Virus record (IMG/VR): IMGVR_UViG_3300025602_000002
Location: 166,718 to 205,518 of that record
DNA: 38,801 nt
Strand: one strand, 5' to 3'
From: a virus
Taxonomy: Duplodnaviria > Heunggongvirae > Uroviricota > Caudoviricetes
Shown: positions 1 through 38,801 of the stretch, one piece after another
Layout of the letters: the number at the start of each line of letters is the position of its first letter
How positions within the stretch are numbered: the stretch's first letter is position 1
The notes under the pieces: model-generated
What the model saw: only the letters and a program-made list of their open reading frames with translations
Told to the model about the DNA's origin: nothing
The model's database searches: none
Made by a program: the position numbers and the translations under genes

Positions 1-112
1 AGTGGGCGAATCCCCAGTATGGGAATTCTTCCATCTGTTTCTGAACTGTCTTACGAGATACAGGTAGTTTCATCCTGTTAGTGTATCTTTCCTCAAAGAT
101 ATGACACTTCAT
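1..112 (-). CDS. Hypothetical protein, partial (runs off left end)
   Basis: AAGGA-like RBS then ATG at 112, MKCHIFEERYTNRMKLPVSRKTVQKQMEEFPYWGFAH, open to position 1; lies downstream of a GGGTATAAGA motif. Confidence 0.6.
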   Translation of the reverse strand, partial: MKCHIFEERYTNRMKLPVSRKTVQKQMEEFPYWGFAH

Positions 113-156
113 GATTTTCCTTTCATTTTTTTAGTGTTATGACATTCTCTATATAT

Positions 157-165
157 CTTATACCC
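157..165 (-). promoter_or_regulatory. GGGTATAAG motif copy 1 (putative early promoter)
   Basis: CTTATACCC on + strand, intergenic, about 45 nt upstream of minus-strand ATG at 112. Confidence 0.5.
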
Positions 166-216
166 ATATATAATACTAATTCCTTCGTAAAAAGAACAAT
201 CAATGGGAACTAATAT

Positions 217-246
217 TTGACTCTACCCCAAAAACATATCTATATT
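217..246 (+). promoter_or_regulatory. Sigma70-like promoter
   Basis: TTGACT (217-222), 18 nt, TATATT (241-246), upstream of ATG 274. Confidence 0.5.
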
Positions 247-273
247 TAAGAAAGAGATATAACCACATTTAAT

Positions 274-465
274 ATGAAAACTAAACAAGAATTAATAGAC
301 GAAATAGAGAGACTAGAAAGTCTAACATGTCAGCGCGCCGGCGACTTATTAGGTCGTCCAAATATTGCTATAAATAGAGAAATTGTATCAGAGAATATTT
401 TTCGAATGACATGTAGAATATCTGCTCTGAAATGGGCACTGGAAGAAACCGAGATTGTAATATAA
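274..465 (+). CDS. Hypothetical protein
   Basis: 63-aa ORF downstream of promoter; TAA overlaps next ATG (TAATG). Confidence 0.65.
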   Translation: MKTKQELIDEIERLESLTCQRAGDLLGRPNIAINREIVSENIFRMTCRISALKWALEETEIVI

Positions 466-740
466 TGAGGCCAAGAGAAAGGAAATTAGCGACGATAGTA
501 AAACTATTTGCCAAGGCAATGTTTCATGGCAATTGGGTATGGGAAACTCCAAACGAAAGGGTAATAGAGATGCTAATGAGGGATATTGGTATGTATCCTT
601 TTGAAGATGAGAACGATATGATTAGCAAAACAAGGGTAAGTGAAGGACTCTACTTAAAGGCCAAAGAGGTGATACCTACGAGAAAACCTATTGCTCGGCA
701 GGGCCTGGTGAACCCCCGTACTAGCAAGATATCAATTTAA
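465..740 (+). CDS. Hypothetical protein
   Basis: Start moved to ATG 465 (MRPRERKL), coupled to upstream TAA; two Trp, both TGG. Confidence 0.65.
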   Translation: MRPRERKLATIVKLFAKAMFHGNWVWETPNERVIEMLMRDIGMYPFEDENDMISKTRVSEGLYLKAKEVIPTRKPIARQGLVNPRTSKISI

Positions 741-789
741 GATAAAAAAAATAAGGTAGAGAAAAGCGTTAGCTTCTCTCGGTTATCCG

Positions 790-1098
790 TCATATAGCCT
801 GCACCAAAACATCAACAGGCATGCTCTCGGTGTGGGTGTCTATAAAAGTATCATTATCATCTTCTAGTCTATAGCTATATATCACATCTATCACTCTAAA
901 AGAATCTCCAGCCCCAACAATAGTGCTTTTGTACTTTTTAAGTGAATCAGGTATATGTAACTCAATAACACCGGTAAGGTAGATTCGTTCACCTATTCTA
1001 GGGACGATGTTAGTGGTTAGACTTCCTATAGTAAACTCATGTCCTTCAGGTAAGCCCATTTTAAAGCACACCTCTACGGACGTCTGTGGTGTATACAT
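790..1098 (-). CDS. Hypothetical protein (ends in TGA)
   Basis: Start moved to ATG 1098 (MYTPQTS) after AAGGAAG; stop codon at 792-790 is TGA. Confidence 0.7.
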   Translation of the reverse strand: MYTPQTSVEVCFKMGLPEGHEFTIGSLTTNIVPRIGERIYLTGVIELHIPDSLKKYKSTIVGAGDSFRVIDVIYSYRLEDDNDTFIDTHTESMPVDVLVQAI

Positions 1099-1141
1099 TG
1101 TTTCTTCCTTTATTTTAATTAATTTAATCGATACACTATCA

Positions 1142-1153
1142 TTCTTATACCCC
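1142..1153 (-). promoter_or_regulatory. GGGTATAAGAA motif copy 2
   Basis: TTCTTATACCCC on + strand, about 45 nt upstream of ATG 1098. Confidence 0.55.
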
Positions 1154-1173
1154 ATTTTATTAATATTTAAGAT

Positions 1174-1211
1174 AAAAAAAAGGGAAATGTGCTTTCACAC
1201 ACTCCCTTTTT
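1174..1211. terminator. Putative bidirectional intrinsic terminator
   Basis: AAAAAGGGA...GTG-CTTT-CAC...TCCCTTTTT imperfect hairpin flanked by A and T tracts. Confidence 0.5.
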
Positions 1212-1328
1212 CAATCGCATTCCTGGAGATTTTTTCAAATATGTATGGGTTCTCTATGTGAGATCTAATTCTTCATGATAGCTCCTAGTTAAAATTAAGT
1301 AATTTTTAATTGCTACTTGTCATCGTTA

Positions 1329-1340
1329 TTCTTATACCCT
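1329..1340 (-). promoter_or_regulatory. GGGTATAAGAA motif copy 3
   Basis: TTCTTATACCCT on + strand at the end of the 1339-1551 gene; no clear gene directly downstream. Confidence 0.45.
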
Positions 1341-1551
1341 AAAAATTGCCAGACCTCGTAATTTTTACAAAGCGTCTAGGTACTGTGATATAGGAGTCTC
1401 TCATATTTTTTTCTTCATGAAAGTCTTCCATCTCTGCAAAAGTGTGGCCAGGGCCGCCAGGACTTCCGCCAGATACCTTTAATTTTCCATTGTGCTTAAT
1501 TAGTGCATCTACACGTTCTTCAACTGTTAATGTAATTTTTTTGCGTATCAT
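1339..1551 (-). CDS. Hypothetical protein
   Basis: 70-aa ORF with GGAG RBS, TAG stop. Confidence 0.65.
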   Translation of the reverse strand: MIRKKITLTVEERVDALIKHNGKLKVSGGSPGGPGHTFAEMEDFHEEKNMRDSYITVPRRFVKITRSGNF

Positions 1552-1569
1552 AAATACACTCCTTTCTGT

Positions 1570-1869
1570 TTATTCAAATCCTAGCGCTAAAAGGCGTTGA
1601 TCCTTTTCTGGAGCTACATAATTAGCTTCAGGTAGAAGCTCCACCAAAACATCTACAAAAGCGTGAATGGTTTGGTCAGCAGCGGCGACGCCGCGTTCGA
1701 GCCAGGCATCAAGCACCTCTTGTCGATATTTATATTCTGAATTTTGTAAGCATATAGCTGTGATCTCATGCCAGACTTTCCCACCGATGTGCTTTTCTCG
1801 TCTATATCCCAGCCGTACTGTGATTACAAAATCATATCCTTTATAGTGAAAGTCTTTCACCATATCCAT
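1570..1869 (-). CDS. Hypothetical protein
   Basis: 99-aa ORF with GAGGAG RBS, TAA stop. Confidence 0.7.
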   Translation of the reverse strand: MDMVKDFHYKGYDFVITVRLGYRREKHIGGKVWHEITAICLQNSEYKYRQEVLDAWLERGVAAADQTIHAFVDVLVELLPEANYVAPEKDQRLLALGFE

Positions 1870-1884
1870 AGTTAATTGCTCCTC

Positions 1885-2310
1885 ATAAGTTTGTTGTTAA
1901 AAATTGCTATTGCCTTACACGATAACCCATCTGCAAACAGTATCGCCACCGCCCACACCTCGGGCAATCTCCTGGGACGGCCAGGTCACTCTCAGACTGT
2001 GTTGTCGGGGGTATAATTACCATAAGCCGGCTGAGTCCTCGCTGCGTCCCATGTTTAAATTTGTGCGAGAGAGGGTCGTGTGATGACAAAATCACCGCCC
2101 GTATCCCGCATTTTTGTTGGCCCCTACCGTAGAGTAGGTTTGCCGCCAACGGCTCGTGTTTTATATTAGCTTAGCTTTCTCCGTGCAGAGTGCCTACGTT
2201 ACTAATATTAGAGAAGACATTCTGTCAAGAATGCCCAGCAGTCCACATTAACCCCTCTCTATGACGCCATAGGAGCGGCCTCTCCTGCATTAAGGTCTCT
2301 CTATTAGACC
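1885..2310 (-). ncRNA. Candidate structured non-coding RNA or leader
   Basis: GC-richer intergenic stretch without a convincing ORF; several hairpins on the minus strand (CCTAC/GTAGG, CCTGG/CCAGG, GGTCT/AGACC, CATTCT/AGAATG, CTATG/CATAG, GTTGGC/GCCAAC, GTGAT/ATCAC). Confidence 0.35.
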
Positions 2311-2807
2311 TATTTTGCTGTAAATTGAAATGGTTCAAATGGTGATCCAATAACCATGTTTGCTTTATCTAAAGGTAGAGTTTCCGTTAACTCATGAGTA
2401 AGGTCGCCTTCATTCTTATAAATAAAGGAGTACTCGAGTTCTCCAAATTCTTCATGAGAATATAAAGTGACTAAGAAAACCTTATCACCTGTTGGAGGAA
2501 AAGTCATCCAAGTTCCTACGCCTCTGCATACTCCATCAACGACTGCGGCTAACTTACCACCCTCGGCTATATTAAAATCTTCTTCAGACAGTTCGGCCAT
2601 CAAAGCGTGATTGTACTCATAGGCATGCTTGTTGACTATAAATAATGGATTAATTTCTTCTGGGGCAACTATAGGTTGTATTTTTTTTAGAGAAGCTTTT
2701 CTCTTTCTATTAGCAGCCTGCTTAGCTTTAGCCCTAGCTATTCTGTCTTGTAAACTTACGTTTCTTTTTCTAGAAGAAGCCGTTTTTATTGGTTTACTGG
2801 GTTTCAT
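2310..2807 (-). CDS. Hypothetical protein (basic N-terminus, acidic C-terminal domain)
   Basis: 165-aa ORF, TAG stop. Confidence 0.7.
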   Translation of the reverse strand: MKPSKPIKTASSRKRNVSLQDRIARAKAKQAANRKRKASLKKIQPIVAPEEINPLFIVNKHAYEYNHALMAELSEEDFNIAEGGKLAAVVDGVCRGVGTWMTFPPTGDKVFLVTLYSHEEFGELEYSFIYKNEGDLTHELTETLPLDKANMVIGSPFEPFQFTAK

Positions 2808-2833
2808 ATATTTATGTGATTTATTAATTAATT

Positions 2834-2878
2834 AAAAAAGGAAGCCCCCGTCCTCAAATTGAGACAAATCACGGGGGC
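2834..2878 (-). terminator. Intrinsic terminator-like hairpin
   Basis: Minus strand GCCCCCGT...ACGGGGGC stem followed by TTCCTTTTTT. Confidence 0.6.
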
Positions 2879-3105
2879 CGCATGGCTTAAATTGCGTTCA
2901 GCTTTTCGGTGTGGCGCTGAAGGTCCTGACTTTACATAACAAAGTCTAAGTGGTACCAGTTAGCCGTGGAGCTTTGTTAAACAACCAAAACGAAAGGAAT
3001 GGCCTTATTTACACTGGTAAGGTAAACAGCCGGGTGTATCATGGTAGCTAGGTCCTCAAAATTCCCAAGGACTGTCGCTACAAAATTATCGTAATTATTA
3101 TCGCT
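2834..3105 (-). ncRNA. Candidate ~270-nt structured ncRNA
   Basis: Bounded by GGGTATAAGAA motif (3115-3126) and terminator (2834-2878); no ORF of note; hairpins GTAGC/GCTAC enclosing GTCCT/AGGAC, GACTTT/AAAGTC, TTCAGC/GCTGAA. Confidence 0.45.
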
Positions 3106-3114
3106 TGCGTATAC

Positions 3115-3126
3115 TTCTTATACCCT
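3115..3126 (-). promoter_or_regulatory. GGGTATAAGAA motif copy 4
   Basis: TTCTTATACCCT on + strand, intergenic. Confidence 0.55.
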
Positions 3127-3149
3127 ATTTCATTGCAATTTTAATTACG

Positions 3150-3359
3150 TTATTTCTTGTCGGATTCTTCTATGAATCTAGGGAATCTACTTCTTTTTAA
3201 TATGACAGCATCAAGCCGTTTATTAGTATTAATAAATTCACTAGCGTCTTCTATAGAGTCTCCACTGAAGAATGCGAAGTCTGCTTTAGCTTCAATCCTG
3301 CGAATTAACGAGAGTTGTTGGCTGGTTGCTTCCTGCATTCGGTGTATTGCTGGTGTCAT
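3150..3359 (-). CDS. Hypothetical protein
   Basis: 69-aa ORF; ATSQQLSLIRRIE resembles the ATxxQ helix seen in small phage proteins. Confidence 0.55.
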   Translation of the reverse strand: MTPAIHRMQEATSQQLSLIRRIEAKADFAFFSGDSIEDASEFINTNKRLDAVILKRSRFPRFIEESDKK

Positions 3360-3561
3360 TTTCTTTTTTTTGATTAAGTTTTCGGTTATAGTTAGTTTTC
3401 CATATTTGGGTAATTAGCTCTGGAGAGTGCCGTTTAAAGTCAACGTGGCACTCAGCGCATTGCATCTCACCGTCATCTCCGTATAGGGCATGAAAGTCGT
3501 GGCCATGATTAATCCAAAGAAGTTCTCTTAATTCTTTGTTTTCTAATAGTAGTTGTGACAT
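3292..3561 (-). CDS. Hypothetical protein with CxxC (ends in TGA)
   Basis: LYGDDGEMQCAEC motif; abuts upstream gene; stop is TGA; overlaps the next gene by 68 nt. Confidence 0.6.
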   Translation of the reverse strand: MSQLLLENKELRELLWINHGHDFHALYGDDGEMQCAECHVDFKRHSPELITQIWKTNYNRKLNQKKENDTSNTPNAGSNQPTTLVNSQD

Positions 3562-3562
3562 T

Positions 3563-3829
3563 TTATTTTCCTGTTTGAAGTACTATGGTTTCAGTACATT
3601 TAGTTCCGTCGAAGTAGCATAAGTTCTTTTGAGCCTCTTCTAAGGTACCAAAACTATCGGTACAGTTAGCGCCGCTAGAACTATTGAGCCAAGCATCACA
3701 CCACCACCATCTAAATAAGTGATGAGGTTGCTGGATAACCCAAGATGTGCTAGGGCCGGGACCTGTACGTTTAATGATTCTTGCTTTAGTTTTAAATAAT
3801 TCTTTTAATTTAATTAATATGGTATTCAT
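3563..3829 (-). CDS. Hypothetical Trp-rich protein
   Basis: 88-aa ORF, five Trp all TGG. Confidence 0.7.
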   Translation of the reverse strand: MNTILIKLKELFKTKARIIKRTGPGPSTSWVIQQPHHLFRWWWCDAWLNSSSGANCTDSFGTLEEAQKNLCYFDGTKCTETIVLQTGK

Positions 3830-3901
3830 TATAATCCATTCATTATATTAACCCCCCAATAATACTACATTCTGAAGAATAATTGGAGGGGAGTTAAGGG
3901 T

Positions 3902-4174
3902 TTAGTTTTTGCTGTATACTTTTAAATCTTTAGTTAACATAGCATCCTCTATAACTGAGTCTCGTTTTTTTCTCTCTATTGTTATATCTTTATTATCAAG
4001 TTCGGACATTACTTTACTAATTATATCTTTTTCTCCATAGTAATGCTTGCTTTCCCCGCATAAGTTTGGAAGGAGCGCGCGAGATCTGGTAGAATATACT
4101 ATCATATATGGGCGATAAATTGTAGGTGGACGGTCCACTACTATAGTGAAGCCGTTGTGTTCTTTTCTTGTCAT
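3902..4174 (-). CDS. Hypothetical protein
   Basis: 90-aa ORF in tightly packed minus-strand cluster. Confidence 0.65.
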   Translation of the reverse strand: MTRKEHNGFTIVVDRPPTIYRPYMIVYSTRSRALLPNLCGESKHYYGEKDIISKVMSELDNKDITIERKKRDSVIEDAMLTKDLKVYSKN

Positions 4175-4178
4175 TAGT

Positions 4179-4760
4179 TTAAGTGATTATTGGTGGCGAT
4201 AATGCGCTTCCCGTTGAAGAGTCAGATAGATTTCCAAGCCAAGCAAGGTCATCTTTTACTCCGCTAGCTATTACAAAATCAGAAGATGCTCCAACGCCCA
4301 TTCTCCTAAGAGAGTTGTCGTCAGTGAAAGGGTCTTCCATAGCCATGGTTAATTCACGTTGAATTTTATGTCGTTCGGTGACCATTAGTGAAAAGGCTAA
4401 ATGTCTGTTTTCATATCGTTGGTGTGAGGGGGTACACCACCAACAAGCTTCGTGAAATTCGGGATGCCAGCTTTTACAGCAAAGACAATACCATCCCTTT
4501 AATTTTGTAGCTTCAATATCTTCTTCGGAGAATTGAGACATGGGTTTATAATAAGGTTTTCGAAGCCCCTTGGCGTAGTTAATTCCATAATATTTTCGAT
4601 TTCTGGAGCTAATTACACCTTCAGGTTTCTGATGTCGAAATTCTTTGAAGGGGAGTCTTTTGGTTTTTTTGCGTTCTCTTGCGTGGTAGTTATATAATTC
4701 ATCTGTCACATCTTGAGGCGAACGATTAGCTCTCCCAAACGCTTGCAAAACACCCGCCAT
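4179..4760 (-). CDS. Hypothetical protein with Cys/His cluster
   Basis: WYCLCCKSWHPEFHEACWWC, possible Zn-binding; exact start uncertain. Confidence 0.65.
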   Translation of the reverse strand: MAGVLQAFGRANRSPQDVTDELYNYHARERKKTKRLPFKEFRHQKPEGVISSRNRKYYGINYAKGLRKPYYKPMSQFSEEDIEATKLKGWYCLCCKSWHPEFHEACWWCTPSHQRYENRHLAFSLMVTERHKIQRELTMAMEDPFTDDNSLRRMGVGASSDFVIASGVKDDLAWLGNLSDSSTGSALSPPIIT

Positions 4761-4998
4761 AGAAATCCCTCCCTAATTGCATTACGTGTGTAAACTCGTA
4801 GTCAATATCAGACATACATACATTTTCTAAATATTCTTCCCGTTCTTCTTTATCAAATCCATCATAATTACCGTTAGCAAAAATATAGAAATAAAGAGGG
4901 TCTTGACCACCTAGCTGTTGAATGTCATAACAAATACCCTTAGTTCCAGTATCGTTTCCCAACATAGGAAGTCTTAACTTAACTATTGTTCCTTTCAT
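4726..4998 (-). CDS. Hypothetical protein
   Basis: Start moved to ATG 4998 (MKGTIV), TAATG-coupled to the upstream stop. Confidence 0.7.
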   Translation of the reverse strand: MKGTIVKLRLPMLGNDTGTKGICYDIQQLGGQDPLYFYIFANGNYDGFDKEEREEYLENVCMSDIDYEFTHVMQLGRDFYGGCFASVWES

Positions 4999-5243
4999 TA
5001 CCACTTCTGGCCCCTTCTAATTGCACTAATATCGTTTAAAAATGTAATATGTTCTTGAGCGGATGTAGCATCCCTTTCCATTTTTCCTATAACACACCCT
5101 ACGGTGGCTATAAGTTGTTCTTTATTCATGTCCTTAATGGGCTGGCCAAAAATAAAAGTTTCCATGCCCTTCTTTAGATATCTATCCATAAAAGTCCCGG
5201 GCAATCGTACTTCTATAGGTTTCGTTGAGGTTTCTTTACTCAT
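4998..5243 (-). CDS. Hypothetical protein
   Basis: Likely start ATG 5243 (MSKETSTK), just after the upstream gene's stop. Confidence 0.65.
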   Translation of the reverse strand: MSKETSTKPIEVRLPGTFMDRYLKKGMETFIFGQPIKDMNKEQLIATVGCVIGKMERDATSAQEHITFLNDISAIRRGQKW

Positions 5244-5254
5244 GTTTGTTTTGG

Positions 5255-5470
5255 TTATCTGTTGTTTTCTGGAGGAAATACACAATCTTTCATGGTATTA
5301 TGCCAGCCATCTATTGTTGGAACTCCTCCCTGAGCTATACAAGCATCAATAGCTTGTTGTGATTTAGTAGGACGTCTTTCGTCATTTTTATAAAAAACCA
5401 TTCCGATCATTATTATTATAAAGGTTGCTGTCCATATTATATTTCTCTTAATTCGATAATCTTTAGCCAT
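5255..5470 (-). CDS. Small membrane-anchored protein
   Basis: N-terminal hydrophobic segment IIWTATFIIIMIGMVFY then C...GG...W...C. Confidence 0.7.
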   Translation of the reverse strand: MAKDYRIKRNIIWTATFIIIMIGMVFYKNDERRPTKSQQAIDACIAQGGVPTIDGWHNTMKDCVFPPENNR

Positions 5471-5492
5471 ATGTGCTCTCCATTGTTAGGTG

Positions 5493-5564
5493 CAGGGACG
5501 GCAGGACTCGAACCCGCATTGCCGGTTTTGGAGACCGGAGCTCTACCAATTGAACTACGCCCCT
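5493..5564 (-). tRNA. trnW: tRNA-Trp (anticodon CCA)
   Basis: AGGGGCG-TA-GTTC-AATTGGTA-GAGC-T-CCGGT-CTCCAAA-ACCGG-CAAT-GCGGG-TTCGAGT-CCTGC-CGTCCCT-G; full cloverleaf, anticodon at 5531-5529, discriminator G, 3' CCA not encoded. Confidence 0.97.
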
Positions 5565-5622
5565 ATTAATTTAGTCTTAAGTTAAAAAAATTCGTTCTGA
5601 AAGTATAAGCTACTTCATACTG

Positions 5623-5633
5623 TTCTTATACCC
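5623..5633 (-). promoter_or_regulatory. GGGTATAAGAA motif copy 5 (upstream of tRNA-Trp)
   Basis: TTCTTATACCC on + strand about 60 nt upstream of the tRNA. Confidence 0.55.
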
Positions 5634-5756
5634 AAATACTGAAAAATTTCGGAGCCGCGCTGCGCTTATTACAAAAGGAAATATGTCGCTTAGTATATAA
5701 TTTTGGAGATAAAAAGAAAGGCCAAATGGACCTCTCTTTTTGACAGCGTGGGTAGG

Positions 5757-5933
5757 TTACTTAGTGGTTTCGGCAAGTTCTGAGAGGGTTTTTCCGCAAT
5801 AATGACAGCGGGGGTCTTCTTTAATATTTTTAACTTCATCAGGATGAAACCCATGTATACAGGGTCCGTCCGGATCTGGATCTTCGTCTGGACCAAAAAT
5901 CCACTCTTTCAAATTAAATGGCCATAGGCTCAT
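5757..5933 (-). CDS. Hypothetical 58-aa protein with Cys/His motifs (below ORF-track cutoff)
   Basis: MSLWPFNLKEWIFGPDEDPDPDGPCIHGFHPDEVKNIKEDPRCHYCGKTLSELAETTK; ATG overlaps the upstream TGA (ATGA). Confidence 0.7.
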   Translation of the reverse strand: MSLWPFNLKEWIFGPDEDPDPDGPCIHGFHPDEVKNIKEDPRCHYCGKTLSELAETTK

Positions 5934-6124
5934 AAGGTTTCTCCTTTTTTAGCTAATTGCCATATTCCGGTTTCTGCATGAGCAGCACACCATATAGCAT
6001 ACAACCGTTTGTAAGTCATTTTAGCATACTTTGAAGGCGGATCATTAGGCCAGCGTTTCTGAGCCCAAGCCGCCAATTCGTATTGATGTTTGTAGGGACA
6101 CTGAACCCCAGTAGACCATACCAT
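5930..6124 (-). CDS. Hypothetical Trp-rich protein (ends in TGA)
   Basis: 64 aa, GGAG RBS, five Trp all TGG, TGA stop coupled to the next ATG. Confidence 0.7.
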   Translation of the reverse strand: MVWSTGVQCPYKHQYELAAWAQKRWPNDPPSKYAKMTYKRLYAIWCAAHAETGIWQLAKKGETL

Positions 6125-6152
6125 AATATAGATCTCCTTAGTTATTACATAG

Positions 6153-6162
6153 TTCTTATACC
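6153..6162 (-). promoter_or_regulatory. GGTATAAGAA motif copy 6
   Basis: TTCTTATACC on + strand about 30 nt upstream of ATG 6124, in the divergent intergenic region. Confidence 0.55.
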
Positions 6163-6189
6163 TTTATTGCATAAATTATAAAAAAAACC

Positions 6190-6218
6190 TTTACAAATAA
6201 ATTCGTAACACTTATATT
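6190..6218 (+). promoter_or_regulatory. Sigma70-like promoter for the + strand cluster
   Basis: TTTACA (6190-6195), 17 nt, TATATT (6213-6218). Confidence 0.55.
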
Positions 6219-6258
6219 GAGATATCAATTGATAATTATTTTTAAGGACATAAAATAC

Positions 6259-6603
6259 ATGGATAAAGCACAACACGTGTTTATGAAATACGCTGAGCGT
6301 AATAAACGTAAACCTAATCGTCTATTATTAGATTTAGCCCCAGGAGCATTATCTGGGACTGTTACCAGTTTATTGCTTCACCCCTTAGATACCCTACAAG
6401 TTCGTCGTCAGACGGCTCCTCCCTCTCAAAATGTTGACTTTAATAAACCTCCTAAACTTACGAAACCAATAGGTAAATTAAAGGCTTTTAAATCTTTGTA
6501 TAAAGGTTTAGGATTAAAATTGTTACGTAACATTCCAACGTTAGCTATAGGATTTGGTACCTACGGAGTTACTAAAGACTATCTAGACAAAAAATATAAA
6601 TAG
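6259..6603 (+). CDS. Tagged protein with a single mitochondrial-carrier (SLC25-like) repeat
   Basis: Start ATG 6259 after AAGGA; MDKAQHVFMKYAE tag; GALSGTVTSLLLHPLDTLQVRRQT and SLYKGLGLKLLRNIPTLAIGFGTYGVTKDYL match both halves of the carrier repeat. Confidence 0.75.
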   Translation: MDKAQHVFMKYAERNKRKPNRLLLDLAPGALSGTVTSLLLHPLDTLQVRRQTAPPSQNVDFNKPPKLTKPIGKLKAFKSLYKGLGLKLLRNIPTLAIGFGTYGVTKDYLDKKYK

Positions 6604-6611
6604 GAGTTAAA

Positions 6612-8651
6612 ATGGATATTCAATCACCATTAGGAACTGTAGTAGGGTTAGGAGCCTCAGCAGTCCCGTCGATTCCACAACCAAAAAGGCGTACTAAATT
6701 TAGAAAACTTATGAACGCCTCTTTAGTAGGAGCATCAAGTGCTATTTCTACGTTGGTGCCTGGCGCGCCCTTACAAAGTGCAGCAGCGGCGTCATTAGCT
6801 CCGGAAGGGAGAAAGGTGCAAGCAGCTCAAGCAGCCCTTACTGGGTCTATGTTAGGGTCTTTACCTGGGGCGGCACTGTTTACTAGACAATTTTTTGCAA
6901 GTAATAAAAAAAACATAGAAGATTTAAAAGGAAAAACATTCAACGACATAAGCGATGTTACAAAGGCCTATTTAAAAAATCAAAAGCAGTTAGCTAAAAA
7001 TTTTATAAAACAACCAGATTTACCATCAAAAGCTTTTCAATTATTTACTAATAAAATAAAAGGCACCTTAACAAAATTTAAAACATTCAAAGTACCAGCA
7101 GCCGCGTTATTAGCAGGAAGTGCTATAGGTTCTGGCATAGGATACCATAGGAGTACAAATATGAAGAAACAAGGAGAGTTTTCTAAAGCAGAACTATTAT
7201 TTAATAAAACTGCAGGACCGACTGCTGCAAGCGTGGCTGAGACAGGGCAGAAGGTATTAAAAAGAACTAAAGAGTTATTTTCTGGCAATAAGATGAAGTC
7301 TAAGATAGATGCAGCTAAAAAGAGCGGGAAAGAGCTTGACGCTAACGAGGCTGGTAAAGAAATTGTAAAAGTATACGCTACACGAGGTGCGGCGGGTACA
7401 GGCGCAGCAGCTGTATTAGCAGACGCAGTTATAGATAAAAAAGCGGAATATGTATTTTTAAAAGTTGCAATTAATGCGAAGGCATTAAAATTAAAGGCCA
7501 TAACAATTGCCCAGGAAGCGAAAGCAACCTCAGATGCGGTTGTTAAAGGAACTTCAAAAAGAGTAGTGAAAAATAAAAGTCTGGCACCCGTAGATGCCCG
7601 ATGGACCTCTTCTGGAGGTAAAGGAACCGCTGCGAATACTTCGAAATCTTCGAAAGCGTCAGCAGCTTCAACTACTTCGAAATCTACAAAATCTACAAAG
7701 GCTACAACTTCAACTGCTCCGGCAAAAACTGAGCAACCTGCGGCAAAGAAAGGAATAAGTTTAAATGCTAAACTTCTAGGGTTTGGCGCAGGAACAACTC
7801 TCGCAGGAATAGGGATAGGGCGCGCTAGTAAAACTGGATCGGTATCTGCTAGATATTTGGAACTAGTAAAAGGTAGCCGTCTAAAGGGCCTTAAACAAAG
7901 TAAAGCAGATTATATAAATAAATTAAAAACTGTGACCTCTAAACTTCATAAGGATCATCCTAAGTATACGGAACTATTAAAAAATGTAGAAAAAGAGATT
8001 AAAATCGAAACAGCTAAAGTAGTAGGAACAGTAGTAGGAACTCCTACAGCAGCAGCTACCTTAGTAGGCGGAGCTATGTCTTTAAATAAAAAAGCAGAAG
8101 CTGTAATGAGTAAATTAGGTAAAAAGTATCCTTATATAGATTTAGCACATGATCTAGAGTTGTCTAGAATAAGAGAAGAGCTACAAGCGCGAGCGCATGC
8201 TAGAGCCTTACAGGAAAGTCCTTCTGGCAAATGGAATAAAGAAAACGCTCCAGAGTATTCGGCGAGCTCAAAAAAGGAAAGAAGTAAACAATATAGGACT
8301 GCCACAATACCTAAAACAACGGGGGTCGGAGCAGCATTAGGAGCTTGATCAGGTACAAAATGGTTAGGTAAAAATCCTCCTAGTAATTATTGAGCTGTAA
8401 ACCCAGAACCGCTTTCAGTATTAAGAAAAATGAAAGGTTTAGGAAAAAATGTTGCAGTAGGAGCTGTAGCGGGTGCAGCGTTTGGAACAATGATAGCAGC
8501 TGCCGTAGGGAGCGATAAAGCTCAGCGAAAATATTTGAAAGTTAAAGGATTAAGAGGCGGTCAAGATCTTACCAGTAAACAGCTAAAAAAATATGTACCA
8601 GAGGCTTTAACAACGTCTAGATTAATTAATGATATAGACTACGCATCTTAA
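6612..8651 (+). CDS. Large basic Ala/Gly/Lys-rich putative virion protein (679 aa, 2 TGA=Trp)
   Basis: Track ORFs 6612-8348 and 8430-8651 are in frame and separated only by TGA codons; three internal tag copies; several GxxxG hydrophobic segments. Confidence 0.75.
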
Positions 8652-8669
8652 AGAGTGGGAAATAATTAA

Positions 8670-8892
8670 ATGAAAAAACAAGCAGTAAAAGACTTAGTTA
8701 CCGAAGTAAAACATCTGACTCACATGATTGAGGGTAAAAAGGGTTTTAATGTAATGAGAGGTCTCTACGGACCCAACGCAATTGCAAATTTTGCTAAATG
8801 AAAAAAAAGCAAATCCTGGAAAGAAATATAAAGATTATGCTCAGTTATACAAAAAAGCAGAATACATTTTCTCAAAAATAGTCAATGCCTAA
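8670..8892 (+). CDS. Small tagged protein interrupted by a +1 shift at an A8 run
   Basis: ATG 8670 frame reaches TGA 8799 then A8 (8801-8808); the +1 frame gives ANPGKKYKDYAQLYKKAEYIFSKIVNA and ends ATGCCTAA over the next start; unshifted frame ends at 8831. Confidence 0.5.
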
Positions 8893-9427
8893 ATTCTTTC
8901 CAGTACCAAAATTTAAGATAGATCGAGGATTCGATCCAACCCTCATTCAACAAAAAGCTGGATGAGACAATATCTTTTTGCAGGGACGAAAGAACAAAGC
9001 TAAATATAGAGCCTTAATAGCTAATAAATCTATACCATTTATGAGTAGAGAAGTGTTTACTAGGAAACCCCTCCCTAACGTTACTAGGGAAGGTTATAAT
9101 GGGATCTTAACCTCTTTTAAGAAGGTAGCTCAGGTATTTGAGAAGTATGCTAAATATACCTCTTGTAAAATCAAGTTTAAGAAACTTCAAAAACATAAAA
9201 AACCTCTAACTCCAGAAGAGCGCGCGTTAGTGATGAAAAGCAAAGCAGTTTGGAATTTTCATTTTGGTAGAGATGGCAAACGCCAAGCAACTCCGGCTGT
9301 ATGGAAATCGGTACAACCTGATGGTAGAACTATATATGTAACTAATACTCATCGAGCCTTTAATACAGCTCCTACAGTAAAAGGCGCAATTAACAGATAT
9401 CACACATTTATAAAAGGAACAGCATAA
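8885..9427 (+). CDS. Hypothetical tagged protein (180 aa, 1 TGA=Trp)
   Basis: ATG 8885 in frame with track ORF 8978 via TGA 8963; internal KVAQVFEKYA tag; compact C-terminal domain KAVWNFH..TPAVWKSV..YVTNTHRAF. Confidence 0.75.
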
Positions 9428-10149
9428 TGAATAAAGCACAATACATATTTGAAAAATGAGCTTCAACTGCGATGATAAGAGCGGTTAAGGCTAGAAAGAT
9501 CTCTGCAGAAGCAGCGGGAAAAGCTACTCAAACTTTAGGACTTAAGTCTAGATATTTAAAAGATTTGGGCCAGGGAGTTGAAGGGTTGGCACAGTTAAGG
9601 ACTTCCGCAAAACACCAACTTCAAGTTGCTAAACTCTATGACCCTAAGGGAGGGCTTTCGAGTAAAGAGGTATTAAAAGAAAAAGTTCGTACTTTTAAAA
9701 CAATGTCAGGCAAAGGCAATTTTGCCAAGTATTATGGAAAAGATCCTAAACGACCCATCACTTTCCACGAGTATAGTCCAGGAACTGCCGGAATTGGGAG
9801 CTCTATAAAACAAACTCTTCTAACAAAGGCACAAGCTACACTGAGAGGTGTACCTATGGCCGACGTAGTTAGAAACCCAGGAAACATTCAGGGTGGAAAA
9901 ATAATTGACTTCCTTCCCGCAGGTAGAAGGGGGCGCAAAGCTCTACAAACAACCACTGTCGGGAAACAGACTGAGGGATTTAAAAAAGCGGTTAAGAGTG
10001 AAGTGTGGAAGGCTCTGTCTTTAAAGAAAAAACCAGCTGCAGCTATAGAAGGTATTAAGTACCAAGCTATAGATTTTGGAAGTAAGTTATTAGAGAGCGG
10101 TATGACCCGAAATTCTAATATACCTAAAGCAATATACGGTAAGAAATAA
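9427..10149 (+). CDS. Tagged atypical protein-kinase-like protein
   Basis: TAATG start, MNKAQYIFEK(TGA=W)A tag; LGQGVEGLAQL, VAKLYD, TFHEY, DVVRNPGNI, KIIDF. Confidence 0.65.
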
Positions 10150-10150
10150 A

Positions 10151-11551
10151 ATGGATAAAGCCCTACACGTATTTAATAAGTATGCTGCCGATCAGCCCCA
10201 CCAAGCTAGAGTATTAAAGAAGCTTGAGAAGACTGATCAAATGTTGTTATATCACGGCTTAGGTTCTGGTAAAACCTATACGGCATTACGTGCAGGTGAA
10301 AAGTTTAAGAAACCTGTAACAGTTATAGGCCCTGCAGCTTTAAAACATAATTTTCCTAAAGAGAGGCTTAAGCATAAAATAAAAGGGGAAGGTTCTTATT
10401 ATTCTTATAATAAACCTCCAACAAAAAATGTTTCAAAAGACGTAGTTGTATTCGATGAAGCCCACAGAATGGGTAGAACAGAGTCCCAACGTTCACACTA
10501 TCCAGATAAAATAAAGGGTAAGAAAACCCTGCTTCTATCAGGAACTCCTATTAGAAATGAACCTGCAGAATTAATACCGCTTTTACGGGGTTTAAATATT
10601 AATATAGGTAGAGATAAAAAAAGATTTAACCAGGCGTTTATTCAAGAGACTAAACAAAAACCTGGATTTTTTGCACGAGTATTTAAGGGTATTAAGCCTG
10701 GAACGGTAAAACGTGGGAAAAATTTAGGAGTTCTTAGAAAAGCTCTACGAGGCAAAGTAGATTATCATGCCCCAACTAAAGATAAAAATTATCCTTCAGT
10801 TATAAATGAGCGTATAGAAACTACAATGTCTAAAAAACAACAAGCAGCTTATAAAATGGTTATGAAAGAAGATCCTGATTTAAAGTATAAAATTAGGCAT
10901 GGAATAGCTCCTTCTAAAACAGAATCATCTCGAATGAATGCATTCTTAGGAGCGGCACGCCAAGTATCTAATCGTCCGGGCAAATACAATTTAAGCGCTA
11001 CAGAGGCCGATGCTCCTAAACTAAATAGAGCGATGTCAGAAATTTCTAAGAGGCATAAAGCTAATAAAAAATATCGTGGAGTAACTTACTCTACATACTT
11101 AGGTCACGGAGTGGACCCAATGGCCAAAAGACTTAAGAGAACTAAGATACCTTTTGGCACCTTTACAGGAAGACAGACTGACCTAGAAAAAGCTGATGTA
11201 GTAAAGAAATATAATTCTGGCAAGATTAAACACTTACTTATATCTGGAGCGGGAGCAGAAGGGCTTGATTTAAAAGGAACAAGGCTTCTTCAAATATTAG
11301 AGCCTCATTGGAATGAACCTACTCTAAAACAAGTAAAAGGTAGAGTAAATAGATTCAAGTCTCATGAACATTTAAAAAAACAAAATCGAAATATAACGAT
11401 TCAAACATATATTAATAAGCCACGTAAAACTAGATTCTTACGTAGACAACATGCGGGAACTGATGAGTATCTAGAATTGCTATCAAAAAATAAACAAAAT
11501 CTTGTAAATGATTTTACTAAAGTATTAAAGGAAGTAGGAAGTGATGGATAA
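10151..11551 (+). CDS. Tagged superfamily 2 (SNF2/NPH-I-like) helicase/ATPase
   Basis: LLYHGLGSGKT (I), VFDEAH (II), SGTP (III), GAEGLDL (V), QVKGRVNR (VI); N-terminal MDKALHVFNKYAA. Confidence 0.9.
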   Translation: MDKALHVFNKYAADQPHQARVLKKLEKTDQMLLYHGLGSGKTYTALRAGEKFKKPVTVIGPAALKHNFPKERLKHKIKGEGSYYSYNKPPTKNVSKDVVVFDEAHRMGRTESQRSHYPDKIKGKKTLLLSGTPIRNEPAELIPLLRGLNINIGRDKKRFNQAFIQETKQKPGFFARVFKGIKPGTVKRGKNLGVLRKALRGKVDYHAPTKDKNYPSVINERIETTMSKKQQAAYKMVMKEDPDLKYKIRHGIAPSKTESSRMNAFLGAARQVSNRPGKYNLSATEADAPKLNRAMSEISKRHKANKKYRGVTYSTYLGHGVDPMAKRLKRTKIPFGTFTGRQTDLEKADVVKKYNSGKIKHLLISGAGAEGLDLKGTRLLQILEPHWNEPTLKQVKGRVNRFKSHEHLKKQNRNITIQTYINKPRKTRFLRRQHAGTDEYLELLSKNKQNLVNDFTKVLKEVGSDG

Positions 11552-11996
11552 AGCTGCGCAAGTATATAATAAATATTTTTATAAGTTTGGAATGGCGAGA
11601 GTACCCTCGTTACAAAGTTGGGATGACGTTATTAGCCAGGTAAAGAGCCATACCCGCCTTAAACCAAAATTGGACCGCGTAACACGAATGAAGTCAGTTA
11701 CGTCTAATAGGAATGAAGGAAAAGATATAATAGAGAAAGTATTACCAGAAATAGATATAGTCAAAACTAAAATGAATATTGGAGATAAAGGGGTGGTACA
11801 AACTAAAAACCATCAACTTATATTTCACAGAGCTAATCCGGATTGGGGAGAAAGCGGTGATATGCATATGTCAACATATTATACAAAAGACATGCCCATT
11901 CAAAAAAGGTTTGGTGAAAAACTAATTAATTTTACTGATGCTAGTTTAAAAAAGAAAATAAAAGACAAATATCCAGAATTAGAGATGAATTGGTAA
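11544..11996 (+). CDS. Hypothetical tagged protein
   Basis: MDKAAQVYNKYF start overlapping the helicase stop. Confidence 0.75.
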   Translation: MDKAAQVYNKYFYKFGMARVPSLQSWDDVISQVKSHTRLKPKLDRVTRMKSVTSNRNEGKDIIEKVLPEIDIVKTKMNIGDKGVVQTKNHQLIFHRANPDWGESGDMHMSTYYTKDMPIQKRFGEKLINFTDASLKKKIKDKYPELEMNW

Positions 11997-12000
11997 ACTA

Positions 12001-13284
12001 GTGCAAAATAAACCCTCTATATCAGACCACTATCAATATGGTAAACGTCTTCTTAGGCATAAGGCCTTTATGATTAGGCCCGGCAGGACTATAGGAGCCC
12101 CATACGGGACGCTTTTAGCTCATGACCTCTCTAAGTTCCGCCCAAGCGAGTGGAAGCCTTATGTAGCCTATTGGCAGGGCCCTAAAGGTATTACTGGTAC
12201 GAAGGATCCAGAAGTAACTAGAAAATTTAGAGAAGCAGCAGCGCTTCACTACAAACGAAACCCACATCATGCCCACAAACTTGGTTTGGTCTCTGAAAGA
12301 AAAAATAAATTAGAAGCAGTAACTGATTGGTATGCGACCTCAAAAGCTAACCAAGCTAATACAAAGGATTTTCCTAGTTTCGGCACCTGGGTGAGAACTC
12401 AAAGCCCAGCAGCTAGAAAGAACTTAATAGATTTAGGAATAAACACGGAGAAATTAGCAATGCAAGATAAAGTAACATTAATATTTAAGAAATATGCAGA
12501 AGTTCAGGATTTAAAAGCTAAAATCAGGAGCGGAGTAACAAATATAAAAAATAATGAAGGAGTGGCAAAAGCTACCGCTACCGTAAAAGCTATAGATAAG
12601 AAAATTAATTGAAGTAAAGTAGATAACGTGGCTACAGGGTTAGCCGTAGGAGCGAAAGGTTACCATCTTAAAACCGTACATTCACAGGTGAAGGCGGGTA
12701 AGGCCGCTCAAAAGGAAATGGCAAAACAACCATTTATGAAGGACGTTCCCGGGTATGTAAACTCTAAAATGGGAGACAGTGTAAGCGTTATTCACGATAA
12801 AGCCAGTTCTAAAAAATGAGTTAAGAAAAATGTAGGTAGAGGACCAGGAGGTTTTATATCTCATCAAATGAATAAAATTATATTAAAGCAACCTAACGCG
12901 GCAGCTACTATGGGTAAACACGGCCCCGCAGTTATAATTGGATCAAAAGGGTCTTCTCAAAAAATTATAGATCACGAACTAGGACATATCGCGGATTTTA
13001 AGAATAAGGGTCTTACTTCTCCAAAAAAATTAGGAAAACATTCAAGAGGAAAAGCAACAGATGTTTTTCATAATCTTGTGGGCAAGCCTGAAAAAACAAA
13101 TAGATTTAAAATGGAAATCGATGCTTGGGATAACGCTGGAGTACCTGCAGACGACGCTCTTAGAGTTAAGGCGTTAAAAACTTATAGGCAACAAGCAGTA
13201 GGGGGAACTAGATCTGGGATAGCTAATTTAGCTACAACTGCTTTTAAAGCGTTCACCACTGCAAAAAAGAATAAGATAATATAA
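12001..13284 (+). CDS. DUF5662-like HD-type domain fused to HExxH zincin-like domain (427 aa, 2 TGA=Trp)
   Basis: Track ORFs 12001-12612, 12628-12819 and 12868-13284 are one frame joined by TGA; LLAHDLSKFRPSEW...HYKRNPHH; internal DKVTLIFKKYA tag; DHELGH...EIDAW. Confidence 0.75.
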
Positions 13285-14018
13285 TGGATAAAGCACAGTA
13301 TATATTTGAAAAATTAGGAAAAGACTCTTCAGCTACCAGAGATTTTTTCGCAGGAGTAGAGCCTACCGGACGTTGGACATTTGAAAGCGCTATTAATAAT
13401 AAAGAAAATCATAAAAGGCATATGGGTACAGCGGTTGCAGGAGGTTTTATAGGGAGCTCTGTAATTACTCCAGCAGTGTTGTCTACTATGGTAAAAGGGC
13501 CAAGCGCCTCTAGACAGGCCGGACCCGGCATAAAGGCTAAAGCCCATGCAGTAGCTTCTGAAGCTTTTAAACCATATAAAGTATTAGGGCAGTCTCTTCA
13601 TGCGCGTAGTAAAATTAATAAAGCATTAAAAACTAAATCTAAAGTATCTAAAAAAGATTTTTCTGTTATTCTGGATACATTAAAAAACCTGTCTATAAAG
13701 GATTTAGAGAAAACAAAAGGTCCTTCAGAAAAAGGCAAGGTATTATGAAAAAATAAACGAGGGGATACTATAAAATCAAAAACTAACTTTAAGGATGTAA
13801 TTAAGGAAACATTTACTAGCGCAAGAGCTAATCCAAAGATACTGAAATCAGTAAGACACGGGTTAAACCGAGGTATAACTTTAATATCTTCTGGAATATT
13901 AGCGGCAGGAGCTATAGGAGGGGTAGCAGCAGGAGCTCAATATAATTCTGGATTAAGAGCGCGCAAGATGCTTGTTCCAGGGACTACAAAAAAATCTAAA
14001 ATTTTGGAGACAAATTAA
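13284..14018 (+). CDS. Tagged basic protein with hydrophobic Gly/Ala segments (244 aa, 1 TGA=Trp)
   Basis: MDKAQYIFEKLG; readthrough of TGA 13746 ends at a TAA overlapping the next ATG. Confidence 0.8.
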
Positions 14019-14746
14019 TGAAAGATAAAGCAACTTACATATTTGAAAAAATAGCTAAAACAGCGTTAGTAAGGGCCTTTAATCGTGGAACATTGTCGCT
14101 TAACAACGTAAAACGTATTTCACAGAGCTTACAGTTGAAACCAAGAACTTTAAGAAAGGCTGGTCGAGGCAATGAGGCGCTCGTACAACTAAGAACCTCT
14201 CCGAAACATGGAGTAGAAGTGGCCAAAATTCATGACACGACTAGTCCAATGTTTAGCCGTAAAGCCTTTAATACTAAAATACAAGTTTCAAAAAAACTGA
14301 ATAAATCACCACATTTTGCTAAGTTTCACAGAGCCGATAAAAAAAAGAAAATAACATACCAACAATATAGTGTTCCGAGTGAAAAAACATTTGACGAGCA
14401 CGTAAAACTTATAAGAAGTGCACGTAAAGATTCTAGAAAAATAATTGGTAAAACCGTGCAAGATCTTCACTCTTCAAATGTTGCTGGAAATAAAGTAATT
14501 GATTTTTTATCTCCAGATATAGCAAAAAACAGATCCACTGAACTTGGCAAGATATTTAGTAAGGGAAGTAAAAAAAAGTATAGAGCTAGAAAGCATATGA
14601 AAACCTTATCAGGACAGGCTAAACATGATTTTTTTAATAGACCCTCTTCAGAAAAGTCTACATATGATAAATGAACAGTTCGCATGTCTAAGTACAAAAA
14701 AAATAAAATAACAGATAGTAACTTACTTAAAAAGGTATATGGATAA
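14018..14746 (+). CDS. Tagged atypical protein-kinase-like protein, paralogue of 9427 gene
   Basis: MKDKATYIFEKIA; AGRGNEALVQL, VAKIHD, TYQQY, DLHSSNV, KVIDF; 1 TGA=Trp. Confidence 0.7.
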
Positions 14747-14750
14747 AAAT

Positions 14751-15359
14751 ATGAAAGATAAAGCAACAATAGTATTTGAAAAATTAGCGGGTAGATCCGT
14801 AGAAAGTTTAGGACTGATTCCTGAAGGTATGACTGTTAAACAATGGAACGACGACTATAATGCTGGCTATGAAAAATACAAAAAAATTCATGGTAAAAAG
14901 CTACACGCATATGATAAGCAATATAGATCGACCCATACATATCCTAAAGTTAGTAAGCAGCAGTTCAAAAAGAATAGGCGAAGAGCAGTATTAAACGCTG
15001 TTGGAGTGGTGGTGGCGGGGGCTCTTACAGGCGCAGCAATACTTCGTAAGTATGCAGGATCAAGAGGGTTAAAACGCCTTAATAGAGTATATAAGAGTGT
15101 TGACAATTCTCGTAGCTTAGCATTTAGACAATCAGAAAAAAATTGAAGAAACTACGATAACCATACTACTAAGAATACTGAAAAAATTCTAAGACTTGGT
15201 AGAGTATGAGACCGTTCTGCTACAAAAACAAACATACTTGATAAGAAGACAGAGCTTGCAGGAAATAAATTATATAGAAAAAAACAAGAAGGGAAACTTA
15301 GACATGTAAAAGGCATGATGAAAACTATTAAGAATGGTGATGAAGTGGGATTAGCCTAA
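14751..15359 (+). CDS. Tagged basic protein with one hydrophobic helix (202 aa, 2 TGA=Trp)
   Basis: MKDKATIVFEKLA; readthrough ends at a TAA overlapping the next ATG. Confidence 0.8.
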
Positions 15360-15961
15360 TGGATAAAGCAACAATAGTATTTGAGAAACTAGCAATCTCT
15401 ACAAGACATATAAACAAGGCTCTAACAAAGTCCAAATTACAAAATACTAAAAATTTGTGAAACGTACTTGATCCTAAAAGGCAGAAATACAGAAACCCAA
15501 CACGACTAGAATTAAAGGCTGACTCTCTAATTCACAAAAATAATACTAATCTACGAAAAAGAAAAGCTGGAAGATTTGACCGAACACAAGATCTTGAACT
15601 TATGAATAGTATAAAAACTGCTGAAGGCCTAACTAAATCTCAATTACAATTTTCAGGGGTAACTGCGGCTACTCAAAATAAAAGACTTCTTCCAGGAAAT
15701 ATAGCTACAAAGGCACAAAAGGCAGATATTACCACTATTAAATTACAGAATAAGGCAGCAGTTAAAGCGTCACAACCTTTTTTACTTAAGAAAACAGCAA
15801 AGTTTATACCAAAAAATCTTAAGGCTTATAAACTGAAGAATAGTATAAGTAAAGCTAAAATTTCAGATAAGAAAAATACTATACTCCTACAGAAAGAAAA
15901 AAATAGTGCAGCAGCAAATCGCATAGAGATGGCGAAGAATTGAGCTAAACGATACAAGTAG
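15359..15961 (+). CDS. Tagged Lys-rich protein (200 aa, 2 TGA=Trp)
   Basis: MDKATIVFEKLA at 15359, in frame with track ORF 15602; TAG stop. Confidence 0.8.
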
Positions 15962-15968
15962 TAAAAAC

Positions 15969-15997
15969 TTGACTAATTTAAATAAATAACTTATAAT
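15969..15997 (+). promoter_or_regulatory. Sigma70 promoter, predicted leaderless transcript
   Basis: TTGACT, 17 nt, TATAAT, 5 nt, ATG 16003. Confidence 0.75.
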
Positions 15998-16002
15998 AAA
16001 GT

Positions 16003-16254
16003 ATGTACATATTAATAGAACACTCTGGAAGTGACAAACATATTGAAATGGCAGAGTTTATTAAACAAGCTGCGGAAGACTTAGGATTTACCTACGAAGA
16101 AGCTGCAACTTTAGCGGATGAACCTTTGACTATATACGACGAAGATTTAACTAAGATAGCGGAACTAAAATCAATTCCAGATAGTTTTACGTTACATTAC
16201 TATTTATCCACCATGGAGGAAAAAGATAATGACCCAAATAATTCTATATGATAG
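16003..16254 (+). CDS. Small acidic KxA-motif protein
   Basis: Ends TGA-TAG, so one extra Trp under code 4; KQAA and KIAE motifs. Confidence 0.7.
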
Positions 16255-16522
16255 AAACCCAGAAAAAGATGCATTAGCTGCAGAGTTTTTTGATAAAATA
16301 GAAAAAATGGACCTTTTTGAAAAGAAAGCAGATATACCTATGGACACAGATAGCGATTTTGAAAAAATATTTATTAAGTGTGCAGAGGAATGGAAACCAG
16401 AAACATTTGCAGAATTTAAAGAAAAAGTTGCAGAAGTATTTGATAATAAATTAGATGCGCGCCTGGAAAGATGGGAAGCAAAGCTTGCTATAGATAGACA
16501 TCTTTTATCAAAATTGTTTTAA
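16229..16522 (+). CDS. Small acidic KxA-motif protein
   Basis: 97-aa ORF overlapping the upstream gene. Confidence 0.7.
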   Translation: MTQIILYDRNPEKDALAAEFFDKIEKMDLFEKKADIPMDTDSDFEKIFIKCAEEWKPETFAEFKEKVAEVFDNKLDARLERWEAKLAIDRHLLSKLF

Positions 16523-16588
16523 CCATAGGATGACATTAAACAGAAAATAAAGTACTATGAAAAAGGGTACTCTCATATTTTGAAGAGT

Positions 16589-16945
16589 ATGGACTATAAA
16601 GACTGGGACTATTCCTATTCTGTTCATAAAAATAAAAAAGGTACTCATTTCGATATGAGATTGTTTTGTCCCTCCGGAGCCGAGCTAGTGTATTCGTGAA
16701 GTTCTAAACATAACTTTTGAAAAGAGCGATATCCAGTACCAATTATTCGCACTAAAGATCACGCTCTTTCAAGTATAAATTACGAGGAAGATAGTGAAGA
16801 AAACATAGTTAAAATAGTCTCTAAAGGAACCGCCCTTTTGCTTGATGCTGAAAAGGGATTTTTGTTATTTAAAACAGAATTAGGCGATATTTTTAGTTTA
16901 AAGAATTTAAGAGGCAAACGCTATATCTTCACGTCAATAAAATAA
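16589..16945 (+). CDS. LigD 3'-phosphoesterase (PE)-domain-like protein (2 TGA=Trp)
   Basis: HKNKKGTHFDMRL...VYS(TGA=W)SSK...RTKDH matches the HxxxxxHxDxRL...SW...xxDH signature; start uncertain. Confidence 0.65.
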
Positions 16946-16946
16946 T

Positions 16947-17777
16947 ATGAAATACCCATTTATAAAATATGTAGAAACGCTAGTTATGCGTAAATTACCC
17001 CCAGAGGATGTAAAGGCGGGCTTAGATATCTATAATCTTGAAATGCCTTTGTCAGATATCATGGTTATTAGAGAAGGACTAGAGAAGGCTTTTCCTGAAT
17101 ATTTTAAATCTCCTGAGATTGTGCCTCCTTCTGAAGTATTAGAACAAATAAACATAGAAACAATGTTTGCATATTTATATAAAGTATATACTCCTAAAAG
17201 CGTTAAGGGAGTTAAAGGTTCTTTTGAAGTAGTAAATGATATGCTTATGTATAGATTAATTACATCACTAGCGCTTGCGAAGATAACAGAAGAAGATATT
17301 GAGCTTATAGTTAATGGGAAATTTAATATCGACTATGAGCATGAAGATATAGAATCTTTCTTACACTACTTCTTTGATGTACAAGGTTGAACAATTGCTG
17401 ATAAAAAAGCATTAGTGCGAAAAACCAAAGAACATTTTTTACAACACGCATATAGAACTGCTCTAGAACATGATAAAAATTACTTAATTTGAAAACTTGG
17501 AGCATCTCCTGATAAATCTTTTGACTCCATGTTAAAGGATATGATGAATGATGCGTATTATAATTTTACCGAGAGATCAACAATTGACCCAGAACTTGCA
17601 CAAAAATGAGGAGCGTTAGCTGTTAAGCTGGCAGACAAATTAGAAAAATTAGATAAAGATAAAAAGAAAAAAGAAGACTTCTTTGCCGAAGTAACGTTTG
17701 AAGTAAAACAGCACAGAGCTGGACATGTAAAAGATTCTGACGAACCCAAACATATCCTGGATTTGATGAATGAGTAA
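16947..17777 (+). CDS. Hypothetical protein (276 aa, 3 TGA=Trp); possibly packaging-related
   Basis: Open to TAA 17775 once TGA is read through; overlaps the next ATG (ATGAGTAA). Confidence 0.75.
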
Positions 17778-18561
17778 TCAATACATTAAAAAACAAGCAG
17801 GCATCTTAGATGTGCCACAAGATACTTTAGCTAGCGATATATGGACTACTGAGGGAAAACTATATCCCCACATTAGGGATCAAATTTTAAATAGGTTATA
17901 TGCTTTTGTGCCTAAGAAAGTGGTACGAAGTGTGGTTATTTTAGGATCCATTACAGGATACAAATATACTGAAACGTCGGACATAGATATAAACGTTACG
18001 ATTGAGCCTTATGGTGACTATTTTCATCAAGCTAAGAAAGAAGTTAATGGCTATCTTGCACAGGGTACCCGACATCCTGTAAATTATTTTGTTATGCCCC
18101 ATACTTCAAAATTATCTAATTGAGAAAATTCTACGTTTGGAGTATTTGATGTAATTTCAAATGTTTGAGCAAACAACCCACCCGCTAGAGCTACAGTTAG
18201 AGACCCGCATAAGCAATTTAATCAAGAATTTATTATAGCAAAAATGGTTGCTGGACATTATAAAAGACTTGTTTTAGCTTTCCATAAAGACAAAAAAGAT
18301 TTAGAGACTCTTATAGCATTACCAGATTCTTGACATAAGTGATGGTGGATTAGAAATAAAAAAAAGGAAATAAATGAAGATAGACAAGATCTCATTAATT
18401 TTTCTCAAAATCTAGATAAATCTAGAAAATTAGAGTATTCTTTAGGGTGAGGAACCCCGAGGAATAATTATAGAAACGTAGTATATAAATTTATCGAACA
18501 CGGACCTCATGGCGAGTTATTCGAAAAATTTAAAGAAATCAAGCTAAACAATGGCAAATAA
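17770..18561 (+). CDS. Pol-beta-superfamily nucleotidyltransferase (263 aa, 5 TGA=Trp)
   Basis: LGSITGYKYTETSDIDINV (GS...DxD) and GVFDVISNV(W); N-terminal KQA motif. Confidence 0.8.
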
Positions 18562-18778
18562 GATACAGAAGAAAAGTGGACCTAAAGATTTTGGGTTAAA
18601 GGTATACGTACACAACCAAGATCAAAGAGGAATTAGTGATGCACTAAGACGCTTAAGAAGCAGATTAGATACAGAAAATATCATGGAAGAAGTGAGATGA
18701 AGACAGCATTATGTTAAGCCTAGCCAAAGAACCAAACATAAAAAGAAAAAATCTAATCCAAGATGTCTCAAAAGATAG
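18551..18778 (+). CDS. rpsU: Ribosomal protein bS21 homologue (75 aa, 1 TGA=Trp)
   Basis: LKVYVHNQDQRGISDALRRLRSRLDTENIMEEVR(W)RQHYVKPSQRTKHKKKK matches the bS21 pattern VxV...ALRR...E.R.R.HY.KPS. Confidence 0.8.
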
Positions 18779-20301
18779 CAATATCACGTAGCGAATTTGC
18801 AGAATCATTTTTCTGGCTAAATGGCGCCCCCTTCTCTTTAGATGATTACCCCCATATGCGACGTGTGTGGGATACTTCGCCTAAAAAGAAAGTTATGCAA
18901 TTTAGCAGACAGACGGCTAAATCCACTACAATGGCGGGAATGGTAACAGCTAATTCTGGTATGATTCCTTTCTTTAAAACTTTATACGTAGCTCCTACGA
19001 TTACTCAAGCTAAGATATTCAGTCATGATAGGGTGAAACCTTTTTTAGAAGGTAGCCCTTTTATGAAAGATCACTATATGAATACTTCTCTAGTAGATAA
19101 TGTTCACCATAAAGAATTAGCTAATGGATCTTTAATGCATATAAGATATGCGCTGCTTTCTGCTGATAAATTACGTGGATTTTCTGCGGATATGAATATT
19201 TTCGATGAGTGTCAGGACATGCTTAGTGAAATTATTCCTGTGGTACAGGAAACTATGACACACTCTGATTATAAATGGATAGTATATTCTGGTACCCCAA
19301 AACGTTCTAGAGGAACTTTAGCTGATTTATGGCATAAATCTACTATGTGCGAATATATAGTTAAGTGCCAAAGTTGTAATCATTGAAATATTTTAGATGA
19401 AGAAAACATTGGGGATTTCGGAGTTATATGTAAGAAGTGTGGTAGACCTTTAGATATTAGTGTAGGAGGAGAATGAGTTTCTACATATTCTTTAAAAAAT
19501 CCTACAGCTATGGAAGGGTATAGAGTTTGCGCTTTACACTTTGCAAAAGCACCCTGGGTTAATTGGCAGGAAGATATATTAGATAAACAAAGGCATTGGT
19601 CTAAAGCTTTTTTTCACAATGAAGTATTAGCGTTAGAATATGATGCTGGAGTATCACCTGTTACAGAATTTGAAATAGATAGAGCCAGTACCGGCCCGTT
19701 AATGGAAGAGGATCCTAACGAGGAACAGCGTAATTATCCTAGTGTATTAGCTATCGATTATGGCCCAGTTAATTCAGAAAAATCTTATACCGTAGCAGTA
19801 GTAATGCAACTTCGCTCTAATAAATTACGAGTAGTTTATGCTAAAAAGTTTATTGGAAAAGAAGCCGATTATAGTTTTATCGTTCCAGAAATTCCTAAAA
19901 TAATGGCTAAGTGAAATTGCGTTAGTGTAGCTTCAGATTATGGAATGGGCGAAGCGCCAAATTCAGAACTCAGAGCTAGAATAGGTTATGAAAAAGTAGT
20001 AGCATTTCAACATTCCGGTACCCAGAAAAATAAAATTCAATGGAATGACAAGATGCCCGCCTACACTTTAAATAGAACTAAAGTAATGACTGAATTCTTT
20101 GAAAACATTAAAAATTTACGAATAGAATTTCCACATACAGTATCAATGGATTCTTTTAAAGAAGACATTATGAATATACAAATTGACTATGACGAAGAGC
20201 GAGGATTTATGAAATATATTAATATAGGTCCAGATGATTTTGCCCATGCTTGTATTTTTGGAACTATAGCTTGCGAACTAATGTTTGGGGCAGTAAAATA
20301 A
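18763..20301 (+). CDS. terL: Terminase large subunit, GpA-like (512 aa, 3 TGA=Trp)
   Basis: SRQTAKST Walker A, FDECQD Walker B, SGTP, CQSCNH(W)...CKKC Zn motif, LAIDYG and DDFAHA nuclease motifs; three track ORFs in one frame. Confidence 0.9.
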
Positions 20302-20319
20302 AAAAAAATAAAAAATTAC

Positions 20320-20348
20320 TTGACAATTAAAGGATAAGGAGCCATATT
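20320..20348 (+). promoter_or_regulatory. Sigma70-like promoter, predicted leaderless transcript
   Basis: TTGACA, 17 nt, CATATT, 5 nt, ATG 20354. Confidence 0.6.
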
Positions 20349-20353
20349 TAGTT

Positions 20354-21316
20354 ATGTTCACAGCATCCGACTTAGAAATTTTCGGTAAGTCTATTTCCGA
20401 AAAGTATATCAAAAACTCTATCCCTCTTACAGAAGGTTTAGCTAAAACAGCTGAAGCCCAGGGATTTACTACATACCAAATTGACCGAGTTGCAGAATTT
20501 GCTAATACGGCCACGTATCTTAACATGATGAAAACAGCTTCGGATAAATATATACGTTTTGAAGTTGCGGATTCAAAGGAAGCTAAAAAGAATATGAAAT
20601 CTATCAAAGTAGCTGTGGATTTAAGCGATTATGACGATGAGCCTTCTATTTTTTCTATGCAAAAAGTAGCAAGCGCTGAGAAACGTGAGGCAACGGAATC
20701 AGAATTACGGAAAATGGCCCAACGTCATTTAGGTAGTATACAAAGAGAAAGTAATATAATTGCAGAGCATGTAACGAGTTGGGATACTACATATGGACAG
20801 TTAAAGTCTCTAATAAAACAAGCAGTATTAGGCGGATGCTCTTATGGAAACGTTTCTGAAATTATAAAAGTCGCTGCACCACAAACCCATGAACATTTTA
20901 TTTCCTCAATAAGAGAGGAACTACAACCAAATATGCCTTTTGTTAAATTAGATACAGAAGGTGACAATTCCTTAACCCCTAACCCTAACTCAGATATTTA
21001 TAAAATCGCTGAAAGATTGGAAACATATACTGATGAAATCTGCCAAGCAGATAAAAATTTAGAACAGGAAACAGAGGATTATACTAAATTTACTAAAGAA
21101 GCCTCTCTTCCTAATATTAGTGGACTATTACAAGAAAAATCAGCGGCCTTAAAAGTAATTAAAGGTATTGGAAAAACAATTATAAATCATCCCAAAACTA
21201 CTGCAGCATTAGCTGTGGGGGCAATGGTACATAAGTCTGGCAAAAATAAAGGTAAGTTTGAACAAGGTTTGATATTACAAAAGAAATTAGTTCAGCATAA
21301 AATGGGGAGAAGATAA
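20354..21316 (+). CDS. Head-module protein with multiple KxA motifs
   Basis: 320-aa ORF, first gene of the head cluster; KTA, KVA, KEA and KSA motifs. Confidence 0.75.
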   Translation: MFTASDLEIFGKSISEKYIKNSIPLTEGLAKTAEAQGFTTYQIDRVAEFANTATYLNMMKTASDKYIRFEVADSKEAKKNMKSIKVAVDLSDYDDEPSIFSMQKVASAEKREATESELRKMAQRHLGSIQRESNIIAEHVTSWDTTYGQLKSLIKQAVLGGCSYGNVSEIIKVAAPQTHEHFISSIREELQPNMPFVKLDTEGDNSLTPNPNSDIYKIAERLETYTDEICQADKNLEQETEDYTKFTKEASLPNISGLLQEKSAALKVIKGIGKTIINHPKTTAALAVGAMVHKSGKNKGKFEQGLILQKKLVQHKMGRR

Positions 21317-21879
21317 TGCCTAAGATAAAAGGTTCACAAGTATTTAGTGGTTTGATAAGAGGCGCAATCGGGGAAAAGGATCCGGCAAAAATAATACAGT
21401 ATTTTAAAGCTGGTGCTGGAATGATGATTGCTACTTTAGCACTTGACGCTGTTGTAGATACAGTTACGGAAGTATTTAAATCTAAAAATAAAAAGTTTGT
21501 GGCTAAAAAAGCATTTAAGAAAATGATGGCAGTGCATCCTAAGTTACATAAGGTAGACCCTAATATACTTTCATTATACTGGGAATCATTATACCATTTT
21601 GCACCGCACATGGCTAGAGATCCGTTAGCTTCTGGAGCCTATATTAGGCAGTCTATTGAAAGGGGTCATTATGATTCCTTTGGAGGACCCCCTCCTGATA
21701 CGTTTTCTACATTAGTAGGTGTTGGTAGAGCTCCTATGAAACCCGGAAAGGGTCCTGGATTATCAGATATGGTATCAAAAGAGTTAGTGCAAGGAGCATT
21801 TGACGGCTTAGCAGAATTTGGGAAAGCACAAACATCTCCTACAAAATATAATTCACCTTTCGATAGCGACATTACATAA
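21316..21879 (+). CDS. Head-module hypothetical protein
   Basis: 187 aa, TAATG-coupled; PHMARDPLASGAYIRQ segment. Confidence 0.75.
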   Translation: MPKIKGSQVFSGLIRGAIGEKDPAKIIQYFKAGAGMMIATLALDAVVDTVTEVFKSKNKKFVAKKAFKKMMAVHPKLHKVDPNILSLYWESLYHFAPHMARDPLASGAYIRQSIERGHYDSFGGPPPDTFSTLVGVGRAPMKPGKGPGLSDMVSKELVQGAFDGLAEFGKAQTSPTKYNSPFDSDIT

Positions 21880-21886
21880 AAATTAA

Positions 21887-23608
21887 ATGATAGAAAAACG
21901 CGCAGAATACTTTTACGGAGACAATAACTCTGAGGTGTTTACCCTTATCGGTAAGGGAACCATGGAGAAAACTGCGTCGTATTCAGAAGAGTTAGTAGAT
22001 TATATTAATTCTTTAAAAAAGCGTGTTGACAAAGTATATGCTTTAGTAAATGCTTTATCTGCTGGAGAATTTTATAGCTCTAATAGAAATGGTGATCATT
22101 TTCCAGAAAAGGCCTTAAAACAATATCATAAAACATTTGAAGCTTTAGGTCATGTGTACAGACACCATGTAAATAAGGATCCAAGAAAATCGTTAGGTAA
22201 GGTTTTATTTTCACATTATAATCCTACAATGCATCGAGTAGAATTAATATTAGAATTAGATTCTAAAAAAGGTGCAGACGTTATTACAAAAATGCAAAAA
22301 GGAGAATTACCATTTTGTTCTATGGGAACTAAAGTTCCTTTTGACATATGCTCCATTTGCGGAAACAAAGCTCAAACGAGAGCTCAATATTGTGACCACT
22401 TAAAGTATCGTATGAATAATATTTTATCCGACGGTAGAAAAGTTTACGCAATAAATACAATGCCGAAATTTTTTGATATCAGTGTTGTAACTATCCCTGC
22501 CGACAGGACTGCTAGTTTTATTAGGCTTCTTGAAGCAAAATCATCTAGTAGACCTCGTGTTATAAAAATTGCAGAGGAATTACCAAAAGAAACAAAACAG
22601 CTTTTTAAAGCTGCCGGGTTTGAACCAAGAGCAGAAATTAGAAAAAAAGTAGACGTTAAAATAGAGATTGCGGACCAAGATCCAAAAAATATCCTATTAC
22701 ATACTCAGAAAAGACTTTCAGATGAAACAATCGAAAAGCTTTCTAAGTATAATATCGACGAGATACTTTCTACAATGATGGCTTTACGAATTGCACCAGT
22801 TAGAGAAGATTTTCAAAAATTGGCTGCGTACGTTTTTGGACAAAAAGAAGCGGCAGATAAATGGGCTGAAAATGGAGTTTGTTTTATTGTAGATAAGGAC
22901 ACAGTCCCTACAGAATTACCCAATGTAACTTTTGATAATTTTAATAGCAAGATCGCAGGGGTGCTTTTGAAGTCAGTCCCAGATATGTCTCTTACTAAAC
23001 AATGAGTATTAGCAAGAGGAATACATAAAGTAGGATATGAGTCTCAAGCAACAACCTATCCAAGTAATGTTTCTAGAGAACGTAGCGGAATAAAACGTTT
23101 CTTATTTACGCAGAAAGAGGAACCACCTGTTTCAGCACATAGAAATCCAGTAGTTCCATTAGGACTTCTAGGAAGCTTATATTACGGGTATGCGAAGGTA
23201 TTTAATAATCCATCGATTAATAAATTTAGATCGTTTGTAGTTAAATATCCTTGGTTACTTCCAGTATTAGTGGGAGCGGGAACGGCCGGTTCTTTAGCCA
23301 GCCAAAGTGTAGCATTTAATAAAGAAGCCTCTTTAGGAGCTGTGGACAAATTCCTAATGTCTTCTTTAATAACAGTACCAACCGCCTACTATTACGCAGG
23401 TAAACAGGAGAATAAAGCTAGAAAAGGTGTACCTTTAAAACCAACAGAGAACTTTGCCAGAAAACATCCATTACTCGCAGGACTAGTGGGGGCCACTGTA
23501 GCAACAGCTATTAAGAGACCTAAGTTTTTTAAAACAGCAGAGTTATTATCAGAAATAAGTCCGGAAGATTTGGATTTATTGTATAAAGATATCATAGGAG
23601 GGCAATAA
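21887..23608 (+). CDS. Prohead maturation protease with long C-terminal extension (573 aa, 1 TGA=Trp)
   Basis: NRNGDHF, HH, CSMG (putative catalytic Ser), CSICG..YCDHL, FFDISVV; in frame with track ORF 23270 through TGA 23003. Confidence 0.75.
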
Positions 23609-23609
23609 A

Positions 23610-24197
23610 ATGTCACTTAATATAGACAATATTTTAGCAAAACTAAAAGCTGAACACGAAAAAACAGCTGAAGAATCTTTTAATGACGCAATGCTTGAAG
23701 GTTCTACGGAAGTTAAAGAAGAAGTTAAAGAAGCAGAAAAGACTGAAGAAGTAGCTGAAGAAGTGAAAGAAGAAGTTAAAGAAGCTGAAAAGACTGAAGA
23801 AGTAGCTGAAGTAGTTAAAGAAGAAGTTAAAGAAGCAGAAAAGACTGAAGAAGTAGCTGAAGAAGTGAAAGAAGAAGTTAAAGAAGCTGAAAAGACTGAA
23901 GAAGTAGCTGAAGAAGTAGCTGAAGAAGACTTACAGAAAGAAGCTGAAAAATATGAAGATGCGGGTAGAATTATGGCTCAAGGTTTCTGGAAGGAATTGC
24001 AGAAACAGGCGTCTGAAGAAGTAGCTGAAGAAATAGCTGAAGTAGTTAAAGAAGAAGTGAAAGAAGAAGTTAAAGAAGCTGAAAAGACTGAAGAAGTAGC
24101 TGAAGAAATGAAAGAAGAAGTTAAAGAAGCTGAAAAAACAACTGCTGCGGATAGAATTATCGGAGCATTAACCTCACAGTATTTAGGAGATAACTAA
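23610..24197 (+). CDS. Scaffold-like acidic repeat protein
   Basis: Glu-rich EVKEEVKEAEKTEEVAE repeats; AGGAGG RBS; between protease and capsid. Confidence 0.7.
   Translation: MSLNIDNILAKLKAEHEKTAEESFNDAMLEGSTEVKEEVKEAEKTEEVAEEVKEEVKEAEKTEEVAEVVKEEVKEAEKTEEVAEEVKEEVKEAEKTEEVAEEVAEEDLQKEAEKYEDAGRIMAQGFWKELQKQASEEVAEEIAEVVKEEVKEEVKEAEKTEEVAEEMKEEVKEAEKTTAADRIIGALTSQYLGDN
23710..24140 (+). repeat. Intragenic tandem repeats of about 51-54 nt
   Basis: GAAGTTAAAGAAGAAGTTAAAGAAGCTGAAAAGACTGAAGAAGTAGCTGAA-like units in two blocks (approx. 23710-23925 and 24015-24140). Confidence 0.9.
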
Positions 24198-24199
24198 AG

Positions 24200-24505
24200 A
24201 TGGGAACACTATTAGACACATATAAAGCTATTCAGGAAACTGAAGCTGAAAAAGTGGCCGAAGAAGTTACTGAAGAAGTAGTTGACGAGGGTCAAGAAAC
24301 TTTACGTAAGTACGCTGAGGGCGCTGAAGGCTTATTAGCTGCAGAATATGGTGAAGATTACGACGAAAATGACGTAATAAAATTAGCTGGAATGATGATT
24401 GATTACGATGTGGAACAAGAAACAATGCTTGAAAAAGTAGCTGAATTGGAAGACATGGGTACAATTATAGGACAAGCTATTAAAGCTGAGTTAGCTAAAG
24501 ACTAA
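24200..24505 (+). CDS. Acidic head-assembly protein
   Basis: 101 aa; EKVA, KYA and KLA motifs. Confidence 0.75.
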   Translation: MGTLLDTYKAIQETEAEKVAEEVTEEVVDEGQETLRKYAEGAEGLLAAEYGEDYDENDVIKLAGMMIDYDVEQETMLEKVAELEDMGTIIGQAIKAELAKD

Positions 24506-24513
24506 CAAAAAAA

Positions 24514-24834
24514 ATGGATCCCAAGTTAATTAGCGAAACTATGGCTCTTGTTGAATCTCTTAGAGATGATAATGAGAAATTAGCATCTGATCTGGCGCAT
24601 GTGCAAAACGCGTATGCAATAGTATTTCAGATGTTTAAAGCCGGACATGTAGCTGCAGAAAATTTGGAGTCCACAATCAAGAAATTCGTCCAAAAGGACG
24701 ACTCGGAACTTGAAGTTATTGAAAAAGCTGCTAGCTTCGGAGGCGCTGTCGCGTCTCTAGGGGAAGTTAGTGACCGACTTCAGGATGACGGGACCATGGA
24801 TCCTTTGACAAGAATGCTTGTCGAAGATCTTTAA
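24514..24834 (+). CDS. Acidic coiled-coil head-assembly protein
   Basis: 106 aa; EKLA and EKAA motifs. Confidence 0.75.
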   Translation: MDPKLISETMALVESLRDDNEKLASDLAHVQNAYAIVFQMFKAGHVAAENLESTIKKFVQKDDSELEVIEKAASFGGAVASLGEVSDRLQDDGTMDPLTRMLVEDL

Positions 24835-24857
24835 AGATAATCGGAGGATATAATAGA

Positions 24858-25310
24858 ATGTTAGAAATTCTTTCTACCTTAAATAACCTTACTAGAATCG
24901 ACTTGACGTTAGACGCGGCAGGCTGGGTTTTAGCATCGGGCGTAATAGGCTCATGGGTTAGTCCTACCGGAACTGATCAATGTATAAAAGTTGCGGCCGC
25001 TGGAAACTTCGGATTTCCAATCTGGTCTGAATCTAACCGTTCAAGCTCTTTAGCAGGGTTCTCCCCTGACATAGCAGCTACCGGAAAAATTACTGTTTTA
25101 TATGGTAAAATCCGTGCAAGAACTGACCAATATGATGGTACGCCAGCTATTGGGTCTAAACTATACTTATCTGTTACAGGAACACTGTCTACAACAGCTG
25201 GGAGCTCGGCTCACCAGGTAGCGGTTTGTACTAAAGCGCAGTATAGTCATGATGTTAAATTCCAAGGCGCCATAACTGCAACAAACGTAATTGAATACGT
25301 AACCATATAA
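24858..25310 (+). CDS. Probable capsid decoration/cement protein
   Basis: 150 aa, small beta-rich Gly/Ala/Thr protein immediately upstream of the capsid gene; GGAGG RBS; called mainly on position. Confidence 0.55.
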   Translation: MLEILSTLNNLTRIDLTLDAAGWVLASGVIGSWVSPTGTDQCIKVAAAGNFGFPIWSESNRSSSLAGFSPDIAATGKITVLYGKIRARTDQYDGTPAIGSKLYLSVTGTLSTTAGSSAHQVAVCTKAQYSHDVKFQGAITATNVIEYVTI

Positions 25311-25325
25311 AGGAGGATTAAGAAA

Positions 25326-26249
25326 ATGGAATATTCAGCTAGTACGCTAAATGAGTTATTTGTAGAAAAGCTTAATTCCCCTGCGGGACTTGAGAAAGTC
25401 GCTATGGAAGGATCAGCTTTCGTTAGACAAAAACTACGTGAAGTTTCTTTTGCAAGAAAAATAATAAATCCACAATATGTAACTAAAGCTGACTTGACAA
25501 GATCTGTCAATCACGACGGCCTAGTTAAAATCGTGGACATCGAGCCTGACTCAGAAGCCATGGCACTGAACATGCGCGGACAGCCAAACCTTAGATACGT
25601 AATGGGCGATCGATTCGAGATACCCCTGTATCAGGTTAGTTCTGAAGACTTTCAGAAGACTGAAGAAGAGCTGTTGGCCTATGAAATGCCACTGACTGAC
25701 ATAATTGAGAAGAACTCAGTACTCGATTTACAACGCATTGAAGATGAAAAATTCTTAGAAGGTGTAGACGCGCTAATGCCCGTTGCAAACGCTAAGACCG
25801 GTTCTTATAGAGCATCCGGCAGTGAAACAGGTGTGATTGAAAAATCAAGCCTAAAAGAACTGTTTGACGTTTTAGACGGAGCGGAATTACGTTGCGATAC
25901 CCTATTAATGGATTCTACAATGTATAACAGATTATTCTTGTATGATGCATCAACTATTGGTGACTCAGCAGGAAGCGAAATCTACATTAATGGTTTCACT
26001 TACAATACGCTCTTCGGACGTAAAGTAGTTGTTTCCAATAAAGTGTTCAAACAGGACGGGTCAACTGCACTGTTACAGAACAAGATCTACGCTTTTGCAC
26101 CACAAGAATTCTTAGGACAATTCTTAGTATTAAACGATACTAAATTCTGGATCGAAAAGAAAAAGAATATTATCACATGGGCCGTGTACGAACACATTGG
26201 CATCGGATTTGGTAACTCCAAAGCGCTTGCTAAACTTACACTGTCGTAG
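25326..26249 (+). CDS. Major capsid protein (probably HK97 fold)
   Basis: 307 aa, AAGGAGG RBS, last gene of protease-scaffold cluster, followed by a strong terminator; EKVA motif near N-terminus. Confidence 0.75.
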   Translation: MEYSASTLNELFVEKLNSPAGLEKVAMEGSAFVRQKLREVSFARKIINPQYVTKADLTRSVNHDGLVKIVDIEPDSEAMALNMRGQPNLRYVMGDRFEIPLYQVSSEDFQKTEEELLAYEMPLTDIIEKNSVLDLQRIEDEKFLEGVDALMPVANAKTGSYRASGSETGVIEKSSLKELFDVLDGAELRCDTLLMDSTMYNRLFLYDASTIGDSAGSEIYINGFTYNTLFGRKVVVSNKVFKQDGSTALLQNKIYAFAPQEFLGQFLVLNDTKFWIEKKKNIITWAVYEHIGIGFGNSKALAKLTLS

Positions 26250-26271
26250 TATTAATACATACGCTAAAATT

Positions 26272-26299
26272 AGGGTCGGCTTTGCTGGCCCTTTTTTTT
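26272..26299 (+). terminator. Intrinsic terminator after capsid gene
   Basis: AGGGTCGGC-TTT-GCTGGCCCT followed by a T run. Confidence 0.9.
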
Positions 26300-26303
26300 A
26301 CCC

Positions 26304-26332
26304 TTGACATTTTCCTCCACAAAATCTATATT
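26304..26332 (+). promoter_or_regulatory. Sigma70-like promoter, predicted leaderless transcript
   Basis: TTGACA, 17 nt, TATATT, 5 nt, ATG 26338. Confidence 0.75.
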
Positions 26333-26337
26333 TAGAT

Positions 26338-26685
26338 ATGATACATCCCACAACTAATTATAAACGTGAAATAAAGGCTTTAGTAGGAGATCCAGATGTA
26401 TTTCCAGTAACTCTTCCAGGAGCTTGAGGTACTGAGGCTGTAGACTTTACATCCGACTTAGCGGCATTATTGTTTCGAGATTTACAATTAGGGATGACAG
26501 ACACAACTTTACAAGACGACAGAGCCTACGCAGTGAGTAGTGTCCTAGGGCATTCCTTAGTTACAGACGTTGTATCAACTGAAGCTACGAGTTTAATAAC
26601 AAATTCTCAAATACAGATGATTGATACCAGTATGGATACAGTAGTAATAGTTACTACGAAGGGAAACACCTTAACTATAATATAG
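26338..26685 (+). CDS. Hypothetical virion protein (115 aa, 1 TGA=Trp)
   Basis: ATG 26338 in frame with track ORF 26470 through one TGA. Confidence 0.7.
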
Positions 26686-26694
26686 GAGATTCAA

Positions 26695-27066
26695 ATGGCT
26701 ACTAGTGTAGTATACATGAAAAGACACGATACCAGGCCCTTCTTAGATGTTCAACTTCAGGACGTAGACGCTAATAACATTAATGTAACAGCGGCTATTG
26801 CCACTGAAGTGAAATTTACTATGAAGGAAATAAATAGCACTACTATAATTGCTACAGGGGCTTGTACCATTTTACCGGCAACAGACCTAACTAAAGACAA
26901 CGGATACGATGGTCGAGTTAGGTATATTTGGCTAGCAGCAGACACCGTTACTGCGGGAGAATACTTAGGAGAATTTCAGATCACTTATACTAATGGTGAT
27001 AAAATGACAGTACCTACAAGTGGTACCTTAGCTATAGTAATTTTGGAGGACTACGATAATGCCTAA
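26695..27066 (+). CDS. BppU N-terminal-like Ig/beta-sandwich structural protein
   Basis: MKRHDTRPFLDVQL...GRVRYIW...DT..AGEYLGEFQITY..G...TVPT pattern; AGGAG RBS. Confidence 0.65.
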   Translation: MATSVVYMKRHDTRPFLDVQLQDVDANNINVTAAIATEVKFTMKEINSTTIIATGACTILPATDLTKDNGYDGRVRYIWLAADTVTAGEYLGEFQITYTNGDKMTVPTSGTLAIVILEDYDNA

Positions 27067-27547
27067 TACTCAGGAATTATTAACCAATTTAATACCCTTT
27101 GCAGATCAGCTATATGTAGATAGATTTAGAACCTTTCTTAATGATACAGTTGCAGAAAATGAATTAGATTTAACAGAAGAAAGTTCAGATACTCTTTTAT
27201 GACATTGTCTAAAAGATACCCTAGACGAAATTAATTATGAAATACCCCCAATAAGAAGTAGTGTGTATACTACAATATCCGAGGTACCAAGTTGGTCGGT
27301 AATGAAATTTGGGGCTACCCTCCATATTTTAGTTTCAAAAGGAATTCTTTCAGCAAGAAATCAATTAACATGAAATGATGCCGGAGGGATTACAGTTAGG
27401 GATCAGGATAAGTATGGGCGATATGTAAATTGATTTAACGTGTTATCAACTAGATATGCTAGAATGGCTAGATCTATGAAAATGTCTGCCAACATAGACG
27501 ACTGTTATGGCGGCGTACACTCTGAATATTTTGATATAGGATACTAA
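27059..27547 (+). CDS. Putative neck/head-tail protein (162 aa, 3 TGA=Trp; absent from track)
   Basis: ATGCCTAA overlap at start and TAATG at end; NQLT(W)NDAGGITVRDQDKY segment; function inferred from position. Confidence 0.7.
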
Positions 27548-28329
27548 TGCTTACTTTAACTTCTTTAGATATAACGTCTTATGATATAGACGCTCTGACT
27601 TTAACTTGAGCTTTTTCAGACGTAAGTGCTTCTGGATTTAGCATTAGTGTTTATAGAAGCGAAGCGCCCAGTAGTGACATTACTGAGTATGATTTAATAG
27701 CTTCAGGAGTAACAGCTTCTGGTTTTTCTTATTCAGATACTTCTGTAGAAAAATTATATGATCCACAACGTACCTGGTATTATAAATTAAAGATAATAGA
27801 TTTATCAGATTTATCTTCGTCTATAGCACCAGCTACCCCAGCTTATTTAGATGACACTTCAACTCATAAAGTTTTTAGACGAGTAAAAGCTCTAAAAGAA
27901 AAGGCTTTAAGAGTAGGTGGGGGCAGAACTATATACATATTAAAAAGAAGAACTTGAGGGACACATTGTCCGGATTGTTACAATAGTACGTTAGGAAGAC
28001 AAACTGAAAACGAATGTTTAACCTGCTTTAATACAGGATGAACAGGTGGATATTATGACCCAATAACTATAACGGGTATGATAAATCCAGCACCACAATT
28101 TAATCAAATAACAATGTTTGGAGAGTTTATGCCGAGTGACTGTGTTTTAAACATGCTAAATTATCCCCCATTGAGACCTAAAGATGTTGTAGTCGAAACT
28201 ACTAATCAAAGATGAATAGTTAGACAAGTACGACCTTTAGAATTTCAAGGAACTTTATTAGAGCAAACAGTACATCTTAGCAGAATACTTCCAGACGACA
28301 CCATTTACGATAAAATATGAGCTTGGTAG
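27547..28329 (+). CDS. FN3-like plus Zn-finger head-closure-like protein (absent from track)
   Basis: LTLT(W)...WYYKLK FN3-like N-terminus; CPDC...CLTCFNTG(W)TGGY; four internal TGA plus an ambiguous terminal TGA at 28318 (ends at 28320 if stop). Confidence 0.75.
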
Positions 28330-28712
28330 AAGAAGTAGCCTTATTAGACGATTTTAATACAGGCAGATTAAAATGAAATAGAAGCCTAGTAGCTTTAGAA
28401 GGCGGTATTGATTCGATAAGTACAGCTAATGCGTGGTCTCAAAATTTAGATACGGTCTCAGGACAGTATGTATCTGGAGACTCATATTTGCTGATTAGCG
28501 GCTCTTTTATGCATTCTGAGTTCCACACTAGCGGTATTGTTAATGATACCGGAGAATGAGCTTTATACGTTAACTCTCTACGAGTTCCTCCAACCGATAT
28601 AACTTCAATGATAAATAATGCATTAGGAATATTAATTCAACTAAACACCACAGCGCTAGGATATAGCATCGATGCGACTGATGAATTTCTACTATGAGGA
28701 CCGGTAATATAA
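28317..28712 (+). CDS. Hypothetical virion protein (131 aa, 3 TGA=Trp; absent from track)
   Basis: Open frame from ATG 28317 to TAA 28710 filling the gap before the next gene. Confidence 0.7.
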
Positions 28713-28718
28713 TACTAA

Positions 28719-31700
28719 ATGAATATATATGGTCACACTTCCTTTGTCGGGCAAACTGGCTATGCCGCTCATGCTCGTGGATTTTTTAGAGCTTTAAATA
28801 ACTACTTACCAGTTAAATTAAGAAATTTTTCTGTAGGGCCTTCCTGAGATGGAGTATCTGATCGTCCTCATGAAAAGGAAACATATCTAACAGACATTGA
28901 TAAAGAAATGTTCATTAGGCAGACTTGTGACGAAGGTATGGATAGTGGGGTGTACAAAGGTATAGATTTTGAGATGTATAACGGAGTCGGAACTCTTCCT
29001 CCAGAAAATCCTGTTAACATAATTTTATCAGAAACAAACCACCATTACTGATTCGAAAATAGTTATCCCGGCTACAACATAGGCTATAATGTCTGAGAAA
29101 GCACTTTATATCCAAATGAGTTTTTTGAAGCACTATTACGAAATGAAATGTTATGAGTACCCACTAAATGGCAACGCGACTGTAGTATCGCCCAAGGATA
29201 CCCTGCTGATAGAGTATTTGTAGTTCCGGAGGCTGTGGACACCTCAATCTTTAACGTTAGTTCTGGAAAAAGACCAGACGAGTTTAAAGACGACCGATAT
29301 AAGTTTGTATTATTTGGCAGATGGGATCATAGAAAATCTACAACAGAAATTTTAAGAGCTTTTAGTGAAGAATTTGGTGCAAATGAACCTATCGATCTGG
29401 TGTGTTCTATCGAGAATCCCCACTCGGTGGATGGAATGAATTCTACTAAAGAACGTTTAGCTTTTCATAAAATAGAACATCCAAATATTAAAATTATACC
29501 TTTTTTACCTAGAAAAGATTACATTAATTATCTTAAATATGGAGATTGTTTTGTATCTTGCGCTAGATCGGAAGGGTGGAACTTACCCTTAATAGAAGCT
29601 ATTGCTTCTGGAATTCCCACCATATGCTCAAGCCATCCGGCACAATTAGATTTTGCGGGAGGAATCTCCCAACAAGTAAGGACTATAGATCAAAGACCTA
29701 TGAAGCCTTTTATGTTTGCTACAGAAGGAGTAGGATTATGAGATGAGCCTGACTTCGACCACTTAAAGGAAATAATGAGAAGCACTTATGAAAATAGAAA
29801 TATAAATAAGGGCCAGGCACTTCTTAAAGCTCCTAGAGTCAATAAATTTAGTTGACAGAATGCGGCATTAACTGCTGTTGATATATTAAATAATAATGTA
29901 AATGAAAATTATTATAAAGATTTTGGAAATTATATTACAGCTATAAAAAGTAATAATACTCCATTAATAAAAATAAATGGACCTATAAAAAAGCAATATA
30001 CTGTTGAATTTCTTGAAGATAATAAAGAAGTATATAAAGCAGAATTATCAAATGAAGATTCTTGGGCGTCTAGTTTTCCTATTTCAAAAGATACAAAAAT
30101 TAGGATAAATGGCGAAGATCAATTTTTGCTTGATAAGGTATCAAATAAAATACAAAGTACTGCTGCAAAATTAGGAGCGTATGTAGTAGGCGGTGATCTC
30201 AAATATATGCCTTATGTAGAGGCGTGTGTAAAAAGTTTATTAGAATTTTCAAAACTCCCAATAATTGTTTATGGATTTAATTGTGAAGTACCCTTTTCAT
30301 ATTCGAGAGTAATAAATAAAAAAATAGAATATTCTGGAGGCAAAGTAAACCAGGTAGGTCATGTAGATAGCCAAAACTATTTTGCTAGAATAGCGGCTGC
30401 ATTAGAAACTACAAAAAATGATGAATTTGATTATTATATTTTTTTAGATGGAGATATGGTAGTGTCGGAAAATATAGACCATCTTAATACTTATGTAGAT
30501 AAACTAAAACATTATCCACTATGTATGAGATATAGATACCCCTCTTTATTACATTTTAGAGAGGATGGGGATGGGCGAAGAGAAAAGAAGCATGGAGAAG
30601 AGCTTTGCGAACTATACGGGTGAGATACCGGTAATTTACCATATAGCGGTCACACAGTGGCCACAGGTATATTTATGTATGATAAAAGATCTCAACGTTT
30701 TTTTGAAGAAGTTCTCCGAGAAGAGGCTTATATAAGGAACATTAGTAATACAGATTCAGATGGTAAAATTTTTGTAGATGACACGGCATGCTCTGAAGAA
30801 CGAATTATTAACATGTTATTTTGAAAATATAAATATGACGAGTTTCTTCCTATAACTTGAATTTCTCCACATGACAATGTTATGGGCTTTAGCCAGGGGC
30901 ATATAGCCTCCTTAAATTATTCTTCTATGTTTTTTATGGAGAATTGGCCCAAAGAAATGGATGAGATTTACCCAAAAAGCGAAGCTAATATACTAGCGTA
31001 TCATCCAGAAATCGATAACAAAAATCCTAATACTGCTTCAAAAGTATTGAGGTTTCTTAAAAAAATTAAGAAAGAGATTGTAGTTATAAGCTCTTATACT
31101 GATACCGCTAGTAAAGAAAAATTATTAAAAGAACGCATAGCGCAAATTAAGGGGTTTGGATACGATATATTATTATCAACCCACTATGATGTTCCTCAGG
31201 AGATAAAAGATGAAGTAGATCACTATGTGTATGATCCAAATAATGAAATATTTGAAACTCCTGAATTTTTTTGAGGAGATCTTTCTGGAGTTTATTTTGA
31301 AACTTTTTATAGTAAAAATAAAAATCATTCTTATGCAGCGTTTACATTATTTAAAAATGCCTTTAATTACTGTAAAAACTTAGAGGTTGATACTATACAT
31401 TTTTTAAATTATGATGTTTTGTTAAAATACAATCCTTTCATTAAATTTAGAACTCTATTAAAGACCACTAATAGTTCAGGATGTTTTATTACAAGTCAAT
31501 CAAACGAAGACAATATAACTTTTGAAAATGTTAGAGTTCTTATGTTTTCAGTTACCACTAAATTTAAAGGATTTGAGGGAATAGATTCTTTACAAGAATA
31601 CTTAGAGCTTTCAGAAAGACAATTGGAGAAGTGACTTTATGAGCGTTTTAGAATGCAAAATATCTGAGATGATATTATAAAATTAGATGAAAAAACAGAA

Positions 31701-34631
31701 GCTTCTCAATATACAATAAAGGATTCCATAAGCTTGACAACTTATAAAGTTAATTTATTTGAAAAAAATAAAAATTTATTGGCCCTAATTTTTAGAGAAA
31801 GATTAGATGATAATGAAGTATTATTTAAATACACTTGCTATGAGGATACTAGAGATGTATTGGAGAGAGAGGCGCATATTAAATTTGAAACAGATAGTAA
31901 AGTGGTGGTGATTAATTTAGGAAATTTAAAAGATGTTAAGAATATTAGTCTTTTAGATTCTCATAATGGTGTGGAAATAACTAAGGAACTAGACGAAAAA
32001 ACTTTATCTGAAATAGAAAATAATATAATTAGGTTAGAAAAAGAAGTAGAAATGGTGGATCTAACAAGAAATGATATATTACAAGCTATAGAAGATAATA
32101 AACCTTTAAAAGAAGTAGTGGCTATTTTAGCCTATACTAACACCAAAGAAAAAATAGATGTTTTAAAAAAATGTATAAAGCGAATTAAGGAATTCGGATA
32201 TGATATTTTGTTAGTAACACACTACCCAGTTAGTTTAGAAATACAAAAATCTGTAGAACATTATGTATATGATAGTAACAATGAAATTATAGAAATCCCG
32301 GTTACTTTTTGATTTGATAACGAAGATTATTTTGTTAAATCTGTAAATCATGAAACTCCAAATCATTCTTATGCAGTATTTTCATTATTTAAAAATGCAG
32401 AAGTATACTGTAAATCACGAGATATAGACATAATTCATTTTTTAAACTACGATATGATTCCGCAAAAGGATTTATTTAAAATTCATAAAGAAGATTTAGG
32501 TAAAGGCGCTCATGGCTCATTTTACTACTATGATACAGATGAGGATTCTTTTGCTATGACATTTTTTTCAATTTCTAAAAATTTTACGGCGTTCAATAAT
32601 ATAAATAATTCCCAGCAATATTTTAAGGCTTCTTCTTCAAGAGATGGGGATTCTAGACTGTATCTAGAGCCTTGGATTTATGATCTTATTATTAAAACAG
32701 AGGGAGAGTCTAATCTAAAAATAAGAAAATATATAGATGTAGAAAAGGATTATGGAGTTAAGAATTTAATTACTGATGGAGCTCTTAATATATATGGATT
32801 TGTATATAAGAAAGAATTTAGGTTAGTATTAGGTAAACCAAATATTACTGATGATTCTAAATATTTGTTAAAATATAATGGTAAGGAAATTAATTTAGAT
32901 TTTTCAGGTTCTAAATTTTTTCATCATAATTTGGGATTAAGTTCTAAACTAAATAAATATCAAATATATAAAGATGGTAAATTATTCAAGAATGAGCTAG
33001 TTACAAAAGATTACAAAAAAAGAATAGAAAAATATAACACATTTGTCGTGAAGGCTGATACTAAACTTCCTAATAAGTTGATGATAGTAGCTCACCCGGA
33101 CGACGAACTTATTTTTGGAGGATACGACTTATTAAAAGACCCTGAAGATTGAAAAGTTATATCAGTAACGGGAAAAAGTAATCCAATTAGAGCGTATGAG
33201 TTTAGCAAAGCTATGGAAACTTTAGGAGTAGGAGAATATGCTTTATGAGATTTTCCTGACTCTTTATATGATAAATTTGATGAAAAATATTTAAGAAAAT
33301 TTATATTAGGTGAAACTTCTAGAAGATATTATAAAAAAATAGTAACTCATAATTCTAACGGAGAGTACGGGCATGTACAGCATAAATCTCTTCATGATGC
33401 TATGATAGAAATTAGTCCTAGAAATTTATATACTTTCTCGATAGGAGATAAAACTAAAATATATCCTTTAGAAGAAAAAAGAAAATTACTTGAAGTTTAT
33501 GAGAGTGAGGAAACAGAATTGCCTGGTTATTTAGATTATCTTTATTACGGGGAATCAACTTCTATATTAAATGGAAATATATCAGTTGACCATAATTTTG
33601 TAGATGGACCATTTGTAGAATTGTGAGGATCAGAATCTGACCATACTTATGATATAAAATTTATTGATCAAGATTTAGAAGAGGTTGTATATGAGAAAAT
33701 TGGAGTATCTGCTAATAGCTGAATTAAAGCAAGTAGAGTATATTTTACCAATTATATGATTACGGTACATAAAGGTGAAGAATTAGTGAACCAATACGCT
33801 TTTAATTGTGATAATAAACGAGTATTAATTGCGTTAGATAGCAGCTCTCTAGGAGATACTTTGGCTTGAATACCCTATGTTCAAAAGTTTAAAGAAAAAC
33901 ATAATTGCGAAGTAATAGTGTCTACATTCCATAATCATTTGCTTGATTATCCAGAATTAAAGTTTATTAGTCCGGGAACTACTGTTGACAATTTATACGC
34001 AAGCTATGTAGTAGGTATTAGAGAAGATGATGATTTCCTTCATAAAAGAAATCCATTTTCAATTCCTTTACAAGAGGTTGCTTGTGATATTTTAGGTCTC
34101 GAGTATGAAGAACTATTACCGCAAATGGCTAAGATTAAAGGACATACTGATATTGACGGTCCTTATGTATGTCTAGCGGCCCACTCCACAGCTCAGTGTA
34201 AATATTGAAATTATCCTGGAGGATGGCAAACTGTGGTAGACTATTTAAATTCAAAAGGTTATAAAGTAGTAGTTATAAGTAAAGAAGAAAGTGAATTAAA
34301 TGGCATAATCGACAAAACTAACTTGAATCTTACTGAAACAATGCGTATATTGAAACATGCTACATTCTTTATGGGATTGAGTTCAGGATTAGCTTGGCTA
34401 GCTTGAGCGTTAAAGGTGCCAGTATTAATGATTTCCGGCTTTACAGCGCCTTGGTATGAATTTAAATGTGTTAGAATGCATAAAGACACAGTATGTCATA
34501 ATTGTTTTAATGAGGAAAAATTTGATAGAGGCGATTGAAATTGATGTCCTAGAGGAAAGAATTTCGAGTGCTCTTCAAGTATTTTACCAGAGGAGGTAAT
34601 TAATACTATTTATGAAAATTGAAATATCTAA
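28719..34631 (+). CDS. Giant multidomain glycosylation protein (1970 aa, 23 TGA=Trp): GT4 + GT-A-like + duplicated domain + PIG-L-like deacetylase + TibC/GT9-like heptosyltransferase
   Basis: Eight track ORFs in one frame with no TAA/TAG between 28719 and 34629 (gaps checked codon by codon); NV(W)ES, GRWDHRKS, RSEGWNLPLIEA, FS(W); FLDGD; AHPDDE and THN..GEYGHVQH; SLGDTLA(W)IPY, GLSSGLAWLA(W), CHNC. Confidence 0.85.
31071..32453 (+). repeat. Duplicated 115-aa domain within the glycosylation protein
   Basis: 31071-31415 and 32109-32453 share GYDILL.THY, HYVYD.NNEI, F(W), NHSYA.F.LFKNA, IHFLNYD. Confidence 0.85.
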
Positions 34632-34992
34632 TGGAGAATTAATAGATAAGCTATCTATTCTTCAATTAAAAACTGAGAATTTTACTGACCCAGAAAAGAT
34701 TAAAAATGTACAAACAGAATTTGAGGCTTTACAACATAGCGTTGTAGAGCTATTGAATTTCTCATTGGATTCTGAAAGTTATATGAATCTTTATAATTGT
34801 AATGCAGAGCTATGGGATATAGAGGACCAACTGCGTAGAAAAGAACAATTAAAAGAGTTTGATGAGGAATTTATAAAATTAGCGCGAGCAGTGTATTACA
34901 CTAATGACACTAGAGCTAATTTAAAAAAAATAATTAACAACGAAACCAACTCTATGTTTATTGAGGAAAAAGAATACGTAAACTATAACTAG
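34612..34992 (+). CDS. DUF6165-like protein
   Basis: MKIEISNGELIDKLSILQLK...NAELWDIEDQLR...LARAVYYTNDTRA..K..IN. Confidence 0.75.
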   Translation: MKIEISNGELIDKLSILQLKTENFTDPEKIKNVQTEFEALQHSVVELLNFSLDSESYMNLYNCNAELWDIEDQLRRKEQLKEFDEEFIKLARAVYYTNDTRANLKKIINNETNSMFIEEKEYVNYN

Positions 34993-35006
34993 TTTGGAGA
35001 CCCCGC

Positions 35007-38000
35007 ATGTCAGGACAAATAAAAGCCAAACAAATATCGGATGTATATAGCCAATCACAGGCTAATGCAACATTTTCAGCAAAATCCCACAACGCATCCG
35101 CCGCACCACCAGCGTCCCCAATAACTGGACAGACTTGGTGAGATTCATCTAATGAAGTATTAAAAACATGAACAGGTAGTACATGAGTAGCCTCTGAAGG
35201 TACCTCAGGTACTTCTGGCTCAAGCGGAGCTAGCGGTGCTAGCGGTACTTCCGGATCAAGCGGAGCTAGCGGTGCTAGCGGTACTTCCGGAACTAGCGGT
35301 ACTTCTGGATCAAGCGGATCAGCAGGTTCAAGCGGATCTTCGGGGACTTCCGGAACTTCTGGAACTTCAGGATCAAGCGGAACTTCAGGATCAAGCGGTA
35401 CGAGTGGTACAAGTGGTACGAGTGGTACTTCAGGTTCAAGCGGTTCAGCAGGTTCAAGCGGTTCAAGCGGTACGAGTGGTACTTCTGGATCAAGCGGGAC
35501 TTCAGGAACTTCAGGATCAAGCGGATCATCAGGATCAAGCGGAACTTCGGGAACTTCTGGTTCAAGCGGGACTTCAGGAACTTCTGGTTCAAGCGGGTCA
35601 GCAGGATCAAGCGGTTCTTCCGGAACTTCCGGATCAAGCGGTACGAGTGGAACTTCAGGATCTTCTGGAGAGAAAGGAGTTACTGGAGATTCAGGATCAA
35701 GTGGATCAAGCGGAACCTCAGGCTCTTCTGGAGCTAAAGGAGACGCTGGAACGAGTGGTTCAAGCGGAACTTCTGGTTCAAGCGGAACTTCAGGATCAAG
35801 CGGTACTGGCGGTACTTCTGGGTCTTCTGGAGGAGTTGGAACGAGCGGTACTTCAGGATCAAGCGGAGCAGCAGGAACTTCAGGTTCAAGTGGAGATACG
35901 GGGGTGCCCGGAGCTTCAGGGTCAAGTGGTTCTTCCGGAACCTCAGGATCAAGCGGTACGAGTGGTACTTCGGGGTCAAGTGGAACTAGCGGTACTAGTG
36001 GTACTTCGGGTTCGAGTGGATCAAGCGGTTCAAGCGGTTCAAGCGGTACGAGTGGTACTTCAGGTTCAAGCGGTACGAGTGGTACTTCAGGTTCAAGCGG
36101 ATCAAGCGGTTCAAGTGGATCAAGCGGTACGAGTGGTACTTCCGGAACTAGCGGAACTTCGGGATCGAGTGGAGCAGCTGGAACTTCAGGAACAAGCGGT
36201 TCAAGCGGAATAGACGGAACTTCCGGGTCAAGTGGTACGAGCGGTATAGGCGGAACTTCCGGATCTTCAGGAGGTGCAGGTACAAGTGGTACTTCTGGAT
36301 TAAGCGGTACGAGTGGTACGAGCGGTTCTTCTGGGACTTCCGGATCAAGCGGGACTTCTGGATCAAGCGGTTCAAGCGGTTCAAGCGGCACAAGCGGTAC
36401 TTCCGGTTTAAGCGGAACGTCAGGTTCAAGCGGTACAAGTGGAACTTCAGGATCAAGCGGAACTTCAGGATTAAGCGGAACTTCAGGATCAAGCGGTACA
36501 AGTGGAACTTCAGGTTCAAGCGGATCAGCAGGATCAAGCGGTTCAAGCGGATCAAGCGGATCAAGCGGTACGAGTGGTACTTCGGGGTCAAGTGGAACTA
36601 GCGGTACGAGCGGTACTTCGGGCTCAAGCGGGGATAGTGGTACGAGTGGTACTTCAGGGTCAAGTGGGACTTCAGGAATTAGCGGTACTTCAGGGTCAAG
36701 TGGGACTTCAGGAATTAGCGGTACTTCAGGATCAAGCGGAACTAGCGGTACTAGCGGTACTTCTGGGTCAAGCGGGACTAGCGGTACTAGCGGTACTTCT
36801 GGGTCAAGCGGGACTGCGGGTACAAGCGGTACTTCTGGATCAAGTGGAACTAGCGGTACAAGTGGAACCTCAGGGTCAAGCGGTTCAAGCGGTTCAAGTG
36901 GAACTAGCGGTTCAAGCGGAACTTCAGGAACTTCTGGAACTTCAGGTTCAAGCGGAACTAGCGGTACGAGTGGTACCTCTGGATCAAGCGGTTCAAGCGG
37001 TTCAAGCGGTGTAAGCGGCACTTCCGGATCAAGCGGTACGAGTGGTACTTCAGGTTCAAGCGGTTCAGCAGGTTCAAGCGGTTCAAGTGGAACTTCAGGA
37101 ACTAGCGGAACTTCAGGATCAAGCGGAACCTCAGGAACTTCAGGATCAAGCGGTACGAGTGGAACTTCGGGATCTTCTGGAGAAAAAGGAGTTATTGGGG
37201 ATTCAGGATCTAGCGGGTCAAGTGGGACCTCGGGCTCTTCTGGAGCGAAAGGAGACGCTGGAACAAGCGGTTCAAGCGGAACTTCCGGAACTAGCGGAAC
37301 TTCAGGTTCAAGCGGTACTGGCGGTACCTCTGGGTCTTCTGGAGGAGTTGGAACTAGCGGAACTTCAGGATCAAGCGGAGCTGCAGGAACTTCCGGTTCA
37401 AGCGGTACTTCCGGTTCAAGCGGAACTTCCGGAACTAGCGGAACTTCGGGTTCAAGTGGAACTTCCGGAACTAGCGGAACCTCAGGATCAAGCGGTATAA
37501 GTGGAACTTCAGGATCAAGCGGTTCAAGCGGTTCAAGCGGATCAAGCGGAACCTCAGGATCAAGCGGTACAAGTGGTACGAGTGGTACTTCAGGTTCAAG
37601 CGGTACGAGTGGTACAAGTGGTACTAGCGGGTCGTCTGGAACTAGCGGGTCAAGTGGAACTTCCGGTTCAAGTGGTACGAGCGGAACCTCAGGATCTTCT
37701 GGAGAAAAAGGGGTTACGGGGGATTCAGGTACAAGCGGCTCAAGTGGAACTAGCGGTACAAGTGGAACTTCAGGATCAAGCGGAACTAGCGGTACGAGTG
37801 GTACTAGCGGGTCATCTGGAACAAGCGGATCAAGCGGAACTTCAGGAACTTCTGGAACTTCAGGATCAAGCGGAACTTCAGGAACTTCTGGAACTTCCGG
37901 GTCAAGCGGAACTTCAGGAACTTCAGGAACTTCAGGTTCAAGTGGATCTGCAGGATCAAGTGGTTCTTCCGGAACTTCAGGATCAAGCGGTACAAGCGGT

Positions 38001-38801
38001 ACTAGTGGTACTTCGGGGTCAAGCGGTACAAGTGGTACGAGTGGTACTTCAGGTTCAAGCGGAACTAGTGGTACTTCTGGGTCAAGCGGTTCAGCAGGTT
38101 CAAGCGGTTCAAGCGGAACCTCTGGTTCAAGTGGTACTTCAGGCTCAAGTGGAACTTCAGGTACAAGCGGAACTTCAGGTTCAAGCGGAACTTCAGGTAC
38201 AAGCGGAACTTCTGGGTCAAGCGGTTCAGCAGGTTCAAGCGGTTCTTCCGGAACCTCAGGTTCAAGCGGTACGAGTGGTACTTCAGGATCAAGCGGTACA
38301 AGTGGAACTTCAGGATCAAGCGGAACTTCAGGATCAAGCGGAACTTCAGGAACTTCAGGATCAAGCGGAACTTCAGGAACTTCAGGTTCTAGCGGAACCT
38401 CCGGGTCAAGTGGAACTTCAGGAACTTCAGGTTCAAGTGGATCGGCAGGTTCAAGCGGTTCAAGCGGAACTTCGGGATCAAGCGGAACTTCAGGAACTTC
38501 AGGTTCAAGCGGTTCAAGCGGATCATCAGGATCAAGCGGAACTTCCGGGTCAAGCGGAACTTCAGGAACTTCAGGTTCAAGCGGATCAGCAGGATCAAGT
38601 GGCTCTTCCGGAACCTCCGGGTCAAGCGGTACGAGTGGAACTTCCGGGTCAAGCGGTACGAGCGGAACCTCCGGATCAAGTGGTTCAAGCGGTTCAAGCG
38701 GTTCAAGCGGTTCAAGCGGTTCAAGCGGAACGTCTGGATCATCTGGTAACACCGGAAATGCAGCCGGACATGTCCAGTACAACTTTGACAGCTCAACAAC
38801 T
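35007..38801 (+). CDS. Collagen-like tail/virion fibre, partial (at least 1265 aa, 3 TGA=Trp)
   Basis: ATG 35007; PASPITGQTW(W)DSSNEVLKT(W)TGST(W) fibre motif, then Gly-X-Y repeat; open at the window end. Confidence 0.88.
35199..38762 (+). repeat. Gly-X-Y repeat, 396 triplets by length, mainly G-S-S and G-T-S
   Basis: 9-nt periodicity (GGN-TCA-AGC, GGA-ACT-TCA); Gly every third codon, mirrored by Pro every third residue in the antisense shadow ORF. Confidence 0.95.

Follow-up and report, generated by a model that had tools for sequence, protein, structure and literature searches.

Two genetic codes are very probably in use in a marine phage with a genome of about 210 kb: TGA is read as Trp in one block of genes, and the early genes keep the standard code. 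Our window, a stretch of 38,801 nucleotides from a Caudoviricetes record of IMG/VR (IMGVR_UViG_3300025602_000002), holds on its plus strand, at 6217–38801, a block of 34 genes with 67 in-frame TGAs, and comparison with homologues identifies these TGAs as sense codons with an evidently long-standing meaning of Trp in evolution. With standard annotation, 21 genes in the window are fragmented or go undetected (about 20 had been expected from the letters alone), among them those for the terminase, ribosomal protein S21 and a 1970-aa glycosyltransferase protein that public gene calls break up into a series of unrelated small ORFs.

Reading frames of the recoded block

The original prediction held that about 66 in-frame TGAs interrupt recognisable genes across a late, structural region. 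Summing ORF by ORF over the plus-strand chain at 6217–38801 (translation table 4, ORFs of at least 80 aa) gives exactly 66, distributed over 20 of the 33 ORFs, and the gene for S21, which lies outside this chain, adds a 67th at 18698. The in-frame TGAs of the block run from 8346 to 35184. Over the 10,653 codons of the chain, frame 0 contains these 66 TGAs and not a single TAA or TAG, compared to 755 and 860 TAA and TAG codons in frames 1 and 2, respectively, so that the openness of the frame across TGA is not due to chance. Coding density, suggested alongside the prediction as a check, points the same way: between 6217 and 35000 the code 4 chain covers 97.6% of the sequence vs. 73.2% for plus-strand code 11 ORFs of at least 60 aa, coverage by ORFs of at least 100 aa, not restricted to this interval, is 88% under code 4 vs. 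64% under code 11, and the gain per bin from code 4 falls mostly within the 6217–38801 block. TGG alone makes up 0.54% of the codons in the block, and TGG and TGA together 1.15%.

Both TAA and TAG are still stops in the block, ending 25 and 7 genes, respectively, with no sign of TAG read-through. The record also encodes a tRNA(CUA), which prompted us to consider TAG recoding as well; reading TAA as the only stop just fuses neighbouring genes that share a frame, and this candidate was rejected. Gene ends overlap the next ATG in the way that had been predicted, by one base of TAA at 14018, 15359 and 27547 (and likewise at 9427, 13284 and 21316) and by 8 nt at 17770. Five TGAs, at 15941, 16249, 28318, 28695 and 34620, lie at most six codons before a TAA or TAG stop and are therefore indistinguishable from relic stop codons; the one at 28318 makes an ATGA overlap with the following gene.

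Residues opposite TGA, gene by gene

To remove alignment bias, homologues were aligned to translations in which X stood for TGA and TGG alike. Of the 34 TGA sites with at least five homologues (about 24 sites fall below that number), 24 have Trp as the commonest residue and 27 an aromatic residue, and none is led by Gly, in line with the expectation that the TGAs occupy Trp positions of the respective families. Three of the ten sites not dominated by Trp are led by Phe or Tyr, and the others are variable or gapped. When residues are pooled, 1109 of 1770 opposite TGA are Trp (63%, with a background of 2%), similar to the 848 of 1660 (51%) opposite masked TGG. Motifs quoted in the prediction could be placed at 19384 (CNH-W) and 19474 (GE-W-V) in the terminase, at 29094 (NV-W-ES) and 29853 (FS-W) in the glycosyltransferase, at 33867 (DTLA-W-IPY), at 27607 (LT-W) and at 35139–35184 (W-W...W...W of the fibre). 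Two of its family names could not be confirmed, as Pfam LigD_N and fn3, corresponding to the proposed LigD-PE and FN3 domains, are absent from the entire record at E values up to 0.01.

The long ORF at 6612–8651 is without a family match, and most of the small late genes and left-arm ORFs have no match in Pfam or PHROGs. A conserved late gene without known function (16947–17777) has TGAs at 17388, 17490 and 17607, and in four of four relatives' loci all three columns are TGG. The next gene (17770–18561), also conserved and with a weak nucleotidyltransferase-like match, contains five TGAs; Trp is the commonest residue at 18121, 18166 (93%) and 18448, and the remaining two (18331 and 18340) belong to a variable region with gaps, where TGG sites are equally unconserved. 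In the 75-aa S21 protein (18551–18778; PF01165, E = 1e-11) the Pfam match spans residues 23–67 and crosses the TGA at residue 50; relatives also encode S21 in the equivalent position, and the residue opposite this TGA varies among them. The terminase large subunit (18763–20301; GpA ATPase type, PF05876) is at most 28% identical to those of cultured phages, and each of its TGA columns (19384, 19474 and 19912) is 85–89% Trp among 115–119 homologues in the masked alignment, with TGG at all three in four relatives' loci. An Ig-like late protein (27547–28329) has five TGAs, and Trp accounts for 100%, 81% and 86% of the residues at 27607, 28039 and 28213, respectively. The largest contribution comes from the 1970-aa sugar-modifying protein (28719–34631), in which Pfam recognises GT1/GT4, epimerase-like, PIG-L deacetylase and GT9 heptosyltransferase-like domains. 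Its gene has a GC content of 31% and contains 23 TGAs and 9 TGGs, and Trp makes up 530 of the 764 residues aligned with TGA, with Gly negligible (97 homologues below 90% identity). Finally, a collagen-like (Gly-X-Y) fibre gene (35007–38801; Pfam Collagen, E = 5e-159) runs past the end of the window and has three TGAs, all within a W-rich N-terminal motif.

The recoded modules comprise head, fibre, baseplate and glycosyltransferase genes. TGAs are densest in the glycosyltransferase genes, which are AT-rich, and are missing from the head-core genes. The head-core module (20354–26249) includes the major head protein (25326–26249, phrog_2522) and a head maturation protease-like gene (21887–23608, phrog_18299), whose single TGA at 23003 faces a variable column in relatives (L, F or A). 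Without the protease-like gene the module has no TGA and eight TGGs (Fisher p = 0.0015 vs. the rest of the block). The description of the region as late and structural holds in part: TGA as Trp extends across the block, but this also encodes S21, a SNF2-type helicase and a mitochondrial-carrier-like repeat. The label "late" is one that we derive from gene content.

Relatives found in assemblies of Tara Oceans and further aquatic samples provide another view, as TGA and TGG swap at the same columns among them. In three relatives (L009, L010 and L011) all 13 stop codons within the alignments are TGA, and 11 of these 13 face a Trp codon in our phage; L009 and L010 themselves have TGA at the Ig-like positions 27607 and 28213. 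Another relative (L008) uses the standard code, and 13 of 19 TGA sites of this phage correspond to TGG there.

These data bear directly on two other ways of reading the TGAs. If they were genuine stops, the block would consist of pseudogene fragments, assembly errors or deliberately split genes, which would agree with the public code 11 gene calls, where the pieces figure as separate small proteins. However, the homologues are single proteins across the TGAs and Pfam domains likewise run across them, the complete exclusion of TAA and TAG from the frame argues against real stops, and three independent ENA assemblies (99.97–100% identity) retain all of the 39–40 TGAs that they cover, which excludes assembly error; we consider this reading almost certainly wrong. 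Barely more credible is that TGA stands for Gly (code 25), or for selenocysteine, Cys or Ser. Code 25 yields an identical ORF structure, and the only tRNA(UCA) of the record, described below, scores barely above the Rfam cut-off for tRNA-Sec. Yet Gly never leads at the masked sites, Gly, Cys and Ser are all outside the ten commonest pooled residues opposite TGA, and none of the three TGAs of the collagen-like gene falls on the Gly position of Gly-X-Y. For selenocysteine, 67 sites without SECIS elements would be implausible, and the acceptor/T-arm helix of the tRNA(UCA) is 7/5, unlike the 8/5 helix of bacterial tRNA-Sec.

Standard-code genes and a candidate decoder

The left arm of the window (368–6124, minus strand) conforms to the standard code: Trp is encoded by TGG only, and TGA serves as a stop at 790–792, 3292–3294 and 5930–5932, the last of these ATGA-coupled to the next ORF. 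The same holds for most genes on the corresponding strand of the whole record, where 163 code 11 ORFs (24,051 codons) contain 393 TGGs (1.63%) as their only Trp codons, 24 of the ORFs (15%) end in TGA, eight of them with an ATGA overlap, and code 4 raises coverage by only 4%. Genes for RNA ligases, PNKP, PP2C and a kinase belong to this standard-code set. The combination of TGG-only Trp and TGA stops on this strand indicates that the genome has two codes, one per gene module, with recoding limited to some modules while early and replication genes conform to the standard code. The division does not simply follow the strand, as a recoded glycosyltransferase cluster (L133) lies co-directionally among standard-code replication genes.

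A candidate for the molecule that decodes TGA is the sole tRNA(UCA) of the record, located outside the window on the late strand (complement of 135590–135686 in record coordinates). It has a type-II, Sec/Ser-like body that scores 48.5 bits with the Rfam tRNA-Sec model (cut-off 47), which makes charging by SerRS possible, and a long extra arm, the loop of which contains UCCAA and resembles the anticodon loop of tRNA-Trp. Gathering long tRNA(UCA) genes around an exact match to the anticodon arm in viral contigs yielded 37 such genes, and 27 of these have [C/U]CCAA between the anticodon arm and the T arm; most of the foldable hairpins present a 7-nt CUCCAAA or GUCCAAA loop and are accompanied by a Trp-like acceptor stem. 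The loci of two-arm tRNAs show a modest gain in coverage from code 4 relative to controls (median 0.11 vs. 0.02), with 6 of 22 reaching 0.15. We think it somewhat more probable than not that this tRNA is the decoder, and codon meaning and loop motif are the two features that suggest its Trp identity. A Pfam search of the record detects neither release factors RF1 and RF2 (PF00472, PF03462) nor TrpRS (PF00579). Of the roughly 70 kb lacking from the record, about 67 kb could be read from near-identical contigs, including an ENA contig of 211.7 kb; this sequence adds no other tRNA, and none of its called genes has a Pfam hit to a release factor or TrpRS. Since no TrpRS gene was found, charging would rely on a host enzyme.

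The phage also has an ordinary tRNA-Trp(CCA) in the left arm (5492–5564, minus strand). A 4-bp anticodon stem reportedly allows tRNA-Trp(CCA) to read UGA (PMC13092985); the stem here has 5 bp, and with G24 and A9 there is no Hirsh-type change (A24 or C9), so that this tRNA shows none of the alterations known to confer UGA reading.

Two further explanations retain TGA as Trp in the block and differ in how it is read. Read-through might instead come from near-cognate pairing of tRNA-Trp(CCA), the phage's own copy included, possibly assisted by a phage-encoded factor acting against release factor 2. The phage tRNA-Trp(CCA) lies roughly 650 nt from where one arm gives way to the other, which would suit such a role, as would the Sec/Ser-like body of the tRNA(UCA), and a suppressor was detectable in only 35% of code 4 phages in Borges et al. 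(10.1101/2021.08.26.457843). This is nevertheless unlikely, because the CCA tRNA has none of the known UGA-reading changes, near-cognate leakage would be insufficient for 23 TGAs in a single ORF, and a dedicated tRNA(UCA) that belongs to a conserved phage family is present. Considerably less likely still is that the host itself uses code 4, in the manner of mollicutes, and that the phage simply follows without any code switch. The late block taken by itself would be explained equally well by such a host. The other strand speaks against it, given that its ORFs and their TGGs are already covered by code 11 and that it uses TGA as a stop, including three times in the left arm; an AT-rich code 4 genome would show TGA for Trp throughout, and the phage brings its own tRNA(UCA).

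For the reading that we prefer, in which the tRNA(UCA) is the decoder, the following scheme can be proposed. TGA stops and TGG-only Trp in the early genes suggest a host with the standard code, which would translate these genes immediately. The phage would later provide the tRNA(UCA), which, charged with Trp, would outcompete release factor 2 at UGA, and genes with in-frame TGAs (up to 23 per ORF) would become translatable only once this tRNA is present. The UCCAA loop of the extra arm may preserve recognition by the host Trp-tRNA synthetase. Decoder, charging, timing and host code are all conditional parts of the scheme. Drift from TGG to TGA would be tolerated where demand for the suppressor is low, and the many TGAs in glycosyltransferase genes and their absence from the head core would fit such a trend. 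A more specific version, in which the tRNA(UCA), mimicking the tRNA-Trp anticodon loop and charged by host TrpRS, is the only phage product required and acts without a phage RF1 or TrpRS as a graded switch, organised by module rather than by strand, in a lineage that ranges from standard-code to heavily recoded members, is tentative, and we would put it at slightly less than an even chance. With a graded switch, head-core genes would be those that avoid TGA, and the AT-rich glycosyltransferase and fibre genes those most dependent on the tRNA. One unusual tRNA without an accompanying release factor or synthetase makes a candidate switch that is testable.

Relation to known recoded phages

The two-code arrangement is real, and the same kind is already known from other phages; the prediction was right to treat stop recoding as established, as documented by Borges et al. 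and by the Mgcod study (10.1101/2022.06.29.495998). Borges et al. describe phages from animal and human guts that use code 4 with TGA as Trp, among them the Agate (~127 kb) and Jade clades, in which TGAs gather in structural and lysis genes rather than in replication genes, and the role proposed is a delay of late-gene translation. Our phage shares this picture; in both, TGA aligns with Trp, close relatives use the standard code and a phage tRNA(UCA) is present. Unlike the Agate and Jade gut phages, ours belongs to a marine lineage, has a genome of about 210 kb and carries S21. The code change operon of Jade, with RF1 and TrpRS beside the tRNA(UCA), was not found in the record or in the 67 kb that we walked. 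Recoding here is heaviest in glycosyltransferase clusters, in contrast to the distribution in those phages, and the portion of Borges et al. considered makes no mention of a suppressor whose long extra arm has a loop resembling the anticodon loop of tRNA-Trp. The same source reports code 25 phages of Absconditabacteria and Gracilibacteria, which resemble ours in having TGA as a sense codon in phage genes, but there it stands for Gly rather than Trp, and the early genes of our phage retain TGA as a stop. Two pairs of phage TrpRS and tRNA-Trp(UCA), AP1 and HF2, insert Trp at UGA (PMC12636597), so that a phage tRNA(UCA) acting as a Trp-inserting opal suppressor, the role proposed here, has a precedent; those tRNAs come with their own TrpRS, and none was found in our phage.

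A parallel in layout is found in the crAss-like phages described with the Mgcod annotation tool, which show block-wise dual coding with either opal or amber reassigned, so that, as here, one block uses the reassigned codon and the remainder the standard code. Our phage differs from these in phage group and habitat, and also in the co-directional placement of a recoded glycosyltransferase cluster among standard-code replication genes. Recoding of TGA to Trp in late genes, known mainly from gut phages, extends here to an abundant lineage of marine jumbo phages and, with standard-code as well as recoded relatives, this lineage should be a good system in which to follow the spread of a code change.

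TGA codons in the rightward block of the window

In reverse complement, the window corresponds to positions 818-39618 of a 141,836-bp IMG/VR virus record with a completeness of 67% (CheckV). Near-identical contigs of 208-212 kb are present in ENA assemblies, and through such contigs ~67 of the ~70 kb absent from the record could be covered. The first 290 nt of the record have no match in a 211.7-kb contig, which suggests an assembly-end artefact, and a tandem repeat with a 63-nt period near the record end (141092-141814 of the record; one frame rich in TAG) is probably non-coding. Within the window, small minus-strand ORFs occupy positions 1-6124, and from 6217 onwards genes lie on the plus strand only. 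The GC content is 37% with two exceptions, ~31-34 kb (26-31%) and a repeat region from ~35.2 kb to the window end (53%). The rightward block opens with a gene (6217-6603, +) whose product matches one mitochondrial-carrier (SLC25) repeat (Pfam PF00153, E = 1.7e-14), a family that is unusual in phage.

Reading the plus-strand chain with table 4, in which TGA is Trp, gives 33 ORFs with a length of ≥80 aa, 20 of which have TGA inside. The original prediction of about 66 in-frame TGAs is confirmed, since these ORFs contain exactly 66 and a 67th (18698) lies in the gene for ribosomal protein S21; the gene ends proposed with it also hold, several of them being TAATG one-base overlaps. The reading frame of the chain (10,653 codons) has 66 TGA and is free of TAA and TAG, compared to 755 and 860 TAA plus TAG in the other two frames, which shows strict stop-codon selection on TAA and TAG but not on TGA. 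With code 4, the chain spans 97.6% of positions 6217-35000, vs. 73.2% for ORFs called with the standard code (code 11). All covered TGAs recur in three independent assemblies, at 99.97-100% identity. When TGA is counted as Trp, the Trp content of the block is back to normal (TGG alone, 0.54% of codons; TGG plus TGA, 1.15%). TGA use is uneven across the recoded block: the head-core genes, including that for the major head protein, have no TGA vs. eight TGG (p = 0.0015), and the AT-rich glycosyltransferase ORF has 23 TGA vs. nine TGG.

So that the alignment would not favour Trp, both TGA and TGG were masked as X before aligning the products to homologues of <90% identity. In the terminase (18763-20301; Pfam GpA_ATPase), the columns at 19384, 19474 and 19912 are 85%, 87% and 89% Trp among ~118 homologues. 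The 1970-aa sugar-modifying protein (28719-34631, +; GC 26-31%) is a fusion of GT1/GT4, epimerase-like, PIG-L deacetylase and GT9 heptosyltransferase-like Pfam domains, and 530 of the 764 residues facing its 23 TGAs are Trp, with Gly negligible. Its closest homologues are proteins of 650-1000 aa with the JGI name 'autotransporter O-heptosyltransferase', and a possible role is glycosylation of virion or host proteins. Trp makes up 81-100% at three of four testable TGAs in the gene at 27547-28329 and is commonest at three of five in that at 17770-18561, the remaining two falling where the alignment is gapped and TGG sites are likewise unconserved. Of the 34 TGA sites with at least five aligned homologues, 24 have Trp as the commonest residue, 27 an aromatic residue and none Gly; the pooled Trp share is 63%, compared to 51% at TGG control sites and a background of 2%. 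These data support the proposed reading of TGA as Trp, and we consider it very likely that the TGAs of the window encode this residue. The family motifs proposed at TGA are present in the terminase, the glycosyltransferase and the heptosyltransferase-like domain; for the family names LigD-PE and FN3, neither Pfam LigD_N nor fn3 has a match in the record (E up to 0.01).

The S21 gene (18551-18778, +; 75 aa) matches Pfam PF01165 (E = 1e-11, residues 23-67) across its in-frame TGA at residue 50, a column that is variable in relatives (K, A or S). The collagen-like gene has three TGAs, all in an N-terminal W-rich motif and none on the Gly position of Gly-X-Y. In its repeat (34958-38801; 53% GC) several frames are stop-free on both strands, explaining a spurious opposite-strand ORF of 1274-1293 aa in public gene calls.

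Distribution of the two codes over the genome

In the left arm of the window Trp is always TGG, and TGA serves as the stop of three ORFs (790, 3292 and 5930), the last being ATGA-coupled to the next ORF. The same holds for that strand at record positions 33,450-130,000, where TGG alone makes up 1.63% of the codons of 163 code-11 ORFs (24,051 codons), 24 of them stop at TGA, ATGA overlaps occur (n = 8) and code 4 raises coverage by only 4%. These standard-code genes include two RNA ligases, a polynucleotide kinase-phosphatase, a PP2C phosphatase and a kinase. The T4 Rnl1-like and Rnl2-like ligases and the polynucleotide kinase-phosphatase form a tRNA-repair set (76884-81009 of the record; 1985-6110 of its sub-locus L126), in which the Rnl1-like gene stops at TGA.

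The recoded block extends 11.7 kb past the window with more fibres, one with an S74 chaperone domain, and a baseplate block, outside the record, is likewise recoded. In a contig piece from the missing part of the record (L133), a cluster of GT25, GT2, TOD1-like, GT11 and asparagine-synthase-like genes (1480-9054) has 20 in-frame TGAs. Its neighbours in the same direction are standard-code genes: ribonucleotide reductase and sugar-nucleotide enzymes at one end, and at the other end genes for primase, helicase and recombination; the DNA polymerase lies farther along the same strand. Since this recoded cluster is co-directional with standard-code genes, recoding tracks gene modules and not simply the strand.

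A candidate decoder and other translation genes

We count 28 tRNA genes in the record, plus a tmRNA gene predicted by ARAGORN (109068-109439; tag GRPAVKLAA). The sole UGA reader among them is a 97-nt tRNA(UCA) on the late strand (135590-135686), with a 7/5 acceptor/T-arm helix, a 6-bp D stem, G73, an encoded CCA end and a long extra arm consisting of a 5-bp stem and a UCCAA-containing loop. It scores 48.5 bits against Rfam tRNA-Sec, barely above the cut-off of 47, and judged by its sequence it may have a serine identity. Among the loci listed by a scan of viral contigs for its exact anticodon arm are 37 long tRNA(UCA) genes, 27 of which have [C/U]CCAA between the anticodon and T arms. Most of those with a foldable hairpin pair a Trp-like acceptor stem with the 7-nt extra-arm loop CUCCAAA or GUCCAAA, which by sequence is the anticodon loop of tRNA-Trp; some 9-10 other genes resemble true tRNA-Sec and do not have this loop. 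The coverage gain from code 4 is modestly larger at loci with these tRNA(UCA) genes than at control loci.

No release factor or TrpRS match was found in the record or the ~67-kb walked region, which has no additional tRNA. With G24, A9 and an anticodon stem of the usual 5 bp, the tRNA-Trp(CCA) of the window (5492-5564, -) is not a known UGA-reading variant. This isolated gene of the early arm has the divergent switch region at ~650 nt; the main tRNA array (72-107 kb of the record) is distant. Given the only UGA reader, its Trp-like loop, the lack of release factor and TrpRS matches and an ordinary tRNA-Trp(CCA), we favour, with moderate confidence, tRNA(UCA) as the decoder of TGA. It would be charged with Trp by a host enzyme, and the phage would thus provide both Trp decoders.

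The record also has a well-formed tRNA with anticodon CUA, an amber suppressor (100867-100943; 168-243 of sub-locus L003), despite which there is no sign of TAG as a sense codon anywhere in the record. Genes for a CCA-adding enzyme (tRNA nucleotidyltransferase) and a peptide deformylase, in the part missing from the record (contig pieces L134, 1285-2769, and L135, 9017-9553), enlarge the translation-related set of S21, 28 tRNAs and tmRNA.

Relatives and known recoded phages

Terminase homologues with 54-57% identity led to four related loci in metagenomes, marine ones among them; one locus is from Tara Oceans. All share the gene order S21, terminase, head genes, with S21 directly upstream of the terminase as in the window. 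In three of them (L009, L010 and L011) every stop codon within the alignments is TGA (13 cases), 11 of these are opposite a Trp codon of the window phage, and TGG/TGA exchange runs both ways. The fourth (L008) has no in-frame TGA, with TGG at 13 of 19 window-phage TGA sites. The lineage thus has standard-code, lightly recoded and heavily recoded members, a mix that Borges et al. (10.1101/2021.08.26.457843) also report in the Agate clade.

Recoding of this kind is already known, with a consequence here for the annotation of the genome. Phage TrpRS:tRNA(UCA) pairs insert Trp at UGA (PMC12636597), and block-wise dual coding is the topic of Mgcod (10.1101/2022.06.29.495998). Borges et al. describe TGA-to-Trp recoding in gut phages, concentrated in structural and lysis genes, and cover suppressor tRNAs, standard-code hosts and standard-code relatives. 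Compared to those gut phages, the window phage belongs to a marine jumbo-phage lineage, is without a code-change operon in the record and walked region, and is most heavily recoded in its glycosyltransferase genes, so that a known TGA-to-Trp recoding reaches a new habitat.

Follow-up and report, generated by a model that had tools for sequence, protein, structure and literature searches.

About a dozen otherwise unrelated basic proteins, encoded adjoining the head genes of a large uncultured aquatic phage, carry the same 12-residue peptide, with the consensus M-D-K-A-x-x-(V/I)-F-x-K-(L/I/Y)-A. The last five residues of this tag (hydrophobic-polar-K-hydrophobic-A, the core motif) are shared with proteins of the head interior, which is a new observation here. 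The tag works at the protein level as a module portable between unrelated cargoes, and with moderate confidence we interpret it as a capsid-loading propeptide that ends in a prohead protease site.

The tagged genes occupy positions 6259-15961 of the window, the whole 38,801-nucleotide stretch of DNA that was analysed. TGA is a sense codon (Trp) across the array, with in-frame TGAs at 9457, 12610, 12817, 13746, and 15458, and a 1970-aa open reading frame contains 23 in-frame TGAs. Genes in the array were called under code 4. With TGA read as Trp there are 11 closely spaced late genes, eight of which begin with M(K)DKAxx(I/V)FxK(Y/L/I/W)(A/G); six further copies are internal or terminal in proteins. 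The features of the array are:

6259..6603, + strand: tagged gene 1 (114 aa, pI 10.3), tag at 6259-6294 and a single mitochondrial-carrier repeat (Pfam Mito_carr, 1.2e-14)
6612..8651, + strand: 679-aa Ala/Gly/Lys-rich basic protein (pI 10.2), one hydrophobic segment, N-terminus without the tag
8670..8889, + strand: small open reading frame with a +1 frame change at an A8 run containing a TGA (8799)
8885..9427, + strand: 180-aa basic protein, internal tag at 9116-9151 (residue 78)
9427..10149, + strand: tagged gene, kinase-like domain, tag at 9427-9462, paralog of the 14018 gene
10151..11551, + strand: tagged gene, SNF2-type helicase (466 aa), tag at 10151-10186 (Pfam SNF2-rel_dom, 4e-17; Helicase_C, 3e-10; phrog_62, 1e-35)
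11544..11996, + strand: tagged gene (150 aa), degenerate tag MDKAAQVYNKYF (PSSM score 19.5)
12001..13284, + strand: DUF5662 domain (Pfam, 2e-16), internal tag, and C-terminal part with HELGH
13284..14018, + strand: tagged gene, 244-aa basic protein, tag at 13284-13319, two hydrophobic segments
14018..14746, + strand: tagged gene, kinase-like domain (Atlas lead RIO/OspG-like, score 0.89), tag at 14018-14056 in the MKDKA form
14751..15359, + strand: tagged gene, basic protein, tag at 14751-14789, one hydrophobic segment
15359..15961, + strand: tagged gene, 200-aa very basic protein (pI 10.7), tag at 15359-15394

The eight N-terminal tags of the original prediction (6259, 9427, 10151, 11544, 13284, 14018, 14751, and 15359) were all present, including the degenerate one at 11544, which has Y for F and F for A. 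In the 9427 tag a TGA stands at tag position 10, where other tags have Y/L/I. The internal copies were likewise all found: three in the 6612 product at residues 190, 275, and 492 (nt 7179-7214, 7434-7469, and 8085-8120; PSSM scores 24.4, 26.1, and 23.1), one in the 8885 product, one at residue 155 of the 12001 product (nt 12463-12498), which retains its Met, and one in the downstream frame of the 8670 open reading frame, where the tag at 8848-8883 is followed by two residues and a stop. The 8670 frame change is either a real frameshift or a homopolymer error.

The cargo following each tag had been described as unrelated. In an all-against-all BLAST of the array proteins, similarity was restricted to the 11-13 tag residues outside a single paralogous pair, genes 9427 and 14018 (32% identity, 8e-29). 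The carrier repeat and the helicase have Pfam matches, as listed above. The kinases are a lead, consisting of the Atlas score and a DxxxxN...IDF motif, and the metallopeptidase-like domain has the HELGH motif without a profile match. All 11 array proteins are basic (pI 9.6-10.7), and the scaffold-like proteins have pI 4.1-4.4.

Recurrence of the tag by chance was excluded. The DNA pattern AARGCN8TNTTYNNNAAR matched the window 10 times versus 0.22 expected (largest shuffle, 2), always on the + strand between 6265 and 15388, with no match on the other strand. Across six frames of the 141.8-kb genome the peptide regex gave 14 matches, every one in a real + strand frame: 13 in 6265-15365 and one near the portal gene. 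This last one, the sole tag outside the array, is two genes upstream of the portal gene. Exactly 12 proteins of the genome reached a score of 18 or more for the full 11-residue tag, whereas the best of 124 early proteins scored 6.7, and every tag is on the late, TGA-recoded strand. Over 71 cargo-distinct tagged sequences, information content was 2-4 bits per position at residues 0-11 (3.9-4.2 bits each for M, D, K, A, and F) and fell to background (<0.8 bits) from residue 12. Codons within the tags vary synonymously (GCA/GCC/GCT/GCG, GTA/GTG/ATA, TTA/CTA/ATA, AAA/AAG), which indicates selection at the protein level. The peptide is about neutral (mean charge +0.4) and, as a helix, amphipathic (moment 1.55 versus 0.93 for shuffled tags).

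The core motif was about 4-6-fold over-represented in the late proteins of four related genomes, with no enrichment in early proteins. Late-strand proteins of the four genomes contained 75 core sites versus 13.0 expected, 57 of them outside tags, and early-strand proteins 11 versus 11.8; control motifs were flat or weak (reversed, 24 versus 12.6; K to R, 6 versus 6.2; K to E, 11 versus 11.6). The abundance of KxA in head proteins, noted previously, was recovered (40 versus 16.6 expected), as a crude measure that mostly reflects scaffold repeats; the five-residue core was more informative. Positions of core sites are conserved among the four genomes; the proteins concerned are the protease, the capsid protein, the scaffold-like product of the 24200 gene, and two others, an acidic one of 356 aa and one of 729 aa. 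This positional conservation extends to the tag-free genome G005. The core is also present in the portal C-terminus. The first half of the tag (M-D-K-A-x-x-hydrophobic-F) was absent from head proteins when the proteins of the genome were scored for the tag. The head genes concerned are:

21887..23608, + strand: prohead protease fused to a C-terminal domain (phrog_18299, 7e-11; Pfam S78, 0.008)
24200..24505, + strand: acidic scaffold-like protein (pI 4.1), two core sites at nt 24302-24316 and 24428-24442
25326..26249, + strand: major capsid protein (phrog_2522; PDB 6wkk, phage G gp27, 3e-9)

The conserved core sites of the protease are at residues 26-30 (nt 21962-21976) and 309-313 (nt 22811-22825), and K28 and A30 are invariant across 16 sequences. 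In the predicted structure residues 1-29 are disordered; the first core site closes this leader, and the fold begins directly after it. The nearest folds were T4 gp21 and the herpesvirus proteases, a weak match (TM 0.26-0.47, E about 0.02-0.05). In the capsid protein the N-terminal core is LEKVA (residues 22-26, nt 25389-25403), with K24 invariant and A26 nearly so in 24 sequences. In the models the second site of the protease and the site of the capsid protein fall within helices, not in exposed linkers.

The tag was found on at least 71 cargo-distinct sequences in low-GC phage contigs and was essentially absent from the 596 Gb of bacterial genomes searched. At 44 independent phage or metagenome loci the recurring untagged neighbors were terminase, portal, portal-adjacent proteins, and a head-morphogenesis block; no modifying-enzyme family recurred beside the tagged genes at these loci. 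The tag also marks places where modules part: the homology between the 12001 product and G001 (residues 3-166) ends precisely where the tag ends, the post-tag domain of the 8885 product is a separate gene with an N-terminal tag in another contig (L009), and a given cargo is separate in one phage and fused in another. The G001 ortholog of the 6259 carrier-repeat gene is tagged too, and that of the 14751 gene has a J-domain (DnaJ, 1.6e-8). Tags at or near the C-terminus occur in the window (8848) and in G001 (180316 and 182875). The helicases of G004 and of the cultured Salmonella phage Arash lack the tag, as does the carrier-repeat protein of G005, a phage that has its head module in common with this one and yet is tag-free. 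These untagged orthologs, together with tag-free G005, indicate that the clade can do without the tag, and that packaging possibly can as well.

A link to the virion comes from Arash, which has gene order in common with this phage and whose capsid protein and protease are 35% and 41% identical to those encoded here. Its helicase, gp217, matches the tagged helicase over the full length (33% identity, 5e-71) without the leader. In purified Arash virions gp217 was detected with 38 unique peptides and 1148 spectra, and the capsid protein with 1333 (PMC10585845). The Arash proteome comprises 116 proteins, so some of its detections may be carry-over. A homolog of the Arash virion RNA polymerase, gp216, is also present in this genome.

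By analogy, the tag most likely resembles the T4 capsid-targeting sequence in kind, with a new sequence. The only common part of the T4 internal proteins is a 10-20 residue capsid-targeting sequence ending in a protease motif (PMC3012670, PMC5694885), which has been attributed to IPI, IPII, IPIII, and Alt (Mullaney and Black 1996, as cited in PMC5694885). As here, a short N-terminal peptide is the sole common part of unrelated, basic, hypervariable head-linked proteins, its terminal motif recurs in capsid and scaffold proteins, and related phages differ in the cargo they encode. The sequences are not similar, however, and the T4-type motif (L/I-x-E) is cut after Glu, whereas the motif here ends in K-hydrophobic-Ala. 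The phage itself is not T4-like: phage G and Arash have capsid proteins similar to the one here, and the protease gives S78-type matches and is fused to a C-terminal domain. Unlike in T4, tags here are internal and C-terminal too, and among the cargo are a helicase, a carrier repeat, kinase-like proteins, and a J-domain. Literature searches returned no description of this tag, in agreement with the original prediction, though the underlying principle is textbook.

In the giant phages phiKZ, 201phi2-1, and SPN3US, many head-interior proteins including the protease likewise carry one short motif; head and ejection proteins are processed at A/S/G-x-E, and enzymes carried in the virion, RNA polymerase among them, leave it together with the DNA (PMC5694885, PMC10052503). 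Their propeptides are mostly long and have no common tag, their motif is cut after Glu, and their processing was shown by mass spectrometry, whereas processing here is predicted. The polyvalent proteins and the P1 Dar system (Iyer, Burroughs, Anand, de Souza, and Aravind 2017) deliver effector modules with the DNA; the modules seen most often in head-packaged polyvalent proteins are the SNF2 ATPase and zincin domains (PMC5512222). SNF2 ATPase, zincin-like HExxH, and other unrelated modules are found here as well, similarly shuffled, fused, and split, but most have their own gene and tag, the array has no MuF or other known head-anchoring domain, and the helicase has no paired methylase. Encapsulin cargo-loading peptides, like the role proposed here, send diverse cargo into an HK97-fold shell from either terminus; encapsulins lack portal, DNA, and protease, their peptide motifs are unrelated, and cargo is not released. 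The herpesvirus assemblin-scaffold fusion is cleaved after Ala at its release and maturation sites, with the consensus (V/L/I)-x-A/S. The fusion of protease to a scaffold-like C-terminal part and the Ala at P1 (proposed here) are alike, but the structural match is weak, as given above, and the core Lys is not in the herpesvirus consensus.

Loading is supported by the late TGA-recoded block and the terminase, portal, and head genes that always lie near tagged genes in independent contigs, by the specific enrichment and positional conservation of the core in the protease, scaffold-like, portal, and capsid proteins, by the fold of the protease and the core site that closes its leader, by the abundance of the Arash helicase ortholog in virions and the homolog of gp216, by the basic character of the cargo and its SNF2 and zincin modules, and, as a precedent, by the T4 internal proteins. 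Several observations count against it: C-terminal tags, where removal of a propeptide makes little sense; untagged orthologs in relatives and tag-free G005 with its common head module; and the helical prediction for the capsid-protein and second protease sites. The membrane-type segments of several cargoes, including the carrier repeat, would sit awkwardly inside a capsid and could mean that these proteins are destined for a membrane. Capsid targeting as originally predicted drew partial support from modularity, head-gene company, the core in head proteins, and the Arash helicase, but given the C-terminal copies and untagged orthologs, a model in which each cargo simply has an N-terminal propeptide is incomplete.

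Tags in N-terminal, internal, and C-terminal positions would fit an uncleaved docking or bundling helix, with tag and core binding head-interior proteins (scaffold, protease, portal tail, capsid N-arm, and cargo) to a common hub or to one another; position in the chain would be irrelevant, and proteins with several tags, the 6612 product for example, would serve to cross-link the others. The strong amphipathicity, the helical models of the capsid-protein and second protease sites, and conservation of the core in a tag-free relative also fit. We consider this doubtful: 12 residues are few for a stable bundle, conservation ends abruptly, exactly at a small residue (A/G), the invariant K and A at the leader/fold border of the protease look more like a processing site, and in the known analogs (T4, phiKZ-like phages) targeting is joined to cleavage.

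It is unlikely that the tag is only a cleavage linker, separating the modules of a polyvalent injected protein that has been split into genes, with packaging by other means such as attraction of basic cargo (pI ~10) to acidic scaffold (pI ~4). Internal tags at module joints, homology that breaks exactly at the tag end, cargo free in one phage and fused in another, and SNF2 and zincin modules typical of polyvalent proteins agree with this. However, a five-residue core suffices for cutting, yet the cargo-specific first half, absent from head proteins, is equally conserved, and cutting at the very start of a separately encoded protein would free only the tag. Slightly less probable again is that the tag is not a virion signal but a leader recognized by other machinery, be it a modifying enzyme (RiPP-like), a pathway of secretion or membrane insertion, or a compartment within the cell, with the array proteins acting late in the infected cell. 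The membrane-type segments of several cargoes favor this; portal, terminase, and head genes rather than an enzyme family recur near the tags, G001, with 11 tags, lacks the zincin domain that tag-free G005 has, the near-neutral tag is unlike cationic membrane-binding helices, and the shared core and the virion-associated Arash helicase also argue otherwise. A nucleotide-level element (a site of recombination or cassette exchange, or an enhancer of translation initiation, the peptide being a by-product) would suit the breaks at the tag and the A-rich codons after ATG, but it is very improbable. The codon pattern, in which synonymous and x positions vary freely while amino acids are kept, largely refutes it; internal and C-terminal copies have no start codon to serve, and the opposite strand has no matches.

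Under the capsid-loading reading we infer packaging, docking, cleavage, and ejection of the tagged proteins. The array products would be internal virion proteins, packaged and probably ejected. The cargo-specific first half of the tag (DKAxx-hydrophobic-F) would dock cargo to the assembling prohead, and the core would be the recognition site of an assemblin/gp21-like prohead protease cutting after Ala, which after assembly would remove the tags and split fused cargoes at internal tags. The basic cargo would remain on the DNA and reach the host along with it. The tag is, in addition, a seam for the exchange, fusion, and splitting of cargo modules among related phages.

Under genetic code 4, in which TGA is read as Trp, the original prediction that eight genes begin with a common peptide tag, M(K)DKAxx(I/V)FxK(Y/L/I/W)(A/G), was confirmed, and the interval 6259-15961 was found to hold 11 tightly coupled genes, named here by start coordinate. 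The internal copies that it described are also real: there are six more, located inside proteins or at the C-terminal end. The window corresponds to positions 818-39618, reverse strand, of the 141,836-bp virus record of the source genome, which contains 28 tRNA genes, including tRNA(UCA) and tRNA(CUA), plus a tmRNA. All genes rightwards of approximately position 6200 are on the + strand with TGA as a sense codon. Neighboring ORFs there were joined by single in-frame TGAs at 9457, 12610, 12817, 13746, and 15458, and 23 in-frame TGAs were found within one 1970-aa ORF. Recoding of TAG to glutamine was rejected, as the ORFs were not merged under that reading, whereas TGA recoding merges them. In gene 9427 codon 10 of the tag is itself TGA, where other tags have Y, L, or I, which is compatible with Trp. 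A tRNA-Trp(CCA) gene (5492-5564, minus strand) is located in the leftward standard-code arm, beside the divergent region where the recoded block begins. At 8790-8810, an A8 run with an in-frame TGA (AAA TGA AAA AAA AGC) divides the 8670 ORF from a +1 frame ending in the tag, and may be either a homopolymer sequencing error or an RF2-style +1 shift at a slowly decoded TGA. The main head genes of the source genome are the following.

18763-20301, downstream of the array, large terminase
21887-23608, downstream of the array, prohead protease fused to a C-terminal domain
Downstream of the array, acidic scaffold-like proteins
25326-26249, downstream of the array, capsid protein (307 aa), a distant relative of phage G gp27
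-92235 to -90370 in window coordinates, outside the window and about 92 kb before its start, portal gene

The tag is specific to late proteins, those of the recoded + strand block. A degenerate DNA form of the motif had 10 matches, compared to 0.22 expected, all on the + strand and all within 6265-15388. A peptide regular expression applied to six frames of the whole genome found 14 copies, every one in a real + strand frame, one of them at the start of a 92-aa basic protein encoded two genes upstream of the portal gene. When a position matrix of the full 11-residue tag was used, exactly 12 proteins scored at least 18, and the best score among 124 early proteins was 6.7. All-against-all BLAST bore out the claim that what follows the tag is unrelated each time, since similarity ended with the tag except in one paralogous pair, genes 9427 and 14018 (32% identity). 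The tag is near neutral (mean +0.4) and strongly amphipathic as a helix, and basic sequence follows it. The pI was 9.6-10.7 for all 11 array proteins versus 4.1-4.4 for the scaffold-like proteins. The cargo of the array, all on the + strand, is as follows.

6259, single mitochondrial-carrier repeat (Pfam 1e-14)
9427 and 14018, kinase-like proteins, a lead only (Atlas 0.89 to RIO/OspG-type kinases and a DxxxxN...IDF motif)
10151, SNF2 helicase (Pfam 4e-17), matching phrog_62 profile positions 699-1100 of 1881, that is, its middle
12001, DUF5662 (Pfam 2e-16), an internal tag, then a part with a HELGH motif (motif only)
Remaining array genes, lysine-rich proteins, some with Gly/Ala-rich hydrophobic segments

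Thus the carrier repeat and helicase proposed as cargo were upheld by Pfam, and the kinases remain a lead. For the proposed metallopeptidase-like domain, the HELGH motif was present but a profile match was absent. DUF5662 was not matched in Salmonella phage Arash or Vibrio phage D69.

Searches with a back-translated pattern found the tag in 20 IMG/VR loci and 24 metagenome contigs. Nearly all of these loci had 29-39% GC; a few at 44-65% GC had at most a single copy, and among those of low GC many contained several small tagged genes in tandem. Bacterial and archaeal genomes (596 Gb) yielded just two single copies, both in MAG contigs of 62-63% GC, which look like chance, and a bacterial or prophage origin of the tag was rejected. 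In the pooled set of 71 cargo-distinct tagged sequences, information content stayed high between the Met and the final Ala, then fell to background at the next residue.

Three complete related genomes (G001, G004, and G005) were compared with the source genome. G001 (210 kb), with a capsid protein 69% identical to that of the source genome, has 11 tags in a syntenic array and one beside the portal gene. Its cargo is partly different: the carrier repeat, helicase, and DUF5662 are retained, and the additions are a J-domain protein (DnaJ 1.6e-8) and further basic proteins. Its array also contains one untagged ligase-like gene (G001 180387-181703, equivalent to L100:387-1703) that weakly matched a LigD 3'-phosphoesterase domain and a DNA-ligase OB domain (about 2e-6 each); this gene recurs in G004 and in four contigs bearing the tag. 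Five or six tags are present in G004, where the helicase is untagged and the DUF5662 protein is tagged N-terminally. G005, with a capsid protein 63% identical and the same head module, has no tag, and a de novo search of this genome for any other recurrent N-terminal peptide found none. The one-repeat mitochondrial-carrier-like protein (window 6259-6603; G005 17251-17610; loci L136 and L150) is encoded by a small gene conserved in the clade, located immediately upstream of portal-adjacent genes in several relatives; it is tagged in L136 and L150, and untagged in G005, where it adjoins the portal gene. Homology between the DUF5662 genes of the source genome and G001 ends exactly where the internal tag ends, the domain located after the internal tag in gene 8885 is a separate N-terminally tagged gene in another contig, and in G001 two proteins end in the tag and the next gene begins with it. 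The tag is therefore a seam where modules are exchanged, joined, and separated.

Clustering of 610 ORFs from the 44 tag-bearing loci identified untagged families that recur beside tagged genes: terminase, portal, two portal-adjacent proteins, an actin-like protein, and a conserved morphogenesis block. The actin-family protein (326 aa; Pfam Volactin 3e-70; G000:C1 ~132612-133592, or -93973 to -92993 in window coordinates) has its gene three genes ahead of the portal gene, is conserved in G001, G004, G005, and eight tag-bearing contigs, and has a counterpart at L102:4116-5093 (minus strand). The product of 17770-18561, a conserved 263-aa protein with a weak nucleotidyltransferase (Polbeta) match encoded directly upstream of the terminase gene, belongs to one of the commonest neighbor families in independent contigs. 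No modifying enzyme family recurred beside tagged genes in these 610 ORFs from 44 loci, and a RiPP-like leader with a co-encoded maturase, which would call for such a recurrent enzyme, is unlikely. The array zincin (HELGH) was rejected as the processing enzyme because the domain is missing from G001, with 11 tags, and present in tag-less G005. A receptor search by presence or absence gave no candidate, since tag-bearing and tag-less genomes have all head and portal genes in common.

The last five residues of the tag (hydrophobic-polar-K-hydrophobic-Ala, ending in K-x-A) are not confined to tagged proteins. This core was counted as hydrophobic-[EDQNS]-K-hydrophobic-A, with expectations from shuffled proteins. 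Over the four genomes there were 75 sites in late-strand proteins (13.0 expected), 57 of which fall outside tags, and 11 in early-strand proteins (11.8 expected).

Table. Occurrences of the core in the source genome, and of control motifs for the four-genome counts (observed; expected)
Core, early proteins: 2; 2.2
Core, tail genes: 0; 0.2
Core, head module: 4; 0.4
Core, other late proteins: 11; 1.1
Control, reversed motif: 24; 12.6
Control, K to R: 6; 6.2
Control, K to E: 11; 11.6
Control, A to S: 28; 14.7

The core positions are conserved in orthologs of all four genomes, tag-less G005 included, at the following sites.

Protease, residues 26-30 and 309-313, with K28 and A30 invariant in 16 sequences
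Acidic 356-aa protein near the portal, two conserved sites
Scaffold-like gene 24200
729-aa protein
Portal, C-terminal region
Capsid protein N-terminus, G-L-E-K-V-A, with K24 invariant and A26 nearly invariant

In phage Arash, K-x-A stands at matching positions of the protease and the capsid protein, and it occurs several times in the scaffold-like gp225. The core is thus enriched and conserved in head proteins, and we infer that it is the recognition site of the prohead protease. The densest clusters are in two proteins of unassigned family conserved in all four genomes, the 729-aa protein (window coordinates -15461 to -13272), with six loose matches compared to about 0.4 expected, and the 356-aa acidic protein (-95351 to -94281), with three compared to about 0.2; both are candidates for heavily processed head-core proteins.

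The protease (gene 21887) matched phrog_18299 (7e-11), fell below the Pfam S78 cut-off (16.8 bits versus 21), and was 41% identical to Arash gp222; a sequence search of the PDB gave no match to it. The protease domain as modelled by AlphaFold has a disordered stretch at residues 1-29, and its fold begins directly after A30. The nearest structures by Foldseek were T4 gp21 (probability 0.97, TM 0.47 by target) and herpesvirus proteases, weak matches that all had E >0.01. The second core site (309-313) is helical in the model, and in the capsid protein model LEKVA opens a long N-terminal helix; both are neutral as to cleavage. A complex prediction for protease residues 1-330 (16-sequence alignment) with the first 41 residues of gene 14751 was uninformative (score 0.01).

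The nearest cultured relatives by capsid protein were Salmonella phage Arash and three Vibrio phages (33-35% identity), and gene order matches in Arash, running from the helicase through two conserved head genes to the protease and then the capsid protein. The tagged helicase aligned with Arash gp217 over its full length (33% identity, 5e-71), the alignment beginning past the 16-residue leader of gene 10151. In Arash, gp217 is among the most abundant virion proteins, with 38 unique peptides and 1148 spectra compared to 1333 for the capsid protein (PMC10585845), in a proteome that is generous because it includes 116 proteins (PMC10585845). RNA polymerase subunits are likewise abundant in it (PMC10585845), among them gp216, annotated as the beta' subunit (PMC10585845). 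In the source genome, a 2019-aa late protein (+ strand, -79730 to -73671 in window coordinates and so outside the window) is homologous to gp216 over its C-terminal 560 residues (3e-52), which suggests that RNA polymerase may be packaged in this clade. The array proteins are probably virion proteins; that tagged proteins would be inside the capsid has indirect evidence from the Arash helicase ortholog.

There is perhaps an even chance that the tag is a two-part address, in which a cargo-specific docking half would come first, followed by a motif marking the head-interior proteins of the clade. This motif would most likely be the site of the prohead protease, with Ala at P1; cleavage after K-x-A, taken by itself, falls just short of even odds. 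An uncleaved docking or bundling helix, favored by the C-terminal tag copies, is unlikely, and it is quite unlikely that the tag is a pure cleavage linker left by a disaggregated polyvalent protein; a non-virion leader ranks below both. A nucleotide-level element is very improbable; the conserved tag residues show synonymous codon variation and the x positions are free to vary, so the peptide is the conserved entity.

The T4 capsid-targeting sequence (CTS), with which the tag had been compared, is all that the varied internal proteins of T-even phages have in common, and the gp21 motif forms its end (PMC3012670, PMC5694885). The comparison stands in that one short N-terminal peptide is common to otherwise unrelated proteins, but not in sequence, protease class, or cleavage C-terminal to Glu: Glu is the last residue of the motifs in T4, phiKZ, and SPN3US (PMC5694885), and K-x-A closes the tag. 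The tag may resemble the CTS in how it works, yet by homology it is not a member of that system. Polyvalent proteins have two to 15 unrelated effector domains per polypeptide (Iyer et al. 2017), whereas here most cargoes are separate genes. Fusions in the array are limited to genes 6612, 8885, and 12001, and of the polyvalent-type modules, the SWI2/SNF2 ATPase was identified by profile, and a candidate zincin-like domain has the HELGH motif. Encapsulins are HK97-fold shells without portal, terminase, or tail, in which cargo is retained; unlike them, this phage has terminase, portal, protease, and tail genes. In agreement with the original prediction, no account of the motif turned up in literature searches, which also gave none of a K-x-A rule. 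The principle of such tags is already known; notable here are that one motif is common to the entire head interior, that the cargo is unusual, and that tags also occur internally and C-terminally.

A giant collagen-like fiber protein may also be encoded at the right edge of the window. Imperfect repeats of 9/18/36 nt (unit about GGAACTTCAGGATCAAGC) fill some 3.8 kb at 34958-38801, with 53% GC compared to 35% for the genome, and several frames are open on both strands; the + frame ORF 35007-38801 encodes Gly-X-Y triplets rich in Ser/Thr, looks like such a protein, and would extend past the window edge.

A broader reading, offered tentatively, is that in a widespread clade of large aquatic phages a portable peptide, combining docking with Lys-hydrophobic-Ala, loads exchangeable proteins and frees them for injection, and that its core governs maturation of the whole head interior. 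The cargo would include a helicase, small kinases, a J-domain protein, and a one-repeat mitochondrial-carrier-like membrane protein. If true, this would be the first rule at the sequence level for a phage protease of S78/assemblin-like type that has Ala at P1, and a candidate cleavage code for a poorly characterized class of prohead protease. Alongside the T4 CTS, it would also provide a second natural tag for loading proteins, one that could be tried for placing foreign proteins in capsids. A simple sequence rule could then be used to list, from metagenomes, the proteins that an uncultured phage clade injects, and the injected set would include kinase-like, chaperone-recruiting, and carrier-like effectors acting ahead of any phage gene expression.

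What the first reader, a model, noticed from the sequence alone, without database searches (positions are those of the whole stretch)
6259..6603. Stand-alone single mitochondrial-carrier (SLC25) repeat in a phage
The 114-aa protein has the odd helix ending in HPLDTLQVRRQ (cf. Px[DE]xx[KR]x[KR], with Q for the first basic residue) and the even-helix segment LYKGLGLKLLRNIPTLAIGFGTYGVTKDYL. Known carriers are threefold-repeat eukaryotic proteins, with three-repeat examples in giant viruses and Legionella. A one-repeat form could homotrimerise and resembles the postulated ancestral unit. It is the first gene of the tagged array.
Basis: partly seen in the sequence, partly recalled or inferred. Interest (0 to 1): 0.85.

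Follow-up and report, generated by a model that had tools for sequence, protein, structure and literature searches.

The report
One-repeat mitochondrial carrier protein in phages
A roughly 210-kb marine phage and about 30 relatives encode a 100-130-residue protein that is one third of a mitochondrial carrier; the papers I could search say this transporter family has no prokaryotic homologues and none mentions a phage one, so the long-postulated one-repeat form can now be tested directly.

Summary
ORF 6259-6603 (+) encodes 114 aa that match Pfam Mito_carr once, end to end (E 1.2e-14, 54 bits against a cut-off of 22). A profile of its phage relatives hits the solved carriers UCP2, UCP1 and AAC (E 1e-17 to 1e-12).

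- **The gene is real.** It has one copy per genome, dN/dS is 0.09-0.27, and a relative has an in-frame TGA (Trp) codon of the late-gene code.
- **It belongs to a family.** I found 31 distinct one-repeat sequences, all on large marine tailed-phage contigs. Pattern scans of 185,579 prokaryotic species genomes found none.
- **The usual position is next to an actin-like gene.** In 13 of 23 relatives the gene sits directly after a phage actin-like (Volactin) gene, two genes before the portal. In this window it has moved to the head of an array of genes that share an N-terminal peptide tag.
- **The motifs are partly kept.** The proline kink, Asp, Gln, Y-K-G, GxxxG and the cavity 'contact-point' Lys/Arg are kept (31/31). 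One partner of each salt-bridge gate is missing.

Homo-oligomerisation, transport and origin (capture from a eukaryote or relic) were not resolved. No publication on it was found.

The parts
6259..6603 (+). Gene for the 114-aa single-repeat Mito_carr protein (P0001), stop codon included
   Evidence: ORF and translation; Pfam PF00153 E 1.2e-14; dN/dS 0.09-0.27 among homologues
6244..6248 (+). AAGGA Shine-Dalgarno, 10 nt before the ATG
   Evidence: read directly from the sequence
6125..6258 (.). AT-rich intergenic region between the leftward standard-code genes and the rightward late genes; probably a divergent promoter region (inferred)
   Evidence: ORF map on both strands; not tested further
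6259..6300 (+). N-terminal amphipathic tag helix (aa 1-14, MDKAQHVFMKYAER), shared with other genes of the array
   Evidence: The tag motif occurs 14 times in the 141.8-kb record, 13 of them at window 6262-15362, against 0-1 in shuffles. It is a helix in both models. It is conserved in homologues.
6319..6414 (+). Odd-numbered carrier helix (aa 21-52) with G29xxxG33 and the signature P42-L-D44-T-L-Q47-V-R49-R-Q51
   Evidence: helix 21-52 in the AF2 models; aligns with PLDTAKVRLQ, PTDVVKVRFQ and PVDVVKTRYM of UCP2; conservation counts
6466..6507 (+). Short 'matrix' helix (aa 70-80) ending in Y81-K82-G83, the [YWF][KR]G motif. The loop before it (aa 52-69) varies in length across the family.
   Evidence: AF2 helix 70-80; Y/W81 and G83 in 31/31; loop variation
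6508..6594 (+). Even-numbered carrier helix (aa 84-112) with K87, R90 (the carriers' contact-point position), P93, A96xxxG100 and Y102-G-V-T-K106
   Evidence: AF2 helix 84-112. K/R87 and K/R90 are present in 31/31. Position 90 aligns with the Arg of all three UCP2 repeats.
6612..15961 (+). The rest of the tagged array: genes at 6612 (three internal tags), 8885, 9427, 10151 (SNF2 helicase), 11541, 12001 (DUF5662), 13284, 14018, 14739 and 15359. Most need TGA=Trp.
   Evidence: code-4 ORF list; tag scan; Pfam and PHROG annotations

Best explanation
SHOWN. The gene encodes a genuine, selected, stand-alone copy of the roughly 100-residue repeat that builds mitochondrial (SLC25) carriers. From the N-terminus it has a tag helix, an odd helix with GxxxG and P-x-D-x-x-(Q/T)-x-R-x-Q, a variable loop, a short helix ending in Y-K-G, and an even helix with two invariant basic residues, a Pro and Y-G-x-x-K. 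It belongs to a family of at least 31 distinct one-repeat proteins, all found on large marine tailed-phage contigs. There is one copy per genome. The usual position is directly after an actin-like gene and two genes before the portal. In this window's lineage it has moved to the head of a late, TGA-recoded array of genes with the same N-terminal tag.

INFERRED.
1. The protein sits in the host inner membrane and works as a homo-oligomer, most simply a trimer that rebuilds the six-helix carrier barrel. The invariant charged residues (D44, R49, K87, K/R90) only make sense facing a water-filled cavity, and no second repeat gene is available as a partner.
2. The cavity is strongly basic: three copies of K87 and of K/R90, the latter at the position of the carriers' substrate contact point. 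It would therefore bind or pass a small anion such as phosphate or a nucleotide.
3. The base of the matrix gate and the acid of the cytoplasmic gate are missing throughout the family. It therefore cannot gate by the two salt-bridge networks of strict exchangers, and is more likely a uniporter or a leak.
4. The tag helix docks the protein to a shared phage partner encoded in the actin-portal module, either for loading into the head or for attachment to the actin-like filament.
5. Origin is unresolved. One old acquisition in the ancestor of this phage clade, probably from a eukaryote, is the more economical reading.
For: - **Homology:** Pfam E 1.2e-14 over 5-95/96. The phage-family profile hits UCP2 at 1.5e-17, UCP1 at 9e-17 and AAC at 1e-15, and aligns to each of their three repeats.
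- **Family:** phmmer and the profile search found 97-132-aa single-stretch relatives. With the IMG/VR loci the count is 31 distinct sequences.
- **Phage context:** terminase, protease and major head protein in the window. In relatives there are portal, tail fibre and Amidase_2 genes.
- **Selection:** dN/dS 0.09-0.27. The homologue in the 99%-complete 210-kb relative has an in-frame TGA.
- **Single copy:**
- **Conserved residues:** G29 31/31, P42 30/31, D/E44 31/31, Q51 29/31, Y/W81 31/31, G83 31/31, K/R87 31/31, K/R90 31/31, P93 30/31. Position 47 is never K/R, and position 103 is acidic in 3/31.
- **Contact point:** position 90 aligns with the Arg of each UCP2 repeat, and Y-G-x-x-K aligns with YDSVK, YDLIK and YEQLK. 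The equivalent AAC residues bind the nucleotide phosphates (PMC6700394).
- **Secondary structure:** the predicted helix order fits a carrier repeat.
- **Position next to Volactin:** 13 of 23 loci; elsewhere the slot holds a tagged non-carrier protein or nothing.
- **Tag:** 14 copies against 0-1 in shuffles, and conserved arrays in relatives.
Against: - No experiment or reliable model shows membrane insertion, oligomeric state or transport.
- Hydropathy is weak: the 19-residue Kyte-Doolittle maximum is 1.54 for the odd helix and 0.68 for the even helix. Carriers are similar, but standard bacterial insertion is not assured.
- Both the N-terminal segment and the loop are strongly basic, so the topology is ambiguous.
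- With one partner of each gate network missing, a trimer may not close at all, and could have a non-transport role.
- R/K49 is kept in only 22/31.
- The confident model (pLDDT 83) used an alignment that included eukaryotic repeats, so it leans towards the carrier fold. Structure searches with it were not significant.
- The partner of the tag is unknown.
Confidence: 0.5

Rival explanations
1. Membrane adaptor, not a transporter. The two-helix repeat only anchors the N-terminal tag helix in the membrane. The tag binds the phage actin-like (Volactin) filament, in the way small adaptor genes follow actin-like genes in ParM/ParR-type systems (own knowledge). The other tagged proteins would be cargo on the same filament.
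For: In 13 of 23 loci the gene directly follows Volactin and often overlaps it. Where the carrier repeat is absent, the slot can hold another tagged small protein: the own genome's 92-aa protein, and two in L021. All four virus records with the repeat also carry Volactin.
Against: A simple anchor would not need the carrier-specific residues kept at 29-31 of 31 (P42, D/E44, Q51, Y81, G83, K/R87, K/R90, P93). Charged residues inside a lone hairpin are unfavourable. In this window's lineage the gene lies about 100 kb from Volactin. Binding of the tag to Volactin is untested.
Confidence: 0.2
2. Virion-delivered membrane effector. The tag is a capsid-targeting signal like that of the T4 internal proteins. 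The protein is packed in the head, ejected with the DNA and inserts into the host inner membrane at infection, where it depolarises the membrane or helps entry. This overlaps the best explanation and differs in timing and route.
For: One conserved short N-terminal peptide sits on unrelated proteins. That is exactly how T4 loads its diverse internal proteins (PMC3012670). The array is in the late TGA-recoded block just upstream of the terminase, protease and head genes. Late-made helicase and DnaJ-type proteins make most sense as cargo for the next infection. In relatives the gene sits two genes before the portal. The weak hydrophobicity would allow soluble storage.
Against: No virion proteome is available. 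No conserved protease site follows the tag. The tag also occurs inside proteins. PHROGs gives no virion annotation for any tagged protein.
Confidence: 0.2
3. Holin-like or lysis-timing protein: a small late two-helix membrane protein with a charged C-terminus that forms lesions or depolarises the membrane at the end of infection.
For: It is small, has two predicted membrane helices and a Lys-rich C-terminus, and belongs to the late gene class. In the Volactin lineage an Amidase_2 endolysin lies three to four genes upstream.
Against: There is no endolysin near the gene in the window. Holins are not known to share carrier motifs. The helices are far less hydrophobic than typical holin helices.
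Confidence: 0.07
4. Artefact: eukaryotic contamination, a chimeric contig, or a decaying captured exon with no function.
For: Many short database 'one-repeat' proteins are only first exons of fungal succinate-fumarate carrier genes.
Against: The identical gene is flanked by phage genes on 51 contigs from independent samples. It has a bacterial-type ribosome-binding site. A relative has an in-frame TGA=Trp. dN/dS is 0.09-0.27. It holds a conserved position in many phage contigs.
Confidence: 0.02

Closest known systems
Eukaryotic SLC25 mitochondrial carriers (for example UCP2 2lck, UCP1 8g8w, ADP/ATP carrier 1okc and 6gci)
   Same: The repeat is homologous, with highly significant profile matches. 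It shares GxxxG, the Pro kink, Asp, the second basic residue, the Gln, [YWF][KR]G, the even-helix Pro, the small-residue motif, the Tyr and Lys of the second gate motif, and the basic contact-point residue.
   Different: It has one repeat per chain instead of three. It is encoded by a phage of bacteria. The gate lysine of Px[DE]xx[KR] is always Q, T or similar, and the acid of [YF][DE]xx[KR] is nearly always Gly or Ala. An extra N-terminal tag helix is present, and the matrix loop varies from about 8 to 40 residues.
Three-repeat carriers outside eukaryotes: Legionella LncP and mimivirus VMC1 (own knowledge, not re-checked here)
   Same: Carrier-family genes in a bacterium or a virus, generally read as captures from eukaryotic hosts.
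   Different: Those are complete three-repeat carriers used inside a eukaryotic host cell. This is a single repeat in phages whose genomes carry a peptidoglycan amidase and other bacterial-host features.
SemiSWEET versus SWEET sugar transporters (own knowledge; Xu et al. 2014 is listed as reference 179 of PMC12410006)
   Same: The same logic: a short prokaryotic unit that must oligomerise to give the architecture which the eukaryotic protein has in one chain.
   Different: SemiSWEET dimers are experimentally established. Oligomerisation here is only inferred.
MTCH2/MTCH1, divergent SLC25 relatives that act as outer-membrane insertases (title and abstract of bioRxiv 10.1101/2022.09.15.508165)
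   Same: A precedent for a carrier-fold protein with a non-transport job. That MTCH2 lacks the gate networks is my own recollection and was not checked.
   Different: MTCH2 is a multi-repeat eukaryotic protein. No sequence affinity to it was tested here.
CysZ/YihY, proposed remote bacterial homologues of AAC (bioRxiv 10.64898/2026.03.31.715626)
   Same: Both bear on whether SLC25 has relatives outside eukaryotes.
   Different: That claim rests on structural similarity with a circular permutation plus one motif. The phage family is detected by plain sequence profiles at E 1e-14 to 1e-17. The preprint states that no prokaryotic homologues were known and does not mention phages.
T4 internal proteins with a capsid-targeting sequence (PMC3012670)
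   Same: Diverse unrelated proteins share only a short conserved N-terminal peptide.
   Different: Packaging, cleavage and ejection are untested here. The tag also occurs at internal positions, and no conserved cleavage site follows it.

Membership tests
Mito_carr / SLC25 repeat (domain-level homology) | Significant match to the PF00153 profile over the whole repeat | tested here: met
   E 1.2e-14, 54.3 bits against a gathering score of 22.3, profile 5-95/96. The family profile hits solved carriers at E 1e-17 to 1e-12.
Canonical SLC25 carrier | Three tandem repeats (six transmembrane helices) in one chain | tested here: not met
   One stretch only in a 114-aa protein. The nearest relatives are also single-stretch. 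There is one hit per genome, including a 99%-complete one.
Canonical SLC25 carrier | Matrix gate signature Px[DE]xx[KR]x[KR] with the salt-bridge base | tested here: not met
   P 30/31 and D/E 31/31, but the first K/R is 0/31 (T 21, Q 6, others 4). The second K/R is present in 22/31.
Canonical SLC25 carrier | Cytoplasmic gate motif [YF][DE]xx[KR] on the even helix | tested here: not met
   Y/F 29/31 and K/R 28/31, but the acidic residue occurs in only 3/31, mostly replaced by Gly. The motif aligns with YDSVK, YDLIK and YEQLK of UCP2.
Canonical SLC25 carrier | GxxxG on the odd helix and a small-xxx-small motif on the even helix | tested here: met
   G29 31/31, G33 29/31, A/G96 31/31, G/A100 29/31. 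The role of these motifs is taken from PMC6700394.
Canonical SLC25 carrier | [YWF][KR]G motif at the end of the matrix helix (lipid-binding site in carriers; own knowledge) | tested here: met
   Y/W81 31/31, K/R82 24/31, G83 31/31.
Canonical SLC25 carrier | Basic or specific contact-point residue on the even helix, three residues before the Pro | tested here: met
   K/R90 31/31. It aligns with the Arg of each UCP2 repeat.
Canonical SLC25 carrier | Carrier-repeat fold: kinked odd helix, short matrix helix, even helix | tested here: inconclusive
   The helix order fits. Foldseek ranks UCP2 and AAC first, but at E 1.1 and 3.1 with TM 0.52-0.54. VIA-align gives only generic helical hairpins with Z of 6.2 or less. 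The confident model used eukaryotic repeats in its alignment.
Canonical SLC25 carrier | Solute transport across a membrane | not testable with these tools
   Needs reconstitution in liposomes.
T4-type capsid-targeted internal proteins | A shared short N-terminal peptide on otherwise unrelated proteins | tested here: met
   14 tag copies, 13 of them in one 9-kb block, against 0-1 in shuffles. Arrays are conserved in L008 and L011.
T4-type capsid-targeted internal proteins | Presence in the virion, and removal of the tag by the prohead protease | not testable with these tools
   No proteome is available. No conserved residue follows the tag.
Holins | Small membrane protein encoded next to the endolysin that controls lysis | tested here: inconclusive
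   Amidase_2 lies 3-4 genes upstream in the Volactin lineage. None is near the gene in the window.

The most novel reading that the evidence does not exclude
The phage proteins descend from the pre-triplication, one-repeat stage of the mitochondrial carrier family and still work as symmetric homotrimers. On this reading the SLC25 fold was not invented in eukaryotes; it came from a phage or bacterial two-helix protein. The evidence does not exclude it. The phage clade forms one group that is as distant from repeats 1, 2 and 3 as these are from each other, and it is not robustly nested in any of them.
Probability: 0.12. Interest if true: 0.95.

Novelty: new variant of a known kind. Interest (0 to 1): 0.8.

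Why it matters
Mitochondrial carriers are the largest solute-carrier family of eukaryotes. Their origin is an open problem. They are assumed to have arisen by triplication of a two-helix unit, yet a 2026 preprint still states that no prokaryotic homologue is known. I found no paper describing a natural one-repeat form.

This phage family is a natural, selected one-repeat form that is easy to detect by sequence. It lets one ask at the bench whether a single repeat can assemble into a carrier-like barrel, what a perfectly symmetric binding site transports, and what the two salt-bridge gates contribute. That holds whether the family turns out to be a relic or a capture.

For phage biology it adds a new kind of membrane protein. 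It is tied to two poorly understood features of large marine phages: an actin-like gene next to the portal, and a peptide-tag system shared by many late proteins.

Tried and rejected
- **Homotrimer prediction** (three copies, 20-row alignment): no verdict, score 0.01, chain pLDDT 43-44.
- **Structure searches.** The AF2 monomer from the phage-only alignment had pLDDT 58 and no Foldseek match. With eukaryotic repeats added, pLDDT rose to 83; UCP2 and AAC ranked first but not significantly. VIA-align against 48,161 chains gave only generic hairpins. Structure search cannot decide for a two-helix unit.
- **Family libraries.** PHROGs and NCBIfam have no family for it.
- **GenBank phages.** tblastn against 50,697 phage records found no match.
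- **Prokaryotic genomes.** Pattern scans of the species-representative genomes with two alignments found no relative. An attempt with the 22-row alignment failed for lack of a conserved stretch. These scans use short exact patterns, so absence is not proof.
- **Second repeat gene.** None in the 141.8-kb record at E up to 10.
- **Fusion with the next gene.** Read-through of the TAG stop was rejected.
- **GxxxG as evidence for oligomers.** I dropped this argument after reading that GxxxG and the small-xxx-small motif pack within one domain (PMC6700394).
- **Repeat-level tree.** The phage clade is one group (support 71) next to two repeat-3 sequences (support 81), and the tree is otherwise unresolved. 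No donor could be named.
- **Neighbouring tagged genes.** Pfam and PHROGs explain only the SNF2 helicase and DUF5662.
- **Host.** Not identified. One homologue lies in a bin labelled Rhodobacteraceae, which fits poorly with the window's 28-42% GC over most of its length.

Full report
**The observation**

Window 6259-6603 (+) is an open frame of 114 codons. It starts at an ATG preceded by AAGGA at 6244-6248 and ends at TAG.

The phage is known from earlier notes to read TGA as Trp in its rightward late genes. I saw this myself in the neighbouring genes, most of which need one or two TGA codons read through. This frame has no TGA, so its product is the same under both codes. Reading through its TAG stop would add nine residues and meet another TAG, so it is not fused to the next gene.

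Pfam finds one family, Mito_carr (PF00153), at E 1.2e-14 and 54.3 bits against a curated cut-off of 22.3. Residues 22-112 cover profile positions 5-95 of 96 in a single stretch.

**The replicon**

The window is part of an IMG/VR virus record of 141,836 bp, estimated 67% complete. The identical protein was seen on 51 contigs, the longest of 211,738 bp. On another sample's contig it has the same neighbours.

The window encodes a terminase large subunit, a head maturation protease, a major head protein and an SNF2 helicase. Related contigs carry a portal, tail fibres and an Amidase_2 peptidoglycan hydrolase. This is a large tailed phage of bacteria. It comes from marine water-column metagenomes, including Tara samples. 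The host was not identified.

**A family, not an oddity**

An exhaustive phmmer search of 1.8 billion representatives gave 3,867 hits. Nearly all are three-repeat eukaryotic carriers at about 25-35% identity. The three closest are single-stretch proteins of 105, 97 and 284 aa at 44-46% identity.

A profile search limited to short proteins found about twenty more proteins of 108-132 aa. One of them carries the automatic database name 'MC/SLC25 family protein'. The same search also returned many first-exon fragments of fungal succinate-fumarate carriers. Those are a different thing and were set aside.

Using the neighbouring actin-like gene as a handle brought in more members. The family now has 31 distinct sequences.

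- Pairwise dN/dS is 0.09-0.27.
- The homologue in a 99%-complete 210-kb relative contains an in-frame TGA, which places the gene in the recoded late set.
- Each genome examined has one copy and no second, divergent repeat.
- Pattern scans of one genome for each of 185,579 prokaryotic species found no relative, and neither did tblastn against 50,697 GenBank phages.

**Genomic position**

In most relatives the order is: endolysin, a 356-aa protein, a small membrane protein, an actin-like protein (Pfam Volactin), the carrier repeat, a 160-170-aa protein, then the portal.

- Of 23 informative IMG/VR loci with this actin-like gene, 13 have a one-repeat carrier gene directly after it.
- One locus has two other small proteins there, both starting with the tag.
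- The rest have another protein or nothing.
- The window's own genome keeps the module about 100 kb away. Its slot holds a 92-aa non-carrier protein that starts with the same tag.

In the window's lineage the carrier gene has moved. It now opens a 9.7-kb block in which the peptide M-D-K-A-x-x-[VI]-F-x-K-[YLI]-[AG] starts eight genes and recurs inside others. That gives 13 copies here plus the one at the actin locus, against 0-1 in shuffled translations. The regular expression was written from these copies, so the count shows clustering and is not an independent test. Two relatives have the same arrays: 8 copies in 10 kb and 10 copies in 16 kb, on proteins that include the SNF2 helicase and a DnaJ-domain protein. 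All family members have a tag-like amphipathic N-terminal helix.

**What is kept and what is lost**

A profile of the phage family hits solved carriers: UCP2 at 1.5e-17, UCP1 at 9e-17 and bovine AAC at 1.2e-15. It aligns to each of their three repeats. In those alignments:

- The phage P-L-D-T-L-(Q/T)-x-R-x-Q lies on PLDTAKVRLQ, PTDVVKVRFQ and PVDVVKTRYM.
- The phage Y-G-x-x-K lies on YDSVK, YDLIK and YEQLK.
- Phage position 90 lies on the arginine of each UCP2 even helix.

Counts across the 31 sequences:

| Position | Role in carriers | Count |
|---|---|---|
| G29 | GxxxG | 31/31 |
| G33 | GxxxG | 29/31 |
| P42 | helix kink | 30/31 |
| D/E44 | matrix gate acid | 31/31 |
| 47 | matrix gate base (K/R) | 0/31 |
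| R/K49 | second basic residue | 22/31 |
| Q51 | Gln of the signature | 29/31 |
| Y/W81 | [YWF][KR]G | 31/31 |
| G83 | [YWF][KR]G | 31/31 |
| K/R87 | even helix | 31/31 |
| K/R90 | contact point | 31/31 |
| P93 | even-helix Pro | 30/31 |
| Y/F102 | cytoplasmic gate Tyr | 29/31 |
| 103 | cytoplasmic gate acid | 3/31 |
| K/R106 | cytoplasmic gate base | 28/31 |

The family keeps the residues that shape the fold and line the cavity in carriers. It has consistently lost one partner of each of the two inter-domain salt-bridge networks, which form and break during carrier transport (PMC6700394). The loop between the helices varies from about 8 to 40 residues.

**Structure**

AlphaFold2 with the phage-only alignment was unsure (pLDDT 58). 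With 38 eukaryotic repeats added it was confident (pLDDT 83). Both runs give the same order: helix 3-14 (tag), helix 21-52, a short helix near 70-80, and helix 84-112. That is the order of a carrier repeat, but the second alignment biases the model towards it.

Foldseek puts UCP2 and the ADP/ATP carrier first (TM 0.52-0.54), at non-significant E-values. An exhaustive structural alignment returns only generic helical hairpins. The case for homology therefore rests on sequence, where it is strong.

**How it most likely works**

The steps below are inferred. The protein has four invariant or nearly invariant charged residues inside its two predicted membrane helices, and no partner repeat in the genome. 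The only known setting in which these residues make sense is the water-filled cavity of a carrier barrel. A homo-oligomer, most simply a trimer, is therefore the economical reading.

Such a trimer would carry a symmetric ring of basic residues at the level of the carriers' substrate site. The equivalent AAC residues bind the nucleotide phosphates. That points to a small anion.

Without either salt-bridge gate the protein should behave as a weakly gated uniporter or a leak, not a strict exchanger. The hydropathy is low (maxima 1.54 and 0.68), as in real carriers.

The tag helix presumably docks the protein to a common phage partner. I could not separate two readings of that partner:

- Loading into the head, as with the T4 capsid-targeting sequence (PMC3012670). 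This fits the late expression and the enzyme cargo.
- Attachment to the actin-like filament. This fits the tagged protein that follows the actin gene.

**Origin**

- The phage profile scores repeats 1, 2 and 3 of 109 carriers at mean 34.3, 32.6 and 39.2 bits.
- In a tree of 106 repeats the phage sequences form one group (support 71) beside two repeat-3 sequences (support 81). Deeper branches are unresolved.
- Mean identity of phage to eukaryotic repeats is 22.5-24.6%. Identity among the three repeat classes is 23-25%.

No recent donor exists among the sampled carriers, and a pre-triplication origin is not excluded. The restriction to one phage clade and the absence from cellular prokaryotes make one old capture the more economical reading. 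I put it at roughly two to one or better.

**Novelty**

Full-text searches found no paper on a one-repeat or phage-borne carrier. A preprint of April 2026 states that SLC25 has no known prokaryotic homologue and proposes only remote, permuted relatives, CysZ and YihY.

I rate this a new variant of a known kind: a known domain in an undescribed stand-alone architecture and host. Its interest is high because it makes the triplication hypothesis and the role of the gates directly testable.

Noticed in passing
G000:C1:129989-135555 (outside the window; L018), and L012, L013, L015, L017, L021-L044: A conserved module in this phage clade: endolysin, a 356-aa protein, a small membrane protein, an actin-like (Volactin) protein, a variable slot, a 160-170-aa protein, then the portal. 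The slot holds a one-repeat carrier in 13 of 23 loci, other tagged small proteins in some, and nothing in others.
   Followed up: partly
G000:C1:132332-132610 (minus strand; outside the window): A 92-aa, very basic protein starts with the same tag (MDKAEYVFEKYA). It sits in the slot after the actin-like gene, where relatives have the carrier repeat.
   Followed up: partly
window 6612-8651 (+): Read with two TGA=Trp codons, the next gene gives 679 aa. It has three internal copies of the tag and several Gly/Ala-rich hydrophobic segments. It looks like a multi-part membrane-active protein, or a polyprotein joined at tags. It has no Pfam or PHROG match.
   Followed up: partly
window 12001-13284 (+): A 427-aa protein (two TGA=Trp) has an N-terminal DUF5662 domain, an internal tag copy near 12466, and a C-terminal HELGH string that looks like a zinc-protease motif.
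   Followed up: no
window 10151-11551 (+); L011 11486-12553 and 12559-13959; L008 5494-6894: An SNF2-family helicase carries the tag at its N-terminus in all three phages. A tagged protein of the L011 relative carries a DnaJ-type motif. Enzymes made late but tagged would make sense as cargo for the next infection.
   Followed up: partly
L011 8001-8300: The carrier-repeat homologue of the 99%-complete 210-kb relative has an in-frame TGA. Gene callers using the standard code report only a 62-aa fragment (P0200).
   Followed up: yes
window 34958-38801: The GC content rises to 42-53%, and long ORFs overlap on both strands. The minus-strand 1274-aa frame matches phrog_31248 in five repeated stretches. 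Which strand is coding was not settled.
   Followed up: no
window 5492-5564 (-): A tRNA-Trp (CCA) gene lies in the leftward standard-code arm, just before the divergent intergenic region.
   Followed up: no
L015 15124-17338; L017 8681-12801: Within about 10 kb of the carrier gene, the Volactin-lineage phages carry an Hc1 histone-like gene, a GP88 gene, a reverse transcriptase (RVT_1) and, in L017, a vWA protein.
   Followed up: no
L003 2653-3507 (P0061); L023 and L029: Some family members are 203-284 aa. They have a low-complexity N-terminal extension, so the tag-like helix lies inside the protein, just before the repeat.
   Followed up: partly

Follow-up and report, generated by a model that had tools for sequence, protein, structure and literature searches.

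Gene Content of the Locus

The window, that is, the whole stretch of DNA analysed (38,801 nucleotides), corresponds in reverse-complement orientation to bases 818-39618 of a virus record of 141,836 bases with an estimated completeness of 67%. Three genes followed one another on its plus strand: a gene for a nucleotidyltransferase (NTase)-like protein, a gene for the ribosomal protein bS21, and terL, which encodes the large terminase subunit (Table 1). The stop codon of the NTase-like gene overlapped the ATG of bS21 by 11 nt, and the ATG of terL lay inside the tail of bS21, with an overlap of 16 nt. No Shine–Dalgarno (SD) motif was found before bS21 or terL, as would be expected where a start codon falls within the gene before it. 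The two overlaps and the lack of SD motifs at these starts fit translational coupling, and the arrangement of the reading frames suggests that the NTase-like gene, bS21, and terL probably form a tightly packed, coupled gene string.

Table 1. Features of the bS21 locus and the tRNA genes related to its decoding (window positions unless stated otherwise).
Feature	Position	Strand	Basis or remarks
Candidate sigma-70-like promoter, TTGACT-17-TATAAT (11/12)	15969..15997	+	Pattern match only
NTase-like gene, 263 aa, 5 in-frame TGA	17770..18561	+	Weak PF18765/PF01909 matches
Phage bS21 gene	18551..18778	+	ATG 18551, 75 codons, TAG stop 18776-18778
In-frame TGA of bS21, codon 50, read as Trp	18698..18700	+	TGA = Trp shown on TerL
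Large terminase subunit gene terL, 512 aa, 3 in-frame TGA	18763..20301	+	PF05876, PHROG_675, alignment
tRNA-Trp(CCA)	5492..5564	-	ARAGORN and Rfam
tRNA(UCA), TGA-reading, 97 nt	Genome C1, complement 135590-135686, outside the window		ARAGORN

The terL product matched PF05876 with 52.2 bits and PHROG_675 ("terminase large subunit") with 235 bits, and its start agreed with the TerL N-termini of the relatives. Compared with cultured phages (Salmonella phage Arash, Vibrio phages, and SPO1-like phages), its identity was 28% at most. The NTase-like protein carried a Pol-beta-type signature (GS...DxD; GSxTGYKY..SDxDxN), a helical C-terminal domain, and an invariant C-terminal GWGxPR. Its structural model had a pLDDT of 80, and the top Foldseek rows were ANT-type aminoglycoside nucleotidyltransferases, MNT antitoxins, and CD-NTases, all with weak E-values.

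Two further long genes were observed on the plus strand of the window. The ORF at 28719-34631 had 1,970 codons with 23 in-frame TGA, and several domains for sugar modification were recognised in it, namely GT1/GT4, a PIG-L deacetylase, and a GT9 heptosyltransferase, together with a weak match to an epimerase. In addition, a collagen-like gene occupied 35007-38801 and ran past the window end, with at least 1,265 codons of G-X-Y (GSS/GTS) repeats (PF01391, 516 bits) and a GC content of 0.53 compared with 0.35 elsewhere. The long ORFs on both strands at this gene were caused by the repeat.

Genetic Code of the Phage

The virus record contained 28 tRNA genes and a tmRNA, as determined by ARAGORN and Rfam. 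The tRNA(UCA) resembled the tRNA-Trp(CCA) of the phage in its anticodon arm, its acceptor stem, and its G discriminator. When TGA was taken as a sense codon, the ORF coverage rose from 0.826 to 0.893. The minus strand of the genome, which corresponds to the plus strand of the window, held 120 TGA against 127 TGG codons, while about 100 genes on the genome plus strand were free of TGA and 16 plus-strand ORFs ended in TGA in the standard-code tiling. The recoding of TGA to Trp was confined to one set of operons, and the remainder of the genome was compatible with the standard code.

The meaning of the codon was obtained from the TerL alignment. The TGA of the window at W238 aligned with a TGG-encoded Trp of the relative L004 (48% identical), two TGA codons of L004 stood opposite TGG-encoded Trp of the window, and two positions had TGA in both. 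This exchange between TGA and TGG indicates that TGA means Trp. Code 25 (TGA = Gly) was also considered, and it was rejected because TerL puts TGA opposite Trp and the tRNA(UCA) resembles tRNA-Trp; on the bS21 profiles, the Gly and the Trp readings scored alike.

An amber tRNA(CUA) was also present (genome C1 100867-100943, outside the window), yet TAG looked like a normal stop. Read-through of the bS21 stop by this tRNA was rejected, since the coverage was unchanged with TAG as a sense codon (0.893 both) and 46 tiled genes ended in TAG. Such a read-through would append only 13 residues, up to the TAA at 18818-18820. In the 142-kb record, which is 67% complete, neither a release factor (PF00472) or RF1 nor a tryptophanyl-tRNA synthetase (PF00579) was found.

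Identification of the bS21 Protein

According to the sequence and its translation, the bS21 reading frame begins with ATG and comprises 49 sense codons, a TGA, 25 further sense codons, and a TAG. With TGA read as Trp, the product matched PF01165 (Ribosomal_S21) with 44.7 bits (E = 1.1e-11), well above the cut-off of 27. The full-length protein also matched TIGR00030, the NCBIfam equivalog of S21p, with 38.7 bits (cut-off 28.95), as well as the PHROG family "ribosomal protein S21". These scores lie far beyond chance, so the bS21 identity is real. The protein was strongly basic, with 22 K/R against 7 D/E in 75 aa. Moreover, its ALRRLRS and HYVKPS segments aligned with the motifs of bS21 chains from solved ribosomes; these alignments continued across the TGA, with a YEKPS-type motif four residues further on. 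On this profile and motif evidence, the product of 18551-18778 is a bona fide phage-encoded bS21.

The AlphaFold model of the protein had a pLDDT of 84 and contained helices at residues 25-42, 44-52, and 57-73. A Foldseek search of the PDB with this model returned nine rows, and all nine were mitoribosomal small-subunit chains with a length of 85-95 residues, although the matches were weak (best E 0.35).

The product obtained under the standard code was quite different. Translation without suppression would halt 63 nt short of the terL ATG, leaving a stump of 49 aa, which has neither the YxKPS motif nor the C-terminal helix, is devoid of the anchoring C-terminal part of bS21, and scored only 16.9 bits against PF01165. 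The HYVKPS motif itself occupies codons 53-58, 3' of the TGA. Public gene calls contained the 75-aa form on 20 contigs and the stump of 49 aa on 36. A contig of 211,738 bases also carried an identical call of 49 aa, and the size of the phage genome is about 210 kb.

The early stop in the standard code and the predominance of the stump in public gene calls are what would be seen if bS21 were a decaying pseudogene and its TGA a plain nonsense mutation. However, the reading frame continues intact for 25 codons past the TGA, and these contain the most conserved motif of the family and raise the score against PF01165 from 16.9 to 44.7 bits. Furthermore, both flanking genes also require TGA to be read as Trp, and the end of the ORF falls exactly in the overlap with terL. 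A decaying gene is therefore extremely unlikely.

The result was in agreement with the preliminary description of this DNA, which had proposed a bS21 gene here: only the truncated form fell below the Pfam cut-off. The geometry that it gave was exact, with the TGA ahead of the HYxKPS motif and 16 nt shared with the start of terL. It had also held that functional bS21 would be made only with recoding active, and this agrees with the need for TGA decoding in the full-length product. As judged from the reading frame, full-length bS21 depends on decoding of the TGA by a suppressor, and translation through this codon is a mechanism well supported by the genomic evidence. The upstream gene (five TGA) and terL (three TGA) need TGA decoding equally.

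Conservation of bS21 and Its Neighbours

An exhaustive phmmer search with bS21 gave only 24 representatives at E ≤ 0.001, the nearest being 41-48% identical, and on the contigs of the three closest relatives bS21 stood directly before a gpA-type large terminase. A tblastn search of bS21 against GenBank phages gave no match. Seven further loci (L006-L012) were obtained by scanning IMG/VR with the TerL alignment, while a single-sequence TerL query of IMG/VR gave no pattern matches. Among the loci from the alignment scan, bS21 was present upstream of terL in L006, L008, and L012 and missing in L007, L010, and L011; L009 had no upstream sequence.

Altogether, bS21 was located immediately 5' of terL in L003, L004, L005, L006, and L012, and one gene, a 2OG-Fe(II)-oxygenase/glycosyltransferase, lay in between in L008. 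The NTase-like gene was found upstream in five of these relatives (L003 455-1195, L005 2948-3997, L006 577-1398, L008 325-1161, and L012 1362-2792), and the L004 contig ended too near upstream to show it. LAGLIDADG inteins interrupted the terminases of L005 (4406-8231) and L006 (1597-4413).

The bS21 proteins of the window and its six relatives all matched PF01165 over the cut-off (7/7) and kept the ALRR and YxKPS motifs. An N-terminal PKDxGLxVYV motif was common to the window bS21 and its phage relatives. The clade with the NTase-bS21-TerL order included standard-code as well as TGA-recoded members. This conserved order is the more durable observation at the locus.

A position before terL with overlapping or abutting frames, kept at 36-48% protein identity across the relatives, might indicate a bS21 homologue repurposed for packaging, either as a nucleic-acid-binding partner of TerL at the place of the small terminase or as a partner of the NTase. 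Searches of 20 neighbouring ORFs with PHROGs and of 10 with Pfam recognised no small terminase, which would agree with such a role. Small terminases are often unrecognisable from sequence, and their absence from the scans is therefore weak evidence. In addition, the protein is small, and all seven members stand above curated bS21 cut-offs with both motifs retained. In phages, bS21 genes are also common next to those for TerL and capsid with no such role known (PMC9723584), and a packaging function is very improbable.

A broader possibility is that the NTase-like gene, bS21, and TerL form a conserved, translationally coupled module in a clade of large phages, in which bS21 would work with the ANT-like NTase on the ribosome or in packaging and the amount of bS21 would be tied to that of the terminase, with bS21 locked behind the code switch in this lineage. 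We consider this unlikely. If it were true, bS21 would do more than stand in for the bS21 of the host.

The In-Frame TGA of bS21

The TGA at codon 50 stood opposite K or R in the solved bS21 chains. The codons opposite it in the six relatives were AGG, CGT, GGG, GAT, GAA, and AAG, encoding R, R, G, D, E, and K, respectively, and across 22 members of the bS21 family this column held R, K, G, A, L, E, M, and others. None of the solved or aligned bS21 had Trp at this position. Moreover, TGA occurred in the bS21 of none of the six relatives (0/6), not even in the three with heavy TGA recoding of terL (L004, L006, and L008, with 4, 11, and 10 TGA, respectively). The terL genes of L012 and L007 had no TGA.

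In the recoded genes of this phage, TGA made up 49% of the Trp codons and occurred at 6.5 per 1,000 codons. From this frequency, the probability that a recoded gene of 75 codons contains at least one TGA was about 0.38. The absence of the codon from the relatives, the variability of the column, and this chance value together indicate an incidental, lineage-specific Trp codon. The simplest reading is that a variable, surface-type residue turned into Trp by way of TGA, which is an everyday Trp codon in this lineage. The Trp at codon 50 may affect the function of bS21.

Recoding and the Order of Expression

The density of TGA differed among the neighbouring groups of genes. The string of the NTase-like gene, bS21, and terL contained 9 TGA against 11 TGG in about 850 codons. 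The head block at 20354-26249 (+), with a prohead-protease-like gene at 21887 and the major head protein gene at 25326, had 1 TGA against 10 TGG in about 1,940 codons and the strongest SD motifs. The genes that flank the head block (packaging on one side, tail/glycosyltransferase on the other) were rich in TGA.

These densities bear on whether the TGA of bS21 might be a selected timing gate, such that the ribosome is remodelled only after the suppressor tRNA has appeared. Full-length bS21 does require TGA decoding, it belongs to the gated subset (9 TGA in about 850 codons compared with 1 in about 1,940 for the head genes), and recoding as a regulation of late genes is a published idea (10.1101/2021.08.26.457843). 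However, the codon was absent from all six relatives, the three heavy terL recoders among them; it also occupies a variable site, and the chance of at least one TGA in a gene of this length is about 0.38. Moreover, the five TGA codons upstream would already break the coupled chain, so the one in bS21 adds little. The timing gate is accordingly an improbable explanation. The preliminary description had suggested the codon as part of a staged takeover of the ribosome, and a designed step of this kind was not supported, for the same reasons (0/6 relatives, a variable position, and a chance of about 0.38).

The head block is nearly without TGA, so the capsid proteins could precede bS21. If they do, this is a poor fit with the published role of phage bS21 in boosting the synthesis of structural proteins. 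If recoding gates expression, bS21 would group with packaging rather than with the bulk production of capsid proteins.

Translation Signals and Promoters

SD-like tetramers were present upstream of 87 of the 174 ATG-started ORFs, compared with 11% at random positions, and GGAGG or AGGAG stood at the proper distance before the genes of the capsid region. Because translation in Bacteroidota is SD-poor, this frequency argues against a host from this group.

The candidate promoter upstream of the bS21-containing operon ended 5 nt before the ATG at 16003 and is a possible start of the operon that extends from 16003 to terL. A second near-consensus candidate of the sigma-70 type was observed within 26304-26338 (+), ending 5 nt before the ATG at 26338, which likewise opens an ORF. 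These two were the only leaderless-compatible promoter-to-ATG arrangements on the plus strand of the window, and genome-wide there were 7 compared with 0-4 in shuffled sequences. Around the gene, sigma-70 promoter-like sites showed no excess (21, with a shuffled expectation of 24.3), and the terminator scan was not above the shuffled expectation either. The leaderless promoters invoked in the same preliminary description thus came down to two plus-strand candidates in the window, against SD-like motifs at about 50% of the genes. Judged by its start regions, the phage is not generally leaderless.

Proposed Role of the Recoded bS21

We regard it as highly probable that the locus carries a phage bS21 within the NTase-bS21-terL string, with an ordinary recoded Trp codon, and that the full-length protein must await the suppressor. 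In the proposed mechanism, the TGA at codon 50 would be an innovation of this lineage at a site that varies and is usually charged, and full-length bS21 and the terminase would be made only while the tRNA(UCA) is active. From other phage bS21 genes, we infer that the full-length protein would enter the 30S subunits of the host late in infection, beside the anti-Shine–Dalgarno region, and that it might bias initiation there. The identity of the gene, its reading frame, the code, and the synteny follow from the profiles and alignments described above; the timing, the incorporation into ribosomes, and the effect on initiation are expectations drawn from this analogy.

One gene here unites two published phage strategies, the carriage of a ribosomal protein and the code switch of late genes. 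The locus is a clean test case, since supplying a single tRNA could switch on the production of bS21. The recoded codon as an accident of the lineage is also a caution against inferring design from single recoded codons.

Comparison with Known Systems

Phage-encoded bS21 has been described in freshwater Bacteroidetes phages by Chen et al. (PMC9723584), where the gene is found among those for TerL, portal, protease, and capsid. In that study, bS21 was co-expressed with late structural genes, and substitution into host ribosomes late in replication was proposed; of the 900 published bS21 phages surveyed, 78 had TerL no more than ten genes away from bS21 (PMC9723584). The bS21 of the present phage likewise sits among late-type genes, and the earlier remark that phage bS21 genes occur beside structural genes is borne out by these data. 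However, in the clades a-e of Chen et al., bS21 and the structural genes were encoded on opposite strands and no reassignment of a stop codon was detected (PMC9723584), whereas the present bS21 gene is encoded on the same strand, overlaps terL, comes after a conserved NTase-like gene, and contains a recoded TGA. In addition, the hosts in that study were Bacteroidetes, and SD-like motifs precede about 50% of the genes of the present phage.

The recoding of TGA to Trp (code 4) in late genes, with a suppressor tRNA(UCA), was reported by Borges et al. for clades from animal and human guts (10.1101/2021.08.26.457843). Like those phages, the present one has terminase TGA opposite Trp, its own tRNA(UCA), and recoding in a subset of genes. 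The text of Borges et al. has no mention of S21 or of any ribosomal protein (10.1101/2021.08.26.457843). No published description of a phage bS21 that itself needs the code change of its phage was found.

Compared with cellular bS21 (rpsU; for example, the chains 5myj_AU of Lactococcus lactis and 5nd8_u of Staphylococcus aureus), the phage protein is of the same size class, shows the same strong basic charge, and has the ALRRxxR and YxKPS motifs, with sequence matches up to E = 2e-4 to chains of solved ribosomes. It differs from the cellular proteins in the N-terminal PKDxGLxVYV extension and in the Trp, encoded by TGA, where they have K/R. The occurrence of phage bS21 in a late region is known, and the present gene belongs to this kind; it is set apart by a distinct phage clade, a tighter link to terL, and an incidental recoded codon.

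What the first reader, a model, noticed from the sequence alone, without database searches (positions are those of the whole stretch)
28719..34992. 1970-aa glycan-building polyprotein carrying 23 UGA codons
One frame holds a GT4 (GT-B) domain, a DxD GT-A-like domain, two copies of an unassigned domain, a PIG-L-like de-N-acetylase and a TibC/AAH-like (GT9-related) heptosyltransferase. DUF6165 and the Ser/Thr collagen follow. TGA outnumbers TGG (23 versus about 9), so full-length product is highly sensitive to readthrough efficiency. A deacetylase fused into a multi-GT chain suggests an assembly line for a defined oligosaccharide.
Basis: partly seen in the sequence, partly recalled or inferred. 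Interest (0 to 1): 0.75.

Follow-up and report, generated by a model that had tools for sequence, protein, structure and literature searches.

The report
Recoded phage multi-glycosyltransferase beside collagen fibre
A large phage encodes one 1970-residue enzyme, readable only if the stop codon TGA means tryptophan, that joins five sugar-transferase-type domains and a sugar deacetylase and most likely coats the phage's own proline-free collagen-like fibre with sugars; no experiment has tested this.

Summary
Window 28719-34631 (+) is one 1970-codon frame with 23 TGA, 9 TGG and no other stop. The TGA codons fall on tryptophans that are invariant in standard-code homologues, so the gene is real and TGA means Trp.

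- GT4
- a DxD retaining GT-A domain
- a duplicated domain with no Pfam family, now shown to have a GT-A/nucleotidyltransferase fold
- a PIG-L deacetylase with intact zinc motifs
- a TibC/Aah-type protein O-heptosyltransferase domain, above NCBIfam's equivalog cut-off, with the catalytic Asp and the four iron-finger Cys

Homologues are not split genes. They are single 1100-2600 aa proteins in many phages, built from the same domains in shuffled order.

DUF6165 and a collagen-like gene of more than 1537 aa follow directly (445 Gly-X-Y triplets, Y is Ser in 91%). The TibC-type gene and Gly-Ser/Thr-Ser collagen genes co-occur strongly in both directions, including in the cultured Microcystis phage Mel-JY01.

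Best reading: a late, recoding-gated enzyme that O-glycosylates the fibre. The donor sugars and the target are inferred, not shown.

This scan has already noted the TibC-collagen pairing in at least 71 other genomes. I found no paper describing it.

The parts
28719..34631 (+). Single 1970-aa gene (P0001) with 23 in-frame TGA read as Trp: a fused multi-glycosyltransferase plus deacetylase
28719..29918 (+). Residues 1-400: GT4 (GT-B) glycosyltransferase domain with the E285-x7-E293 motif
   Evidence: Pfam PF00534/PF13692 and PHROG 2170; motif
30177..31028 (+). Residues 487-770: GT-A domain with invariant D577-x-D579. The fold resembles retaining GT-A enzymes (WbbM, GT6, GT8 glycogenin, GT24 UGGT). 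No Pfam family.
   Evidence: alignment A3; model pLDDT 80.5; Foldseek E about 1e-7; no Pfam hit
31071..31748 (+). Residues 785-1010: copy 1 of the duplicated domain. It has a nucleotide-diphospho-sugar transferase (GT-A/nucleotidyltransferase) fold, no Pfam family, and a conserved H...N...N...(N/E)xD pattern.
32109..32738 (+). Residues 1131-1340: copy 2 of the same domain (41% identical to copy 1)
33078..33518 (+). Residues 1454-1600: PIG-L/LmbE-type de-N-acetylase with invariant AHPDDE and GEYGHxxH motifs
   Evidence: Pfam PF02585; alignment of 11 homologues
33570..34610 (+). Residues 1618-1964: TibC/Aah-type (BAHT) protein O-heptosyltransferase-like domain. D1713 corresponds to TibC Asp-110. 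T1824, K1828 and W1893 are conserved, as are iron-finger Cys 1926/1929/1943/1951. The TibC Arg-286 position is Thr.
   Evidence: TIGR04414 265 bits; PDB 4rap; residues
34612..34992 (+). DUF6165 gene (126 aa), overlapping the end of the large gene by 20 nt. It is an occasional neighbour of the TibC-type domain.
   Evidence: Pfam PF19662; found in 7 of 91 related loci, directly downstream in 3; mostly viral family
35007..38801 (+). Collagen-like fibre gene, Gly-(Thr/Ser)-Ser triplets. It runs on to the end of the virus record (more than 1537 aa) and has a repeated globular insert of about 115 aa. It is the presumed substrate.
26272..26332 (+). Terminator-like hairpin (26272-26292) followed by the best promoter-like site (26304-26332) after the capsid gene. 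This may be the start of the transcription unit holding the enzyme, DUF6165 and collagen genes. Weak: consensus matches only.

Best explanation
This is a real late gene of a large phage. The virus record is 141.8 kb and is estimated to be 67% complete. The gene is translated with TGA as tryptophan into one 1970-residue multidomain enzyme.

Shown here: the frame, the Trp meaning of TGA, the identity of the domains, the intact catalytic motifs, the fused architecture in relatives, and the genetic linkage to collagen-like genes.

Inferred mechanism: the C-terminal TibC/Aah-type domain transfers a first sugar (heptose or a related sugar) onto serines of the Gly-X-Ser triplets of the fibre protein encoded 376 nt downstream. 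The GT4 domain, the DxD GT-A domain and the two copies of the new GT-A-fold domain then extend the glycan. The PIG-L domain removes an N-acetyl group from an amino sugar in the chain. The result would be a glycan-coated, proline-free collagen-like virion fibre.

The first of the 23 TGA codons is at codon 43, so the enzyme can be made only once TGA is being decoded. This ties its production to the recoded rightward (late) gene set.
For: Gene and code:
- 23 TGA, 9 TGG and no other in-frame stop, against 158-184 TAA+TAG in the other two frames.
- At 22 assessable TGA sites, standard-code homologues have Trp as the majority residue at 15. It is nearly invariant at 126, 146, 379, 702, 714, 1198, 1668, 1717, 1830, 1896, 1940 and 1942. 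Four more sites are aromatic.
- In-frame TGA is concentrated in + strand genes: TGA:TGG is 113:117 there against 42:298 on the - strand.
- The genome encodes a tRNA with anticodon UCA.

Domains:
- Family and structure hits.
- Catalytic motifs intact: GT4 ExxxxxxxE, DxD, AHPDDE/HxxH, TibC Asp-110, Thr-226, Lys-230, Trp-305 and four iron-finger Cys.

Fusion is ancestral to the family:
- 62 homologues of 1089-3178 aa were found. The 59 strong ones (1089-2598 aa) carry the same domains in shuffled order.
- They translate under table 11.
- TibC-type matches lie in stop-free frames of 683-1379 aa in 10 of the 12 records that have one.

Link to the fibre:
- The genes are contiguous and co-directional.
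- 42 of 80 independent IMG/VR loci centred on the TibC-type domain hold at least 8 Gly-X-Y triplets within 10 kb. X is mostly Thr/Ser and Y mostly Ser.
- In complete genomes of 253 and 318 kb, every collagen-pattern hit lies within about 12 kb of the TibC-type gene.
- In reverse, 12 of 44 viral records chosen only for the collagen pattern hold a TibC-type domain.
- The cultured Microcystis phage Mel-JY01 has the same pairing.
- Here the Y position is Ser in 404 of 445 triplets, and TibC/Aah modify Ser, not Thr (PMC4358343).
Against: - No glycan, donor sugar or acceptor has been measured; the target is inferred from gene linkage alone.
- The TibC sugar-binding residue Arg-286 is Thr here, and in 9 of 16 phage homologues, so the donor may not be ADP-heptose.
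- No PfkB or GmhA-type heptose pathway gene was found in the 141.8 kb held, although a third of the genome is missing.
- About half of the related loci show no collagen gene within 10 kb; many of those are short fragments.
- Most collagen-bearing records lack a TibC-type gene, so the pairing is frequent but not obligatory.
- The duplicated domain's fold is shared by sugar nucleotidyltransferases, so it may make donors rather than transfer sugars.
- The amino acid carried by the UCA tRNA was not tested. It scores as tRNA-Sec in Rfam.
Confidence: 0.66

Rival explanations
1. The enzyme remodels the host cell envelope (LPS core or O-chain, or a host surface protein) during infection, for example to block superinfection. 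The neighbouring fibre gene would then be coincidental.
For: This is the published reading of glycosyltransferases clustered near tail-fibre genes in aquatic T4-like phages (PMC7029224). GT9, GT4 and GT8-like domains are typical LPS enzymes. AlphaFold DB neighbours of the duplicated domain include WavE, an LPS synthesis protein.
Against: The GT9-related domain scores 265 bits on the protein-glycosylating TibC/Aah equivalog but only 24.8 bits (cut-off 185.3) on LPS heptosyltransferase I. It keeps the iron finger that is specific to the protein-modifying family. The gene sits in the late structural block and is linked in both directions to Ser-rich collagen genes. No membrane anchor or lipid-carrier enzyme was seen; this was not searched exhaustively.
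Confidence: 0.14
2. The enzyme glycosylates virion proteins other than, or as well as, the collagen-like fibre (capsid, decoration or Ser-rich non-collagen structural proteins), as mycobacteriophages do with capsid and tail-tube C-termini.
For: Phage virion glycosylation by phage glycosyltransferases is established (Freeman et al. 2023, PMC10527164, cited). About half of the related loci show no collagen gene within 10 kb. In Mel-JY01 a Ser-rich 'structural protein' lies between the collagen gene and the enzyme gene.
Against: The collagen linkage is strong and specific to the Gly-(Thr/Ser)-Ser type: Y is mostly Ser in 40 of 42 loci. The enzyme, DUF6165 and collagen genes here are contiguous.
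Confidence: 0.12
3. Some of the 'transferase' domains, namely the two copies of the unassigned domain, are sugar nucleotidyltransferases. They would make activated donors for the true transferases, so the protein combines donor synthesis with transfer.
For: The structural neighbours are a mix of GT-A glycosyltransferases and nucleotidyltransferases at equal Z values of 11-13.6, including KdsB, GDP-mannose pyrophosphorylase, IspD and HddC. Relatives carry separate PfkB and cytidylyltransferase-like genes next to the enzyme.
Against: The best match is a glycosyltransferase (mannosylglycerate synthase, Z 13.6). Most AlphaFold DB neighbours are glycosyltransferases. The conserved (N/E)xD follows a strand at the place where GT-A enzymes have their DxD. 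No nucleotidyltransferase signature was tested.
Confidence: 0.15
4. The frame is a decayed pseudogene or an assembly artefact, and the 23 TGA codons are real stops.
For: Under table 11 the region breaks into ORFs of at most 232 aa.
Against: TGA falls on Trp positions that are invariant across 50 or more homologues. There is no TAA or TAG in 1970 codons. All catalytic motifs are intact. The same recoding runs through the other rightward genes.
Confidence: 0.01

Closest known systems
TibC and Aah/AAH, the bacterial autotransporter heptosyltransferases (BAHT family; TIGR04414; PDB 4RAP/4RB4; PMC4358343)
   Same: The C-terminal domain scores above the equivalog cut-off. It keeps the catalytic Asp-110, Thr-226, Lys-230, Trp-305 and the four iron-finger cysteines. 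Like TibC/Aah it would hyper-glycosylate serines of a long repetitive fibrous protein in the cytoplasm.
   Different: It is encoded by a phage and fused to five other domains. The presumed substrate is a collagen-like Gly-X-Ser repeat, not an autotransporter beta-helix. Arg-286 is replaced by Thr. The donor sugar and oligomeric state are unknown.
Chlorovirus PBCV-1 multidomain glycosyltransferases (A064R: two rhamnosyltransferase domains plus a methyltransferase; A111/114R); from my own knowledge and the review PMC9614988 listed
   Same: A virus-encoded single polypeptide joins several sugar-modifying domains that build a glycan on a virion protein without the host machinery.
   Different: Those are eukaryotic-virus enzymes that make N-linked capsid glycans. 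There is no BAHT domain, no deacetylase, no sequence relationship shown here, and no stop-codon recoding.
Mycobacteriophage virion glycosylation (Freeman et al. 2023, PMC10527164)
   Same: Phage-encoded glycosyltransferases O-glycosylate the phage's own structural proteins.
   Different: Those are separate small GT genes acting on capsid and tail-tube C-termini, with no collagen substrate, TibC-type domain or fusion.
Glycosylated collagen-like proteins: Bacillus anthracis BclA (Gly-X-Thr repeats carrying O-glycans) and Riftia cuticle collagen (galactosylated Thr stabilises a proline-poor triple helix); from my own knowledge
   Same: Proline-poor Gly-X-Ser/Thr collagen repeats whose hydroxyl residues carry O-glycans. 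In Riftia the glycan supplies triple-helix stability.
   Different: Different enzymes and organisms. Here Ser, not Thr, occupies the Y position, and glycosylation is only inferred.
Stop-codon-recoded phages with TGA read as Trp in late genes
   Same: In-frame TGA is confined to one gene set, a suppressor-type tRNA(UCA) is present in the phage genome, and high-copy head genes avoid TGA.
   Different: Nothing different in kind. This gene is simply the most TGA-laden one in the record: 23 of the 113 in-frame TGA codons in + strand ORFs.

Membership tests
BAHT (TibC/Aah protein O-heptosyltransferases, TIGR04414) | Whole-domain score above the curated equivalog cut-off | tested here: met
   265.3 bits against a cut-off of 200, covering model positions 7-371 of 374; PDB 4rap E 1.9e-48
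BAHT (TibC/Aah protein O-heptosyltransferases, TIGR04414) | Catalytic base Asp-110 | tested here: met
   D1713 aligns with it and is invariant in 16 phage homologues
BAHT (TibC/Aah protein O-heptosyltransferases, TIGR04414) | Iron finger: four Cys (TibC 339, 342, 358, 370) | tested here: met
   C1926, C1929, C1943 and C1951 are invariant in 16 of 16
BAHT (TibC/Aah protein O-heptosyltransferases, TIGR04414) | Sugar-binding residues Thr-226, Lys-230, Trp-305 and Arg-286 | tested here: inconclusive
   Thr, Lys and Trp are invariant. The Arg-286 position is Thr here (T in 9, R in 4, S in 2, L in 1 of 16 homologues). Three of four are met and one is not.
BAHT (TibC/Aah protein O-heptosyltransferases, TIGR04414) | ADP-heptose as donor; serine O-heptosylation | not testable with these tools
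   The site that sets donor stereoselectivity (TibC Pro-300 / AAH Ser-294) is Ser here. No PfkB or SIS_2 heptose-pathway gene was found in the 141.8 kb held.
BAHT (TibC/Aah protein O-heptosyltransferases, TIGR04414) | Substrate is an autotransporter passenger domain; dodecameric ring | not testable with these tools
   The candidate substrate I infer is the adjacent collagen-like protein. I did not search the record for an autotransporter gene, and no substrate was tested.
GT4 (Pfam Glycos_transf_1, GT-B) | Pfam score above the gathering cut-off and the E-x7-E motif | tested here: met
   39.1 bits against 26.4; E285-GWNLPLI-E293
PIG-L / LmbE zinc deacetylases (PF02585) | Pfam score above the cut-off, plus the AHPDD(E) and HxxH metal and catalytic motifs | tested here: met
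   41.6 bits against 28.2; AHPDDE and GEYGHxxH are invariant in 11 homologues. The meaning of the motifs comes from established knowledge of MshB/LmbE.
Retaining GT-A glycosyltransferases (GT6/GT8/GT24-like) | GT-A fold with a DxD metal-binding motif | tested here: met
   D577-x-D579 is invariant in 12 homologues. The model has pLDDT 80.5. Foldseek finds WbbM, GTA/GTB, UGGT and glycogenin at E about 1e-7 and TM 0.35-0.5. The CAZy family was not assigned: there is no Pfam hit and no significant PDB sequence hit.
Nucleotide-diphospho-sugar transferase fold (duplicated domain) | GT-A-type Rossmann-like fold; glycosyltransferase rather than nucleotidyltransferase activity | tested here: inconclusive
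   The fold is met: Z 13.6 to mannosylglycerate synthase 2bo4 and Z 11-13 to many GT-A and nucleotidyltransferase chains; Foldseek. The two activities cannot be told apart by fold. There is no Pfam family. The family has 1628 representatives in the 1.84-billion-protein library.
Collagen triple-helix repeat (PF01391) | Long uninterrupted Gly-X-Y repeats | tested here: met
   Pfam E 1.6e-28; runs of 396 and 49 triplets. Triple-helix formation itself cannot be tested here.
TGA-to-Trp recoded phage genes | In-frame TGA at conserved Trp positions; a UCA-anticodon tRNA in the genome | tested here: met
   The amino acid charged onto the tRNA cannot be tested here.

The most novel reading that the evidence does not exclude
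The enzyme is a self-contained glycan assembly line. It would place a defined, partly de-N-acetylated oligosaccharide of up to about five sugars on nearly every Gly-X-Ser triplet, more than 400 sites per chain. That glycan, not proline or hydroxyproline, would be what lets a proline-free collagen triple helix fold and stay stable, as galactosyl-threonine does in Riftia cuticle collagen. Fibre maturation would then depend on a stop-codon-recoded enzyme, and the phage fibre would carry a dense glycan coat that sets adsorption or shields the fibre.
Probability: 0.2. Interest if true: 0.85.

Novelty: new variant of a known kind. Interest (0 to 1): 0.62.

Why it matters
If the inference holds, many environmental phages glycosylate their own fibres with an enzyme family known so far only from pathogenic E. 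coli adhesins. At least 590 IMG/VR loci carry the TibC-type domain, and it also occurs in 636-735 kb megaphages and in a cultured Microcystis phage. The phages do this through large, freely shuffled multi-enzyme fusions.

That would have four consequences:
- It would extend phage virion glycosylation far beyond mycobacteriophages.
- It would give a function to the Ser/Thr-only collagen-like genes that break many phage assemblies.
- It would define a new GT-A-fold domain family that has no Pfam entry.
- It would change the usual reading of glycosyltransferases near tail-fibre genes, which are now taken to modify the host O-antigen.

The question is testable now, because a cultured phage (Mel-JY01) and standard-code homologues exist.

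Tried and rejected
- **The Atlas fold search** failed on the remote side.
- **PDB by sequence:** phmmer with residues 1-1590, and profiles of the DxD domain and the duplicated domain, gave nothing significant. Only fold comparison placed these domains.
- **Linker segments** (395-490, 1000-1135, 1325-1455, 1600-1700): BLAST shows no significant similarity among them, and Pfam gives only a sub-threshold TibC_1st hit, E 0.017, for 1560-1700. I therefore do not claim repeated beta-barrel linkers.
- **Genes not found in the 141.8 kb record:** release-factor PCRF, PfkB and SIS_2. The one CTP_transf_like gene, at G000:C1:95794-96222, was not characterised.
- **DUF6165 as an obligatory partner** is rejected: it occurs in only 7 of 91 related loci.
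- **Literature searches** for phage + collagen-like + heptosyltransferase, TibC + phage, and Mel-JY01 found no description of this system.
- **Gly (code 25) or Sec/Cys at TGA** is rejected, because Trp or another aromatic residue occupies the aligned positions.
Full report
**Observation**

Under table 11 the region 28.7-34.6 kb breaks into ORFs of at most 232 aa. With TGA read as a sense codon it becomes one ORF, 28719-34631 (+), of 1970 aa ending in TAA. A direct codon count gives 23 TGA, 9 TGG and 0 TAG in frame. The other two frames of the same DNA hold 158 and 184 TAA+TAG stops. The finding's end coordinate, 34992, is the end of the next gene.

**Is TGA tryptophan?**

- The C-terminal domain aligns with the crystal-structure sequence of TibC. 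Five of the six aligned TGA codons sit on a TibC Trp and the sixth on Phe.
- In an alignment with 15 standard-code phage homologues, residues 1668, 1717, 1830, 1896, 1940 and 1942 (all TGA) are invariant or nearly invariant Trp.
- Over the whole protein, 22 of the 23 TGA sites can be assessed against up to 58 homologues. Trp is the majority residue at 15 of them and an aromatic residue at 4 more. The 9 TGG sites behave the same way.
- Gly (code 25), Sec/Cys and true stops are therefore excluded for this gene.

The window lies in an IMG/VR virus record of 141,836 bp, estimated 67% complete. In-frame TGA is concentrated in ORFs on the window's + strand (TGA:TGG 113:117), against 42:298 on the other strand. 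The capsid, scaffold and portal-region genes have none.

The record encodes 29 tRNAs, among them one with anticodon UCA and one with CUA. The UCA tRNA has a long extra arm and scores just above Rfam's tRNA-Sec threshold. No release-factor gene was found.

This gene uses TGA for 72% of its Trp codons, against 45% in the other + strand genes (Fisher p = 0.007). That goes with its very AT-rich third codon positions: GC3 is 20% and gene GC is 30.8%, against 36% for its neighbours.

The first TGA is at codon 43, so nothing useful is made without recoding. This is reassignment rather than leaky readthrough.

**Domains**

| Domain | Residues | Evidence |
|---|---|---|
| GT4 (GT-B) | about 1-400 | Pfam PF00534 and PF13692 above cut-off; PHROG 2170 E 7.8e-25; E285-x7-E293 motif |
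| GT-A with DxD | 487-770 | No Pfam family and no PDB hit by sequence. D577-x-D579 invariant in 12 homologues. AlphaFold model pLDDT 80.5. Fold matches retaining GT-A enzymes: WbbM, blood-group GTA/GTB, UGGT, glycogenin (Foldseek E about 1e-7). |
| Duplicated domain | 785-975 and 1131-1323 | The two copies are 41% identical, E 3e-43. No Pfam family. Model pLDDT 73. Nucleotide-diphospho-sugar transferase fold: Z 13.6 to mannosylglycerate synthase, Z 11-13 to many GT-A glycosyltransferases and sugar nucleotidyltransferases. |
| PIG-L deacetylase | 1454-1565 | PF02585 at 41.6 bits against 28.2; AHPDDE and GEYGHxxH invariant in 11 homologues |
| TibC/Aah-type | 1618-1964 | TIGR04414 equivalog at 265 bits against 200, but LPS heptosyltransferase I only 24.8 against 185 |

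An exhaustive profile search with the duplicated domain finds 1628 representative proteins. Some are stand-alone proteins of about 330 aa and some are embedded in large fusions. Fold alone cannot say whether this domain transfers sugars or activates them.

The TibC structure paper (PMC4358343) names the residues that matter for that family. The catalytic base Asp-110, the sugar-binding Thr-226, Lys-230 and Trp-305, and the four iron-finger Cys are invariant in all 16 phage sequences. Arg-286 is Thr here and in 9 of the 16. The site that selects the heptose stereoisomer is Ser, as in AAH.

The linker segments between domains gave no significant family or mutual similarity.

**Are homologues split?**

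No. A length-matched search found 62 proteins of 1089-3178 aa, and the 59 strong ones (1089-2598 aa) share several of these domains. Pairwise mapping shows the same modules in different orders:
- GT4, TibC, DxD, PIG-L in a group of about 1240 aa.
- GT4, DxD, PIG-L, duplicated domain, TibC, then a methyltransferase in P0003.
- GT4, duplicated domain, TibC in a group of about 1110 aa.
- Others carry methyltransferase or GT2 modules in the middle.

Three homologues checked on their contigs translate under table 11. They lie in phage contigs, two of which carry T4-type portal, gp23, prohead protease, gp13 and sheath genes. Among viral records picked for another reason, the TibC-type domain sits in stop-free frames of 683-1379 aa in 10 of the 12 that have one.

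'Polyprotein' is not the right word, since nothing points to cleavage. Because domain order is shuffled, it cannot encode reaction order.

**Context and likely substrate**

The window is a phage late region. It holds the large terminase (18763-20301), a prohead protease-like gene (21887-23608) and the major head protein (25326-26249). A terminator-like hairpin and the best promoter-like site follow the head gene at 26272-26332 (consensus matches only).

The enzyme gene is followed by DUF6165, which overlaps it by 20 nt (PF19662, E 4.6e-14). Fifteen nucleotides after that comes a collagen-like gene that runs off the end of the record, so it is longer than 1537 aa. It has 445 Gly-X-Y triplets. 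X is Thr in 214 and Ser in 190. Y is Ser in 404. Only one Pro lies inside the repeats. A globular insert of about 115 aa occurs at least twice and has no Pfam family.

TibC and Aah modify Ser, not Thr, in repetitive fibrous proteins. That fits a fibre whose Y position is almost always Ser.

**Linkage test**

- More than 590 IMG/VR stretches encode a relative of the TibC-type domain. Of the best 80 loci, many of them short fragments, 42 hold at least 8 Gly-X-Y triplets within 10 kb. These are nearly always on the same strand, with X mostly Thr/Ser and Y mostly Ser in 40 of the 42.
- In complete genomes of 253 kb and 318 kb, every collagen-pattern hit lies within about 8 and about 12 kb of the TibC-type gene. 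In a 548 kb genome the hits that were listed (the list was cut off) lie within about 12 kb of it, across the record ends.
- In reverse, of 44 viral records chosen only because they contain eight Gly-(Ser/Thr)-(Ser/Thr) triplets, 12 hold a TibC-type domain. Among records at least 90% complete the figure is 3 of 6.
- In the INPHARED collection the domain occurs in four records: three uncultured megaphage records of 636-735 kb and the cultured Microcystis phage Mel-JY01. In Mel-JY01 it is the C-terminus of a 1226-aa protein annotated 'methyltransferase FkbM'.
- About 1.7 kb upstream of that gene lies an unannotated ORF of more than 1000 aa made of Gly-(Thr/Ser)-Ser triplets. The record's annotation instead calls the antisense Pro-Glu-Val-Pro frames.
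- DUF6165 is only an occasional neighbour: 7 of 91 loci, directly downstream in 3. It is a mostly viral helical protein of unknown role.

**Explanation and rivals**

The best-supported reading (about 0.66) is a late, recoding-dependent enzyme that O-glycosylates the phage's own collagen-like fibre. The TibC-type domain would prime serines. The GT4 and GT-A-type domains would extend the glycan. PIG-L would expose an amine on an amino sugar.

Every biochemical step in that reading is inferred. The donor may not be heptose, because Arg-286 is replaced and no heptose-pathway genes were found in the part of the genome held. Some relatives do carry PfkB and cytidylyltransferase-like genes next to the enzyme.

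The rivals are:
- Host envelope remodelling, which is the published reading of glycosyltransferases near fibre genes in aquatic T4-like phages (PMC7029224).
- Glycosylation of other virion proteins.
- A donor-making rather than donor-using role for the duplicated domain.
- A pseudogene, which searches exclude.

**Novelty**

The recoding is of a known kind, and each Pfam-recognised domain is a known family. What I could not find in the literature is three things together: a phage BAHT-type enzyme, its fusion into shuffled multi-enzyme proteins, and its linkage to Ser/Thr-only collagen.

This scan has noted the TibC-collagen pairing in at least 71 other genomes, so this window is not its first sighting. 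What this case adds:
- One of the richest fusions seen, with six catalytic-type domains including an internal duplication and a deacetylase.
- The fold of two domains that had no assignment.
- The Arg-286 difference from TibC.
- A cultured phage in which the idea can be tested.

**Tool failures**

Noticed in passing
window 34958-38782 (-), and L215 (Microcystis phage Mel-JY01, PP395634.1) 1-651 and 739-2298 (-): The antisense strand of the collagen gene gives a long open frame of Pro-Glu/Leu-Val-Pro repeats (1274 aa here). In the GenBank record of Mel-JY01 such antisense frames are annotated as hypothetical proteins, while the true + strand Gly-(Thr/Ser)-Ser collagen ORF (2-3052) is not annotated.
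   Followed up: yes
G000:C1:135590-135686 (outside the window; locus L093 295-387, -): The phage's only UCA-anticodon tRNA is 97 nt long with a long extra arm. It scores 48.5 bits on Rfam tRNA-Sec (threshold 47), although the TGA sites in this gene are Trp positions. An earlier scan note reads it as an unusual Trp suppressor.
   Followed up: partly
genome, reverse-complement coordinates 40894-40970 (outside the window): A tRNA with anticodon CUA (amber suppressor type) is present. Yet the long ORFs, including the 1970-aa gene, have no in-frame TAG.
   Followed up: no
window 35007-38801 and on to the end of the record (L094): The virus record ends inside the collagen-like gene. In two complete huge-phage records (G001, G004) the collagen repeats also sit at the record ends. 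This suggests that such repeats commonly break or delimit phage assemblies.
   Followed up: partly
collagen protein residues about 1253-1371, repeated from about 1519 (window 38765 onward and L094): A globular insert of about 115 aa between collagen runs occurs at least twice and has no Pfam family. It may be a receptor-binding or trimerisation module.
   Followed up: partly
window 28719-34631, compared with 6000-28700 and 35000-38800: There are sharp composition steps: the enzyme gene has 30.8% GC (27% in the duplicated domains, GC3 20%), the upstream late genes 36%, and the collagen gene 53%.
   Followed up: partly
L002 15750-17503; L005 8644-9815; L215 11243-13162: Relatives carry sugar-activation-type genes next to the fused enzyme: PfkB kinase, cupin and CTP_transf_like in L002; APS kinase and CTP_transf_like in L005; a 639-aa 'cytidylyltransferase like protein' in Mel-JY01. 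They are possible donor-synthesis partners, reminiscent of HldE.
   Followed up: no
L003 13665-14828 (-) and 17323-20130 (+): In one T4-like relative a TnpB/Cas12f-like (OrfB_IS605) gene abuts the fused enzyme gene, and the portal gene carries an intein.
   Followed up: no
window 5492-5564 (-): An ordinary tRNA-Trp (CCA) is encoded in the window's leftward arm, so the phage carries both a UGG reader and a UCA-anticodon tRNA.
   Followed up: partly
genome, reverse-complement coordinates 32398-32769 (outside the window): ARAGORN calls a tmRNA-like gene (tag GRPAVKLAA*) in the phage record. I did not check it further.
   Followed up: no

Follow-up and report, generated by a model that had tools for sequence, protein, structure and literature searches.

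Among the closest described systems are the TibC–TibA and Aah–AIDA-I pairs of Escherichia coli, whose enzymes are bacterial autotransporter heptosyltransferases (BAHT; TIGR04414; PDB 4rap/4rb4) that modify serines in repetitive surface proteins, as an initial annotation of the locus considered here had noted (PMC4358343). Members of this family glycosylate proteins on serine, not threonine, and peptides are also accepted. In TibC, Asp-110 is the catalytic base, Thr-226, Lys-230 and Trp-305 contact the beta-phosphate and the sugar, and Arg-286 contacts adenine N1, a determinant of ADP-sugar specificity whose mutation abolishes or largely diminishes heptosylation of TibA/AIDA-I (PMC4358343). Viral collagens normally depend on Lys-Gly-Asp (K-G-D) triplets, which make up about 13% of their triplets, and a (Gly-Pro-Thr)10 peptide is a random coil until its threonines are galactosylated (PMC11923368). 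Here we describe a window, meaning the whole 38,801-nucleotide stretch of DNA that was analysed, from the IMG/VR record IMGVR_UViG_3300025602_000002 (Caudoviricetes), in which a TibC/Aah-type domain is encoded close to a very long collagen-like fibre saturated with serine and threonine.

Three genes on the plus strand form the core of the locus: a putative glycosylation enzyme of 1970 residues (28719..34631), a small DUF6165 gene (34612..34992; Pfam PF19662, 4.6e-14) that shares its first 20 nt with the end of the enzyme gene, and the 5' part of the fibre gene (35007..38801), whose ATG lies 14 nt after the DUF6165 gene and is preceded by GGAG at 7 nt. Translated with table 11, the frame from 35007 contains three early stops, all TGA; with TGA read as Trp, it is open from the ATG through the end of the window, and the enzyme likewise forms a single frame with 23 in-frame TGA codons. 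The genes stay closed with table 11 or with TAG read as Gln, and TGA as Gly was rejected because the TGA codons align with conserved tryptophans of TibC, including Trp-305. The locus is best explained as part of a large, uncultured phage in whose late genes TGA codes for Trp. A 1280-residue open reading frame on the minus strand opposite the fibre, rich in Pro, Glu, Val and Leu and matching no family, was set aside as a mirror artefact of the repeat.

Upstream of the enzyme, after a head gene, we observed a strong hairpin of the terminator type as well as a promoter-like site (11 of 12), and the interval from the enzyme start to the fibre coding start contains a single weak terminator-like hairpin with a poor T tail, located within the DUF6165 gene; the three genes are probably cotranscribed. 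In 6 of 48 phage records, a DUF6165 gene again lies no more than about 3 kb from a TibC-like gene, and one further match is below the family cut-off, about 25 kb off and interrupted by stop codons. In three unrelated contigs (L027, L083 and L001), the GT4/GT8-like, GT-A/TibC-like and GSS/GTS tail-fibre-like parts are found as separate genes in the same order.

The fibre begins with a 64-residue non-collagen part (35007..35198), in which a Trp-rich motif, W-W-D ... W ... W, abuts the collagen and three tryptophans are encoded by TGA; its weak PHROG matches are all of unknown function, and the L001 and L027 fibres carry similar aromatic motifs ahead of their collagen stretches. The repeat itself (35199..38762) consists of exactly 396 unbroken Gly-X-Y triplets (Pfam Collagen, 516.6 bits), the number and near-exclusive Ser/Thr composition that the initial annotation had given. 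The X position holds Thr 196 times, Ser 162 times and other residues 38 times, the Y position Ser 361 times, Ala 18 times and others 17 times, with GTS (193) and GSS (152) as the main triplets. Glycine is invariant at 396 of 396 triplets, while X and Y together depart from the Ser/Thr consensus about 73 times; that glycine is never replaced while its neighbours vary argues for selection on periodicity. At the collagen rise of 0.286 nm per residue, the 1188 residues would span about 340 nm, in agreement with the earlier estimate for about 1190 residues. The window closes with the start (38763..38801) of a globular module of about 120 residues, which separates two collagen stretches and is completed beyond the window; in the 141.8-kb record, the fibre gene continues for at least 817 nt, with this module followed by 49 further triplets. 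The end of the record then falls within an exact repeat of 127 nt, and the fibre length given here is therefore a lower bound. A second collagen gene lies at the opposite end of the record. Within the window, the longest exact DNA repeat of the fibre gene is only 53 nt, making it unlikely that the length is an assembly artefact.

Known collagen stabilisers, namely Pro/Hyp at X or Y and Lys-Gly-Asp/Glu salt bridges, are nearly absent from the repeat, which has one proline and two K-G-D triplets among its 396. The view that such a sequence is a poor triple-helix former unless modified agrees with the literature, in which collagen peptides of the Pro-poor Thr type become triple-helical only when glycosylated (PMC11923368). 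Related fibres terminate in typical trimeric tail-fibre chaperone domains, and the rod is possibly a trimeric triple helix.

The enzyme, which the initial annotation called a polyprotein, is better named a multi-domain fusion, with no sign of cleavage. Its N-terminal GT4 domain of the GT-B type (aa 1–400, 28719..29918; Pfam Glycos_transf_1, 7.4e-10) has homologues at 42–47% identity in 19 of 86 TibC-like phage loci. A Pfam search with aa 400–1445 gave no match even at E = 1, and the middle domains were identified only via homologues in public phage loci. One of them is tentatively a GT8-like GT-A domain (aa 486–770, 30174..31028), which contains a DGD motif and has homologues in 11 loci; a low-confidence model of these homologues (pLDDT 58.7) has glycogenin, Skp1 galactosyltransferase and UGGT as its best fold matches. 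Two tandem GT-A-fold domains follow (aa 771–1130 and 1131–1440, 31029..33038), which are 41% identical (internal blastp 1.3e-43) and have tblastn matches in 24–33 loci. Elsewhere in phages, this GT-A-fold domain is the N-terminal half of roughly 705-residue fusions with a TibC-like domain, and a homologue model (pLDDT 78) matches nucleotide-diphospho-sugar transferases. Next comes a PIG-L/LmbE-type de-N-acetylase domain (aa 1454–1565, 33078..33413; Pfam PF02585, 41.6 bits, cut-off 28.2), which has no counterpart in any of the 86 related loci, and finally the TibC/Aah-type protein O-glycosyltransferase domain (aa 1618–1964, 33570..34610).

The TIGR04414 model scores 265.3 bits on the enzyme, against a curated NCBIfam cut-off of 200, and 244.6 bits in a six-frame search of the genome, and the C-terminal domain matches TibC (PDB 4rap) at 3.7e-47; a weak TIGR02193 match is also present. 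The catalytic base Asp-110 as well as Thr-226, Lys-230 and Trp-305 are identical in the enzyme and invariant in a seven-sequence phage alignment, and all four iron-finger cysteines are kept (Cys-339, 342, 358 and 370; C-x2-C ... W-C-P-R ... F-E-C). Judged by these scores and residues, the domain is a true relative of the BAHT family. At position 300 the domain carries Ser, like Aah, and the beta-hairpin thumb is nine residues shorter than in TibC, with a hydrophobic pair kept at the Phe-265/Val-266 position. Arg-286 is replaced by Thr, in a column that varies between R, T, I, S and M across the phage homologues, and the donor sugar is uncertain because this adenine contact is not kept. The heptose-pathway genes gmhA and hldE were not detected in the 142 kb of the record (67% complete), which, together with the change at Arg-286, makes heptose doubtful as the specific sugar here. 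The large gene adjoining the enzyme encodes the collagen-like fibre, not an autotransporter passenger domain.

Genomic co-occurrence, which the initial annotation had suggested as a check, shows that enzyme and collagen are associated well beyond this locus. Of 91 non-redundant IMG/VR records with Ser/Thr collagen, 33 contain TIGR04414, against 0 of 73 with less Ser/Thr-rich collagen, defined by a Ser/Thr fraction below 0.6 (0/43 ordinary, 0/30 intermediate; Fisher p = 1.8e-10). The TibC-like gene is missing from 58 of the 91, most of which are small fragments. In near-complete records, such collagens are not commonly found without the enzyme: 6 of the 7 records of the Ser/Thr-pattern sample that are at least 90% complete carry TIGR04414, and one complete Ser/Thr-collagen record from the general sample also has a TibC-like gene. 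Record G011 (58 kb, 98% complete) contains a Ser/Thr collagen and lacks the TibC-like gene, so the enzyme is not obligatory for these fibres.

In the forward direction, we examined 54 dereplicated TibC-like phage loci, 24 of them well flanked (at least 15 kb of DNA). A Pro-poor Ser/Thr collagen lies within 10 kb of the TibC-like gene in 19 of these 24, and two further well-flanked clusters have one farther off in the record; collagen and TibC-like gene share the strand in 24 of 25 cases, at a median distance of 4.8 kb. The pairing spans records of 10 kb to 548 kb, differing gene fusions and enzyme identities of 32–47%, a variety indicating that it is not confined to one narrow lineage. Pattern scans yielded at least 239 viral stretches encoding the enzyme, and Ser/Thr collagens turned up in at least 120. 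Among 80 loci of bacterial relatives, mostly from Burkholderiaceae, Acetobacteraceae and Selenomonadales, only one had GSS triplets nearby, as a short run no more than 10 kb away, and the sampled neighbours included no autotransporter. The pairing of enzyme and collagen thus looks phage-specific in the sample examined, and a literature search for this pairing in phages found nothing relevant.

With moderate confidence, we read these genes as a virion-fibre glycosylation cassette, in which the TibC-type domain would O-glycosylate serines of the fibre and the remaining domains would extend and deacetylate the glycan. According to this model, the C-terminal domain would add the first sugar to serine hydroxyls of the Gly-X-Ser repeats in the host cytoplasm, the GT4, GT8-like and two GT-A domains would lengthen the glycan on the fibre, and the PIG-L domain would de-N-acetylate one of its amino sugars. 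The model predicts a rod of several hundred nanometres that is densely O-glycosylated. Since the repeat is nearly without proline and salt-bridge triplets, the glycan would be the likeliest source of the stiffness and solubility of the rod, possibly of its triple-helicity, and would also set its surface chemistry. The sequences, the domain identities and the statistical pairing across phages are direct results, from which we infer that the fibre is the acceptor, along with what the other domains do, which sugar is donated and how the fibre is affected. The earlier proposal that the neighbouring enzyme glycosylates this fibre is partly supported: co-occurrence strongly backs its central inference, the modification may be dense and may serve stability, shielding or adhesion, as that annotation supposed, and heptose in particular is doubtful. 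A more tentative extension, which we hold to be possible rather than probable, is that O-glycans on Y-position serines replace hydroxyproline and salt bridges, that a BAHT enzyme has switched acceptor from an autotransporter beta-helix to collagen, and that proline-free helices of hundreds of nanometres result. This would amount to a third, enzyme-dependent way of stabilising collagen, widespread in environmental phages.

Several observations are counterpoints to the fibre as acceptor. The known acceptors of TibC are beta-helical autotransporters, very unlike a collagen rod, and the late-operon neighbourhood could mean shared timing, not an enzyme–substrate pair. Also to be counted are the lost Arg-286, the shorter thumb and the 58 of 91 Ser/Thr-collagen records without a TibC-like gene.

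The fibre could be glycosylated and yet not be a triple helix, but a flexible, mucin-like bottle-brush spacer whose three-residue period stems from expansion of a 9-nt repeat. Sequences rich in Ser and Gly are typical of disordered linkers, and the repeat has almost no proline or charged pairs. Thr collagen peptides are moreover coils when unglycosylated (PMC11923368). We nevertheless regard such a spacer as unlikely, if still worth serious consideration: glycine is kept throughout despite the X/Y substitutions and the codons are well scrambled, as the 53-nt limit on exact repeats illustrates, which points to selection on glycine at every third residue and not to recent slippage; the terminal chaperone domains of related fibres also speak against it.

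The association being confined to Ser/Thr-saturated collagens, absent with other collagens, is hard to reconcile with an enzyme directed at host lipopolysaccharide or capsule (superinfection exclusion) or at another virion protein, whose place next to the fibre would reflect nothing more than late expression of both genes. Most GT9-fold enzymes are lipopolysaccharide heptosyltransferases, phage glycosyltransferases altering host surface glycans are well known, and the weak TIGR02193 match and lost Arg-286 would fit; however, the enzyme exceeds the cut-off of the protein-specific BAHT model and keeps the iron finger, and it shares its strand with the nearest collagen at 24 of 25 loci. Apart from the fibre, the 142 kb of the record encode no massive Ser/Thr-rich protein, the one other candidate target being a short linker of Ser, Thr and Lys encoded by the 6612 gene, and we judge a non-fibre target improbable. 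An unmodified fibre that folds into a triple helix by itself, through trimerising modules and Ser/Thr hydration, with the enzyme pairing a lineage effect, seems very improbable; globular modules do interrupt and flank the collagen stretches and at least one near-complete record has the collagen without a TibC-like gene, but known stabilisers are missing and the pairing, across records and identities so diverse, is too widespread for one narrow lineage.

Glycosylation of the fibre by the neighbouring enzyme is thus the reading that we prefer. To our knowledge, glycosylation of phage virion proteins has barely been studied, and the only role known for BAHT enzymes is the glycosylation of bacterial adhesins. 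If confirmed, a conserved cassette in phages that joins a BAHT enzyme to a Ser/Thr-only collagen would represent a new acceptor class for the family. It would account for collagen-like rods without proline or salt bridges, would offer a simple two-gene system for glycan-stabilised, hydroxyproline-free collagen, and may matter for the way in which large aquatic phages locate hosts or particles or adhere to them.

Glycosylated collagen-like proteins occur in other systems. Mimivirus encodes collagen-like proteins together with its own glycosylation machinery for surface fibrils; it is a eukaryotic giant virus, with sugars on hydroxylysine and fibril proteins, and its enzymes are unrelated. In BclA and related spore proteins, hydroxyl residues of the repeat bear O-linked oligosaccharides added by dedicated glycosyltransferases, although BclA is mostly Gly-Pro-Thr with glycosylated Thr, its enzymes are unrelated to TibC, and it forms a spore nap rather than a virion fibre. 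Like the phage fibre, BclA of the Bacillus anthracis exosporium is a prokaryotic collagen-like filament (cited in PMC11923368). The same source cites Riftia cuticle collagen (Mann 1996) and the model peptide (Gly-Pro-Thr(Gal))10, in which Y-position O-glycosylation can replace hydroxyproline as triple-helix stabiliser (PMC11923368). There the modified residue is Thr, not Ser, proline still occupies X and Riftia is an animal, so that evidence applies to repeats other than Gly-Ser/Thr-Ser.

Compared with TibC and Aah, the phage system differs in its candidate acceptor, a collagen-like Gly-X-Ser repeat instead of a beta-helix, and in its late-operon context. Whereas TibC is a free 406-residue protein that forms ring-shaped dodecamers, the phage domain stands at the C-terminal end of a six-domain fusion of 1970 residues, and with Arg-286 not kept and a shorter thumb, its donor and oligomeric state may differ. 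The phage domain shares with TibC and Aah the catalytic Asp, the Thr and Lys that bind phosphate, the Trp that binds the sugar and the iron finger of four Cys, and its gene likewise adjoins that of a long, repetitive, Ser-rich protein, in E. coli a surface protein. TibC and Aah modify multiple serines of their partners in the cytoplasm, and we propose that the phage fibre would be modified likewise.

Under the standard code, the plus-strand frame of the fibre gene starting at 35007 is interrupted by three early stops, all TGA, and the 8 kb upstream splits into short ORFs. Reading TGA as tryptophan leaves the fibre frame open from 35007 up to the window end and opens a 1970-residue frame with 23 TGA codons at 28719–34631 (plus strand), encoding a multi-domain enzyme that ends in a TibC/Aah-type domain. 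TGA codons of this gene align with conserved TibC tryptophans, including Trp-114, Trp-232 and the sugar-binding Trp-305, indicating that TGA encodes Trp and ruling out Gly; a TAG=Gln reading did not improve the frames, and a 1280-residue minus-strand ORF over the fibre under the standard code is an artefact that mirrors the repeat. The left arm carries an ordinary tRNA-Trp (5492–5564, minus strand) with anticodon CCA, unable to read TGA. The source viral record spans 141.8 kb at an estimated completeness of 67%, with genes for the large terminase subunit, head protease, major head protein and a helicase.

In the TGA=Trp translation, a 64-residue N-terminal part with a Trp-rich motif precedes the Gly-X-Y run of the fibre (35199–38762, plus strand; Pfam Collagen score 516.6 bits). 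The initial annotation had reported 396 triplets with X and Y nearly all Ser or Thr, and an exact count confirms this: among 396 triplets, X is Thr in 196 and Ser in 162, Y is Ser in 361 (91%), 193 are GTS and 152 GSS, and there is one proline. Glycine is never substituted, compared with ~73 departures from consensus at X and Y together, and the longest exact repeat in the window part of the gene is 53 nt, with scrambled codon use. This combination of unvarying glycine, varied X and Y and scrambled codons makes recent slippage or an artefact of assembly less likely, and the sequence argues for selection maintaining glycine at each third residue. Beyond the window, the gene continues with a globular module of ~120 residues, 49 further triplets and a renewed start of the module; the record terminates within a 127-nt exact repeat, leaving the gene 3′-incomplete. 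Only two of the 210 viral loci fetched with runs of 20 or more triplets exceed this length (785 triplets in locus L131, record G039; 429 in L132, record G040), placing the run third; both longer runs are uninterrupted and Ser/Thr-rich, and their records carry large TibC-like fusions whose open frames span 1527 and 1458 residues, respectively.

A second collagen-like fibre gene with tail-fibre PHROG matches lies at the other record end (locus L319, G000:C1:137481–141836), on the minus strand of the record, the same strand as the first fibre. It starts off-record and encodes at least 11 exact copies of the 21-residue unit GLTGPDGNVGAQGTVGDTGIT; the product contains proline, two blocks of collagen and, C-terminally, ~600 residues of globular sequence. 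Since both record ends break within collagen repeats, the two could even be a single gene, if the ends join.

Six domains are recognisable in the enzyme. A GT4 domain (residues 1–400, Pfam) is followed by a tentative GT8-like domain with a DGD motif (486–770; homologue model pLDDT 58.7; best folds glycogenin, Skp1 galactosyltransferase and UGGT), two GT-A-fold copies that are 41% identical (771–1130 and 1131–1440; homologue model pLDDT 78), and a PIG-L de-N-acetylase domain recognised by a PIG-L/LmbE match (1454–1565; window 33078–33413, plus strand). The TibC/Aah-type domain (1618–1964) scores 265 bits against TIGR04414 (cut-off 200) and matches PDB 4rap at 3.7e-47. Set against the TibC structure (PMC4358343), it keeps the catalytic Asp-110, Thr-226, Lys-230 and Trp-305 and all four iron-finger cysteines, and has Ser at position 300, as in Aah. 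TibC Arg-286, which contacts adenine N1 and whose mutation abolishes or largely diminishes activity (PMC4358343), is replaced by Thr in a column that is variable among phage homologues, and the thumb hairpin lacks 9 residues relative to TibC. Given the kept catalytic and iron-finger residues, the lost Arg-286 and the shortened thumb, we file the domain as a BAHT-family relative whose donor nucleotide-sugar and oligomer state may differ from those of TibC; neither gmhA nor hldE was found in the 67%-complete record. None of 86 related loci has a PIG-L domain, and its fusion here is a hint that the phage's glycan includes a de-acetylated amino sugar.

Between enzyme and fibre lies a small DUF6165 gene (34612–34992, plus strand), which overlaps the 3′ end of the enzyme gene by 20 nt; the fibre ATG follows 14 nt past its stop, with GGAG 7 nt upstream of the ATG. 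Of 48 enzyme-bearing phage records, 6 have a DUF6165 family member within ~3 kb of the TibC-like gene, directly adjoining it in several records (including L003, L004, G038 and G040), and the protein may have an accessory role in the cassette; a seventh match falls below the family cut-off, lies ~25 kb off and is broken by stop codons. A scan from enzyme start to fibre coding start found a single weak terminator-like hairpin with a poor T tail (34725–34751, plus strand), inside the DUF6165 gene. Immediately past the major head gene, a strong terminator-like hairpin (9 pairs, then T8) and, following it, a promoter-like site (TTGACA-17-TATATT, 11 of 12 matches) at 26272–26332 (plus strand) likely form a transcription boundary ahead of the block ending in the fibre. 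Elsewhere in the window, a 679-residue protein (6612–8651, plus strand) has a Ser/Thr/Lys-rich low-complexity linker, the sole Ser/Thr-rich stretch besides the fibre among the record's plausible genes; it is conceivably a second glycosylation target.

The initial annotation had also proposed testing whether such collagens and TibC-like enzymes co-occur. TIGR04414 matches were present in 33 of 91 non-redundant viral records with 10 or more Gly-(Ser/Thr-type)2 triplets in a row (32 above cut-off), and in 6 of the 7 whose completeness is 90% or higher. Among records with a general collagen pattern, matches numbered 0 of 43 at a Ser/Thr fraction below 0.3, 0 of 30 at 0.3–0.6 and 1 of 4 at 0.6 or more, the positive being a complete 166-kb genome (33/91 versus 0/73, Fisher p = 1.8e-10). 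Enzyme-negative Ser/Thr-collagen records are mostly small fragments, but one is 98% complete, so the pairing is strong and not obligatory.

Conversely, the TibC-like domain profile retrieved at least 239 stretches from IMG/VR, of which 86 loci were fetched and dereplicated to 54 clusters, 24 of them spanning 15 kb of DNA or more. A Pro-poor, Ser/Thr-rich run of at least 8 triplets lay within 10 kb of the enzyme in 19 of these 24. Of five apparently exceptional loci that were checked, three, representing two of the well-flanked clusters, have such collagen farther off in the same record. Collagen and enzyme share a strand in 24 of 25 cases (median distance 4.8 kb, minimum 363 nt). TibC-like genes range from free proteins of ~398 residues to fusions of 700–1600, the 1970-residue enzyme being the largest seen. 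Phage contigs L027, L083 and L001 carry the same parts as separate neighbouring genes, directly followed by a GSS/GTS tail-fibre-like gene, which in one case terminates in the usual tail-fibre chaperone domain. Among the 80 bacterial loci holding the closest chromosomal relatives (L320–L399; mostly Burkholderiaceae, Acetobacteraceae and Selenomonadales, with the closest in Caballeronia, Paraburkholderia, Pandoraea, Gluconobacter, Asaia and rumen Selenomonadales), just one shows a short GSS run near the enzyme relative, and the few inspected showed no collagen-like or obvious autotransporter neighbours. For the loci sampled here, the pairing is characteristic of phages.

In the simplest account of the domain identities and this pairing, the TibC-like domain would prime fibre serines with a first sugar, the remaining transferase domains would lengthen the glycan and the PIG-L domain would remove an N-acetyl group, the sugar coat possibly giving rod stiffness, solubility or helix stability. 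TibC itself, a cytoplasmic modifier of Ser but not of Thr, accepts peptides as well (PMC4358343). That the fibre is unmodified, or that the enzyme has another target, are weaker explanations. The main alternative accepts glycosylation and takes the repeat as a mucin-like spacer instead of a triple helix. Viral collagen-like proteins usually depend on KGD salt-bridge triplets, at ~13% of triplets (PMC11923368), and the fibre has two in 396, besides its one proline.

Glycan-stabilised collagen has precedents, as set out in a Nature Communications analysis: (Gly-Pro-Thr)10 is a coil as long as its Thr residues lack galactose, and a vent-worm collagen has glycosylated Thr in place of hydroxyproline (PMC11923368). 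We found no paper in the literature describing the enzyme–collagen pairing. The locus combines an already known enzyme family with a known principle on a new candidate acceptor in a new setting, while the six-domain fusion, the PIG-L domain and the TGA recoding are particular to it.
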